Positions 1 to 64,000 of a stretch of DNA of 64,000 bases are shown here, piece after piece; positions within the stretch are counted from its first letter, which is position 1, and each line of letters starts with the position of its first letter. The DNA lies in contig OZ237758.1 in the NCBI GenBank assembly GCA_965178125.1, positions 124,001 to 188,000 on the forward strand, written 5' to 3'. The translations under genes and the position numbers were made by a program. Source of the DNA: Bilabrum cf. latius. Lineage: Eukaryota. Under the pieces are notes generated by a model. It did not search any database and was not told the origin of the DNA. It was given only the letters and a program-made list of their open reading frames with translations.

Positions 1-1168
1 TGCGCGGCACTGCAGGACGCTGCCGGGCTTGTGTCCGGCCTGCCCCTGCTGTCCTCGCTGGACCTGAGGGAGAACCCAGTGTGCAAGCAGAGGCACTACA
101 GGAACACGCTGTACACGTTCTCTACGTATGAGCTGGGTGAGAGAGAGAGACTGGGGCTGGCTGCCGACTGCCTCGCTTTTGTATGCCGAGCCGCCGCTGC
201 TGACCTTTCTGTATCCTTGCCCATGCACCGCTGTCCAGTTTCTCCTCCTCCCACTCCCGATGACCGCAGAGGAACTCGACGGACTGCCGATCCCAGCGGT
301 ACAGAGGCACAACCTGCGGCAGCTGGAGCTGAGGCGAAGGGCCAAGAGACAGGGGGCCAGCGGACGAGCCGGGGCTCCAGGCAGGGGCAGGGGCAGGGGC
401 GGGAGGGGGCCCGGTGGAGCAACAGGAGCAGGAGGGGGGCTCCGCGCCGGCGTGTCTGCCGAGTTGCTGGGACCCCTTGCGGAGCCAGGCGCGGCGCCGC
501 ATTCGCTCGGGGCCCGGGGAGGAGCGGGGGGTTCCGGCATGAGTCAGGCCACGATGGCTCGTCTGGCTCGCATGACCGGTGTGGCGCTGGGGACTTCCGG
601 CGCGGGTGCGGGCGGGCGGAGTGGCGGGGCCGGGGGCCGTCGCTCCGGCACGGGCACGGGCATGGGCAGCTTCGAGGAGCGAGAGGGCGGGAGGGTGAGC
701 GTGGCGAGCCTGCAGCTGGCCTCTCGGGGGGGGGTCGGAGGCTCCTCCGCTGTGAGGAGTGGCGCAGGGAGGCCTCTTCCCCGGGAAGGGGGGGCGGGGG
801 GGGGACGGGGAACAGGGGCAGCGCAGGACGGTGGATCGGGGGATGTTGGTGCATCGCGGGCGGGTGAGCTGGCTGGGTTCGCATACGCGTCTCAGGTGTC
901 TCGGCGCAGACCCGTCCCCAAGGGTCTGGGGAGTCCTGCCCTGCCCCTGCAGGGGGACCGGGGGATCACCCCCCATGAGGGGTGGAGGAGGCCGCCCCCA
1001 GCCACCCCCTGGGCCTCGGGGCCGGGGCTGCACGGGCACCACGGGAGTGCATCCGGCCTGGGGGAGGTGGAAGCGGCTGGGGCTGGGAGGGCGGGCCATG
1101 GAGCACCCCACCGCGGGGGCGGAGGCGGAGGCGGGGGGGCGGGAGAGGGAGTAGGGGTGGGGGTTTGA
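1..1168 (+). CDS. Leucine-rich-repeat protein, 3' part (5' end outside window); intron 137-269
   Basis: LSSLDLRENPVC...YRNTL then, after a GTGAGA...CAG intron, E-ELDGLPI...QRHNL, which resembles an LRR-cap (SDS22/PPP1R42-like). A G/S-rich tail follows. TGA at 1166-1168; the 3' end is uncertain because of G homopolymers. Confidence 0.55.
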
Positions 1169-1517
1169 GGGAACAAAGGAGGAGGGCGAGCTCGGTCCAA
1201 GCTGGCAGCGGGTGGCGCACAGGTGATGCGCGGCAAGCGGAGCACCGGGATGCGAGGCCTCCAAAAGGCAGCCAAGGCGGGGCCCGGCGCGGCAGCCGTG
1301 CAGCTCGGCCTCATGCAAGCTGCCAGCACCGGCCCGCTGGTGGGCGACCTCGACACCGTGGGCTGACTGAATATGGTTACGTGATCTTGTTGTTTGCACG
1401 GAGCAGAATGCCGGTTCGTGTTCGCAGATGGGTGTTCAGTTATCTCGGAACAGATTCAAACAACAAGCGGCCAACCTGATCGGCTCAGCCGTGTACGCTA
1501 GGCCTCGCTTCCAGAAC

Positions 1518-2569
1518 TCACGTGTCCACCTCGTCCACGACCTCTTCCCCGGCACCAGCGCCTCCCTCGTTTGCATCGCTCGTCCAGAGCGTCAAGTTGT
1601 CCCTGATGAGCTGCATGATGAGGGTTGCGTCGCGGTACTGCTCCTCCTCCAGGTTGTCGAGCTCCGAGATGGCCTTGTCGAAGGCGTCCTTGGCAAGAGC
1701 GCACGCCTTGCTCTGCTCGTGTCTGATTTCGTAATAAAACACTGAGAAATTCAAGGCGAGGCCCAATCGGATGGGGTGCGTGGTGGGCAGCTGCTCCTCG
1801 GCCAACTTGCGGGCCTCCTCGTACTTGTCGCACGCCTTGTCTGCGGCATCCTTCACGCTGGAGATCTCGGCCAGATATCTGTAGCTGCGAACAGAGCAAA
1901 CATGTGTCGAATACGCCATCAAGCGCTGGGTGGGATTGAGGGTAAAAGCGGACGACAATGGAGAACGAATGACTCAGCGCATCGTAGCAGCACTCACTAG
2001 TCGCCAGACATCTTCAGGTAGAAGACCTGCCCTTCCGAAGTCTTCTCGTTCGGAATCAAGTTCTTCTCGATAACATTGAGCAAGTCTCCGCAGATGTCCT
2101 GCAGCTCCTGCTCGATATGCTTTTTGTACTCGACGATCGTCGACACGTGCTCGGAGCCCCGCTCCTCCTCCTTTGATCGAATCTGCTCTAGTACCCTCCA
2201 GGAGGCACGGCGAGCCCCGACAATGTTCTTGTACGCAACGGACAAGAGGTTTCGCTCCTCCACGGTCAGCGCCTCGTTCAGCTCTGCCATTGCCTTCACC
2301 TCCTTGACCTGCGGTGCACAAGAGGAAACGTGAACAACTTCGAAGCTCCGCCGCCCGCGAATGTATTTTTTAAAGTGCAAAAAAAATCGAGCACGTGTGC
2401 ACCAAGAGACAAGTTCCCGTCAGAGCGCGGCTCGAAGCAGAGCCGGCCGTTTTCTCGATTTGCACCCGACTCGAAGCATGCTCACCATGTCGTCGTAGCG
2501 CTCAGCCTCCTCGCTGAGCTTGGCCTTGTACACCATCTTGTCTTTCCCTCCCTTTGTCGCGGATGCCAT
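1518..2569 (-). CDS. 14-3-3 protein; exons 2569-2486, 2308-1998, 1884-1518
   Basis: Motifs [31 protein letters not shown] (joined across intron), [19 protein letters not shown] and [15 protein letters not shown]. Two GTGAG...CAG introns. Ends TGA. Confidence 0.97.
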
Positions 2570-2754
2570 GGCTGGTTGTTTGCTGTTTTCTCGAAGAAGT
2601 GGCAAGGCCGGCGGCCGAGGCCGCCACGAGGAAGCGAGCGCGATCCGGTATAGGCTAATGTACAGTGGGGTTTTCTGGGAGTTGCAGTTGCCAATTTTGG
2701 CATTTGTATATCAGCACGACACATCCAAGCATGAGCCAAAGATAAAATTTCAGT

Positions 2755-4869
2755 ATGAGTCATCTCCTCATTCGAGCCGATGAACTGTTGTGGCCGAGTG
2801 ACCTCCCTGATACTGTGATTCGAGCAGCCCAGCGGCCGTGGCTCCAACAGGCATTCGAACTAGACCTCTCGCTACCCTTCGGATTCACCCAACATCACAA
2901 TGGCCCTTGCATTGTTTTATCTGCTGTTACAGCAGCGTGCGTTCGGCTTCTGCTTGAGGAAACAAAGTATAGCCTCGTGACGCGCCGAAGTATGTCAACC
3001 CGAGACCGGCGCGAGCTCGATACTATCGTGTTACGAGCGATTGCAAGAATATTGGCCATCGCTGCACAAGCACGTAGGTATGACGAGCAGATTGGACCCG
3101 CCCGCGATAAGGAACCAGGCACCAGCACCCGCCAACTGCTGCCCCCAGCCCCGATCCGCCTTGTGACGATTCAAGAACCGAAAGATCAAAGCGATGCGAG
3201 TGGAAGTGCTAGTGAATCTGGTCTATTAAAGCCAGGCGATACGTCGCCCTCGGACGATTCCTCGGGCCGTATCGATTGGGAGTCGCTGTGGTCCACTGGC
3301 GAGTGGGCGAGCAGGCTTCAGATAACAGAGTGCAGGGGGCTGCGGGAGGCCGAGCAGGCGCTGCTCTCCATGGGCGCACAGGCGGGGTACACGAGGGCAG
3401 GCGACCCCGGGACGGTGCTGCTGCTCCTCTCGGCGCTCCTCACACGCGGTGCGGAGGAGGCCATGGAAGAGGGGCGCCGCGCCGATTCTAGGTTCCGCTC
3501 CCTCGTGGTGGAGGACTCCACGGCGGAGGCAGCGGTGGCCGGGCTTCTCCTTGCGGGCCGACTGCTGTGCCCCGGGGTGCTGGCTCGCTGGGCAGACCCC
3601 GGGGGCAGGGAGTGGAGCGGCGGCATGAGCCCCCTGTGCGGGTTTCTCACGGATGAGGACGGGTACGGCTGCCCGGGGCCCTTCCTGAGGCCCGTAGTTC
3701 CGGTTTGGATGGTGCTGACCGGAGGGCACTGCACCACGCTGTGGGCGGAGCCAGGGGTGGACCCCCACGCGCTGTCCGCGCTTGAGGACGTGCCTCCTGC
3801 GCGTGCGACTGATAAGTCGGCTAGTGCAAGCGTGGGCGATGGGACAACAGAAGGAAATGCAACTGCTGCTAGCGATGAAAAAGGGCCTGGAAGCGGACCC
3901 GGGGGCACTCCTGCAACTGGCTCCGGTGATTGCCAGTCTTCCCCTGATGCTGCAACTGGCTCCGGCGATTGCCAGTCTTCCCCTGATGCTGCAGCCGATG
4001 CTCCTGTTGCTGCTGAAGCTGGGCCTCGCCGCGAAGCCGTCACAGATGACATGGAGCCTGTGGCGTATCTTGGGCCGTGGGCCTGCACGAAGGGGGCGAC
4101 TGCATCTGCCCCTGTGTCTGCCGCCGCACCTGCTGCTTCCGCAGGTGGGGGGCACAAGAAGTCGACCAGCGGCAGCCCTGGGGCCGAGGCTCCCTGGGAG
4201 CACGGAGGGGCGCCGCGCGCGTGGTTCCGTCACCACAACGGCACCACAAAGTTTGGGTCAGTGCCTCGGCTGGCGCGATTTGAGGCGGCGCTGTGGGGCC
4301 AGTGGGACGCGGCGGCTGGGAGTGGAGCTGCCGCTGGGGAACCGTCGGGGCCGGCGGCTGGGAGTGGAGCTGCCGCTGGGGAATCGTCGGGGCCGGAATC
4401 CGGCGCAGGCTCCAAGAGGGGCGCTCTCGGGGAACAAGTAGGGTCCAGGGAACAAGAGAACTTGGCCAGGAAGGTGAGGCGAGTCCTCATGGTGCAGCCG
4501 CTCCCTGGGTGCGCCCGTGCAGAGGGGCCCTGGCGATTCTGCGTGGTGTGCGACCCGAATGGGAGCATGGAGAAGGGAGAGCCCACGGCTCCTTTCCCTG
4601 GGCGGTTCTACTGCCGGGACTGCATGCTGCAGAATCCCCCAAACTACGGGGGGTATGCTCGCGAGGGGGACACCGTGTGCCCCGGTTGTGGGGCTGAGGT
4701 GAGTCGGGCGGGGCACTCGCACTGGCTCTCGCTGGAGCAGCTGCCCAGGGAACACAGGTGGGACTGGGAGCGGCAGAATGCTCCGCATATGCTCAAGGTG
4801 CTGCGGCTGCGGTGGCCCAGGGCAGTGGCGAGGTTCGACAAGGAGGGGCCGCCGAGGCTGCTGGCGTGA
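2755..4869 (+). CDS. MINDY-3/4-like deubiquitinase with C-terminal Cys-rich region
   Basis: GFTQHHNGPCIVLSAV resembles the MINDY QxxGGPCxVL catalytic-Cys motif. PVWMVLTGGHCTTLW resembles the PIWVxxSESHFxVLF His motif. LRWP-like C-terminus. 704-aa uninterrupted ORF ending TGA. Confidence 0.7.
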   Translation: MSHLLIRADELLWPSDLPDTVIRAAQRPWLQQAFELDLSLPFGFTQHHNGPCIVLSAVTAACVRLLLEETKYSLVTRRSMSTRDRRELDTIVLRAIARILAIAAQARRYDEQIGPARDKEPGTSTRQLLPPAPIRLVTIQEPKDQSDASGSASESGLLKPGDTSPSDDSSGRIDWESLWSTGEWASRLQITECRGLREAEQALLSMGAQAGYTRAGDPGTVLLLLSALLTRGAEEAMEEGRRADSRFRSLVVEDSTAEAAVAGLLLAGRLLCPGVLARWADPGGREWSGGMSPLCGFLTDEDGYGCPGPFLRPVVPVWMVLTGGHCTTLWAEPGVDPHALSALEDVPPARATDKSASASVGDGTTEGNATAASDEKGPGSGPGGTPATGSGDCQSSPDAATGSGDCQSSPDAAADAPVAAEAGPRREAVTDDMEPVAYLGPWACTKGATASAPVSAAAPAASAGGGHKKSTSGSPGAEAPWEHGGAPRAWFRHHNGTTKFGSVPRLARFEAALWGQWDAAAGSGAAAGEPSGPAAGSGAAAGESSGPESGAGSKRGALGEQVGSREQENLARKVRRVLMVQPLPGCARAEGPWRFCVVCDPNGSMEKGEPTAPFPGRFYCRDCMLQNPPNYGGYAREGDTVCPGCGAEVSRAGHSHWLSLEQLPREHRWDWERQNAPHMLKVLRLRWPRAVARFDKEGPPRLLA

Positions 4870-5146
4870 CCGGCTGCCAGTGGGAGCAAGGGGTATGATT
4901 TTCTGCCTCGATGCGAGTGCGGTGCTTGCGAGCAGTGGACGCTTATGAGCGTGCATCTGGCGATCAGCCATGCCTACGCCCACTCGCTGGACAGCACGCA
5001 ATACCACCACCCTGCACCCAAACCCTGCTGGATTCCGTGACTCGGAGCCGAGCCGAACCGCAAGTTGCACACATTCTTCTGCTGCGCTCTACTTGGCAGT
5101 ACCAGCGCGATCGTTTTGCATCGATCCAATTGTACAGACCCAATCC

Positions 5147-6985
5147 ATGTCAGGGGCTTCGTCGTAGAATGTGGCACCCCTCCTGAGCAGCGAAGCCGAG
5201 CCGTCAAAGGGTCACGGAGCCAACCATTTTGACGACGATCGCAAACCGCGTATCGGAACGATGTTTTCGTCCATTTTCAACTTGGCTTCCACCATTTTAG
5301 GATCATCCTCCTTGGCGATGGCGTACGCTGTCAGCAATGCTGGTATCGGCCTGTTTGCGGTCCTGCTTGCCATCGTTGGTGTTGCCGCGGAGCGTGCGGT
5401 CTACTACATGGCCAAGGCAACCCACATGACCGGGCATTTCGACTATATGCGAGTTGGTGAAGAGGCGTTAGGGACGTTCGGCCGCCAGCTGGTCATTTGG
5501 TCCATTGTCATTCAGCAGATCGGGGCCGCCGCCGCGTTCATCAATATCGTCGGCGACGTGATCAAGGGCCTGATCGACGTGATCCCCCACGGTGGAGATA
5601 GGGGCATCCTGAGCGAGGCGCGTTTCTGGCAGATTATGATTGCGCTGTGCATCATGCTTCCCCTGTGCCTGTTCCGCACCATCACGGCCCTGCGGTTCGC
5701 CTCGTTGATCGCGGTGTCGCTCGTGATCGGGTTCGCCCTCGTGGTGTGCGTGGACGGGTTCTCCCGCCTGAGCGAAGGGGCCGTGGAGCACGGCAGCGTG
5801 CACGCCGGTCCCTCGGACCCGATCGGCACCTTCGTGAGCCTGCCCATCCTGCTCTTCGCGTTCGTGTGCCACTTCAACGTGCACCCGCTCATGCAGGAGC
5901 TGCAGCAGCCGTCGGAGGCACGGATGGCCTGGGTGGCCCGTGGGGCCGTGGGCATCACCATGGGCATCTACCTCATCACGGGCATAGCGGGGTACCTCGC
6001 ATTCGCCCAGTACACGCAGGCCGATTTGATCTCCTCGTACGAATGCGTGGAGAGGGACCAGCTGCCCGGCGATGGATACGGGCACGGGCACATCACGGTG
6101 CCCAAGGGACTCGTGCTGTTCGTGCAGACGGGCATCGGGGCCGCGCTGACGCTGTCCTTCCCCGTGATAGCCTTCGAGCTGAGGCACTGCCTGGAGCTGC
6201 TCGCCTTCGGTGAGGGGCACGTGTCCTTCGGGGCACACGCGGGTGTGGTGGTGGTGATGGTGCTGGCCTGCGGGTCCCTCGGGGTATTCGTGCCAAACCT
6301 GGGGCAGGTGTTCGGTTTCGCGGGCGCCACGACCTCCAACCTGATCGTGTTCGTGATGCCGGCGCTCTTCTTCCTCAACATCCACTGGAAGAAGCAGAAG
6401 GGGCAGCTGAGCTCCGGGGTGCAGCCGCTCGTCACACTGGGAGACGGCACGGTGCTCATCCCCGGCGAGGACGACGCGCGGATCGACGCACACTCTCGTG
6501 GGGGGCTCAAGCTGGATGATCCCGCGGGCAAGGGGGGCGGCGATGCGGGAGGGGAGGGCGAGAGCGGAGGCAGGGAGCCCAGCTTCGAGGAGGTGCAGCA
6601 CTCCACGCCCAACGGGTTGGGGGGAGGTGCGGGGCGAGGGGCGAACGGCACGGGGGATGGTCGAGCTGCGGCGGGCGTGGGCCTCGTGGAAGAGGCGGCG
6701 CTGCTCGACGCAGGGCCCGGCAGCGGGGCGGGGGTGTCGACCGGTGGAGTCTCGAGCGCGATCAACTCAACATAGGGCGGTGGCAGTGGTGGTGCAGGTG
6801 CAGGCGGTGGCGTTGCATCTGTCCCTGGAGGGGCCGTGGAAGGCAGTGTCGTGACTGACATGGACGTGTACGTTGCATGGGTGCTGGTGGTGATCGGACT
6901 GGTCCTCATCCCTGTGTGCGTGACCGTGCAGGTGATCAAGATCGTGAAGCACGAGGGAGACGAGGGCGACTGCCAGCCCACTTGA
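5147..6985 (+). CDS. Amino-acid transporter (Aa_trans/SLC38-AVT6-like); in-frame TAG at 5165 and 6773
   Basis: SSIFNLASTILGSSSLAMAY and FAFVCHFNV motifs plus multiple TM helices. The last TM helix (VAWVLVVIGLVLIPVCVTVQV) lies after the TAG at 6773. ATG at 5147, TGA at 6983-6985. Confidence 0.88.
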
Positions 6986-7330
6986 GGAACGGTGCACACA
7001 GTGGTGAACTTTGTGGTGAAGGCAGGGGGGGAAAGGAGGGGTGGAAAGGCGGCATGTCACTGCAAGCCCATGTGTCTCGGAGAGAAAGAGGGCGTGGTCG
7101 CAGCCGGGGCCAGCCGGGCTAGTACCCACCTTGCCCTAGCAGTGGCGCAACTTGCGCTGCATTGCATTGCATGAGACCGCGTTTCTTTTTTTACCTTTAT
7201 TGCTAGGTGGGCATGGGTGGTGATTGCCGTGCTGCACACTCGTCCAACAATCCAGAAAATCTAAGTGAGCAAGGGGCGAACCAAAGGATCGCTTTCATGT
7301 ACCACTCCCAAGCCCCTGCATGCCCACCCC

Positions 7331-8666
7331 TCACGCAGCGAACAAGATGTTGGCCGCCTCGTTCTCGTCCCCCCCTGCTGCCCGCAGCGCGTCCTCCACC
7401 TCCCCTCTCGACTTGCCCGTGATCTCTCGCAGCCTGGTGGTCGCCTCAGCATCCACGGGAGCTGCACCTGCCCGCATGCGTGCCATGGATCCAGGCAATC
7501 CATGACCCTAGTCCTACCCGTGGCCACCAGCACCTGCCCCGGCCCCGGCCCCGGCCCCCGCGCCTGCACCAGCTGCGCCTGCGCCAGCACCCGTCCCCGC
7601 TCCAGCACCCGCCCCCGCACCTGCAGCCCCGCCCGCAGCCGCTGCAGCCCCCCTTCTTCTGGCCTGCATCTCCTGCCGCAGCACCGCCTGCGCCTGCTCC
7701 GGAGGCAGCTGTGCGAGCAGAGCCACCCTCCTCCTGGCTTCCTCCATCGATTCGGCCCTCCCCACCGCGGCCGCCCTCGCACGCACAGCCCTCTCCGCCG
7801 CCTCCTGCGGGGAGGCCTCCTTCAGAAGCGGGCCCAGCACGGTGCCCAAGACCGTGTTAATGGACCGCGGCACCTCCATGCCCCCGAGTCCTGTGCCCTG
7901 CGCCGCACCCAGGGCCCAGAGCCCGCCCACCGCGCCTCCCCCGACCGCCAGGGCAATGCCGCCATACCCACCGAGCACCGAGGCGACTGCGAGCAACGCG
8001 CCATTTATCAGCTTGCTTGGAAGGGGGATCCCGTAGGCTACTTCAGGGTGCCGCTCCCTTGGCATGATCATGACCTGGGCGACGTAGGCAGCGGCACACG
8101 CTGCTAGAGGCCCAGCCGCCACCCTCCGCGACATCGCGAGAGATACCGACATCAACCCTGCTGTGCCACCAGAGACGAGCGCCGCGAGTGCAATTGCTCC
8201 AAACTTGCGGGACCCAATGATCCGCTCGAGCTCTGCTATTCGGAAAGCAAGGGACGAGCAAGCAATAAACTGCGCAAGGCTCGGGCTGGCAAGCTGCGCC
8301 GTCAGCAGCCTCCACAGCTATCCCTGCGCGAGCACCCTGTTGTCTGCAGTGTAATTCATGTAAGGATGAGTACAAGCATGCCAGAATGACTGGGTCGCGC
8401 ACGCGGCATTGCAGCAGCAGTGAATGGAAGCGAGAATCGCTGTGAGAATGCGCTCACCTAGACTGAACCAGTCATTTGCGGTCCCTTTGGCTGCACTTGC
8501 CGCCAACGTCAGCGCAATGGATACTACAAATAGTACCTTGGTGACAGGGGCGTTGTCTGCGAACAGCTCAAAGGGATTCCGCGGACAAACAGAGCAAGCG
8601 ATTGGGAGGCACGTCCTCGAGTGAGCGCAGCACGAGACTGCAAGCCAGCTTACACAGAACGGGCAT
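7331..8666 (-). CDS. UBAC2/Dsc2-like rhomboid-pseudoprotease with C-terminal UBA-like domain; exons 8666-8654, 8556-8458, 8343-7331; TAG at 8318, 7514, 7508
   Basis: Spliced N-terminus MPVLYNAPVTK; G*LWRLLTAQL rhomboid/Derlin WR motif; LERIIGSRKF. The UBA-like tail VDAEATTRLREITGKSRGEVEDALRAAGGDENEAANILF is reached only through two TAGs. Ends TGA. Confidence 0.8.
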
Positions 8667-8886
8667 GGCGCACTATGCACAGATGTGCAGTTAAAGATGG
8701 TCAGGTCGAGCTCTTAGTCCGGCTATTCAGCACCCCGATGTAAAGCGGATGCCACGTTTCGATGTTTTTGGTCATCCAATCGGAGCCGCCGCACTGCAGG
8801 CGCTTCAAGTTTCGTTGCCGTTCGTTCGTAGCAAACAGCTGCGCGCATCGAAGCCTGTCACGGTTCGAGGTCGAACTGCTTGTTCG

Positions 8887-10839
8887 ATGGCGTTCATCTC
8901 AAATGCCATTTAGGCAGCCAACGACCTGCTGGACTCTGCCGATGCGGCAGTGGACGAATCGATCGGGGATGCCAAGGGCAAGCGACGAGAACGACGCCGC
9001 GGCATCTTGGCTAGCCCAACGCAACTCAGCCGAGGGCAAGATCGGAGCTTACCACAGCAGGAGGGCACTCCAAGCAAGAACGGCGCCGCCATGGCGTCTC
9101 TGCAGAGGTCTGGGCACGTGGCATCGGGTGGTTCAGAGCAGCTGTTCGCGTCCCTGTCTCGTGAAGAACTGGAGGAGCGCGCGGCTGAGCTCGACGATAC
9201 CGTCAACGGATTGCGGCAGCAGCTTCGGGAGGCGTACGAGGACGGCGCGAGGTACCGCCGCGATGCCGAAGCCACGCGGAGGCTGCTGAAGGAGGCGGAC
9301 GCGGACGCCGTCGAGGAGGCGCGACGAGCCGCCGAGGCGGCCCGCGGCCGGGAAGAGGCCGCCCTGCAAGAGGCACGCGCCGCGCAAGAAGCTCTCCGCG
9401 CCACTCGCGAGCGCGCCGAGACGGAGGTGGCCCGCGCGGAGGAGCAGGTGGAGGCCGCTCGCAGGGACCTGCAGGACGGCCGCCAGAGGGCGAGCGCGAG
9501 GGAACAGCAGCTCGTGGAGGAGGTGCGCGAGCTCGCGGCGGAGGCGGCGCAGGCCCAGGCGCGCGCGGAGAGCGCGGAGGGGCAGGCGCTCCGTGCATCG
9601 CACGGTGGTGCAACCTCCCCCAGCCTCACGGACGGGCAGGGACAGGGGCAGGGGCAGGGACGGGTCCAGAGCGGGGTGGTGGGGGACGAAGAGGCACGGA
9701 GGCTGCGGGCATCTGCGGCGGGGGCCCGGGAGGAGGCGGCGAGGGAGCGGGCGCGTTGTTCCCTGCTGCAGGCGCAGCTGCGGTCGGCCAGGGACGAGCT
9801 GGAGGAGGCGCGAGCCCAGGGGCGGGCGAGGAAGGAGGAGGCCCAGGCGGCGAGGCAGGCGCTGAGGGCCGAGAGGGCAGCGGGCAAGGAAACGGAGGAG
9901 AGGGCAGCGGCGGCAGCGGCGCGGCGTGCCGAGGCCGGACTGCAGGCCAGCGTGGCCTCTTTGCGACGAACTGCGGGCGCGCTGCAGCTGAGGGTTGACT
10001 CGGCCGAGGCGGGGCGGGAGGCGGCGGAGGAGCGGTGCCAGCAGCTGGAGGCCACCGTGGGGAGGGTGGCTCGGCGGGCGGCAGCGGCGGGGGTCCCACT
10101 GGGGCCCGAGGACCTGGTGGGTCTGGGGGCCGGGGGCGTGGGGCTGCCGAGGCTGCCCTCCAGCGCAGGTGCATCGCACGGTGGTGCGCCGGGGCTCGTC
10201 AGCCGGAGAGGGGGGTCACGAGCAGGTGACCCCAGCTGGGGGGCGGGGGGAGCACCCATGCTCGGAGGCGATCCTAGTGGGGGCCGCCGTCGCGCGGGCA
10301 GGGGCAGCTCCGTGGGCGCCCTGCTGCCGGCAGCTGCGCCTGCGAAACTCGTGGCGGCGACGCGCGCGGCGGACGGCGCGGTGCTCCGGTGCCTGGAGCG
10401 GGCGCACCGGCTGCCAGTGCTGCGCCTGCTGCTGATGGCGTGGGCGCTCCTGCTGCACCTGTGGGTGGGCTGGCACTGGCTGGGGCTGGGGTCGTCCGGC
10501 AGCAGGGGGCGGGGCCCAGGGGGGAACATGGATGGGGGCGGGTCGATGGGGGGCGGCCAGGCCGCGGGCAGCGAGAGCGGGCTCGCGGCCAGGCCTGGCG
10601 TGGGTGACTTCACGAGGCAGGTGGGCGTCCTGGACCACCTCAAGGCCGGGACTGAGACGGGACAGGGGGTCAAGCAGGTGCTCTCGAAGTCCGAGAGCCG
10701 GGATGGATAGCAATCGATCTAGCAGCAGAACGCGAGGCAGGAGAGCGGGTTGGCGCCAAAGAGGGGCGACAAGTCGCCGGTACGCGGTCGCGGTGATGCA
10801 GGTGCCGGCGGGTTGAACGAGGCTAGCAAAGGAACATGA
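8887..10839 (+). CDS. Golgin-84-like coiled-coil membrane protein; TAG at 8911, 10708, 10720
   Basis: N-terminus MAFISNAI*AANDLLDSAD resembles the golgin-84 N-terminal motif (xxAEDLLxxVD). Long coiled coil. TM segment RLPVLRLLLMAWALLLHLWVGW resembles the golgin-84 RYPxARxxxxxYxxxLHLW segment. Ends TGA. Confidence 0.7.
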
Positions 10840-11180
10840 ATCGTTTGGTTTTTTTGGGGGGGGGGGGTGGGAGGGCACGCTGGCGATAGTGTTGATCGTC
10901 TCGTGCAAAATCAGACTGTACTGCTCCCACTGATGGCAGAGCCAGCGGGGCACGTCTCTTGCGGGCAGGGCAGCAGCCCGCGATGTGGCTGGTAGAAACC
11001 ATCAAGACAGGCAAAACTTTCAAAAGGCGTGATCCGGAATCCGGATACCTCAGCTACCAAAATCGTGGTCTATGGAATTGCAAAGCAGCAGATACCGCAC
11101 CGCCACGCACGCGCCGCCCATTACGCAAGCGTGCTCGCTCCCCCCTCCGCTGGCCGCTCTCCCCTCTCCAGTGGCAGCGC

Positions 11181-14100
11181 TCACGACTCGTCCCCAGCCT
11201 GCAGCAGGCTCGCCAGCTCTTCCTCCGAGAGTATCTCTTCCTCCAAGTCCCCGATCACCTCGTGCACCTCCTCCTCTTCGATGTCGAAACCGCTGTACTG
11301 GTACGGCACCTGCTCGTAGGTCTCCAGGCCCTGGTCCAGCACGTGCCCCTGCGCATCCAGCGGGATGACCACGCCCTCGTACCTGTCCCTGGCGCTGCGG
11401 CGGTTGACCAGCACCTCCAGGTTGCGCTTGTTCTCCAAGTCCTGGTCGATCCGCTTGTACGCCTCGTGGTCCGGTCGCAGCTTCCGCAGCAGCTGGGTCC
11501 TGGGCCCGGCCCCCTCCTGCTCCGCACTTGTTCCCTCGGCCATGGCCGCGTCCCTCTCGTCGCTGAGCATCGCGGGCCGCGGCCTCCAGGAGACAGTGTG
11601 CAGCACTGACACCCGCTGGTCCTGCATCTTCTTGCCGAGGATGTCAAACACGGACCACCCGTTGTTGGACTGGTCCGCTGGGATCTGCACCTGCGCGATG
11701 TCCGGGTGCTCGTGCTGCTGCGAGCACAGAACCACCCTGCCGCTGGGGCTCCAGTGCAGGTTGTTGCACGCGCACGACACGTGGCTCATGACCTTGCCGG
11801 TCTCAACATCGTAGAACTCGAGCGAGTTGCTGGGGCCCGCGATCAGCAGCACCCGCCCCGCCGGGCTCCACGCCAGCCGCGAGGCGGCCTTGTCGTGCAG
11901 CTCGCGCAAGACGGGGGTCTTGGCGCCCGCCATGCCGGCTCGCATCACGTCCACCGCGGGAGCACTCGCCGCGCCCCGCTTCCCGCCCCGCTTGCCCTTC
12001 TTGCCCTTGCCCTTGCCGCCCGCCCCCGGGACCGCAGACCCCCCTGCCCCGGCGCCCCGCTGCTGCTGCTCCTTCATCCTGGCTGCGGGATCCGTCGAGT
12101 ACACGCGCACCGTGCACTTGTTGCGGTCGTGGCCATAGGCCACCGCGAAGCAGTCGCCCCTGCCGTGGTCTGGCCGGCCCGTGGCCCGCCTCCTCCTCTT
12201 GCCGGCACCGATGCCCGCGCCACCCACGATCCCGCCGCCCGACCCGGACGAAGGTCCATCGCTTCCGCCCGAGCCCCGCTCCCACGCCACGTGGTCGGGC
12301 CGCGGCTCCCACTGCACCGCATGCACCCTTGTGGGCACCGTCACCGCGTCCACCTGGCAGGGCAGCCTGCCCTCCGCGTTGCGGGCCCCGAACCGGTACA
12401 CGTCGATCTGGGTGTTATCGATGGCGTCGTCGCGGAGGCCGTCCGCCCCGCCGTGCTCCGCCAGCATCTTCTCCGCGTTCTTGGACTTTACGGTGAGCAT
12501 CTCCGCGGCGAGGTAGTGCCCCTCTGGGTGCCAGTGCACCCTCAGCTCCGCCACGTGCATGCGCTTGTTCCCCCGCACCACCCTCAGCTTGGGGTTGGTC
12601 GCCAGGCCGAGGTCCAGCACCTCGAGGTACACGCCCCCGGGGCCACCATCAGCGCGGTACCACGCCAGCAGCGAGTTGTTCCCACCCGGGGGGCAGCAGA
12701 GGCCCGTGATGCCCACGGTCTTGATGGCGTCATCCATCGCCGGAGTCATGTCGCGCGTGGTGCCGTCCCCACGCGTGCGGTACACCATCAGGCCCGCCTG
12801 GGTGGCCCTGTAGAAGAACTTGCTGTCGGCTGTGAAGCCCGCCATGGGCTCGGCGGAGTCGGGGTTACCCTGCGGGAATGACTCGAGCTGCCTGCCGCTG
12901 AGGACGTCCCACACCTGCAGGTCGCACACGTGCTTGTCGTTGCCCTCGAATCCGCTGAACGTCCACATGAGCGTCTCGTCGTTGCTGTACGCGAACTGCC
13001 TCAGCGTGTGCGGCTGCCTCATGCCGAACATCTCCACAAACTGCTGGCTGTGGTCGAATACCCGGTGGGAGCGGAACCCGCCTTCGTTCGTGTGCGTCTG
13101 CTCGATCGTCTCCGCGTTGTGCGCGGCCAGGTACGTCCCCTGGGGCGACCAGCGCACGGCGTAGTCTGCCACCACGTCGCACTGAGGCACCTCCTTGCCC
13201 TCCTCCTGCCCGGCGCCAGTGCCGTCGCCCCCACCAGGCACGTCCTCCACGCGCCCGTGCCCGTCGCACCACATGACCTGCGTCTCGTCCCCGCTCACGC
13301 GCAGGGCGAATTGGTCCCTGGACATCGGATCCAGCATCCACTCGTGCGCTCCGGGGGTGGGCACGCAACGCAGCTGCGCCACCTCGGGGGCCGTGCCGCC
13401 GGCCTCCTGCACGAACTTCTGGGCCTCTGCCACGGAGTGGTAGGGGAACACCTTGACCACGGCCTTGGCGGACTTGTCGCTGATGGGCAGCCCGTCGATC
13501 TCGGTCTCGCCCTTCTTGAGCTCGTAGCTCTCGGGGACCTCCCTCCGCTTGAAGTCGGGGATGAACCGGCCCTTGGCGTCCTTCATGAACTACCCCGTGG
13601 CAGGGTCGCGCTTCTTTACCTTCGCGATCACGTACCTGGTCTTCCGCACCTTCTGGTACAGGTCGTAAGCAGATTTTGGGCTCTCAAAGAGCACCATCGC
13701 GTCACCCGTCGTCTTGCCGTCCTCTCCCACCGCCACTTCCAGACGGAGCACGTTGCCGAATTCGCCAAGCACGCGGAGCAGAGTACGACGCATTGCATCC
13801 GGCTTGCTCACTACAGGGACGTTGCTCAGGAGCATAATTTCGTCCATTGACTGCGAAGTCGGGGGCGACGGCTGATGGTTTAGTGCAGTCTCGAAAGGCG
13901 TCCTAGCGGTGCCATAAGTTGCCACACAGGCCACCCAAAAGGCGTGAATAGATATAATTGCAATAAAAACGACCCGTTGCGCATGCGGAGCTGCTCGATG
14001 CCTGGCCAGGCCAGCTGAGAACTGCCGTTCTAGGCGGGGTTCCTTGCTTGAATCCTAGCGCCGTCTTCAGCCCACAAAGATTACAATCAAAAGCGTAATC

Positions 14101-14309
14101 CGCGTTCTTCTTGGTCTCACCGGCTCAAATTGAAACGCATCCAGGGACTGCTTGCTGCCATCGTCGAACTTTTTCAGCTCTGCGATCTGCTCGAGGAGCT
14201 GGGCTTCTTCCTCCTGCAATGCGGCAAGTTTCGCTGCCAGACCATCGTCCTACGCCGATGAAGCTCCGGCTCCAGAGGCAGCGCCAGATGCTGCTTCGCT
14301 AGAGGCCAT
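11181..14309 (-). CDS. eIF3b: Eukaryotic translation initiation factor 3 subunit B-like (RRM plus WD40 propeller), divergent; exon 14309-14121, intron to about 13851-13872, exon to 11181; TAG at 14250 and 13590
   Basis: RRM-like IMLLSNVPVV...EFGNV...KTTGDAMVLF; WSPQGTYL, WHPEGHYLA, WSPAGR, LEFYD, WSPSGR, SWRPRP; acidic EEEILSEEE C-terminus typical of eIF3b/Prt1. Ends TGA. Confidence 0.8.
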
Positions 14310-14521
14310 ACTTTATTCGATATTCAATTCCCAGAACTACCGTACACGTACAACTTTCCGACGCGGCGAGTGATCGAAACTAAATACACCTTATTATTCT
14401 GTAGAAATCTGCATTAGGCCCATCCTATATGACGAGGACGGCCAAACTTGGCGCAGCCTGCTCACACTGCGATATTTTCCCCGGGTTTGCTTATATACAT
14501 CAATTTATCAATTGTGACGCC

Positions 14522-17500
14522 ATGGTAGAGTCTGATCGATGGAAGAAGATGATTTCCGACATACGAGACGCCATCGTTGTTATAAGGTGTGCTCAGTTCG
14601 TTCCGTAGATGCCGAGGAGGCGTCCTACTCCACCGCAACTGGATTTGTTGTTGATGCAGAACGTGGTATTATCTTGACGAATCGCCACGTGGTGCAGCTC
14701 GCCCCGATAGAGGCCGAAGCAGTCTTCCAGAACAAGGAGGAGGTTGAACTGCTGCCGCTGTACAGGGATCCTGTGCATGACTTTGGTTTCTTTTCGTTTG
14801 TTCCGTCTCAAGTCCGCCATCAGCGCCTGAAGCAGATACCGCTGAATCCGTCGGGCGCGCAAGTCGGCGTATCTATTCGTGTCGTCGGGAACGACGACGG
14901 CGAGAAGCTTAGCATCCTACAGGGCACGATTGCTCGAATCGACCGGAATGCCCCTACCTACAATGGGGGCTACTCTGACATGAACACGTTCTATGTTGCG
15001 TGCGCGTCTTCTACGAGCGGGGGCAGCAGCGGCAGCCCCGTGCTGAACATCCACGGGGAGGCGGTGGCGCTCAACGCGGGCGGCTCCTTCCTGGCTGCCT
15101 CTTCGTTCTACCTACCCGTGGGCAGGGTGCGCCGTGCGCTGCGACTGCTGCAGCACGGCTACAGGGTACCCCGGGGCTCGTTCCGCATGCGCCTGGTGCA
15201 CGAGCCCTTCGACGAGGCCAAGAGACTTGGAATGAGCAGCGAGGCGGAGAGGAGCGCCAGGATCCCCAGGGGGGTGCTCGGGGGACGAGGAGAGGGGGGG
15301 TGCTCTGCGGCGGCTGGAGCGGGGGAGGACGGTGGAGACTCGTCCAACAAGGAGACGGGCGTGATCGTGGTCAGGCGCATGGTCCCGGGGGGTCCTATGG
15401 CCGGGCTGGAGGGCGAGACAGATGCAGGCGGGGCAGAGGGAGCAACCGGGCCCGTTGGGGGCGGAGAGGCAGAGGGAGAAAGCAAGGCCAAGAGCAGCAC
15501 CGGGGGTTTGCCAGCGGGTGCCCGCTGCACCCGGTTGCGCGAGGGCGACGTGGTGGTGAAGGTGAACGGACAGACGGTGACCAAGTTCGACCCCTTGGAG
15601 GAGGCAGCGGACAACGCCAGGGCCGTGGGCGAGAGCGTGTCCATCGCGCTGGAGGCGGCAGGGGAGGCCGTGGGGCTGCGGTGGAGGCGATCGAGGCGGG
15701 AGGACGCGCCTGTCGAGGGCAATGCCGCAAGCGCGAGTGCGAGTGGGGGCATGACTCATTGGGAAGGCGTGCTGGACGCAGCAGTCAAAGAGGCGCGGCA
15801 AGCGATAGAGGCAGGAGGCACCGAGGCAGCAGCGGCCGTGTCGGCTGGATCATCCGCTGCAGGCGTCGATCGCATCGAGGAACACTCTGAGGGAGCACTG
15901 CCCGGGGCTGTCCCACACAGCTTGCTGGCTCGGCTGCAGCGAGGCCTTGCCTGGGTCAGCGGGGCAGGTTGCGAGGATGTTCCCATGGAACATACAACCG
16001 AAGCCCTGGTATCGGCTGTGCGTGCAGACTTGTCCGGGCTGGTGTCACCGCCCGTGCACGATGGTGAGGACAAGAGTGAGGATCAGGACGACAGCGGGGC
16101 TGGGCACCCTGCAGCTGCCAGTCTGCCAGCTGGCCCAGCCGGGGCGGCCAGTGGCAGCGGTGCGGCTGAAGCCCCGGAATTATCGCGGCAGTCGTCGAGG
16201 GATGTACCACCTGTGTCGGCGAGCGACATGAAGGTGCGGCTGGGCGGGCCCGTTCCCCCGGTTAGCTGTCTCCCCGCCGTTGCAATTCGCGGTTCTCACC
16301 CTTACGCTGACCCGTGCCCACTGGCCCCCGCCTAGCTCACCGTCTTGGAGACCATCGTGGCGCGCTTGGAGGCGGGGCAGGCGGAGCTGGGATCGGGTGC
16401 AGGGCCAGCAGACCGGGCGCTGTGCCTGGCACAGGCAGTGCAGGGGGGCATGGCGAGCGCTCTAGTGGCCTCGCCCGTGCTTCTCGAGGCGATCGCAGCC
16501 GACACGGTGCGTTGGGAATCGGAGAAGTGCGACATAGAGGGCAACCAGGAGGCAGGCCCGAGCACGGGACCAGCGAGCGGGGCCGGACACGCAGCAGGCG
16601 AGACGTCCAAGCCTGTGCACGCGGAAGAGGCAGGCGAAGAGAGGCCCTGGCACGTGGAGTGGTACGCGGGGGCGAGGGTCAGGGCACAGGGCGCAGCCCT
16701 CCTGGTGCCTGCGCTCGCCGAAGTGTCCGTTGAGCGGGGCGGGGTCAGGCTCGCGTGCGTTGCACCCGTGGACGACGCGCACGCGCTCGTGCCCTCCACT
16801 CTGCTCGAGTACTCCAACGGGGTCGTGCACCCGATGGGCCTATGGAGCGCGGTGGAGTACTCGGTGCCTGTGGGCAGCCCGCTCGTGTCCAGCTCGGGAC
16901 ATAGCCTCTACCAGGCTGGCTTGCAGCCCATTGACGTCATGCTGGCCGTGGACGGGCGGGCGGTCCGCACTGTCCAGGACGCCAGGGATGTGCTGGCCTC
17001 GTGCTTCGACAGACAGAGGGTGGCGTTCGAGTGGACGTGTCCGTGGCAGCCGAACGTCACGCGGACCAAGGTGGGCACGATCGACCACTCGTGGAGCAAG
17101 ATGTGCGAGTGGCGCAGGCAGGACAGCCGCGGGGGCTGGGAGACGATCCCCGTCGACGCCAACATGGAGGTGCAGCCCCAGGAGCCGCACCCGGCCAAGG
17201 TGCCGGAAGAGCCCGGTGCGACCGACACGGTGATGCGGGCCTACCGATCGATCGTCTCGGTGCGTGTCGAAGTGCCCGTCGCGATCGACGGGGTGCTCAG
17301 CACATCGATCGAGGGCTGCGGTTACGTGGTGGACGTGGAACGCGGCCTGATCCTGACGGACCGGAACACCACGATCTGCCCCATCTGTGACGTCAGAGTC
17401 ACCATCTTTGGGTCGGTGGAGGTGCCCGCTCGCCTGCTCTTCCTCCACCCCACGCACGGATACGGCATCATCCAGGCAGACCTCAGGGGGCAGCCGGTCA

Positions 17501-18897
17501 CCGCCATCCGACTGGCGAGCAAGCCGCCCACTCCGGGCAAGGAGTACCTGGCCGTGGGCGTGGCGCACGACTCTGCGGCCGTAACCACCAAAATGACAGT
17601 GATGCGGCGGAAATGCCACTACCCGAGCGATTTCTAGAAGCCCATGCACCGAGTGGTCAACGAGGAGTACATCTCGCTCGACAAGCAGATCAAGTACAAG
17701 GGCGGGCTCATCCTCGACCTCAACGCCAGTACTAACGCAGCTTCTGCTGCATCTGGAGCGGCCGGTGCCGCGGACTAGACGGAATCCACGACTCCCGAGG
17801 CGGTTGGCGTGTTTATGGCTGTGAGGCAGCCGAAGGGGTCCAGCAAGTTCCAGCAGTTCCACGTGCACCTGGTCGCTGAGTCGCTGCGAGATGGAGTGTT
17901 GCCTCTGCAGCGGGGCCTGCCGGCGCAGCCCACTGTGTTTAGTCCCTTCGTTGAGTTTACTCGCATGGCGATCTCCGAGGCTCGCGCTGGCTACAAGCTG
18001 TCACAGGATTGGATCGATCGGCTTGAAGCGGTCCCACACAGCCAGAGGACGGTGCTGCAGGTAATGCGCGTCATGAAGACCGGCCCCGCGTCAGGAGTGC
18101 TTAGACCTACGGATCTTCTGCTGGAGGTGGACGGGCAAGTCTGCAGCCGCGCGAGGCAGGCCACTCGCTGCATCCACAACGCCGCGGTGAGGCGGTCGGG
18201 CCTAGGGGTGCCGTCTCCCTCCGAGATGGACAACGAGCTGTAGGCACTGGGTACTGGAATACGGCAGGCAGGAAGTGGCGAGGCTGACAGCGGTGCGGGC
18301 TCTAGTGGGGAGGCAAGCGATGCGGCAGGTCTGGCGGTGAGGCCTTTGGTAAAAGTGCCTGTGACAGTGCTGCGTCGTGGGCGCGAGATGCACCTGGAGG
18401 TGCCGGTGCGGCCGGTCCTGCCGATCGAGACTAGGGCAGTCTTGCTGTGGCAGGGGCTTCTGCTACAGCAAACGGCCTCTGCTGTGTTGCTGCAGGACGA
18501 GTACATGCCGGACGGTGGAGGGCTCTTCGTGACAAAGCAGCTGTCCGGCTCGGCCGCACAGAAGTACGGTCTGTGCGCGTCTGTGTGGGTGACGGAGGTT
18601 TAGGGGCACCCCACACCAGATTTCAAGTCGTTCTACCGTGCAGTGCACGGGATGCAGCACAGAGCCAGCGTGAGGGTCAAGACCGTGTCGCAGTCTGGCG
18701 AGGTACGCATGCGGACGATGCGTGTGGATAGCAAGAACTTCAAGACTGCGCTTGCCTGGATGCCAGGTCGGGGGCGGCTTGAGGCTGTTCCCATGGGCGA
18801 TGTTGGGGCCACAAGGGACTGGAAATTGGTATCGGAGGCGGACGTGGACAGGATTGGAGACGATATCCTGGACCGGTGCAGCGACATGCAGCTTTGA
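14522..18897 (+). CDS. Nma111/DegP7-like tandem HtrA serine protease; probable intron 16234-16335; apparent 1-nt frameshift near 14584; TAG at 17635, 17776, 18241, 18601
   Basis: Catalytic triad motifs TGFVVDAERGIILTNRHVV (His), YRDPVHDFGF (Asp) and TSGGSSGSPV (Ser). A second protease-like repeat GYVVDVERGLILTDRN...FLHPTHGY and PDZ-like segments follow. All downstream ORF pieces share one frame. Ends TGA. Confidence 0.9.
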
Positions 18898-19071
18898 GAG
18901 GTGACCGTCGGGACGGGCCGGCTCAGCCCGGAAAGGCCTGCCACAATCCAGGACTGCCTGGCCCCATTTTTGCGCAAATGGCTGCCCAAGGTCTATCCGG
19001 GGACTTACAAAAATAATTAATACACCACAGCGCTTAATAAGTTCCATTATAGCCTTTAGGTATCCGGTGTA

Positions 19072-21464
19072 TCACGCAAACGGGTCGAAGTCCATGTCGG
19101 TGTCCGGCTTCTTCTTGCCAGCTGAGGACTTGGGTTGACCAGACAGTTGACCAGAGCTGGCGGTGGAAATGGCTGGCGACGACCCGCCCATGCCTCCCAT
19201 ACTGGACGGCATGCCACCCCCCATCATGCCACCCATTCCGCCCTGCATCATCCCACCCATTCCGCCTTGCATAGGCTGACCGTACATCTGCCCTTGCGGC
19301 ACGCCACTGTACTGCATGCCCTATGCGCCGCCAGCGTAGCCACCGGGATGCATCCCCGCCCCACCCCCCATCTAACTGCCGCCCGCCATATCAAAAGGAT
19401 TAGGGGCGCCACCACCCATGCCAGGTCCACCCATGCCAGGTCCTCCCATGCCAGGTCCTCCCATGCCAGGTCCACCCATGCCAGGTCCACCCATGCCAGG
19501 TCCACCCATGCCAGGTCCACCCATGCCAGGTCCACCCATGCCAGGTCCACCCATGCCAGGTCCACCCATGCCAGTTCCTTGCACAGTCCGCATGACTTCC
19601 CTCTTTGGCGCCCCGGCCTCCCCCGCGACCCTGTCCTCCATCTCCTTGGCAGCCTGCATCTGCGCGAGTGTCTGCTTGGGCCGTGACATGCCCGTCCCTG
19701 CACCCGCGCCGCCGCTGCCGCTGGGCTTGCCAGAGAGGTCTCCGGCGAGGTCGCTGATATCGAAGAGAGCCGCGTCCTCGTCCTCTTCTTCTCCAGCCGC
19801 CCCCGCTCCGCCGGCCATCGCATCGATCGCTGCATCATCCGGATCCATGGCTCCACTCGCCCTTGCTCCGCCCCCTCGTGGGGTATTGCCGTGTGCGCCA
19901 GGAGCACCCATGCTGAAGTCGAGCCCCGCGAGTGCAGCATCCACATCGTCTGGCACGCTCGCGCCTGCCCCGCCCGTGCCCTAAGGCGCAGGGGCGAACG
20001 GATCCAGCTCCTCTTCCTCTGCTGGCGGCGAAGGGGCGGGTGCAGGGGGGCCTCCGCCTGCCATGCCCTGCAGCACGCGGCGGCCGATCTCCCCCCGGGA
20101 GGCGGTGGTGGGCGTCAGCGCGCGGGCTCCTGAGGAGGAGTCCCCGAATGGATCGGCGTCCTCTGCGGCGGCTGTGGGCCCGCTGCCCGCCCCCGTGTCC
20201 TCCCCGAACACGTCACCGAACTCATCGTCTTCGCCATCGTCGGCAGCAGCAGCAGCAGCAGGAGAGCTCCCTCCACCGCTGCCCTCCCCGAACACGTCCA
20301 GCCCGTCATCTCCGTCTCCGTCCGGACCACCGTCCCCTCCCCCCGCAAAGGGGTCAAACCCCCCGTCGTCCCCTCCCCCCGTCTCACCGCCGCCACCACC
20401 GTCCCCGAACGGGTCAAACCCCCCGGTGTCCTCTCTCTGCACGGCCTTGGGCCGAAGCTTGCTGCCCCCCTTGGCGCCCTTCTTGCTCTTGCCCTTGCTC
20501 TTCTTGCCCTTCCTCGCCTGTTCGGCTTTCTGCTTCGCTACGAACTCGTCCAGACTCACGCGCTTCACCGCCTCCAGCTCGGGGTCGTACTCGGAGCCCG
20601 AACCGGAGCCGGTGCTGGCGCCGCCCGAGGAAGAGGTTCCGCCGCTGGATCGGGCCGCGTCCCTCTGCTCCTTGGCCCAGCGGCCCAGCTCCAGCACGCT
20701 CGTGCGCGGCAGTGACTCGAACGGATACCGGTCCAGCTCCAGCTCTGCGGTGCGTGGCACGGGAAGAGCATGGCGGACACGCCTAAAATAAAGGATCTAC
20801 AGCAAACACACCGCATATAAAGCGGATACATTGCTTTACAGGCGTGAAAAGTCAGTCCAGGCTGTCCAGGGGCTGCACCAGCGACCGGGTCGTTGCAGGA
20901 TCGATCGTTAGGCCCGTGTCTCACCGTACCCGCTTGCGGCCGTGATTATCACAGTAACTAGATGTCCGTATATGGTGAAAGAATGCTTCCACTCTCCCAG
21001 TGTGCTCTGCTCACGTGAAAACGATGGAGCCATAGTGCTGGGATCAGTAGACATGTCATCAGCGCGAGCGGCACGGGTACCAGCTTCAAACGGCGTACCA
21101 CAAAGCGATAGACCAACGAACGCTTGTCATATAGTACTCCGTGATCAGCACTTAGGGGTGGCAGCAGCTATAGCAACAAGCCTAGGCAACCGTCCACGCT
21201 CACCTCAGACGTCGTGTGCACCTGTCGCTGGTTGCATGCGATTACTTTTTTGCCCGAGAACCTGGAATGGATAAGCACTATATTGTGGTCTTTAGGATTG
21301 CCCTCAAATGCGAAGCGCCATACCACCCGCATCTTGGTGCCCATGCCACCTTTGGATACGTCCTGCTCCAAATACGCAAGACGCAATGGCCGCCCACTGG
21401 TATTTCCCGCCTTTGGCGAGCCTCCGGGCGAACCAAAAGATCGAGTCGAGTTGAACCTTTGCAT
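19072..21464 (-). CDS. Protein with N-terminal FAIM-like beta domain and DPF/GM-rich low-complexity tail; exons 21464-21204, 21006-20925, 20744-19072; TAG at 19981, 19372, 19321
   Basis: VWRF...HNIVLIHSRFSGKKVI...YELELDRYPFESLP reconstructed across two GTGAG...CAG introns. Repeated FDPF/DPF motifs (endocytic-adaptor-like). Ends TGA. Confidence 0.6.
19416..19572 (-). repeat. 15-bp coding tandem repeat (GGPGM), about 10 copies
   Basis: Directly visible CCATGCCAGGTCCAC/CTC units. Confidence 0.95.
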
Positions 21465-21617
21465 CAGGATTGTGCGTTGGTGTAATTATGGCCCCACAGC
21501 ACGGAGATCCTCGATGATTCATCGCATTTCGCCGCGATTTATTATCATTGGTTGCGTGTACTTGTGACGCACAGAGATTTGTGTCCGTACAGCACAAGGA
21601 GCCCCGACTCGACGGTG

Positions 21618-24428
21618 ATGCGTAGCAATTTATCATTTAGTAGGCTATACTCTCGGGGATAGGGGCTTCGGACGATCGTTGTGCGTGCCTTGAGCTAGTG
21701 CTGCAGCAATGGACAACTGCAACTGGCTTCGAGATTGTCTGGAGGCATGCAATTGCAGGCATTAGCGCAAGCAGCTGGTTCTAGGGTTTCATTTCGAAGC
21801 TGTGCATCGGTACCGGACCGAACGGGCTTGTTCAGAGAGGAGTCGACGGAGCGATGGATGTGGTGGGAAAGGCCGGGCATGCACGAGCTGATCCATGCCA
21901 TTCTGAAGCATAGCAGCCCAGCTCAGGTCAGAAGGCACTACTTTAGAAATAGGAGAAAGTATAGCATTATGCCCGCAATCGCGGCTGCCAGCCATATCGC
22001 CAGCATGGATCCCGACGCGGAGCACCTTGTTGAAGTGGAGGCCTTCCTGGTGCTGATCGAGAAATATATTCACCCCATTTGGCAGAAACTCAGCGTTCGA
22101 GAAATAGCTGCGGTGCTACACATATTTCAGAAATACGGGCGCCCCCCTCGCCAGCTCGTGCTCGCCCGGGCGCCCTACCACATGGACGAGATGCTGCGAC
22201 GAGCATCTGCTCCTGGCGCCATCGACAGCGTGGCCTGGATGCCACCGCTCGACAACGAGCGCAACCGCAGGCAAGCATTTGCATCCCTGGAAATCATGCC
22301 ACGGGAGGGCCCCGTCGCCCCATCGCCATCGCCATCGACATCAAGTGCCTCGGCCTCTTCCGCCGCCAGCACGGCCGGTTCAGGTACCACTGAGCACGCA
22401 GCGGAGCAAGAGCAGGAGGCGGTATCGCTCATGCTGCAGGACGCGTCCTTGCTGAACGCAGCCTCGGCCATGGGCGCTCTGGGCGTGCGCCCTCCGCTGG
22501 TGGCGTCCTCGGTTGTGAGTGCAGCGCTGGACAGTCAGGAGGCCTGGGTGAGGGAGCGGGCGGGCGGGAGGACAAGTGGGGGAGGCGTGAAAGGTGAAGG
22601 TGAAGGTGCAGGTGGACTGGATTCGATCCGTAGGAGTGGCAACTCGGGTCATTCGTCACACCCTATCACCTCTGACGTGTTCGAGGCGGGGCGGCGGCCC
22701 GCTCCCGGTCACCTGACCAGCGCTCCCGTGGTGCGCTGCTGGCCCCTGTCCCAGCAGGTGAATTTCCTGCTGTCCACCGGGAAGATGCACGCGGTGTCTA
22801 TTCCCCTGGCGCTGGAGGTGCTCGGGAACTGCAAGAGGGAGCTGGCTCGTCTGTCCTACCCTCAGGCCGTCTCTTTGGCGTGGTCCGCTTGCTTCCACGG
22901 GGTGCTCGACGTGAGGCTGGCCGTGGACGTGCTGGCCTCGCCGCTCCTGCAGAAGGGACACAGGGACGCAACCGCGGTGGAGCTGCTGCCGGTGGGAACG
23001 CAGCAGCAGCTGCGGCAGCTGCACGTCGCGTTGGAAGCTGTGGTGGGCCGTGCATCCGAGTCGGAGCCTGACGACGACGAGAATGACGAGAATGACGAGA
23101 ACGACGAGAACGACGAAGAGCACCCATCTAGTGCCAGGAGCAGCGGCAGCAACGGCGCAGAACATGGCGTCAAGACGGGCCCTGCGGCCAGGCAGGAGGG
23201 GAAGAAGGCCGCCTCTCGCGCGGCCAAAGAGGCGGCCAGGGGGCTGGTGGCCGCTCTGATGCGGCGGGACTAGGTCACTATGGTGGGGCTGGATGGGGTG
23301 GCCAGGGATCTGCCCCTCAGTATGGGTGGAGAAGAAAGCGGGGTGATTGTGCCCCAGTGTGTAGGTAGTGGCGTGCTTGTGGACGCGGAGGACGTGCCCG
23401 CCCTGCCCTTGGCACTCCGGAGGTCGACTGACGCGGCGATTGGGGGTGCCAGGGCTGGCCGCGAGCCGCTCACAAGGGTCTATTTTTCCGTGGGAGAGGC
23501 CATGCGGGGGGCGGGGGTGCCGGCGCAGGAGGGTGGCTTGCTGAGGGTGCCCTTGGCTGGCTTGCTTGAGGTATCGGGGGAGAGGGACGAGGCCAGGGCC
23601 ATGCGGGGGCGGGGCTCCACGGACGGTTGGGGCGAGTGGGAGGCGGGCGCTGCTCATGGCAGGACAGCTGCTGGTACCTCTAGTGGCAGGGCAGGGGCAC
23701 CAGCGCTTGCTGGTGGATGGGCCGACGAGGCGGCCGCAGGGTACAGCGATATCATCGCCAGGGAGGGGCAGGGTGCAGGGGGGCGCGACCACGGTCATGA
23801 AGGTGCAGTGCACGGCAGTGGGAGCCGTGACTAGGCACCGTGTGCCGTGTTCCGGGTGCCCCTCTGCGTGCCCGACCGCAAGGTGGTGGTGCAGGTGTCG
23901 GGCACTCCGCTGGACCTGCACCTGGGCACGGTGCGGCCTGCCAGCACGAGGGCATCAAGGAAGGGGCACCGGGGCAGGGGGTCGCATGCGGGGCTCGATG
24001 GCACCGGGGATAGTGGGGTGTTTGCGGCGGCCATGGATCGCATGCATGCCCGAGGCGGGTTCCTGGGTCTGGAGGGTCAATTGGAGGGTCGGTTGGAGGG
24101 TCGGTTGGAGGGCGAGGGCGAGGGGTCGCGGGGGGGTGAGATGGGGGTGGCAAGGGCGGCGGCGCTGGATCGTGCGCTGGCCCCGGTGACGATCGGTGAC
24201 GAGGAGTGCTCCGGCGCGTGGTTGCACAGCGCGGCTCGGCGCTGGCTGGTGTCCCAGGGCTGGCAGGTGGTGGAGCTGCAGCTGAGGGACTGGCACAGGC
24301 TGGGGCCCGGGGCCAGGCAGCAGTACATCTGGGAGGTGATGAGCAGAGCAAACAAGGGGTCGAACGGGGCCGACTCTGCGGATCCTAGCCAGGGAGGCTT
24401 CATGAGACGCATGGGGTCCTCATCGTGA
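21618..24428 (+). CDS. RAP-domain (FASTK-like) organellar RNA-binding protein; TAG at 21660, 21696, 23271, 23832
   Basis: C-terminal WLHSAARRWLVSQGWQVVELQLRDWHRL...RQQYI resembles a RAP domain. Helical-repeat-like middle. R/S/L-rich N-terminus. One frame throughout, ends TGA. Confidence 0.72.
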
Positions 24429-24592
24429 TGACCACGCCGAGCGCACGCGACTGCCAGTGGCGTGGCGCACTGCCAGTGGACGGCTCATCGTCACCCGGGG
24501 CTGCCAGTGTGCAGGCGAGGCGTCGTCCACAAGTGTGCCCGTGCTCGCACCACAAATTGATTGTTGATACAGGTTGAACAGATTGCAATAAG

Positions 24593-25135
24593 ATGGGTTG
24601 CTGCTGCTCCAACGAATAGGATGCGTTGCAATCCGATGGGCAGTTTCAAGGGAAGGCTCGCAAGCTTGGTGACGCAGGTAGCGGAGCAAGCAGCTCACGG
24701 GAACAGAGAGCAGCCGCAGCTGAGGCCAGGATGAATGCATAGCGCGGCAAAGTTGGTGGGGGGTCGGGTGCCCGGGCTGCGGCTCGAGCCGAAGTGGCCA
24801 AGCGGAACGCAGCGAATGCAACGTCGAAGACAGCGGACGGGTACTAGCCCCTTGAGGGCGAGAGGAGCGGTGGGAATACTTCATCGGGTACTCAAAGCAC
24901 GCGAGAAGCACGCGCAGCTGCAATGGAAGCAATCAGGGACCAGGGCGGTCGAAATCAAGGTAACGCTGGTATTTCAAAGGAGCGGGTGGCTGCGATGGCG
25001 GAACGCAGGGAGCACGACCGCCTAGTTGGCCGCGCAGAGGAGCTATATCGTCGAAAGGGGCAGACTCCGCCGATTGGACTGCCATCGCTGGATGTAGAGG
25101 GCTTGCGCAGGGCGATTGCCAGGCTGGAGGCGTGA
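24593..25135 (+). CDS. Small (180 aa) N-acylated protein with SHP-box-like and VIM-like motifs (SVIP-like); TAG at 24617, 24740, 24845
   Basis: MGCCCS myristoylation/palmitoylation-type start, FQGKARKLG (SHP-box-like) and REQRAAAAEAR (VIM-like). In frame with the 24923-25135 ORF. Ends TGA. Confidence 0.65.
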
Positions 25136-25299
25136 CACGAGGAGTGTGTAGTTTGTGCTGTTGATTCAGCTGCCGGGAGAGTCTTTGCCGGCAGAGCACA
25201 ACGTTTAGACTGTCTATTCTCTGTATTCGCCGTCGATGCATTCACCGAGCGGAAGCATCGCAGACTGTTCATTGCTATCGGCCGCACCTGCTCGTCCGC

Positions 25300-28192
25300 T
25301 TACTTCCTGCCGGCCTGGTCTTCCTTGCTCTAGAACTCGATGATCACCTCGTCCACAGCAAGCGTCGCCCCCGGCTGCGCCTTGATGGACTGCACCACGC
25401 CCGCGGCCTGCGCCCGCAGCACGTTCTGCATCTTCATGGCCTCCACCACACAGAGCGCCTGCCCGTCCTGCACGGCCTCTCCCTCCTCCACGTCCATGCT
25501 CACCAGCTTGCCGGGCATGGGGGACACAAGCACCTTGCTGAGGTCCAGCTTCTCCTTAGGCAGCATGTGCCTCGCCAAGGAGTGCTCCCGCATGGATCGC
25601 ACCGCCACATTCCGCCTGGCCCCTCGCAGCTGCAGAGAGTAGCCACCGTCCGTGTTCCCCAGCACCTGCAGCAGCAAGTCCTCCTGCGCCCCCAGAGGCA
25701 CCTCCCCGCCCTCCACGGACATGGCCGCGCCCGCCTCCCCGTCGCCCTCCGCCCAGTCGCACGCCCCCGGGTGCTCCCTGGCCCTGCCGCCCACCACCCC
25801 TGCGGGCCCTGTGGCCCTCACCGCCGCCCTGAGCTTGCTGTCTCCCGGCAGCCAGGCCACGTCCTCGAAGAAGAAGCGCGCCACTGCGTTGCCCTGCGCC
25901 TCGGCCGCCTCCGTGCTCACAGGGGCAACCACAACCGAAAGACCCAGCCGCCTGCGCCCGGGCTGCGTCAGGCGGGCCGTCGCGGTGGCCCTGCCCTGCT
26001 CCCCGGCCAGGGCCTCTGCCTGCTCGAGGGAGAGGTCGTCGTTCTCGTCAGAGGTCTCGAAGATCTGCTCCACCCACGCCATCAAGGCCCCGTCCCTGCC
26101 CTCCTTCTCCGCCTCCATCTCGCCCTCCCCCGGGCCCACGCCCTCACCGAACTCGACCACGAACGGCCGTCCCGCGATGCGCGGAGGCTCCACGACCTCG
26201 CTCCTCCCCTCCAGTCTGGACCCGTACACCTCCTCGATCCCCCGCATCACCGCCGCGGCCGCCGCCATCCTGTACCTCCCGTCGTCTCCCAGCCGCACCC
26301 CGTGGAAGCCTTCGGGGTACTCCTCCTCGATGAACTTGGTCGTGATGGAGCCCTCCACGAACCGGGGGTGGTCCACCACGTCACGCAAGAAAGGGATGTT
26401 GTGCCCCACCCCGCGCACCACGTAGTCGTCCAAGGCCGTCCTCATCCTCCGGAGGGCCTGTTCCCTGTCGTCACCGTGGGTCACCAGCTTGCAGATCATG
26501 GGGTCGTAGAACATGCTGATCTCGGATCCCGCGCGCACCCCCGAGTCCACCCGCACCGCGGGCTCCTGCTCCTCCAGGTCCTTCTCCTCCGAGTGGCCGT
26601 GCTCGTAGACCTCTCGGGAGGCGCTGAAGTCGCCCACGTTTGGCGAGGTGGGCTCCTGGTACCTCGTCAGCCTGCCGGTGGAGGGCAAGAATTTCCTGAA
26701 CGGGTCCTCCGCATACACTCTCGACTCGATGGCGTGCCCGCGGATGGGCAGCCCCCCGTGCTCCTCCTGCTGCTGCGTGAGGAACTCAGGGAGGGGGAGC
26801 CCCTTGGCCACCCGGAGCATCTGCTCCACCAGGTCCACCCCCGTGATCATCTCGCTGACGGGGTGCTCCACCTGCAGGCGGGTGTTCATCTCGAGGAAGT
26901 AAAAGTTCTTGTCCTTGTCGCAGAGCATCTCCACGGTGCCCGCGCTCTCGTAGTCCACGGCCTTGGCAAGCTGCACGGCCTGCGCCTGCATGGCCCTCCG
27001 CGTCTCTGGGTCCAGCAGCACGGAGGGGGACTCCTCCACGACCTTCTGGTTGCGCCTCTAGATGGAGCATTCGCGCTCGGGCAGCGCGATCACGTTGCCG
27101 TGCTGGTCTGCCACCAGCTGGATCTCGATGTGCCTGGGCTCCTCCACGAACTTCTCGATGAGCATCCGGTCGTCTCCGAAGGACGCCATGGCCTCCTCCT
27201 TGCTCAGCTTGAAGCCCTCCCTGGCCTCCGCGTCGTTGTTGGCCACGCGCATGCCCTTGCCGCCCCCCCCCGCACTGGCCTTGATCATGACGGGGTACCC
27301 GATCTCGTTGGAGATGCGCACGCAGTCGTCCTCCGATTCCACCTCCCCGAGGAACCCCGGGATGGTGTTCACCCCCGCCTCCGCCGCGATCTTCTTGCTC
27401 TCGATCTTGTCCCCCATGGCGTGGATGGCGCGGCTCTTGGGCCCGATGAACTTGATGCCCTCGGCCTCCAGGGCCTCCTAGAAGCTCGAGTTCTCGCTGA
27501 GGAATCCGTAGCCGGGGTGCACCGCCTGGGCCCCCGTGGCTCGGCATGCCTCCAGGATGCGGTCCACCACCAGGTAGCTCTGCGCCGAGGGCGCGGGGCC
27601 CACGCAGACGGCCTCGTCGGCCATGCCCACGTGCGGCGCGTGCGCGTCGGCGTCCGAGTACACAGCAACGGTCTTAACACCTGCAAGAATTCGACGGGGG
27701 CGGGAGTTTCAGGTTGCGAGGCGGCGGTGCAGCGAAATCTGGAGAGGGCTCCGGGGCCAGGTGCGGGCAAGGCAATCATGCCGTGCCAACGGCCAGTTGC
27801 GACAAAATGATCGCAGGGCCCAACGAGGGACCTGACCAGTAAAATTCATTGCATGCCCAGTCTTTTGTCTCACCCATGCGTCTTGCTGTCCTAATTACAC
27901 GGCACGAAATCTCGCCGCGGTTGGCAATCAAGATTTTGTCAAACATCGCCTCTCCCTGCGCGACAAAATGACGCGATGCAAGGCCGTGATAATGCGGATA
28001 TTATCACAAGTTGAGTTAATTTTGCTAGAAAATACGTTGCGGAAGCAATATCTGCGAATCGCGGGTGCCGCTTGGGGACCATGGCCTTACCTAGGGAGTT
28101 ACAATCGTCCTGCGGGCCATACCGACTACCTTACGAAGCTATGCGATACCATTGACCCGAGAGGACCTCATACCACGGCTTAGCTGGTACAT
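25300..28192 (-). CDS. PCCA: Propionyl-CoA carboxylase alpha subunit (biotin carboxylase plus biotinyl domain), mitochondrial; exons 28192-28091, 27955-27874, 27680-25300; TAG at 28139, 28091, 27478, 27058, 25330
   Basis: [66 protein letters not shown]...[11 protein letters not shown] and biotin motif EAMKMQN. Ends TAA at 25300-25302. Confidence 0.93.
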
Positions 28193-28314
28193 GGCTACCA
28201 GAATGTGGAGAAAATCTGTGTCGCAGGCCTCCACCGAATACCAGTTGCGAGTAGTTGTAGAGAAATCTGAATTTGAACAAGAGCCGGCGAATCCAGAAAG
28301 TAGTACCGCAATAC

Positions 28315-30009
28315 ATGCCACTGGTGTATATGCATTTACTAATGATGTCAATAGTTTATGGACTCCGTCCCGCGGCCCAGCGCCCCCTGCAGCCAAAGTC
28401 AACACAATCGCCAATGTGGAAGCTTGCTGCAACTGCTCAATCGCCGTCCTGGGTGGAGGGGCTCGAACTCCTGCAAAGTGGCGACTTCAGTGTTATCGTG
28501 CGTTCAACTGGGGGACGAGGGTCATCCAGCCTACAAGCGGTGGAGATATAGCCTGACGGTACCGGGGGAGACGCAATCGAGTTGCAGCAGAAGCCCAGCT
28601 CCTACTTTGGAGAAGGGACTGCCGTGATCTAGGATGGTCTCGGTGCAGGAAGGAGTATTGTGCTGCAGGCAACGTACAGGAATGGGTTGCTGCGAGCATT
28701 CTTCCTCGGTAGAACGGACGAGCGTCTGGTTTTGGCACCTCTCGCTTCGATTTCAATTGCAATGTCTGGCGATAGTGGCAATCAATAGGACGGCATCATG
28801 CTTCCTGCGGAAGGATGGGGACTGGCTTGGCTGCCAGATTCAGCAGACGGGCGCACCGGCCCATGGGAGGGCCAGCTGGTGCTATCTGACGGGAGCGAGC
28901 ATTTGTTCCGGTACGACGGCGAGGCGGTCAGGGAGGCCCTTTGCACGGGGCTGCTCGGGACCATCGGCGGAGGCGAGCAGGGAGGCGCTCCCGATGGATT
29001 GGAAGGTGCAGGAAGCGACGTGCTCAGTGAGGTAATGGTGGGGCTGCCAGTGGTGTGCGGCGAGCGGGAGCCGTCTGGTGGCGATGCTCGAGTGCCGCTG
29101 AGACCCAGCGGGGTGCTTGCAGTGCGCTGCACCCCGACAGGAAGCTTGCTCCAGTCCGAAGCCTAGTCATTGACCAGCAAAGGCGCGTCCATGCATCGAG
29201 CACCGGGCTTGGACTCGGGCTTGGACTCGGGCTTGGGTCAGGGATAGGGCGCTGGCGGTCGACAGCAGTCTTGGGAGCAGTCTTGGGAACAGTCCTGGGA
29301 GCAGGGCTTAGGCCAAGGGGCTGATGAGATGCGATTTCTGAGAGGGCTGGCGGAGGGTGGTCTGGAGAGCTCTGCTGGTGTGACGAGTGAAGCGGGTGCG
29401 GGGAAGATCCGAGAGGGTTTGTAGCACGGGAGATGCGAGTGCTCCTGCGATGACATCGACGACAGCGGCTGTCCAGTCCGCGGACTGAATGAGCTGTCTG
29501 CCGCGAGGTCACCTGCCGGACCGGACGGGTCAGGGAACAAATGGGTGGTGCTGGCGGCGCTGTGGGGCTCTGAGAGGGCCTGCCTTGCCGCTGCCTCGGG
29601 GGCAGGAGAATTCAAGGATGGAAATGGGGATGGGGATGGAAATGCGGATGGGAATGGGGATGGAAATACGGATGGGAATGGGAATGGGGATGGAAATGGG
29701 GATGGAAATGGGGATGGGGATGAGCCAGGGCCACAGAGGGCGGATGCTGTGGAGGGGCGGGTGGGGCCGGCAGTGGCGACTGCGGTGCAGGGGCTGGATG
29801 CTGCGGGGCTGCTGGTGGGAGGAGATCCAGGGGCGGTCGCTGCCCAGGCGCAGTCTCTGCTGGACGCGCAGCACGGGGCCCATGGGGACTTCAACGCGCT
29901 GGCTTTAGGCAGAGCCCGCGAAGGGGCCAGCAGCGGGGGAGGGGGCGTGGACCGGCTGCTGTTCGGGGGCAAGCTGTGGGATTCTAGGGTGGTGATGCGG
30001 TTGGAATGA
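28315..30009 (+). CDS. Plant/bacterial-type glutaminyl cyclase (beta-propeller QC)-like secreted protein; TAG at 28549, 28630, 28786, 29164, 29245, 29422
   Basis: Ordered QC motifs: WVEGL...STGGRGSSSL, YFGEG, AEGWGLA, SDGSEHL, GLNELS, FNALA, LLFGGKLW. Hydrophobic N-terminus. One frame, ends TGA. Start codon inferred. Confidence 0.72.
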
Positions 30010-30175
30010 TGGATTGCAGTTGCAGTACTATTGCGAGCACCCAAGGCAGGCACTTAAAGAGACAGCGCGAAGCTGGATCGGCTCTGCATCATGATGTGAT
30101 GAGTGGACAACTCAGTTGCACACGCTTGGTGTTTTTCGGTCTGCTGCTGTCATCGTTAGCAACAACAGTAAAATT

Positions 30176-31440
30176 ATGGCTGGAGCAGCAGGAGCATCCA
30201 AGGAAGCAGCGGCTGTAGGAGCCGAGGAGCCCGTGATGACGTCTGCCTTCTGGTGAGCAGCCGGATTCGTACGACTGATTGCAGTTGCAGCTGGGGAACT
30301 TGCGGCCAAGAACATGCAATTGACAGTATAATGCCCCGGCAGCCGTGCTAATTTACTTTGTATTGCACAATGATACTGATCATCCCCGCTGAGTGTGATT
30401 CAGTCAGCCAATTTGCTTGCAGGTTCATCGAGGAGACCACGCCGCACCTGGCACTCAAGATGCGCCTGAACAAGGTGCTGTTTGACCAGAAGAGCGACTT
30501 CCAGCGCGCTCAGATTATTGAAACTGCCCAGTTTGGACGCACCCTTGTGCTGGATGGCAAGACCTAGAGCGCACAGAGCGACGAGCACGTGTATCACGAA
30601 TCGCTGGTGCACCCCGCAATGATGCTGCACGGCAGCCCCAAGCGCGTGTTTATCGGAGGCGGTGGCGAGATGGCAACGGCGCGCGAGGTGTTGCGGCACA
30701 AGAGCGTGGAAAAGTGCGTGATGGTGGACATCGACGAGGTGGTGTGCAAGATCTGCATGGAGCAGCTGCCCGAGTGGCACGGCGGCTGCCTGGACGACCC
30801 CCGTCTGGAGCTCAAGTTCGAGGACGCGCGGGCGGCCCTGGAGGCATCCGAGGAGAAGTACGACGTGATCATCATGGACATCGCGGACCCCATCGAGGCG
30901 GGCCCGGGCATCGCGCTCTACTTCAAGGAGTTCTACGAATTCGCCAAGACGAGGATGAACCCCGGCGGCGTGATCGTCACGCAGTCCGGCCCCGGCTCCG
31001 TCATGAACGCGGATGAGTGCTTCAGCACCATCCACCAGACTCTCCGCGGCGCCTTTGACCTGGTGGTTCCGTACTCGTCGGACATCCCCTCGTTTGCGAC
31101 CAACTGGGCTTTCAACGTGGCCTTCGACCTGGACTCGGAATCGGGCAAGGCCATGGCCAAGGCTCTGGAGGAGGGCAAGGCGCCCGCTGGTGGTGTGAAG
31201 GCAGGGGCGGGAGAGAGGCCCACAGTAGACCAGGTCACGGCCGCGGCTCTCAGGGCGCACGGGGACTTCGCTGCGGTGGACGAGAAGCTAGGCGGCATGC
31301 TCAACGGAGGCATGGACAGCCTCAAGTTCCTGGACGGAGTGGCGCTCAGCGGGGTGCTGGGCCTGCCCCGGGGGGTGCGCAAGGTGCTGCAGGAAGAGAC
31401 GCGGGTCATGACCAAGGAGTCGCCCGTGTTCATGTACTGA
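30176..31440 (+). CDS. Polyamine aminopropyltransferase (spermidine/thermospermine synthase-like); exons 30176-30252, 30423-31440; TAG at 30565
   Basis: KSDFQ...FGRTLVLDGKT*SAQSDEHVYHESLVHP, VFIGGGGE, VDIDE and YDVIIMDIADP. GTGAG...CAG intron. Ends TGA. Confidence 0.93.
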
Positions 31441-31843
31441 GCGAGCGAGTGCCTGTGTGCAGGTGAATGGGTTTGATCGATCACAGATCAATGCTGGCGC
31501 GGCACAAGGCGTGGCATGGGTAAGGGTGATACATCACGGTGGCTTTCGATCGATTTCTTATACTATAGTCGGTCAAATTACGCACGCGATGGCAACTTTC
31601 AGGCAGAGGCAGCCAACGCTGGGTGCGCGCACCCGGAGTCGAAAGCTCTAGCCCAACCCACTACAGGCTGGGGATGATCCCGCCGTCCCCCCGGCTAGGC
31701 CCTCTCTCACACTTCCATGCTCAAGCTCATCGGTCGCATATGAGGCAGCTCTCCCCGTTGTCCAGCGCCCCCCTTGCGATCCTCTCCACCAGAGGGACCC
31801 CCTCCGCGGCCAGCACAACTCCGAAAGCTGCCTCCCACGTGAA

Positions 31844-33104
31844 TCAACCCGCAATCGACACGCTACTGAGGCTGGGCACTGACATCCGCAGGTCACCGTT
31901 TATGGCGATGGAGACGTACAGCAAGCAGCCCGCGAAGATGGTCACCAGGTACAGGAATCCGAAAGCGGCGGCCCACCATGCCTTAAGTCCCTCCACCTCG
32001 CCCTTGTGGACCGAGCTGTCCGGGGCATCAGCGCCCATGCAGGTCTCGTACACGCTATACACCAGCAGCGGCACGGCAAAGAAGAGAATAACCGCGTACA
32101 GGGTGCAGAAGATCACGGCTGCCGACCCCCTCTCCCCAATGACCGCTTTTGAGGTGGCGGCACCCGCGGGCCACCCCTCCAACACGTTGATGTCGATGAG
32201 CTCCGCCTGCGTGCCGATGATAAGAAGCTCCATACTCGAGGCGAAGAGGCTGAAGCCTTGCTTGTACACCCATGCGCCACCCTTGTCGTTGCTCCGATTG
32301 GCGGCCGCCTCGAGCGAGTAGCTCAGTGCTTCGATGTGCAGCATGAGGATGGGGGCAGCGAGGGTGGCCATGAGGCAGATGAAGTGGATGGAGGACACTA
32401 AAATGCTGGGGAAGCGGGGCAGCACTGCGGCGATGCCACCCTCTCCCACGCGCTATAGCCTCCCCACGAAGGTGGGCGGCAGATCCTGCTCCGGCGTGCC
32501 ACCGTGCTCGCGGGCAGGCCGGCCCTCTCGGTAGCCCACTCCCTGGCCGCATTCTGCCACTCCACCGACACGCACTCGGAGGAAACCACCTGTAGAATAC
32601 GGAGGAGGGAGGGGGACCACTAAGGGAAAGTTACGACGCCTTCCGACAGTCGCGCTCCGGAACCGCCCGGCAAAGAAGGAAGAGAGGGGACCGATCCCGC
32701 TGTGGTATTCACCCGCGTGACCGTGTGCCCACGGCTGCCTTTGCCGGCATCAAACTCGACTAGCTCCCAGCAATACACCAATGAACCAACATCACCGAGG
32801 AAGCACGGATCCCCTCCTGACATTTTCTTCGTCACGAACTCTAGCACCATGCGCGCCGGCGGATCAACCGGTTGGGTCCCGTTCTTGCGCGAGAATAATC
32901 CTGGCTAGAGCTGCAGACCGGAAAGACGAACTCGAACGTATCAGACTAGCTTCGTTGCTGCTATTCATGCTCCGGTAGAGACCCTACAATATCGGTGCGT
33001 GGTACAGAGCCGACGGTGTACACCTGGTCGCGAGGTATCGACGCCAGCTGAACAGCGTCCGATCCAATCAAAGAGACGACGGACCACATGGCCGCCACTG
33101 CCAT
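31844..33104 (-). CDS. Putative multi-pass membrane protein, reading frame unresolved (possible pseudogene or indels)
   Basis: Hydrophobic N-terminus at 33104 and several TM-like segments in 32449-31844 ending TGA. The pieces lie in different frames with no clear introns. Confidence 0.35.
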
Positions 33105-33188
33105 TACCGATTTTAAAGTAACACTAAATGCGGTAAAACAAGGCAAGCGGCAATTCGTTGAATCGATCAGAATGTCGTCCAGCTCAAG

Positions 33189-33214
33189 CTAGGGTTAGGT
33201 AGGGTTAGGTAGGG
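33189..33214 (+). repeat. Short telomere-like repeat (TAGGGTTAGG)x2.5
   Basis: ctagggttaggtagggttaggtaggg is visible and is followed by CTAG-rich sequence. Confidence 0.5.
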
Positions 33215-33711
33215 GCCTAAATGGGCGCTACTCCGAGTCGCTGGCACCTGGGTCTAGGCCTAGGCCTACATCTAGTCTAGCCTAGTGCGGTCGTGACATA
33301 CAGGTTGTGAGGAGCACAATTCGCCGAGAGCCGCGCCTAGGCTTAGAATGCATGCAGGGTGCTGCTTCTAGAGTCGACAACACAAACCATTGCTGGAGGC
33401 TGCCTGAATCGAGTGTGGGAGTAGCACGCTTGTATCAGGTGGGGTCGCAATGCTGTGGCCTAGGCCTAGTCGAAGCTCCGTGGTCGCACCACCATCACGG
33501 TGCAAGCGGCATGGCAGCCTGAGAGCTGGCCACACGCGGCACTGCATGAATAAATGATGATTTTGGCCGCAGTGCCGCGGCATCTCCGTGGTCGGGGAGC
33601 GATCAACACCAGTGTTCGCGGAAGCTTCCGGGCTCCGAGTCAGGAATGGTCCGCATGGATCGGAGCAGATTGCCACCTTGTTCCTGCATCTTGTCATCAC
33701 TTCTAGGTTTA

Positions 33712-35391
33712 ATGAGCAAAGCAAGGCAGAAGGTAAGTGCAAATTTATGGTGGTTGGACGGGTCTTGCGGGGACATGCCCCATTTGAAGGCGTGTTAGGC
33801 GTAGACACAACGACAGCTGATTCTTGGTAGCATTTCAAGTTTGGTAGCTGATCTCACCGTTTACCTCTCCCTTACCATGGCGGCAAATTTGCGCGCAGAT
33901 CATACATTAGCGCCAGCTCGTTAGCGCTGTGCTCGAGAAAGTGGCTGATATGATGCATCCATCGGGCGCTCTCGATGCGGGCATGCGATCCAAGTTGGAC
34001 CGCCTCAAGTTCATAGATTACCACATCGGAAGAATGATGCATGCCGATTTCAGAGATGCAGACTACTTTAAGCTCATGCAGAAGCCGAGCTACCGAAAGG
34101 ATGAATCACCAATGCTATGGAATCAAGCGATTGAAGAGGCAGTAGCAGAATACAACTAACTCAGGCCAGCAGGAGAGAATATTCGCAAGAATACCTTCAC
34201 ATCGGGAATGAAGAGTATTCTTCGCGGTAAGTCGGTGTCCGGACTCTCCGAAAGGGCCCAGTCGGTTCTACAGATGTGGTAGCGCTCGGACGTGCAAGAC
34301 GCTGCTTTCAGGGTAGGTGAAGCCCGAACCAAGGCGAGAACACGCAGAGATGCCAGTGGAGCAGCTCGCCATGCCGCTGCTCCAGCTGGCGGCTAGCAGC
34401 ACGATCGCGCCTAGTGCTCGAGCTCATCGAGCTCATTGGCCCGTCTGGTGCAATCGGACAGGCTGGCCGGCGGTGTGGATCATGGAGATTCAAGGAGGGG
34501 GGCAGGACCAGGTGCTGGTGCTGGTGCTGGTGCTGGTGCTGGTGCTGGTGCTGGTGCTGGTGCTGGTGCTGGTGCTGGTGCTGGTGCTGGTGCTGGTGCT
34601 GGTGCTGGTGCTGGTACTGGTGCTGGTGCTGGTGCTGGTGCTGGTGCTGGTGCTGGTGCTGGTGCTGGTGCTGGTGCTGGTGCTGGTGCTGGTGCTGGTG
34701 CTGGTGCTGGTGCTGGTGCTGGTGCTGGTGCTGGTGCTGGTGCTGGTGCTGGTGCTGTTGCTTGGAGCGAAGCTCAAGGCAATGACCGGAAACCGGTGCC
34801 TTGGAAAATAATTGGTAGACGATTCGGCATGATTCAATGGCAATATCGTCAGTGCAAGAAGGCGGGCAAGACGTAGGGGATGTCTGGGCGGTGCCTGGAG
34901 TTGTCTGTGTCCATGCGAGTTACATCAGTGGCGCTAGAGTCGAAGCTGCAAGTGCTCTACCTGCACGAGAAGAGCAATCTAGGCGGGCTAGTGGCGTTGT
35001 GCACCACTATAAGGGCCCACCAGGAAGCGGATATGATCACTTCGGACGGTGCGCGGTAGGGGTTGTCCCAGCCCTTGCCATTGCACTACCAGCTGCAAGT
35101 CAACGCGGGTCATCGCCAACTGCGCTATCCACCTCCCGTGGCAGCCTGTCGGATGGTACCAGTGACGAGTGCGAGTCCGTGTGCAGCTCCGGGTCTGGCA
35201 GAGGCAGCAGCAGCGAGGCCGCATCGCCGATGTTGCTGGCTGCAAGCAGTGCAGGCGTGGCCGCCGCCATTTCCTCCTTGGGGCAGGCAGGGGGCATCGG
35301 TCGCGTGAGGCCTCGGCCAGAGCTAGAGGGCGCTAGAGATGTGGATCAGCAGAATGCAGGGGTTGAAGCGAAGAGGAGGAGGACTGAATGA
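33712..35391 (+). pseudogene. Disrupted copy 1 of the duplicated orphan gene (intron 33733-33898)
   Basis: TAA at 34157 where copy 2 has CAA, plus a frameshift near 34815-34837 relative to copy 2. Confidence 0.65.
34511..34756 (+). repeat. (GGTGCT)n microsatellite, about 41 copies, encoding (GA)n in the gene frame
   Basis: Directly visible, with one variant unit (GGTACT). Confidence 0.97.
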
Positions 35392-36401
35392 ATGGCACCA
35401 TGAACACTGGTGGGAGAGTTGGGTCTCTTAATCTGTTGTGGCGGAACCGCTCGTCACACCCCGGATGGTGGTCGGTGGTCAAGTCCGGCTCGTCTATCCA
35501 TCGGGACACTGTCAGACACACTTCAGCAGCACTGACTACAGTTATCGTTCTTTATTGTTTTTGTGTTATTGGCTTAACATTATCATTGAACTATTGTACT
35601 GTCCAATGATCGATAACGCTCTCCCTGTTGCAAGGTGTGAGGCCGGTGCCAGACTTGTTAGCGGCGGCCCGTCGACAGCGTCTGAATTTCGACGTGCAGA
35701 CCCCGTTCGAGAACCTGATCTTGCCCTCCAGGCCTGTCGCATCACCGATGAGCAGGCCCTCAGGAGAGGCCCCAGTAGCCAGCGATGGGATGCATCACAG
35801 CGGGGGCGAGCCAGCTGGTGGGTAGCGCGATGGCATTGTGTGGGGGAGTGCTAAGGTCGCATCGAACCGCAAGGAAGAGGCGGGGTGTGCGGTTGGAGCA
35901 GGTCGACCAGTGACGCCCGCATGTCGGACCATTTGTCGCTGCTCCGAGTCGCTTGCACTGCCTTTGGGGTGTGTGGTGCGGTTCTGTCGTAGATAGATGT
36001 AGGTCGTGGGTAGCACAGTTCGCCGAGCACCGCACCTGAAACGAGAACGCCTGCAGGGTGCTGCTTCTAGAGTCGACAGCATAAAGCATTGCTGGAGACT
36101 GCCTGGATCGAGCGGAGCAGTAGCACGCGTGTGAGGTCGCAATACTGGGGCCTGGTCGAAGCTCCGTGGTCGCACCACCATCACGGTGCAAGCGACACGT
36201 TTGTCTGAATGCTGGCCACTCGCGGCATTGAATGAATAAATGATGATTTTGCCACAGTGCCGCGGCATATCGGTGGGTTGGGAGGCGACTGACACCCGTG
36301 TTCACGGAAGGTTCCAGGCGCCACGAGGAAAGGTCCGCAGGGGCAGGGATCGGAGCAGATTGCCACCTTGCTCCTGCATCTTCTCCCCACTCTTCGGTCC
36401 A

Positions 36402-38297
36402 ATGAGCAAAGCAAGGCAGAAGGTAAGCAAATACATGGTACACGGACAGTTCTCGTGGGAAATCCTTGGAGAGAACCCCTCTGAGGTTGTGCTAAGCCAC
36501 ATCGACAATTGATTCTTCTTGAGCGCATCTCAAGTTTGGTAGCTGATTTCACAGTTGATTCTTTTCTCACTTTGGCGGAAAATTTGCGCGCAGATCATAA
36601 CTTAGCGCTAGCTTGTTAGTGCTGTGCTCGAGAAAGTGGCTGAGACGATCTGCGCACCGGAGGCAGCAGCGGGTATGCAATTATACCGCCTCAAGTTCAC
36701 AGTTTACCACCTCGGAAGAATGATGCATGCCGATTTCAGAGATGCAGACTACTCGAAGTTCATACAGAAGCCGAATAACCGCAAAGACGAATCGATTCCA
36801 TCAACGTTATGGAATCAAGCGATTGAAGAGGCAGTAGCAGAATACAACCAACTCAGGCCAGCAGGAGAGAATATTCGCAAGAATACCTTCACATCGGGAA
36901 TGAAGAGTATTCTTCGCGGTAAGTCGGTGTCCGGACTCTCCGAAAGGGCCCAGTCGGTTCTGCAGATGTGGTAGCGCTCGGACGTGCAGGACGCCGAAGC
37001 CCGCGTGGGTGAAGCCCGAACCAAGGCGAGAACACGCAGAGATGCCAGTGGAGCAGCTCGCCATGCCGCTGCTCCGGCTGGCGGCTAGCAGCATGATCGC
37101 GCCTAGTGCTCGAGCTCATCGAGCTCATCGGCCCGTCTGGTGCAATCGGACAGGCTGGCCGGCGGTGTGGGTCAGGGAGGCTCGAGGAGGGGGGCAGGAC
37201 CAGGACCAGGGGCTGGTGCTGGTCCTGGTGCTTCAGCCCCTTCCAGTGCGGCGTCATCCGAGCAGCGAGTGTCCATCCCGTGGACCGGCGCTGGTCCCAG
37301 CCAGGCCCCCTCCAGTACGGCGTCATCCGAGCAGCGAGTGTCCATCCCGTGGACCGGCGCTGGTCCCAGCCAGGCCCCCTCCAGTACGGCGTCATCCGAG
37401 CAGCGAGTGTCCATCCCGTGGACCGGCGCTGGTCCCAGCCAGGCCCCCTCCAGTGCGGCGTCATCCGAGCAGCGAGTGTCCATCCCGTGGACCGGCGCTG
37501 GTCCCAGCCAGGCCCCCTCCAGTGCGGCGTCATCCGAGCAGCGAGTGTCCATCCCGTGGACCGGCGCTGGTCCCAGCCAGGCCTCCTCCAGTGCGGCGTC
37601 ATCCGAGCAGCGAGTGTCCATCCCGTGGACCGGCGCTGGTCCCAACCCTGCCCAGGGCGATGACCGGAAACCGGTACCTTGGAGCTTGATTGGGCCGGCA
37701 ATTCAGCACGACGAGATGGCCATATCTTTGGAGCGAGAAGAAGACGAAGGAGAGGAACGAGTAGAAGCAGGTGACTGGTGCCATGGGGACGAGGCGGTGC
37801 CTGGAGTTGTCTGTGTCAAGGCGAGTTACATCAGCAGCGCTAGAGTCGAAGCTGCAAGTGCTCTACCTGCACGAGAAGAGCTGACTTCGCGTACTACAGG
37901 CGATGTGCACCATGGCGTATCAAAAAGCGGGTACGATTTCTTCGAGCGGTGCGGAGAAAGTGTTGCCCCAGCCCTTGCCATTGCACTGCCAGCTGCGGCA
38001 AGGCACGGATCGACGCCGACTGCGCTATCCACCTCCCGTGGCAGCCTGTCGGATGGTACCAGTGACGAGTGCGAGTCCGTGTGCAGCTCCGGGTCTGGCA
38101 GAGGCAGCAGCAGCGAGGCCGCATCGCCGATGTTGCTGGCTGCAAGCAGTGCAGGCGTGGCCGCCGCCATTTCCTCCTTGGGGCAGGCAGGGGGCATCGG
38201 TCGCGTGAGGCCTCGGCCAGAGCTAGAGGGCGCTGGAGGTGTGGATCAGCAGAATGCAGGGGTTGAAGCGAAGAGGAGGAGGAGGAGGACTGAATGA
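36402..38297 (+). CDS. Orphan protein of about 574 aa, intact copy 2; exons 36402-36422, 36594-38297; TAG at 36603, 36609, 36972 and two more near 37086-37104
   Basis: MSKARQK|GTAAG donor and CAG acceptor are conserved in both copies while the intron interior has diverged. The frame is open apart from TAGs. Ends TGA. Confidence 0.65.
37236..37645 (+). repeat. 69-bp coding minisatellite x6 (SAASSEQRVSIPWTGAGPSQAPS)
   Basis: Unit starts at 37243, 37312, 37381, 37450, 37519 and 37588, with no spacers. Confidence 0.95.
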
Positions 38298-39264
38298 ATG
38301 GCACCATGAACACTGGCGGGAGAGATCGAGACTCCAGATCTGTCCCCGCTCGTCACACCCCGTTCAAGCATCGGGACAAGGTCAGACACACACTTCAGCA
38401 GCACCGGCTGCTGCTATCGTTTGCTTTGCATTTTTTGGGCTTAACATTAGCGCTGAACTATTGTACTGTCTAGTGATCGGTAACTCTCTCCTTGTTACAA
38501 GGTGTGGGGCCGGTGCCAGACTTGCTGGAGGCGGCCCGTCGACAGCGCCCCCTTTGGCCACGCGAGAGTGCTGGCAGCAGCTGCACGATCCATGCTGCGG
38601 TTCAAGGAGCGTAGTGGATGATGGATGCAAGACATGAATACACGGGCAAACACCCATACTTCCAGTCTAGCCATCTCGCATGGAAAACGCCCTTCGATGC
38701 TCACTACAACCCATAATGACTGCGTGGGAGGATCGCTGCAGATGGGAGCGACTTGCTCTGCTGGCAGTGCAACATTCAGGTCCTGTGACATCTTCAGGTT
38801 AGTCACTTGCCATGAATCGATTTGTCGGTCGATATCGTCAACTGGCTACAGCACCACAACAAGACTCAAGGACAATCCTGGCTACAGTTGCGACCGCGGC
38901 GGTTGGCGAATATTGAAGAAGAAGAAAATTATAAGAATCCTACAAGGAAAGTATTCGCTCCGATTGAACCGAAGTGGCACTTAGATCTTACAAAAGCCAT
39001 ATCAGAATAGCTTATTTATATCAATTGATAAGGTTTTGTTGAAGCTGCTACGGCACGGGGTTCCTGTTTGATCCGGTAGTAGACCCGAAAGTTTTCTTTC
39101 ATTGTAGCCGTGGGTGAGGCGCTCCGCTGTGCAGATGTGCAGCATTTGAATTGGCACTCGATCAACGTATTCCAAGTAATCGTTTTGTTTCTAGCAGTGC
39201 AGCTTGACTCTGGGCCGTCACGGTTGCTTGTATTCCAATCAAGTTGAATTCTGCGAACGCCATC

Positions 39265-42200
39265 ATGCCAGCAAGAAGTAAGCCACTCGATGAGTAGGAA
39301 TCTAAACGTGTTCGGGGCTTTTGTCTCAAGTTGGATAACATCCTGACGAACTTTTGTTCTGAGGAGTAGGCGTGCTGGCACCCGTGTCTTAAAAAAATGA
39401 GTCAGGAGGCCCGCAGCCCTGTTAGACGCTTTCTTGATACGTTGAGGGAAGAGTGCGTGGAACTGATGAATGATCAACAGGAGAGGCGCTCTGATTCAAG
39501 ATAGAAGAAGTGGGAGAAAATAATGAACAAAGGCACAAGGGGAAAAGATTATCCGGCTTGCAAGAAAGTGATCGATGTGGCTTGGCAGGATCCCAAACCG
39601 GGCGGTGGCGCGGCTAAAGCGGACGGTGGCGCGGCTAAAGCGGACGGTGGCGCGGCTAAAGCGGACGGTGGCGCGGCTAAAGCGGACGGTGGCGCGGCTA
39701 AAGCGGACGGTGGCGCGGCTAAAGCGGACGGTGGCGCGGCTAAAGCGGACGGTGGCGCGGCTAAAGTGGACGGTGGCGCGGCTAAAGCGGACGGTGGCGC
39801 GGCTAAAGCGGACGGTGGCGAGCCTAAAGTAGCCAAGCACAGCAAGGCCTACACGCAGGCCTTGGGCTACTGCGTGCTGGTATCTTCTACCAACACATCC
39901 GGAGAGTTCTGCACCCCTTGGGCCCTGCTGGCTCGTACAAGGAGGATTATCGAAGCGGCGAGGCAAGAGGGTGCAGGTGGATTCGCAGGCAGGCTAAGCG
40001 AAGTCGAGGCTGGGGTCAAGACAGGCAAGTACCATACGGTAGAGGCCTTCGCCGAGGCCCTCAGGGGAGCGATCGACTCGGGGACCTGGCAAGCCGTTCT
40101 GCCCATGCTGAGGGACTGGCAGAATAGGGCGGGTACCACACTGGACAGGAGCACGCAGACCGGGGCCGAGCTGCTGGGGCCTTCGGCTGCAGCAGGAGCA
40201 GGCGCGGCGGCAGCCTAGCCAGAAGGACAGGACCGCGCTCTAGGAGGCCGCGGCACGGCAGCACGGGCACAGGGACAGGACCGCGCTCTAGGAGGCCGTG
40301 GCACGGCAGCACGGGCACAGGGACAGGACCGCGCTCTAGGAGCTTCAGCCGTTTGTAGGGGGCACCATGATAGGCGAAGTAGTCGCCGACAAGGAGCTGC
40401 ACTTCTATTGCAGCTCAACGATCAACAGCGCGGCAGGGCGAGATGCTTAAGGGTGCCCCCAAAGGAAGAGCAGGCTCAGGCACTGGATGGGGGGGAGCCC
40501 AACCTTCTCATACAAAGCTAGAAAACTAGTAGTCGGTGCAGTAGTGCCAATCGCGGTGCGGGCTTTCCGCGTGGGCAGCGGACTCTGCTGACTGCCGGCA
40601 GCGACATGGACAGCGACATGGACAGCGACATGGACAGCGACATGGTCAGCGATATGGACAGCGACATGGACAGCGACATGGACAGCGACATGGACAGCGA
40701 CATGGACAGCGACATGGCCAGCGACATGGCCAGCGACATGGACAGCGACATGGACAGCGACATGGGCAGCGACATGGACAGCGACATGGCCAGCGACATG
40801 GGCAGCGACATGGGCAGCGACATGGCCAGCGACATGGGCAGCGACATGGGCAGCGACATGGGCAGCGACATGGGCAGCGACATGGGCAGCGATATGGACA
40901 GCGACATGGGCAGGAGCGGCCACATGGTCAAGGCGATTGGTCACGAGAGCAACTGTGTTGTGGAGGCTACAGGAGGCCGGCGCCACGGACCGGAGCGGGA
41001 TGCCGCCGCGTTTGCTGCTGGGCAGGGGCGCCCACGGGATCCGGCGCGTGCGGGTGTCCCATCTGATCGTGACTGTCAGCAACAGCAATGGGTACTGGAG
41101 AGGGGGTGGACTCAGCAGGTTGACGAGGTCTTGCAGAGCTAGATTTTGCCACCACTTGTGGCAGGCTCGTTCTCTCACAGCTATCTCGCCGGGCCTCTAC
41201 GTAGTCTCTACTCCGATGCTCCACCGGTGGAGTAGAACGTGCAAGCAGCTTGGACCCGCGACGCGACTTCCTCTACTGGGGGGGGGCAACCAGCATTCGA
41301 ACAGGGTTAGGGCGCAGCCACAGCCGAGGGGCAGAGACCCAGTTTGGATGTGACACCCACGACCGGTGAGGATGAAGATGAAGATGAAGATGAAGATGAA
41401 GATGAAGACAAACGCCGTACGGTACAGGCCTTCGCCAAGAATCCCGGGAGAGCGATCGACAAGACAGCCCGGCAAGTCGTCCTTCCATTGCTGAGGAATC
41501 GGCAAAATAAGGAGGGTACCACACTGGACCAGAGCATGCCGGCCGAATTGCAGGTACCTTTGACAGCAGCAGCGGCAGCACGGCCACAAGGACAGCGATC
41601 TCAATTGGAGCCGGAGAGTGGGGGAACTCGGCAGGTTGACAAGGTCTTGCAGGGCTGGAATATGCCACCACGTGTGAACGGCTAGACCTCTCACAGCAAT
41701 TTCGCAGTGCATCCACCACTAGAAGGCAAGCACTGGTCCGATGCACCTCGGAAGGAGCAGGATGTGCAAGCAGCTTGGACCGATGACGCGGGCCACAATG
41801 ATGAAGTGGCTTGTCTTCTCGATGGTGGAGGCGCTCGTAGGGCCAGGCGCATGGTGCCCGTCGGTCGTCCGGCGCTGTGGTCCACAATGTAGGGGACCTA
41901 CTCTGGCCGGGGGGACGGTGCGCGGAGCATGGCCGGAAGCAGGGCCGAGTTGGTGGCCTGCAGCATGACAGGAAGTGATGACGGGTCTCGATCCCTTTTG
42001 TTGGATTTAGACACGGAGATAGACGGTAAGGACGCACAGGCCGACTGGCGGTGGGCCACCGGGAGTGCTGACTACGAGGAAGGCGCATCAATAGCCGTAC
42101 CAGCGCAGCTTGGTATCCGGGGGGTATCGAACCTGGGCGCCTCCTCTTCGTCTGCATTCACAGAGCGGTTGGGCGCGGGCAGAGCCGAGGATGTTAGCCA

Positions 42201-42822
42201 CAGTCGTTTAGGGAGGCCCACTGGCTAGACTCTTGCCGAGACACTCCGTGGAACGGGCCGCTCGCTTGCAAGCCACGACTTACATCGCCCGGGACAGAAT
42301 CGTGCTGCCACTAGCAGTGTATCGAGGAGCTTTTGGAGTCTGACCGACCTAAAGAGGCTCATGATGGCATCAAGCGAGCATGGCGGTGACTTGGAATCCG
42401 ACGACGATGATGTCATGACGGACCCACCCGACAGCCCCGACTGGCCAGGGCATAGCCCTGTACCGCTAGGAATGAGTCTCGTGCAAGAAAAGTACGGAAA
42501 AGGCGCTTGCCAGTCTTTGCTCAGCAGTGCAGGTGCGGCTGCAGCTGACAGTCCCGGCACCTCCACCGTCGTGAGCCCAAGTGCGCGGAAGCCGGCAGCT
42601 AACAGCCCGGGGTTCAAGAGTCGGGTCTCTATGGGCTCGTGGCGAGAATCAGCCCTTAGCATATCAAAAGAGCCGGTGTCTGCATTTAGCCCGTGGAAGC
42701 AACCATTGCTCGGGTAGATCTAGGTAGGCTAGAAGCGATCACTGGCATTGCTGGCAGGTGGAGCCGTGGGCACCCCTCCGAGCCAACGCCGCCGAATAGA
42801 TACCACTTCACAATTTTGCTGA
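39265..42822 (+). CDS. Repeat-rich orphan protein (about 1185 aa) with 14 in-frame TAG codons
   Basis: ORF pieces 39523, 40606, 41344, 41707, 41929 and 42361 are all in one frame and joined only by TAG, from ATG 39265 to TGA 42820-42822. Internal duplicated segments are present. Confidence 0.7.
39601..39830 (+). repeat. 21-bp coding tandem repeat (AAKADGG), about 10 copies
   Basis: GCGGCTAAAGCGGACGGTGGC units are visible. Confidence 0.95.
40597..40911 (+). repeat. 12-bp coding tandem repeat (D/G/A-SDM), about 26 copies
   Basis: GACAGCGACATG / GGCAGCGACATG units are visible. Confidence 0.95.
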
Positions 42823-42974
42823 TTTGCTATGATTCTATTGAGTGAGAAAGTTAAAGTATCGAGCGAGCTTATTTTGCGGTTCGGATTCCGAGTGGTTGTC
42901 AAAATGCCTGCCAGTTGTGTTTGCTGTGGAGATTTTCAAGATTTCTTCTCAGAAGCATTCTGCACTTCCATTTC

Positions 42975-44315
42975 ATGTTCAGATCATCTTCTAGACGATA
43001 CTACCGGCAGCTGCTCGGTGCTTCCTCTGCAGGTGCGGTGGTCCTTGCTCTCAGCCTCAGGTCGCGGATCCAAGCATCATCAAGCGAAGGTGGACCAGCC
43101 CCGGTGTCCCATGACCAAGCGAGGGGCGCCTTGAGTTCCATATAGAAGCGACTGCGATAGAGATCACGAGTGGGCGTGTCGGATCTGGTCGGATGCACTC
43201 CGATGCTCGAGTTTACAACTCTCTCGCAAGCAACAGGCCGCAGAATCTTGGCAAAGCTGGAGCAGGCCAACCCTGGGGGCTCTGTTAAGGACCGAGCCGC
43301 GCTTGCAATGATACTCAAGGCCGAAAAGGACGGCGCCCTTCCGATGGGAGGTGGGGGCGTAGTGTGCGAAGGCAGCGGCGGAAACACTGGCGTTGCGCTT
43401 GCCATGATGGCGGCCGTGCGAGGCCACGACTGCATCATCACGCTCCCCGACTACGTCAGCCGAGAAAAGATCGACGCCATGAAATCCTTTGGTGCCCGCG
43501 TGATCCTGTGCAAGCCCGTCCCCTTCTCGAATGAGAACCACTTCTTCCACGTCGCGCGCCGGGAGGCCGAGGCCATCAACCGGGAATCGGGGGGCAAGCG
43601 GGCAGTGTGGACCAACCAGTTCGACAACCTCGCAAACTCGAACGCGCACGCCTTCGGGACGGGCCCCGAAATGTGGGCCCAGACTGGGGGTCAGCTGGAC
43701 GCGGTGTGCGTGGCAGCGGGCACTGGGGGCACGGTCTCGGGCCTGGCGCGGTTCCTAAAGCCCATCTCCGGGGGTCGATCCCAGGTGTGGCTGGTGGACC
43801 CCCCGGGCTCCTGCCTCCACCGCTGGGTCGCGACGGGCGGCAGGGAGATGTCACCCAGCCCGGGGAACACATTCACCGAGGGCATCGGGATCGGGCGGAT
43901 GACGGCCAACTACGAGTCGGCGCGGGGTGGCCTCATCGACGGTGCGATGCAGGGGAGCGACCAAGAGGCCGTGGACATGATGTTCTACCTGCTGCAGCAC
44001 GAGGGACTCTTCGTGGGGCCCTCCGCGGCCATGAACGTGGCGGGGGCGGTGCGGCTGGCGCAGATGCTGCCCGAGGGATCCACGGTGGCGACGGTGGTCT
44101 GCGACTCTGGCGAGCGGTACAAGAAGAAGCTTCTGGACGGCGACTGCGAGTTCCTGCGGGAAAAGGGGCTCGTGAGGGGGGACTAGGGTGTCCCCAAGAT
44201 GGAGAGGGGGGACCTCTGGTTCCTGCCCCCGCCCGGGCACTCGGCCGTCAGGTGGGGTCAGGACAACTAGAAGGAGATTGGGATTGCTTCTGCTGATGGA
44301 AGGAAACGGGGGTGA
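42975..44315 (+). CDS. Cysteine synthase-family PLP enzyme with presequence-like N-terminus; TAG at 43143, 43158, 44184, 44268
   Basis: LVGCTPM, AKLEQANPGGSVKDRAA (PLP Lys), GGNTGVALA, NQFDNLAN, GTGGT, EGIG, HEGLFVGPS and CDSGERY. The nearest upstream in-frame ATG is reachable only through TAGs. Ends TGA. Confidence 0.9.
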
Positions 44316-44619
44316 ACGGCCAACGCGGCAGACTTGGGCTGCTATCTTTCAGCGCTTTGCACGCATCCACTGGCACCACAGCGTGCTGTTGTTCTTGCTG
44401 CTTTGCCTGCACACTACACACAACGTGCACCGCACGAACCTGCTCTCTTCAGCGGGCCGCACACAAGCGCGCTTCCGGCGCACGACTTGCCTCTGGATTC
44501 GCTGCAAGCGATTTGCTCACAACATAGTTTTGCTAGGGCCTGCTCATATACCTGGCTCGGTGGCCGAGGAGAGCCAGGCTCGTATTCTGCTTGGATCCCT
44601 CGCGTCGTCATTAAATTAA

Positions 44620-47600
44620 ATGGAGCCAGGAGCAGAGGTATGGGTTCGAGATACGAAGGGACACGATGAATGGCTGCGCGGTGATTTACTTGCTCGGCGA
44701 GATGCCGGCAGCAAGGCATCTTTCACGGTGCAAGTCGGCGACGGCAAGCCGATTGAGGTGGAGAGTGCGATTGACAGCGAATCTGGCGAGCCCGAGGACG
44801 TAAAACTTTGCAACGCCGACCTAGGTGGAAGGGCTGTTTCAGAACCACTAGACATACCCGACTGCCCCGTGGAGGAGGCCCTTCGATCGGTACCGATGCC
44901 GCCCGACGACCTGGTTCAGCTGTAGCACCTCCACGAGCCCGCGCTGCTGCACGTCCTGAGCCTCCGCTTCCGGATGAATGTGATCTACACGTACGTGGGG
45001 GCAATCTTAATCTCGATGAATCCGTTCCGGCGCATTCCAGCCCTGTACGAGCAGCGTCGGCTGGAACAGTACTACAGCACCGGCCTGCTGCGAGCCCAGG
45101 GCGTGGACGACGTGGAGGCGCTGCCTCCCCACGTGTTTGCAGTGGCGGACGGGGCATACCGCGCCATGATGGACGACTCATAGGGACCCTCTGCTGCCTC
45201 TGCGGCGGGAGGGACGGGCACGAACCAGTCCCTGCTGATTTCGGGCGAGTCGGGGGCGGGCAAGACCGAGGCCACCAAGATCGTGATGAGGTATCTTGCG
45301 GCGATCGGGAGGGCGGCGGGTCACCACATGCAGGAGGGGGGAGACGGTGCGGGAGGAGGCAGCGGTGTCGCTGGGGACGAGCTGCCTTCGCCTGCTGCTG
45401 CTGCTGCTGCAGCTGGCGCTGGCGCTGCTTCGGGGGCGGGTGCTGACAGCGGCGGCGGCTCTGTGGCTGCGGCCGCCCTCTCTCCCAGGTCCAAGCGGCG
45501 CGTGGCCTCCACGGAACAGAGGGTGCTAGCCTCGAACCCCATCCTGGAGGCCTTTGGTAACGCTAAGACGGTCCGCAACGAGAACTCCTCCAGGTTCGGC
45601 AAGTTCATCACTTTGCAGTTCGACTCAGTGGGCCAGCTGGTGGGGGCCAAGATCGACACATACTTGCTAGAGAAGGTGCGGATCATGAGCCAGGGCAAGG
45701 GGGAGCGGAACTACCACGCCTTTTACCAGCTGGTCAAAGGGGCACCCGAGGAGTGGAGGAAGGAGTGGGGCGTGGGCGAGGTGTCTGACTACAGGATCGT
45801 GAATGACGTCAGCCTGTCGTATGCTGGGGATGACGAGGAGTACAGGGAGACGACCCAGGCCATGGACGCGATGGGATTCGGGCCACTGGAGGTAAGGCAC
45901 ATCTTCAGGACGCTCGCGGGGCTCCTGGCTCTATCCGAGGTGGCCTTTGAGGGTTCAGAGGATGTCTCCTCCGTGCCTGCCGGGTCGGCCGGCCGGGCCC
46001 CGCTCGATCTGGCGGCTCGGCTGCTGGGCGTGGAGGCCGGCGCGCTGGAGGGCGTGCTCACCACCAAGCGCATCACGGTGCGCGGAGAGACGACCGTGAA
46101 GAAGTACGGGCTCAAGGCTGCTGCCGGGTGCAGGGACGCCCTGGGCAAGGCCGTGTACAGCCGGATGTTCGACTGGATCGTGCGTCGGATCAACGGGAGC
46201 ATCCGGAGGGACGACCTCGAGGCGTGCTTCACCGGGGTGCTGGACATCTTTGGGTTTGAGAGCTTCAAGCACAACTCGTTCGAGCAGCTGTGCATCAACT
46301 TCACGAACGAGACGCTGCAGCAGCACTTCAACCAGTTCGTGTTCAAGAAGGAGCAGGAGGAGTACGCCAGGGAGGGCATCCCATGGAAGGAGATCGAGTT
46401 CCCTGACAACCAGGAGTGCCTTGACCTCATCGAGGGCAGCAAGCCCCCGGGTCTGCTCGCTCTCCTGGACGAGACGGTGCTCATGCCCAAGGGGTCCGAC
46501 CCTGCCTACGCCAGGAAGCTCTACGACAACGTGGGCAAGCACCCGCGCTTCGCCTCGTCCAAGAAGGAGATGGCCAGGAACCAGTTCACCGTGCGCCACT
46601 ACGCAGGCAAGGTGTGCTACTCCACCGCTGGGTTTCTCAACAAGAACAAGGACGACGTGGCGGAGGAGGCCACGCAGCTCGTGGCGGGCTCCAGCGTGAG
46701 CACCATTGCAGCGTACTACGAGGCGGAGGGGACCGGTGCGAGCGCGAGCGCCGGCTCCGGGGCGGCGAAAGGGGGTGCTGCCGGCGGCAAGAAGAAGAAG
46801 AAGGGCAAGGGCAAGGGCAAGGGGCTGGTCACCGTGGCGTCGCAGTTCAAGACCCAGCTCAAGAGCCTGATGGCAGTGGTGCGGTCCACGCAGCCTCACT
46901 ACGTCAGGTGTCTCAAGCCCAACCCGCAGTCGGCTCCCATGCAGATCGACAGGGGCTCGCTGGTGTCCCAGCTCCGGTGCGGCGGCGTGTTGGAGGCGGT
47001 ACGCGTGTCTCGTCTGGGGTATCCTGTCCGTCTGCAGCACGACTCGTTTCAGACGAGGTACAGGTGCCTGCTCCCGTGGATCGGGGGGAAGCAGGTGCTG
47101 GATGAGCAGGGCATTCATGGCGACGGCAATGATGATGCTGGTGCTACAGGCACAGAGGGTAAAGGTAGCGCGGCGCTGGCTGGCCCCGAGGTCATGAAGC
47201 GGCTGAGCTCGGAGGGTCTGGACCCGCGGGCGTGGTGCGACGAGTTCATCGCGGTGTGCGGGGTGCCCCCCGAGTCCTCGTTCGTGGGCAAGACCAAGGT
47301 GTTTTTCCGCAAGGCTGCCTACGACTACCTGGAGAGCAAGCGAGCTGCCGCGCTGAGGCTGGCGGCCTGCCACCTGCAGCGGGTCGCGCGTGGATTCCTG
47401 GCCAGGAGGTTACTGCAGCGGGCCAAGCAAGCAGCGGTGGCGATCCAGACGGCGGTGCGGGGGCACCTGGCGCGACGCCTGGCGGACTCGATGCGGAGGT
47501 AGGCGGCGGCAGTGCGCCTGCAGAGCGTTTGGCGGATGGTGTCTGCCATGTCGGTGCTGCGGCGGGCTGTCTTTGTCGCGGTGCAGCTGCAGGCAGCCTT

Positions 47601-50600
47601 CCACGGCTACAAGGGGAGGGAAGTGGCGCTGCAGGCGAGGAGGGTCCGCGACGCCACCCGGATTCAGGCCTTTATTCGAGGGAACAAGCTTGCTCGGAGC
47701 TACCGACGACAGCGAGGGGCTGCTCTCCGGGTGCAGGGCTTCTGGAGGGTCGCTGCGGCCAAGGCCACGCTCAAGGCCCTGCGATAGGAAGCCCGCAATG
47801 CGGTGCAGGCGAAGCGGGAGAACGTGACTCTGCGGGCGCGGGTGAAGGAGCTGGAGGAGCTGCTGGAGCGGGCCGTGGCGCGTGCGAACGCCGCGGAAGA
47901 GCGGCTGCAGCAGGGAGGCGGGGTCGAGGGGGCAAGCGGCAAGGGGTCTGGCTCGGGTGGCGCGGCTGCGGCTTCTTCGTCGGAGGTAAGTGATGCTGCT
48001 GCGACTCACGCCGCCAGTGACACGGCGGCCAAGAAAGGCGACCCCTAGACGAACCAGTCTGTCGACGGCGGAGATCAAGCAGTCCAGAATGACGGCAGCT
48101 CTAGCGACGCTGCACCTGCACCTGCACCTGCACCTGCACCTGCACCTGCACCAGCACCTGCACCTGCACCTGCACCTGCACCAGCACCTGCACCTGTTCA
48201 GCCGCCGCAGCTGCCCACGCCCGACCAGGCCGATGGTGCCAGTGCCGCAGCCCCTGCATCATCAGCATCTTCAGCGTCAGCATCATCGGACCAAGGCAAG
48301 CCCAGGTCTGCAGGCCCGGCCCGGCCATCGTGGCCCGCCCCCCCGCAGCCCGCTGCCTCCTCGCGGCAGACCCCTTCGGCCTCCCAGGCCCAGGCGGAGC
48401 TCTCGCAGGCGGCCATCGAGGTGCTGCAAAAGCGAGTTGCAAACTTGCAGGCGGTTGCAACCAGCGTGAGGAAGGACTCGGAGAAAAAAATCGCCCGGCT
48501 GGAGTCGGAGTGTTTCCGGCTGCGACAGGCCCAGTCGCAGGGCCAGACTTTGCAGATGCAGCTAGAGCGGAGCACGGCCAGCCTCAAGAGAAAGCTGGAA
48601 GCTGCCAACGCGCGCGTGCAGGGACTCGAGCAGCAGCAGGGAGCAAATGCCGGGGGATCCATCGCGACGCCAAGAGGCCCAGGCAGGGCGCGGGGCCTCA
48701 GCGTGGCGAGCGGGCGGTCCTCCGGGGGCAGGTCCGGTCAGGGTCAGGGTCAGGGGCAGGGGCGGGGCTCGAGCGTGTCATCGTCGGCATCGCGATCGAG
48801 GCGGCCGTCGAGACAAGGTGCAGCGAACGGTGGTGCAGCAGCGGCGCTTCCCGCGGGATCCACAGCCACAGCCACGATCATGGAGCAGACACCGGTGCGT
48901 CCACCGAAGCGAGCGCAAGCACCGGAAGCAGTCGTCCTGCCTGCCGCAACCGCCGCCCCATCGGCCGCACCTGTGTCCCCTGCCCGGCCTGTACACCGCA
49001 AACGAGACTCAGGCGCCGGACCGTCTTTCGCATCGCAAGACATCAATTTCTCTGACGACGAAGATGACGAGGACGACTAGGACGAGGATGAAGAGGACAG
49101 CCTCGGTGGGGACGCACCCGTGGGTCCGCTCAGCGAAGCAGACATCCCCAGCACGCCTCCCTCCAGCCAGCAGGGAAGACACACCCAGCAGAGGATGATT
49201 CCAAACCTGCCATCGCCTGCCATGCAGAAAGCTCCCCCGCACATAGCGAGACGGGCTGCAGCCGCCACCGCCGGCAACAGGCAGCCAGCTCCCGCCAGGG
49301 TGCAGCAATAGCAGCAGAAGCCGCAAGGTGGAGGAGGAATCCTTGGGACCGTTGCATCATGGTTTGCTGCACCAGCGCAGGTGCCCCAGCCCAAGCCAGC
49401 ACCGGTCACCGCTGCTCACCTCGCCCCAGGTGCCGGTGCCCCGGACGGCCCCGTGGGCGGCGGCGTGATGGTCTCGCCGTCGAACACGCAGGTGCCGCAG
49501 GAGGTGCGTCGGGCGGCCGCGATGGCCCGCCGCATCATGGAGGAGGCCCAGAGGGAACAAGCCAAGGAGGAGGCGGAGCGCAGGCGGCGCATGGAGCACG
49601 AGCGCATCGCGAGGGAGAAGAGGGCGAGGGCCATGGAGGCGGCGAGGGCGAGGGCGGTGGCGGGAGGCAGGCGGGCCTCCCACGCGGTGGGGGGCAAGGG
49701 AGTCATCGTGAAGATCCCGAGGGACAGGGCTGCTAGTGGGGTGAGGTCCAGGACCGGGTCTGCCCAGAGCAGTGGCGTGGTGGCGGCGGCGGCCGCAGAC
49801 TAGGACATCGACATGCGGCAGCAGGCGGCGCCCCAAACACCCCCAGCAGGGTCTGGGCCGAGTTCCAGGGCACAGGCATAGGCGGATATTTCATCGCCCG
49901 AGGGCGTGACCACGATCCTGCAGACGCTGGAGCGTCGTGTGCAGAAGCACAAGGACGCAGTAGAGGAGGTCAAGGAGGAGCTGGGAGCTGCCATCCGCAC
50001 GCGGGACGCCATCATGCAGAGGCTCAATGAGGCCCAGGAGCACAACATGCGGCTTGATACGGCTGCGCGAGACATCGCCCGAGAGAGAGACGCCGCGCAG
50101 TAGGCCGCCAAGGAGGCATTCAAGGAGACACAAGGCCTCAGGTAGCAGGTGCGCGTGCTGGCAGGGGCGGAGCAGAGGTATCAGACCCTGCAAAAAGAGA
50201 CGCAGCAGACATCCAGGATGCGGATGGCGCTGGCAACTCGGCTGGACCGCAAGCAGAGGCAGCTGGCCGAGGCTTCCAGGCAGGTGCAGGGGCTAGCGAA
50301 GGAGAGAGCAGCGCTCGTGCAGCTGCTGCAGAGGGGGATTCAGGCAATGGAGGCGGGTGGGGATGGTAAAGGTGAGGATAAGGGTAAGAAAGAGCTAGCC
50401 AGCTGGCGTGAGGAAGTGGCGGTGTTGGCTGATCGATTGGCCGTCCATGATGGGGACGGTAGTGTTGACGGTGGGGCGCCTGCTGGGCTGCTGATGCGGT
50501 TTGATTCCGAGGCGACCGAGAGGGCTGCTCCCGAAGAGAGTGGCTAGGATGAAGAGGATGAGGAGGGTCAGGAGAGCGGAAGTGGCGATGAAGATGGAAA

Positions 50601-50931
50601 CAAAGAGCGCGGCAACATAGATGGCAAGAGTCCACTGGCAGGGGATCATGGCGAAGAGGCAGGCAGTGGCAGTGGGCGGGAGGAGTCGCCGACCGCTGCA
50701 GGCAGAGACGGGGTGGCGGTACCCGTGGACGAGGGCAATGCCAGTGGGGATGATGACAGTCTGCTGGACCAGCTGCCTAGCCCGTCGGACGTGGAGGCAG
50801 GCACAGCGAGCAGGGCGGGGCAAGCCGCGGCTGCAGATGCCTCTGGGGAAGACGTTGGCGCCACATACGACCTCAGCCAGGAATAGGCCCAGTCCCGGGC
50901 GCCTGCCAGGCCGTCCTCACCCGAGGGCTGA
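44620..50931 (+). CDS. Myosin heavy chain (motor, IQ motifs, coiled-coil/low-complexity tail), about 2103 aa, 13 in-frame TAG
   Basis: DDLVQL*HLHEP, IYTYVGAILISMNPF, GESGAGKT, LEAFGNAKT..NENSSRFGKF, LDIFGFE, FEQLCINFTNE, PHYVRCLKPN, GKTKVFF and IQ repeats. All pieces are in frame 1, TGA at 50929. Confidence 0.95.
48109..48195 (+). repeat. (GCACCT)n coding microsatellite, poly-(AP) linker in the myosin tail
   Basis: Directly visible. Confidence 0.9.
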
Positions 50932-51177
50932 GTTCTGCTCGTCTCTCCCTATCCCCGGGATATGAGCCTGGTCTGGCGCACCAGCGGACGCAGGCAGATG
51001 TTTGGATTAGGAATTGAATTGCCGAAAGAGTTTATTTGGATGCAGAGGTGAAAGGTCAGTACATGAAAAATAATCTCGCCGTCGCGATTCCGGGTCCATC
51101 AGCACAAGACAGGGCAGCTCTGCACTCGTTTCTTTGCAATGCATGCCAGGATGCGTGATCCTGCCTTCCAAATCGCA

Positions 51178-54100
51178 TCATTTGAGATGCCTCGCTGCCC
51201 TCGGCTGCACCCCGCCGCCATAGGCCAGTGACGCGGCCATCACTGCGTCCCAGCGCCAGGCCCCTGCAGAGTCAGGCCGGCTGAAGGAGCGAGCCAGCTG
51301 GAGCACTTGCTCCTCGGCATAGGCGCAGCCAGTCCTGCGCGTAGGCGGATCGGCCCCTACTCCCTCCCCCCCATCGTCCCCTGGCGCCCCAGCAAGCGCA
51401 GCCTGCACGCAGGCCCACGCAAGGGAGGCACCGTACACTGACACCTGCTCTCGATCGCCCCCTCTACCAGGTGCATCGCGCTGCAGCACCGCCGGCAAGG
51501 CCATCGCGCTCTCCATGATGAGCCTGGGGGAGGCCCTGCCCCCGAGGAGGCTCCTCTCCTTTGCCCTGTCCCGAGGGGTGAAGCACGCCAGCATGCGCTG
51601 CCAGATGGACAGGTCCTCCACAGGGCGCGGGGGTGCGGGTGCGAGGGCTCCCGTGACGTCCTGGGGCAGGTGCAAGCCCTCTCGAAAGGCACCCAGGGTC
51701 AGGGGCTTGTTCCCTGGATCGGGTTGCGCGCGAGCCCACCAAGCGACAGAGGGGATGCACAGCCGGGCGCTGGCAGTCGCTGCTGCCCACCGCAGCCCGG
51801 GTTCAATCCCGAGGAAGCCCACCCCCAGTGCACCGGCAGTGCCCACCAGCGGCTCATGCCACTGGTCAGGGGCCTCCGGGGCGACATGATCCCCGCCGCT
51901 GGCACCCCCACCGGACCCAGTAGGCAGCGCGTGAAGCCATCTCAGGTCGGGCTCGGGAGGTTGCGGGGCCGCGGGAATGCCCCCCTTGGCAGGCCCTGGG
52001 GTACCTGCAGCCGATGGAGAGGAAGAGATCCCGTCTGCTCCCGACTTGACAGCATCAGTCGATGCACCGCCGCGGCTTGGCGGGCTTTCCAGCCCTCCAG
52101 CCATGGGCACGTGGGGGCGTCGGGGCAGCTTGGAGGAGGCTTTCCCCGTGATCCCGTCTGGTGTGACGAGTGCGGCCTGGAGCCACGCGGCCCTCCCAAT
52201 GCCCGGCCCGCGCCCCATCTGCCACTCGCCCGTGCAGCGGACCCCGTCCTCCATCGTGTCCGTGGCGCCCTCCTTCGGGCCGATGCCCGCGCCCCGCGCC
52301 GCGTCCGACAGGGCGCCAAGCTCGGGAGCCACCAGCACTGTCTGCCAGCCGAGCCAGCGGGCAGGCAGCACCACATCCAGAGAAAACGCATCGCCGACGT
52401 ACCAGACGCAGGGACTGGGTCCGGCTCTGCAATTCGAGTCATGGTGGGGGGATGCACCAGCCGCTCCGCCTGCAGGGGTAGCAGCCGCTGCCTTGGGCTC
52501 CGAGTGACTCCCGCTGCTCGTAGACTCCTTTCCACCGCCCTACTGGACTGGTGCAGGGGCCCAGGCCTGCAGGGTAGCCATCAGTGCGGCCCTGCTGCCC
52601 CCCGTGTACACCCGGCCCGCGGACAGGTCCGCCGCGAGCCCAGCCGCACCCCCCTCCCCGCTGCTCTCAAGGGGGCCCTCCTTGCCCCCTCCAGCCCTCC
52701 ACCCAGGCTGCAGCCGGATCCTCGACTTGAATGCCTCGTGTCTCCCCGCCGGAGCCCGCAGCAGAGAGAGGTCTTCCTCCTCGAGCGGGGCTGCACTATT
52801 GCGTGATGAACTGCCTGCCAGCCCACCCACCGGAGGAGCTCCGTTCTCGGCGCCTCGCTCCAGCGCACTACCGTGCGATGCATCCTCTCCGCCGAGCCCA
52901 AGCCCCAAACCAGCGACGGTACCGCTGGTGCTAGACTTGAGCCGGCCCGCGGCAGTGTCTATGCTCTCGGCCGGCCGGTCGCCCAGCGCATCGGCGGCCC
53001 CTCCGTTGTGCGCCGAGGGCCGCCTCACCGCGGCAGAGAGCGCCCGGGCCACGCGCGCGCTGCGGCGAGCGGCAGTCGCAGTCGCTCTCCTCCTGATCCT
53101 CCTCCGGCCCGCCCCCATGAGCCCCGGTTTGTCCGCCCCGCACACGACGAGGTCGAACAGCTCCCACCACCGGGGGTCCCCCAGAGCCTGGGACAGCAGC
53201 GGGTCCACGTGCTCCCAGGAAGCGGCGGACACGAGGAACAGACGGGGAAACCTGCGCGACTCGCTGGGCTCTCCGGCCCCATCCTTTCGGTCGCTGCTGC
53301 TTCCTCCGCTCGCCCCGGCATATAAGCCCGAAGATCCCGCCGGCCTCAGCCTCCTCAGCCAAGCGCCCACCTCGGGGGTCCTCACCACGGAGGCCCCTGC
53401 CTTGCTCCGGAGTGCCACCAGCCCGTCCCTCGAGGCCTTAGAGTAAGCATGCCGCACCGACCGCACGGCAAAGTCCACCGCCAGCACGTAGGAGGGCAGC
53501 CCAGAGCTGGGCTCTCGGCCCCCAAGCACGCCCCGCCACAGCTCCTGCAGCCTAGTCCCCGCCGCCTGCGAGACCTCGTCGCACCGCGCCACCAACAGAG
53601 CAACCAGCGGCGCGGCCACCGCCTCGAGCAGCGTGGTCAGCACCATGAACCGACGCATGGTGCCCCTGGCCGCAGTGGCCTCCCGGGCCATCTCCTCGGC
53701 GGCAACAGGGGACCTCAGTGCAGCGCGCCGGTCTGCAGGAGCCTCCCCGTCAAATCGGTCCCCCGAGCCATCCATCGGCCCGCCGGCGCTCGGGACGCCC
53801 CCGAGGTGAAGGAGGGCCCAGTGGGCGAACCTGGCCCGCGCATCATCCGTGGGACTAGCGCCGGGCAGACGAGAAGCGCCCCCCTATCTCGCGGCGGTGG
53901 TGGTGGTGTCCATCGACGCCACGGCAGTGGCGCGCCTCACTCGGTCCCTTCTGGACGCGCGGCTCGCACCCGGCACTGCGACCTCCTCCTCCACGTCCAC
54001 GGGCCCGGGTCCGTACAGCGAGTCCAGGCCCTGTGTCCCCAATCGCCGCCAACCATGCCAGCCCGCCTGCACGCTGCCGTCCGCCCGCAGCTGAAGGATG

Positions 54101-56136
54101 CATCCCAGCCGGAAGTCCAGCACCAGCCCCGCCCTGCAGAGCTGGCTCCCAAAGTGCCTGGACCCCGTGCCGAGCAGCAGGCCCAGCCGACGGGGGTCCA
54201 GCGCGTGGGAGGTGCCGTCACCGGGCACAGGTGCACCGCCTGGGACGGAGACCGGCTGTGTAGACGCCGCTGCTGCTGCAACCGTTGGTGCCCGAGGCGC
54301 GGACTTCGAGTCGGCCAACGACACGGATACATCGCTGCTTGCCGCCACCCCGCTCTTGCATGGTGCGACGCTAGGTGCGGCAGCAGCAGCAGCAGCGGGC
54401 AGTTGGCTGGTTGTCCATCCCCGAAATGTGGGCAGCTTGCTCCACGACTCGTCTCCCAGCAGCACGTGCAGCCGAGGCGACACTGGTGGCACCTTCCCCT
54501 CCCTAATGCCCCTGCACGCCGCCTGGAACATGCGCAGGGGCATGCCGGGAGTGCTGAATCGGATCAACGTGTGGTCGGCGTCGAACCCGATCCAGTCAGG
54601 GGGGCTCCCGGCCGCGCTGCCTCCCCCTCTACCCGTGGCGGGGCCACCGAGCCGCAGCGCGTCGTCTGCTCCGCCGTCCCGGAGCAGCGGGGGAACCAAA
54701 TACGGTTCCGAATGATGGGCCGGCCGCATCGATGTGACCGCCGCAGCACTGCTCTCGGCGCTTGCATCGCCCATGCCTCCGGTCCCTGCCCCCGGAAAGC
54801 CCACGGCATCTACCCTTGAGGCAGGGGAAGGGACATGTGCCCGCAGACTAGACACCGCCCGCACCCTCCGCCACGCCTCCGACTTGGCCAGCGCGGGGCC
54901 TAGCCGCCGGCGCTCCCCTGGCAGGTGCATGGCGAAGAGAGCCACGTGCCCGTCAGCCACCCTCCGGGCCACCGCCGCGCCACTATCCCTCGGGTCAGCC
55001 GCTTGCCCTGGCCCTGGCTCTGACCCTGGCTTTGTTCCCTCTGCTCCCAGTGCGCGCCGGAGTGCGCCGGCTACGCCATCGCCCCCGTGCTCCGGACCTG
55101 GCTCTGCCACCTGCAGCTCGCCCGCCGCTTTGTCCAGGAGGGCCTGCGCCGCCACCGAGAGAGCGGTGCCTCCCCTGGCCAGCACGTCCTCCCACAGTGC
55201 CGCAATGCAGTGCATCGGCAGGCCAAGGGACAGCCCTAGAGTGCCCACCAGTGGGACGGCGATCGCGTCTGCCGGTCCCATGCCCATCCTGGCCAGCTCT
55301 GTGCAAGCGGCGGGCGAGCTGAGGAGCAGCCTGTCCCCGATGGCCATGGACAGGGACATCGCCCCCTCTTGGCTCCACGGGAGTAGCAGGGCGGCGACGG
55401 GGGAGCCGGGGGGCGCTCTCGTGTCTGGGGGAGCGGGGAATGAGGCCCCGCGACTAGATCGGGACCCTTTCGAAGGAGGAGAAGAGGAGGAAGCAGCAGG
55501 CGAAGAAGGGCTGGAAGAGGACGACGGTCTCCATTCCTGCACCGCACCTTCGCCGCTCCCGCTCGTGGTACCTGCCTTGCGCGAATGTTCGCCCGCCCAC
55601 AGCCAGGGGCCATCCTACCAGCCAGCAGATCTAACCCAGAGCGCACACATATGCTGTGCGGTCTCTTGCACAGAAAGCCCCATCGCGAGCGAGATGGCGC
55701 ACGCGAAAGGTAGCCACGATGCAGCATGAACGTCGCATCTTGGCAAAACTTGCAGCAGTACCGTTACACAGGCTCGCACCGCCACTTCAAACCCATGGGG
55801 TCCGATTGGAGACTCGCAATCGATTGCATCGCTAGCTGCAGCGCCGCCTGCAATTATAGCCAGGCATTGCGACGCAGGCGGCAGTTTCCAACCTGATTCG
55901 GCTACCCCAATCGTCGCAAGTTTAGCTGCAAGCGATACATGGGATTCTAGAGGGTCTCCACCAGCAGTAGTGGACACATCACCGGAGATTTTCTTAGCAG
56001 TCATGTCACGGAATAACTCTTCTCCAAGTATGCCCAAGAATCGTTCCGTGTCTCGCTTGTGCCGCGGAAGCGCATCGATCCCGAAAGCTCTCCAGCGTCT
56101 GCAGTAGTCGCTACGAAGTGAACTAGATGATGACAT
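51178..56136 (-). CDS. Fusion of a TBC/Rab-GAP-like N-terminal region and a HAD 5'-nucleotidase (NT5DC/cN-II-like) domain, about 1652 aa; TAG at 55615, 53884, 52540
   Basis: Nucleotidase motifs in order: WIGFDADHTL, RAGLVLDFRLGCIL...WHG, LFLVS...WWELFDLVVCGADKP, VYTGGS, YVGDAFSLD...GWQTVLVAPEL. TBC-like LPMHCIAALWEDVLARGGTALSVAAQALL. One frame, ends TGA. Confidence 0.72.
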
Positions 56137-56314
56137 GATATCACGCAGATTGCATTCCAGAAGGTGATATTCTGTGCATCACGGGGCCCAATGGGTGTTT
56201 CTTGAGCCAAGTATTGCAGTGCGATGCATCTTGCATACTAAACCACACGCAACAATTCATTGCGTACCGTTTGTTGGATCTGCAGTTTCACCTAATTTCA
56301 GGTAGGGCTGAGTA

Positions 56315-59300
56315 ATGAAGCCGTCCAGTAGCTTTCCATAGCGTGTAGCATAGTAGGTTGCAGCCAAATATGTAAGTATATCGCCTTCATCGCCATGCAC
56401 TTGCCTCTGTGGCAGTTTGTCTTGAGACTTCGAGCATGGCAGCCATATTCCCTGCCTTCTCCTGGTAAATTTGCAGGGAGGGACAAAAAAATTGCGAAGC
56501 CGGCGTAAAACACCATCATCGTCTGGTTCAGTGCGGTCCGGCAATGTAGAAGCAGATTTTGATCGAGATGAAGGCTTCGTCCAAGGTTCATCGCGTTCAA
56601 GCCCTGCTAGAAGCCCAGCCACGGCGCTTACGGCTCAGAAGACAAGCTTGCAACAGAAAAAGTCTAGAAAGCCGCTTCAGGCTATCTTGATTCCTAGTGC
56701 CGAAGGTGCAGACGGAACAGCATCGTCCACGCCGACAGATCGAACTCCAGCCGCTTCTACGCCATCCATAGGCGCAGACAAGGCCAAGAGAAAGGCCCCG
56801 CGATCTGTCCTTAAACCTCAAGGAGAAGTAACTCAACGAAGCAAAGGCAGTCGCGTGAGTTTTGATCTGGAAGACGGGACATCTCCCCAGCCTGCCGGGA
56901 GTTCAGCCGGCTCAGAAACGGCTACGCCGGCCGGCAGCACCGTGTCTGAGACCCCTAGCGAAGCTGTAGCCGAAGAGACAGCAACCAAGGATGGTCATGG
57001 TGCTTGCACGAGGAGCTCTGCGCACAGCACCCCTCAGTTGACTCGGCCTCGGCAGCTCTCAGCAGGCGCCAATCAGCCCGAGGAAGAGGATCAGGGCCAG
57101 GACCAGGACAAGACCGAGGAAGAGTACCAGGACCAGACCCAGGACAGGTACAGCACACCACCCCAGCAGCAGCATGCCCCTGGGGAGGTAGCCGCCCCTC
57201 GCTCCACGGCCAAGACGCCGAGGACTCCCGGGGGGGGAGTCACGCCCCGCACCTCGTTTGCTAGAGCGTTTGGGGCCGGTGCAAAGGGGAAGGGGATGGT
57301 TGGTAGCAGCGGCAGAGCAGTTGCTTCTTCCTCGCCGTCCTAGGCGGAGGCGACTCCCGCCAGTGGGATGGACAAGAGCAGATCAGGCCCCGTGCTGTCG
57401 GTGCCCACCCCCATGACCTCTGCCAGGAGCCAGGGGAGCGCGCCCGCCCCCACCATTGACCTGCTGCAGCGACTCAAGAGGGAGGCGAGGCATGCGGCGG
57501 ATCGGGCAGGGACAGAGGGCGACGAGGACGATGGGCATTTTGACGTGCATAGCGTGGTTCGGGATGTGTCTGCTCGATGGAGCGAGTGCGTCGGTGTTGC
57601 AGAGAGGCTGGTGGAGGCCGTGCAAATGCGATCCTCTGAGATGCAGGCAGCCGAGATGGAAAGGGCCGAGGCGGCCGAGGGCGAGGCTGAGGAGACGCGA
57701 AGGGAGCTTGAGGTGGCGCTGTAGGAGAGGGAGCAGGCGGTGCAGGAGAAGGAAGAGACCGAGCAGGAGAGGGAGGAAGCGCTTAAGGCGGTAGAGCAGG
57801 CCACCCGGTCCATGGAGTAGGCCGAGGAAGAGAAGCAGCAGGCGCTGCAGGCCCAGAAGGCCGCCGAGGACGAAAAGCAGCAGGCGCTGCAGGCCCAGAA
57901 GGCCGCCGAGGACGAAAAGCAGCAGGCGCTGCAGGCCCAGAAGGCCGCCGAGGACGAAAAGCAGCAGGCGCTGCAGGCCCAGAAGGCCGCCGAGGAAGAG
58001 AAGCAGCAGGCGCTGCAGGCCCAGGAGGCCGCCGAGGAAGAGAAGCAGCAGGCGCTGCAGGCCCAGGAGGCCGCCATCGCCAAGGCCCAGAAGGAGGCCC
58101 TTGAGGCAGGAGGGGCAGACGCAGCCGCCCTGCACCAGGCAGAGGCCAGGGCCATGGGGCTGCAGGCAGAGCTGGAGGCCATGCGCGCGAGCGAGGCAAA
58201 GGCGCAGGAGGAGCTGGCAACGGCCGAGTCCGCGGCGGGGTGCGCCATGGAGGACCGGGAGCGCCTCGATGCCCTGGTGCGGGAGCTGCAGGAGCAGCTG
58301 GCGGGCGAGGCCGCCGCCCGCAAGGAGGCCGAGGCGGAGACCGAGTCCACCAAGGCAGCCCTCCTGCGGACCGAGAGCAGGGTGCAGGACTCGGAGCAGG
58401 AGCAGAGCGAGCTGCAGGAGCAGCTGGAGGCCATGCGGGCGCGGCACGCCGAGATGGACAAGGAGCTGGACCAGCTGAGGGAGAAGGAGAGCGATTCCTC
58501 GAGGAAGATTGCGGCTGCCCTGGACGAGGTCGGGGAGGCCCAGGGGCAGCACCGCGAGAGGCTAGAGGCGCTGGAGGAGACGCTCAAGGGTGCGCGGGAG
58601 GAGTACTCCAGGGAACAAGAGATGCACTCCAAGACAATCCGTAGGCTGGAAGAGGCCAAGGCAGTGCTGTCCGCGGCCCGCAACGACGCAGAGCAGTCGA
58701 GGAGGCAGCTTGACGAGGCCGAGAGCAGGGCCTCGCTGGTGGGAGAGGAGAGTGAGGAGCTGAAGCAGGCCGTGGCCAGGCTAGAGCACGAGGCCAAGGC
58801 GGCCAAGGAGGCGGCAAGGGAGGCTGGTGTGATATCGGCGCGGGTCAAGGAGCAAGCCGAGCAGTCCAAGCTGGAGGCCTCCGAGGCGCAGGCTGCGGCA
58901 GAAGAATCCAGTAAGGAGGCCCGAATGCTCCGGGAGCAGCTCGATGAGGCCAAGGAACAGCTGCAGCAGCAAGAGTAGGAGCAGCAGGAGCAGGGCAATC
59001 TGAAAGAAGATGTGGTTCCCAAAGAGCAACACGACGCAACGATCGGCGAGCTAGAGGGCGAGCTGAGCGACTGCCGCGCGCAGCTCGAGACCAAGTCCAA
59101 GGAGGCACAGGAGCTATCCGCCCAGCTGGAGGCGTCCAGAGAGGAGGTTCATAGCCTTCAGATGGAGGTGTCTGGAGCCAAGCACAGCTGCATGCAGGCC
59201 GAGTGTGAGGCGCGCGATGCAAAGGAGGGCGCCAGCGGGCTGCAGGCCAGGATCAAGGACCTTGAAGCATCGGCGGGAGCAGCAGGATAGGAAGGGACGA

Positions 59301-62300
59301 GATGGAGGGAGGCCCTCGAGTCCGCGGAGCGCTCGCACAAGGCGGCTCTAGAGGCTGCTGGCAAGGACAAGGAGGCTGCCGTGGACGCCGCGACCGAGGC
59401 AAATTGCCGCGCGGATCAGCTCGAATCATAGATCAAGGGCCTCCGAGACGAGCTGAGCCAGCTGCGAGAGCAGGCGGAGAAGTCCGAAGCCGGCCTGCAG
59501 GAGAACTTGGAAGAGGAGAGCCAGGCCAGGGCCAAGGCTGAGAGCGATGGCCGCGATGCCAAGCAGTCGCTGCAGGAGGCCAAGGAGCAGCTCGATGCGG
59601 CCCAGGGCAGGGCCCTCGCACTCGAGCAAGACCTCTCTCAGGTGCGAAGTGACCTGCGGGCTGCCCGCGCCGAAGCAGCAGGACTCCGAGCTGCCGCTTC
59701 CGCGTCCGAGGAGGCCCTCAGGGAACAACGGGTGGCGTGCGACGAGCTGAGGGCGAGGCTCAGGGAGATCACGCCAACCCGGCCCTCGACGGGTCGCAAG
59801 GAGCCTGCTGTTCCCCCCGGGTCCGGCTCCTCCACGGGCTCCTCGATGAGGGCCGCCATGCTGGAGGTGGCGGCGGCTCTGGGGCCCGGGACCCCCGAGT
59901 CGGAGGCACCGGGGGGGACTGGTGCGGGCGGGGTGGTCCAGGGGTGGCACGACCAGGACCGGGACCAGGACCGGGATCAAGACCGGGACCGGGAGGACCG
60001 CGACATCGTCACGCCGCTCCGGCCCATCGTCGGGGGTCATGCACAGGCTTAGGCCCAGGCCCGCACGGGCCAGAGCGGGCAGGGCGCGGTGGCGGAGACC
60101 CCCATGACCAAGATGCTGAGAGAGAGCAGGGCGAGCGCCGCCAGCGCTGCTGCCAGGAAGTTCAGCTTCGAGCAGTAGGAGCAGGCGGGGAGCGGGGCGC
60201 GGGACCGCGCCAGGACGGAACTGGGGAAGGCTCGTTCCATCGTGACTCGGCTGGAGGGGGACCTGGCAGCGGCCACAGCCCGCGCCGAGACCGCGGAGGC
60301 AAGGCTCCGCCGAATGGAGCAAGGCAAGACGAGGCAGGAGGGCGCGGGCGGCTCGGAGGGAGGCCAGGAGCATGGGGCCCTCAGGGAGGCGAGGCAAGCC
60401 GAGGCGCAGGCACTGGAGGAGCTTGCCCGCGCGAGGGCGAGGGCCTCGTCAGCGGAGCAAGCACTCCGCCGATCTGAGGAGGCAGGGGCCGAGCTGGAGC
60501 GGCGGCTGGAGGAGCTGCAGGGCGGTCTGCAGGAGACCAGGGGGCTCCTGCGGGAGGCGGAGGCCAGGGAACAAGGGGCGCTGCGCCGCGCGGAGGACGC
60601 CGAGAGCGATCTCGCGAGGGCGAGGGAAGAGGCAAGGGCCAGCACGCAGCGGGCGATCGAGGCCAGTGCGGCTCTCGAGGCGGTCAGGGACGAGGCAGAG
60701 ATCGGCTCGAACCTTGAGGCCGCGCGTCAGAAGGCCACGGGCGAATCGAGCTAGTGGTAGCAGCAGTCGCCAACCACTCTTGTGATCAGCAGTGGTAGAG
60801 GCGAGCAGCAGCAGCCCCGGCCCTACTCTGCGTCAGCCGCCCTCCAGCGCGCGCAGGACGAGGCACGGGAGGCGCGCGGCACCCTCGTTGCGGAGCAGGC
60901 AAGGTGCGAGTCGCTCCGTGCCTCTCTGGAGTCCAAGGGCGAGGAGGTCCAGGAGCTGCGCCGCCGGCTGGCCGGAGCCGAGCAGCAGGCCTCGTCTGAG
61001 AGAGCGGGCCGCGCCGCAGCCGAGCAGGACGCCGCTAGGTTGCGGGCCGCCGCGGCGTAGGGTGACGGGGCACTGGCCGAGTCTGTCCGCAGGGAACAGT
61101 CGCTGGCGGCCGAGTGCGCTGGGCTCAGGGAGCGGCTGGGCAAGGCGGACGCCGCGCTGGCCGTGGCAGGGGAGCGCCTCCGTGCCGCGGAGGGTCAGAT
61201 GCGGCAGGCGCAGGAAGAGGCCAGGGCGGACCGGGGACAGCTGCACGAGGCCAAAGAGGACGCCAAGGCCGCCAGGTGGGCGCTGGCCGACGCAGACGAT
61301 AGGCTGCGGCAGGCCCGCCAGGCGGCGAGCACCGCTGCTCAGGACCGGGAGGCCAAGCAGGCAGCGGAGCAGGAGGCCTCCGAGGCGAGGCGTGGGCTGA
61401 GGAGGGCGAGGCAGGCCCGGGCCGAGGCGGAGCGGAGGGAGGCCGGGATGCGGGAGAGACTAGAGGCCACCGAGCAAAAGCTGCAGCTTGCCGGTGCGAG
61501 GGCCAGGGAACAGGAGAGGCTGTGCGCGGAGGTGCAGGGACAGAACCGGGGCCTCGTGGCAGAGTGCGCCGCCCTGGCGAGAAGGCTCTCGCAGGGACCC
61601 GCGGCGAAGGTGCAGGCGCTGCAGCAGCAGCAGCAGGAGCAGGAGGATGGGAGCGAAATGCAGGGGTCATAGCACGAAGCGGCCGAGTCCACTGGTCGGT
61701 GTGCTATCGGGAAAGGACACTAGCAGAGGCAGGGGCAGGAGCAGAGGCTGCCGTCCAACTCCCCCACTGACGCAGGGCTCAAGCAGCAGGCGGCGGCCCC
61801 TGCGACCTTGGCCCTCAGGGCGCTGGCCGCATCTGGGACGCCGTCGGCCCAGCAACCTCCTGCCGATCCTCCCGTCCAGGCGCTGCGGGCCACGACCGCC
61901 CTGGGACTGGGGCAGGGACTGGGTCAGGGCACGGAGACCAGCACGAATGCCGTGCCTCAGCCCGCGCCCCTTGCTGCCTCAGTGGCTCTCGGGATGGGCA
62001 GGGCAACAAGGATGGAGCAGGCGCAGGGGCAGGCGCAGGCCTCGCCAGCGCCGTCCACGGCAACGTTCGGTGCCGGGCTCGGGCGCACTGCTGATTCGCT
62101 CGGATGGCAGCCGACTGGCACCGGCCACTCGTCACACGCTGCCACACTGGCCGAGAGAGTGCTCCATGAAACCAGGCGGCCAGTCCAGCAGCAGCAGCAG
62201 CAGCAGCAGTCTACTGGCAGCTAGCTCGAGGGCAAGGGCAAGGGCAGGAGTGAGATTGCAACTGCGGAGGAGAAGCCCTCCGTGACTGTGTGGCTGCTGC

Positions 62301-64000
62301 AGCGGCGCGTGGAGGCCCTGGAGAGGGAGAAGCAACAGCAACAGCAACTGCACTTCACGCAGAAGGACGAGGCCGCCAGTACCGGCAGCTGGTACGACAG
62401 TGCCGACGAACAAGAAGCGGGTGAAGAGGATGACACGCTCGAGGACTTGGTGTCACCCCCGGCGCAGCCGCACCCATCTTCACGCGGTAGCAGGACACGC
62501 AAGTCCACGCGGGCACGTGCCGCTTCTTCTTCTTCTTCTTCTGCGTCCAAGGGCAGCCGAGTCCGTGCTGGTTGCTCCTCCCGGAGAGGCGGGTCTGGTC
62601 ACAGGCAGCAGCGGATGCGCTCTCAACCAAGTGGCGCAGCGCGTGCCAGGGATACCAGCAGAAAGGGCAGAGGCAGGGACAGGGACAGGGTTAGCCGCAG
62701 CCATCGCCGGAGGGTGGCTTCCCTCTCGCCCGCATCTGCAGGGACCAGGGAGCTCGAGGCTGACGTATCGCCGCCAGCACCCGTCGCTGCACGCGGACGC
62801 GTTCACAGAGGGTCCAAGGCCCGCAGGGTCTCCACCCGGGCCGCGCGCACTGTCCCTAGCTCTGGTTCTGGGTCTGGCCCCGCCAAGGTGCTTCCCTGGG
62901 AGCATGCTGCAGGTTTGCATGCAGCTGGCCACGGCCGCATGGAATCGAGCGCATTTGCGCCCCTTGGGGAGGAGGACGAGACGGGGTCATATGCGGAGGA
63001 GTAGGAGACTGGCAGCTCGATGGTGGATGACTCAGGCGCGCTGAACACCGTGAGTGAGTCAAGGCACTACGTCGTTGAGGAGGAGGAGGAGGAGGACTCG
63101 AGGTTCGGGCCTTCCAATGGTGTCCTGCCAGCCGATTCCACGACTGACATGTCTGCGGCGCTGGACGAGGAGGAGCGCATGAGGATGAGGAGCAAGAGCA
63201 CAGCGGGAGCAGAATACGATGATGAGGAGGAGGAGCAGGAGCAGGAGCAGGAGGATACGTCGAATGGCAGTGACCTGCCAGCCCCGACGGCCCTCGTGTT
63301 CAGAGAGGCAGCCAAGGACCGGAGAGCATTCCCCCTCGCTGGCGCGAGAGCGAGGGGAGCGAGGGCGCCGGAGAACAAGGAGGGGAGGCGGCACGCAGCC
63401 GAGTCTGCCGCGAGGGTGAGGCGGTCCAAGTCTAGGAGCAGGGGCGCCAAGAGGAAGAGCAAGAGCAAGAGCAAGGGCAAGGACAGCGGTCAGCGCGAGG
63501 CCACTGGCGCGGCGATGCCTTGCAAGGCAGGTGGACCGCGACTGGTGGGACACACGCCTATCCGCGGCGCATCGGCGAACGCCCCTGCTCCCGCGTAGAT
63601 GGTGCCATGGGAGGCCCCCGGGCATGCCTCGCGGTCGCGTTCCCTCCCTCGTGGCGTGCATCGCACTGCGGGGCATGCCAGGCCAACGGCTGGGGCAAGC
63701 TCCCTTGGGACGGGGGCCGCCCCTCGGCGGGCAGCTCCCAAGGCCTCCCCGCACAAGGGGCCTGGTCGCAGAGCCGTGTCCACTCCGAGGAAGGACCACA
63801 AGGCGGGTGCTTCCAGGCCAGGGGTCGGGGTCGGGGGAGAGGCAGGGGCGCCTTCCGCTGCCCTCGGTACGACGGGGCCTGGGCGTGCCCCCGCCGGACC
63901 GGTCAGCTGGAACACTCGTCATCTCAGCAGCAACAGTAGTCACACTAGTAGCTCCCGGCCAGTGGGGCCATCTCTTGCTCGGCCGGGAAGCTCGCTACCT
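56315..64000 (+). CDS. Giant coiled-coil protein (>2500 aa, runs off the window); exon 56315-56371, intron 56372-56476; 18 in-frame TAG
   Basis: Eleven ORF pieces from 56471 to 63598 share frame 2 and are separated only by TAG. E/A/Q/R-rich heptad-like sequence. GTAAGT...TTGCAG intron. No TAA/TGA to the window end. Confidence 0.8.
57821..58072 (+). repeat. 42-bp coding tandem repeat x6 (AE[DE]EKQQALQAQ[KE]A)
   Basis: Units start at 57821, 57863, 57905, 57947, 57989 and 58031. Confidence 0.93.

What the first reader, a model, noticed from the sequence alone, without database searches (positions are those of the whole stretch)
5147..64000. Non-standard nuclear genetic code: UAG appears reassigned from stop to glutamine
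Seen: more than 80 in-frame TAG codons (hand count) split nearly every gene, and each gene continues in the same frame (myosin 13, coiled-coil 18, orphan 14, QC 6, PCC-alpha 5). Established: the TAG at 27058 (minus) sits in the biotin carboxylase motif ERECSI[Q]RRNQK. The TAG at 30565 sits in the aminopropyltransferase motif LDGKx[Q]S. The TAG at 8318 (minus) sits in the rhomboid/Derlin G[Q]xWRL motif. TAG also occurs inside Gln runs (CAG CAA TAG CAG CAG at 49303-49317; QQQE*EQQEQ at 58976). Essential domains lie downstream of TAGs (myosin P-loop, last transporter TM helix, UBA, RAP, eIF3b propeller). Inference: UAG is decoded as Gln. The GC-rich, low-complexity-insert gene style does not look ciliate-like and suggests a flagellate protist such as a stramenopile, where I know of no such code; the taxonomy is not established here.
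Basis: partly seen in the sequence, partly recalled or inferred. Interest (0 to 1): 0.97.

Follow-up and report, generated by a model that had tools for sequence, protein, structure and literature searches.

The report
UAG read as glutamine, stramenopile nucleus
A GC-rich protist contig, apparently from a relative of the flagellate Cafeteria, uses the normal stop codon TAG as an ordinary codon, most likely for glutamine; this would add a rare nuclear genetic-code change to a major eukaryote group where none seems to be reported.

Summary
In 17 coding frames (16,443 codons) there are 88 in-frame TAG, 0 TAA and 0 TGA. The other five frames of the same intervals carry all three. TAGs lie inside homology-supported domains such as the myosin head, PCC-alpha and thermospermine synthase, and homology continues in frame past them.

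Contigs of two public runs carry intron-less GT..AG joints and keep 12 of 12 and 10 of 12 TAGs in 25000-34400. No difference is listed at those places. This argues against assembly error, introns and editing.

Glutamine is the best-fitting residue. TAG aligns to Gln in 147 of 148 PCC/biotin carboxylase homologues and in 3 of 3 aminopropyltransferase structures. Gln is the most likely of 20 residues over 9 columns, and ordinary Gln codons cluster around TAG.

TGA ends 15 of 16 genes, and TAA is never internal. So the code matches the known UAG=Gln, UAA/UGA=stop type.

The nearest named relative is Cafeteria. Seven literature searches found no stramenopile nuclear code change.

The tRNA, eRF1 and peptides could not be tested. 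Whether TAG still stops some genes is open.

The parts
4949..6985 (+). Amino-acid transporter (Aa_trans) gene. 2 in-frame TAG; a hydrophobic, helix-like C-terminal stretch lies after the second. Ends at TGA.
   Evidence: Pfam E=2.7e-45; TAG at residues 73 and 609 of the ORF, stop TGA
7331..8713 (-). Membrane protein with a weak rhomboid-like region. 3 in-frame TAG, including 8318-8320 in 'AQG[TAG]LWRL'.
   Evidence: Codon confirmed. Pfam Rhomboid only E=0.0084, below cut-off; no PDB relative.
8695..10839 (+). Coiled-coil-like ORF without a family. 3 in-frame TAG; ends at TGA.
11181..14066 (-). Divergent eIF3b-like gene (WD/eIF2A domain). 2 TAG in the ORF, 1 after the first Met. Ends at TGA.
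   Evidence: Pfam. Best database relatives only 21-27% identical. Positions.
14536..18897 (+). Nma111-like serine protease (Trypsin_2 + PDZ). 5 in-frame TAG; ends at TGA.
   Evidence: Pfam; homologues; TAG columns
19072..20835 (-). Gly/Met/Gln-rich ORF without a family. 4 in-frame TAG.
21486..24428 (+). ORF without a Pfam family. 4 in-frame TAG; ends at TGA.
25300..28205 (-). Propionyl-CoA carboxylase alpha gene with two introns (27681-27873 and 27956-28090). 5 in-frame TAG: 28139-28141, 28091-28093, 27478-27480, 27058-27060 and 25330-25332. ORF ends at TAA 25300-25302.
   Evidence: Pfam and PDB; joints; intron ends and exon translation; TAG places
27058..27060 (-). TAG in the biotin carboxylase motif ECSI[TAG]RRNQK.
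   Evidence: Homologues have Gln in 147 of 148 filled cells; 150 homologues, 2 gaps, 1 Arg. 2 of 2 PDB alignments shown have Gln.
28156..30009 (+). Weakly glutaminyl-cyclase-like ORF. 8 in-frame TAG, 6 after the first ATG at 28315. Ends at TGA.
   Evidence: Pfam Glu_cyclase_2 E=5e-6; TAG places
30166..31440 (+). Thermospermine/spermidine synthase gene with one intron (30253-30422). 1 in-frame TAG at 30565-30567 in LDGKT[TAG]S. Ends at TGA.
   Evidence: Pfam. PDB best match is thermospermine synthase; Gln at that column in 3 of 3 alignments shown. Joint.
34160..35308 (+). Paralogue 1 of a duplicated ORF. 5 in-frame TAG.
36513..38297 (+). Paralogue 2 of the duplicated ORF. 6 in-frame TAG. 5 TAG are shared with the upstream copy (3 within ORF 34160-35308, 2 at 33845 and 33908); 1 aligns with CAG there.
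39208..42822 (+). Repeat-rich orphan ORF. 14 in-frame TAG; ends at TGA.
42855..44315 (+). Cysteine-synthase-like PLP enzyme. 4 in-frame TAG: 2 before the domain, 2 in the C-terminal tail. Ends at TGA.
   Evidence: Pfam PALP E=2.7e-69; PDB; positions
44620..50931 (+). Myosin heavy chain. 13 in-frame TAG; 2 precede the P-loop within the motor domain. Ends at TGA.
   Evidence: Pfam Myosin_head E=1.3e-213; PDB alignment across the TAGs; homologues
51178..56178 (-). Long ORF with a 5'-nucleotidase-family segment. 3 in-frame TAG; ends at TGA.
56426..64000 (+). Coiled-coil ORF running off the window. 16 in-frame TAG, including 58976-58978 in QQQE[TAG]EQQEQ.

Best explanation
The window is nuclear DNA of a GC-rich stramenopile whose nearest named relative is the bicosoecid Cafeteria.

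In this organism UAG is an ordinary sense codon read as glutamine. It makes up about a tenth of Gln-type codons: 88 TAG against 752 CAR. Translation ends almost always at UGA, and UAA is probably also a stop. This is the code type known as UAG=Gln with UAA/UGA=stop.

Shown: TAG is in frame inside genes, inside conserved domains and in intron-less transcript-like contigs, and it aligns with invariant Gln.

Inferred, not shown: a tRNA-Gln with anticodon CUA, one base away from the CUG isoacceptor, decodes it, and eRF1 has lost most recognition of UAG. A likely route is that GC pressure made TGA the dominant stop and TAG rare as a stop, so that its capture by Gln cost little.
For: 1. Frame statistics: 88 TAG, 0 TAA and 0 TGA in 16,443 coding-frame codons. 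The other frames carry TGA at 0.61-1.56%, TAA at 0.13-0.27% and TAG at 0.31-0.65%.

2. Homology runs through TAGs in one frame. The myosin P-loop and the rest of the motor lie after TAGs at residues 102 and 188. PCC-alpha aligns on both sides of residues 77 and 217. The aminopropyltransferase does likewise.

3. Residue identity:
- PCC-alpha residue 217 aligns with Gln in 147 of 148 filled cells.
- The aminopropyltransferase column has Gln in 3 of 3 shown PDB alignments.
- At myosin residue 1056 the Cafeteria-clade relatives have K3, R2, Q3, and the three Q rows share '..QEARNV'.
- Over 9 well-filled columns Gln has the best log-odds, -1.33 against -5.46 for Ala, the next best.

4. Context: CAR-Gln is 1.78-fold enriched within 3 residues of TAG, second only to Gln itself at 2.02-fold. 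Only 2 of 5000 random position sets reach this.

5. Paralogues: of 5 paralogue comparisons that changed at a TAG codon, 2 are CAG. Five TAG are conserved between the duplicated copies.

6. The letters are real and stay in processed RNA-like contigs:
- Run X2 carries the unspliced form with 0 other letters over 27503-32511.
- X5 and X6 come from two other studies. They carry joints with GT..AG ends on the gene's strand: 30251>30422, 27677>27871, and in X6 also 27954>28090.
- X5 covers 10 of 12 and X6 covers 12 of 12 TAG codons in 25000-34400. No difference is listed at any of them.

7. Stops: 15 of 16 complete ORFs end at TGA and 1 at TAA. In ORFs of 600 or more codons read with TGA as the only stop, every in-frame TAA that falls in one of these genes' frames lies upstream of the gene or at the PCC-alpha end.

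8. No read-through context: the base after TAG (A .25, C .22, G .48, T .06) resembles that after CAG, GAG and AAG.

9. Mechanistic precedent: a tRNA-Gln(CUA) reads UAG but not UAA, and eRF1 is changed in Iotanema (passages of PMC5304391).
Against: 1. Most TAG columns are not Gln in homologues:
- PCC-alpha residue 77: Ala 96, Val 18, no Gln.
- Protease residue 1356: Asp 15, Asn 2.
- Myosin residue 102: Pro 69, Thr 18.
The Gln call therefore rests mainly on two invariant columns plus context. The margin over 9 columns is only about 4 natural-log units.

2. In two genes a TAG stands close to where homologues end. In PCC-alpha it is the residue after '..IIEF', where the closest homologue has one more residue and stops. 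In the PLP enzyme it is 5 residues after the last PDB-aligned residue. TAG may therefore still terminate there.

3. No tRNA gene lies in the window. No genome is held. No eRF1 was seen.

4. The kind of runs X5 and X6 is not on record. The tool guesses 'RNA?', and for X5 'probably DNA'.

5. ORF length alone does not discriminate: reading TGA as sense also lengthens ORFs in this GC-rich DNA.
Confidence: 0.85

Rival explanations
1. Ambiguous code: UAG is read as Gln inside genes but still ends translation near some 3' ends, as the context-dependent codes of Condylostoma and karyorelict ciliates do.
For: A TAG sits at or next to the homologues' C-terminus in PCC-alpha and 5 residues past the last aligned residue in the PLP enzyme. 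4 of 16 genes have a TAG in their last 50 codons.
Against: From the per-codon TAG rate, 0.54%, my own arithmetic puts the chance of at least one TAG in 50 codons at about 24%. That predicts about 4 of 16 genes by chance, which is what is seen. TAG positions are spread over all deciles of the ORFs: 15, 9, 5, 5, 6, 11, 5, 8, 12, 12. Homologues mostly have a residue (Glu in 63) at the PCC-alpha column, not an end.
Confidence: 0.1
2. UAG is a sense codon for a residue other than Gln, or is decoded as a mixture by near-cognate tRNAs.
For: Several TAG columns hold Ala, Pro/Thr, Asp/Asn or Glu in homologues. Some TAGs lie in acidic runs such as 'DEDD[TAG]DEDEED' (translation).
Against: Only Gln fits the two invariant columns. 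Ala, the next-best residue, is about 4 log units worse. The neighbour profile is Gln-like.
Confidence: 0.04
3. Both UAA and UAG are reassigned (ciliate/Hexamita-type code), and TAA is merely rare in GC-rich DNA.
For: TAA is rare in every frame. Only one gene ends at TAA.
Against: There are 0 in-frame TAA in 16,443 codons. CAA makes up 112 of 752 CAR codons, so by my arithmetic about 15 TAA would be expected beside 88 TAG. In ORFs of 600 or more codons read with TGA as the only stop, every in-frame TAA that falls in one of these genes' frames lies upstream of the gene or at the PCC-alpha end.
Confidence: 0.03
4. Artefact or decay: mis-assembly, sequencing error, pseudogenes, RNA editing of TAG to CAG, or small introns that hold the TAGs.
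For: None found. The RNA nature of X5 and X6 is a guess of the tool.
Against: The same letters appear in contigs of X2, X5 and X6, three studies. Only one of the three stop triplets occurs in frame, and there are no frameshifts across homology. The TAGs persist in contigs from which the real introns are removed.
Confidence: 0.01

Closest known systems
Iotanema spirale (Fornicata) nuclear code: UAG=Gln, UAA and UGA stops (PMC5304391, passages read; PMC11687900 discussion)
   Same: Only UAG is reassigned and it goes to Gln. UAA and UGA are kept as terminators. The organism is a non-ciliate flagellate.
   Different: It belongs to an unrelated supergroup (a metamonad anaerobe, known from a transcriptome). 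Here the genome is GC-rich, the organism has a mitochondrial-type PCC, and TGA rather than TAA is the dominant stop.
Protocruzia tuzeti and two phyllopharyngean ciliate lineages: UAG=Gln only (PMC11687900 discussion passage). NCBI table 15 carries this assignment; the table name is recalled, not from a call.
   Same: The same codon table.
   Different: These are ciliates. The window's best-matching genes are stramenopile, and its gene style (65% GC, long low-complexity inserts) is not ciliate-like.
Ciliate/dasycladacean/Hexamita code: UAA and UAG both Gln (background in PMC5304391)
   Same: Stop-to-Gln reassignment. tRNA-Gln(CUA) is documented there.
   Different: TAA is not a sense codon here: 0 in frame, about 15 expected.
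Rhizarian exLh (UAG=Leu) and Scotinosphaera (UAG=Ser), with UAA kept as stop
   Same: The meanings of UAG and UAA are uncoupled.
   Different: A different amino acid. Leu and Ser do not fit the invariant-Gln columns.
Cafeteria roenbergensis/burkhardae nuclear genome (bioRxiv 10.1101/751586, abstract and passages)
   Same: The nearest named relative by myosin: 52% identity, same 98%-supported clade. Also very GC-rich, about 70%.
   Different: The paper reports a non-standard code only for its mitochondrion. Its myosin orthologue was predicted as an uninterrupted 1837-1903 aa protein.

Membership tests
UAG=Gln nuclear code with UAA/UGA as stops (table-15 type) | In-frame UAG inside conserved protein-coding genes, with the frame and homology continuing | tested here: met
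   88 TAG in 17 coding frames. Alignments run through TAGs in PCC-alpha, myosin and the aminopropyltransferase.
UAG=Gln nuclear code with UAA/UGA as stops (table-15 type) | UAG columns correspond to Gln in homologues | tested here: met
   Gln in 147 of 148 cells and in 3 of 3 alignments. Gln is the best of 20 residues over 9 columns, with a margin of about 4 log units. Six of those 9 columns are variable or non-Gln.
UAG=Gln nuclear code with UAA/UGA as stops (table-15 type) | UGA and UAA absent in frame and used as terminators; UAG not used as terminator | tested here: inconclusive
   TGA ends 15 of 16 genes and TAA ends 1. No internal TAA or TGA was found. TAG as a terminator cannot be excluded for PCC-alpha and the PLP enzyme.
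UAG=Gln nuclear code with UAA/UGA as stops (table-15 type) | UAG present in mature mRNA (no editing, not intronic) | tested here: met
   Intron-less contigs of X5 and X6 keep 10 of 12 and 12 of 12 TAGs, and no difference is listed there. The library type of these runs is not on record.
UAG=Gln nuclear code with UAA/UGA as stops (table-15 type) | tRNA-Gln with anticodon CUA | not testable with these tools
   No tRNA in the window and no genome held.
UAG=Gln nuclear code with UAA/UGA as stops (table-15 type) | eRF1 N-domain changes that weaken UAG recognition | not testable with these tools
   eRF1 is not in the window and no genome is held.
UAA+UAG=Gln code (ciliate/Hexamita type) | In-frame UAA as well as UAG | tested here: not met
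   0 TAA in 16,443 codons. In ORFs of 600 or more codons read with TGA as the only stop, every in-frame TAA in one of these genes' frames lies upstream of the gene or at the PCC-alpha end.
Context-dependent stop/sense codes (Condylostoma, karyorelicts, Blastocrithidia UAA) | The same codon is sense internally and a stop at transcript 3' ends | tested here: inconclusive
   Two suggestive TAGs at protein ends, but no enrichment of TAG near ORF ends.
Programmed stop-codon read-through | Few sites, with a special downstream context | tested here: not met
   88 sites in 16 of the 17 genes (MINDY has none). The following base resembles that after CAG, GAG and AAG.
Stramenopiles, near Bicosoecida | Genes group with stramenopile, specifically Cafeteria, orthologues | tested here: met
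   One gene only. In the myosin FastTree, the window sits in a 9-row clade (98) with Cafeteria and unnamed sequences. The top named PCC-alpha hit is Chrysoparadoxa, an ochrophyte. No rRNA or multi-gene placement was done.

The most novel reading that the evidence does not exclude
This is the first nuclear genetic-code change in Stramenopiles, and it is not a clean reassignment. UAG would be Gln internally yet still terminate at some gene ends (PCC-alpha, the PLP enzyme). That would be an intermediate, context-dependent stage caught in a GC-rich genome where TGA has almost monopolised termination, and so a live example of codon capture in progress.
Probability: 0.1. Interest if true: 0.88.

Novelty: new member of a known kind. 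Interest (0 to 1): 0.78.

Why it matters
Nuclear code changes outside ciliates are few. Cases where UAG and UAA have different meanings are fewer still. The passages read name Iotanema, Protocruzia, phyllopharyngeans, a rhizarian, Scotinosphaera and one uncultured ciliate (UAA=Lys, UAG=Glu).

A stramenopile case would be a further independent origin in a major supergroup. Genome-like and transcript-like data for the organism already exist in public runs, so the tRNA, eRF1 and the role of GC pressure could be studied directly.

There is also a practical consequence. Standard-code gene callers break these genes into pieces. The database holds 278-292 aa pieces of a roughly 700-aa PCC-alpha from a close relative. 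Such organisms are therefore mis-annotated, and their proteins are under-represented in databases.

Tried and rejected
- **tRNA.** No tRNA gene in the window.
- **Sequencing runs.** No RNA holder listed.
- **Read laying.** The part beside it was laid instead.
- **ORF length under alternative codes.** Not diagnostic. TAG-as-sense raises ORFs of 600 or more codons from 6 to 18, but TGA-as-sense raises them to 28.
- **Internal paralogue test.** Too small: 5 changed codons, giving CAG 2, TGG 1, TCG 1, AAA 1.
- **TAG share inside domains.** TAG among Gln-type codons is 5 of 110 inside Pfam envelopes and 28 of 273 outside. Fisher p=0.105, not significant.
- **PDB searches.** No hit for the protease at E<=1e-10. 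Only low-complexity matches for the rhomboid-like protein.
- **eIF3b homologues.** Only 11 hits at 21-27% identity, too distant for column work.
- **Metagenome scan with the myosin head.** 582 pattern matches, none confirmed.
- **Second metagenome scan.** An alignment of the PCC-alpha variable region gave 80 loci. All are distant (64% or less on the best segment, 47-62% overall), and none is a close relative with in-frame TAGs.
- **The close relative.** Its 81%-identical PCC-alpha fragments P0201, P0301 and P0302 could not be seen as DNA, so it is not known whether their ORF ends are TAG.
- **Literature.** Seven full-text searches (include these) found no report of a nuclear stop-codon reassignment in a stramenopile. 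Supplements were not consulted.


Full report
**What the window is.** The 64-kb window is 57-70% G+C in 4-kb windows, about 64% overall. It is densely packed with eukaryotic genes carrying few, short introns. Pfam and PDB searches identify:
- a myosin heavy chain;
- propionyl-CoA carboxylase alpha (PCC-alpha);
- a thermospermine/spermidine synthase;
- an amino-acid transporter;
- an Nma111-like protease;
- a divergent eIF3b;
- a cysteine-synthase-like PLP enzyme;
- a 5'-nucleotidase-family protein;
- a MINDY deubiquitinase.

Several long ORFs have no family.

**The observation.** With TAA and TGA as the only stops, 18 ORFs hold 96 in-frame TAG. After trimming to likely coding parts, 17 frames of 16,443 codons hold 88 TAG, 0 TAA and 0 TGA.

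The five other frames of the same intervals hold TGA at 0.61-1.56%, TAA at 0.13-0.27% and TAG at 0.31-0.65%. So TAG occurs in the coding frame about as often as in unselected frames, while the two other stop triplets are excluded.

The ORFs were defined by TAA/TGA, so this is only non-circular where homology exists on both sides of a TAG. That holds for the myosin motor (TAGs at residues 102 and 188 precede the P-loop), PCC-alpha (residues 77 and 217) and the aminopropyltransferase. In the transporter the two TAGs flank the Pfam envelope. For the protease only the TAG at residue 1356 has well-aligned sequence on both sides.

ORF length alone is not diagnostic. Reading TGA as sense also lengthens ORFs in this GC-rich DNA.

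The 'rhomboid/Derlin' motif is only weakly supported (Pfam E=0.0084, below cut-off).

**Are the letters real, and are they in RNA?** Public runs of several studies hold the stretch. Contigs of four runs were laid on 25000-34400:
- Run X2 carries the unspliced form with no differing letter over 27503-32511.
- Runs X5 and X6, from two other studies, carry joined forms that skip 30252-30421 and 27678-27870. X6 also skips 27955-28089.

Shifted by the 1-3 ambiguous bases, these are GT..AG introns on the strand of the gene concerned. Their contigs cover genic parts at gene-specific depths. That is the pattern of assembled cDNA, although the library type is not on record and the tool only guesses.

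There are 12 TAG codons in this stretch. X6 covers 12 and X5 covers 10. No differing letter is listed at any of them. One unlocated differing letter exists in an X6 contig over the QC-like gene; the X5 contig over the same six TAGs has none.

Assembly error, TAG-bearing introns and TAG-to-CAG editing are thus very unlikely. The joints also reveal two upstream PCC-alpha exons with two further TAGs in the presequence.

**Which residue?** Two TAGs fall on invariant Gln:
- In the biotin carboxylase motif ECSI-Q-RRNQK, 147 of 150 representative homologues have Gln (2 gaps, 1 Arg).
- In the LDGxxQS motif of aminopropyltransferases, Gln appears in 3 of 3 PDB alignments shown.

Other columns do not speak for Gln:
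- PCC-alpha residue 77: Ala 96, Val 18, no Gln.
- PCC-alpha residue 793: Glu 63, Val 13, Asp 7, Gln 7.
- Protease residue 1356: Asp 15, Asn 2.
- Myosin residue 102: Pro 69, Thr 18.
- Myosin residue 961: Asn 24, Glu 24, Gln 20.
- Myosin residue 1056, among the eight nearest relatives: Lys 3, Arg 2, Gln 3. The three Gln rows share the following 'EARNV'.

A simple log-odds sum over the 9 columns with at least 70% occupancy ranks Gln first, at -1.33. Ala follows at -5.46 and Val at -5.80. This sum does not include the aminopropyltransferase column.

Three independent hints agree:
- Ordinary Gln codons are 1.78-fold enriched within three residues of TAG, second only to Gln around itself at 2.02-fold. 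Only 2 of 5000 random position sets reach this.
- TAG sits inside Gln runs and (GQ)n-like repeats.
- Between internal paralogues, 5 TAGs are conserved. Of 5 changed, 2 are CAG.

I take Gln as well supported but not proven.

**Stops.** Of 16 complete ORFs, 15 end at TGA and 1 (PCC-alpha) at TAA. In ORFs of 600 or more codons read with TGA as the only stop, every in-frame TAA that falls in one of these genes' frames lies upstream of the gene or at the PCC-alpha end. CAA makes up 112 of 752 CAR codons, so by my arithmetic about 15 in-frame TAA would be expected beside 88 TAG if TAA were also Gln. None is seen. TAA is therefore not a sense codon here, though one terminator is thin evidence that it is a stop.

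Whether TAG ever terminates is open. In PCC-alpha a TAG follows '..IIEF', where the closest homologue has one more residue and ends. In the PLP enzyme a TAG lies 5 residues past the last PDB-aligned residue. Yet 4 of 16 genes with a TAG in the last 50 codons is what the overall rate predicts, and TAGs are spread along the ORFs. These TAGs may be relics of former stops that are now read through.

**Who is it?**
- The myosin motor's best named match is Cafeteria roenbergensis, at 52% identity. Other named hits are stramenopiles, then plants.
- In a FastTree of 62 rows, the window's myosin lies in a 98%-supported clade of 9 rows. Its only named members are Cafeteria. The rows were the 48 best hits plus the named hits beyond them; the remaining unnamed hits were left out.
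- The best named PCC-alpha hit is the ochrophyte Chrysoparadoxa.
- eIF3b is only 21-27% identical to anything found.

This is one-gene evidence for a stramenopile near bicosoecids. The organism is not closely related to any sequenced species.

Cafeteria's genome is about 70% GC, and only its mitochondrion is reported with a non-standard code. Its myosin, and the closest unnamed one (P0018, 1595 aa), were called as uninterrupted proteins. This suggests the change is confined to the window's lineage.

A closer relative exists in the databases. Three PCC-alpha fragments of 278-292 aa are 80-81% identical, sit on contigs of up to 9.8 kb, and all end at the same residue. That is what a standard-code gene caller would produce from a TAG-interrupted gene, but I could not see their DNA.

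**Mechanism and comparison.** The code matches the known UAG=Gln, UAA/UGA=stop type. It is reported for Iotanema spirale, Protocruzia tuzeti and two phyllopharyngean ciliate lineages (PMC5304391, passages).

By analogy, decoding should need a tRNA-Gln(CUA), one anticodon base from the CUG isoacceptor. Such a tRNA pairs with UAG but not UAA. It should also need an eRF1 with weakened UAG recognition. Neither could be examined.

The near-monopoly of TGA as terminator in a GC-rich genome fits a codon-capture route. This is inference.

Seven full-text searches found no nuclear stop-codon reassignment reported in stramenopiles. A 2024 overview of stramenopiles mentions codon reassignment only in a reference on mitochondria. 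Supplements were closed, and most subscription-journal papers are not in the library.

**Verdict.** It is a new member (a new lineage) of a known kind of code variant, and of high interest to students of code evolution and protist genomics.

Noticed in passing
33479-35308 and 36190-38297: A segmental duplication carries two copies of an ORF without a family. Five TAG codons are conserved between the copies and one aligns with CAG. The first copy holds a long (GCN)n/Gly-Ala-coding repeat around 34511-34615 that blocked read laying.
   Followed up: partly
25000-34400 (runs X5, X6, X8): Contigs identical to the window occur in runs filed under several different coded organism labels and studies. 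Small shares also appear in runs labelled algae or protist metagenome. The organism may be a co-cultured or contaminating flagellate in other cultures.
   Followed up: no
P0016 cluster: A myosin nearly identical to Cafeteria's (tree branch about 0.001-0.004) is filed in NCBI under a Symbiodinium strain. This looks like bicosoecid contamination of that algal assembly.
   Followed up: no
P0201, P0301, P0302 versus window 25702-26550 (-): Three database fragments of PCC-alpha (278-292 aa, 80-81% identical) come from a close relative. They all end at the same residue, where the window's protein continues. This suggests the relative's gene is also interrupted under the standard code.
   Followed up: partly
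25300-27708 (-): The window's PCC-alpha scores higher against an alphaproteobacterial enzyme (PDB 3n6r, 740 bits) than against the human mitochondrial one (655 bits). It also carries a lineage-specific insert of about 160 residues between the BC and BT domains.
   Followed up: no
2746-4869 (+): The MINDY-like deubiquitinase ORF of 707 codons has no in-frame TAG at all. About 4 would be expected at the average rate.
   Followed up: no
11181-14066 (-): The eIF3b-like gene is unusually divergent. The best relatives in a 5.8-billion-protein search are 21-27% identical, and it has large Gly/Lys-rich inserts.
   Followed up: no
39208-42822 (+) and 56426-64000 (+): Very long repeat-rich ORFs (SDMD-type, GGAAKAD-type and EKQQALQAQKAAE-type tandem units) carry the highest TAG counts, 14 and 16.
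   Followed up: no
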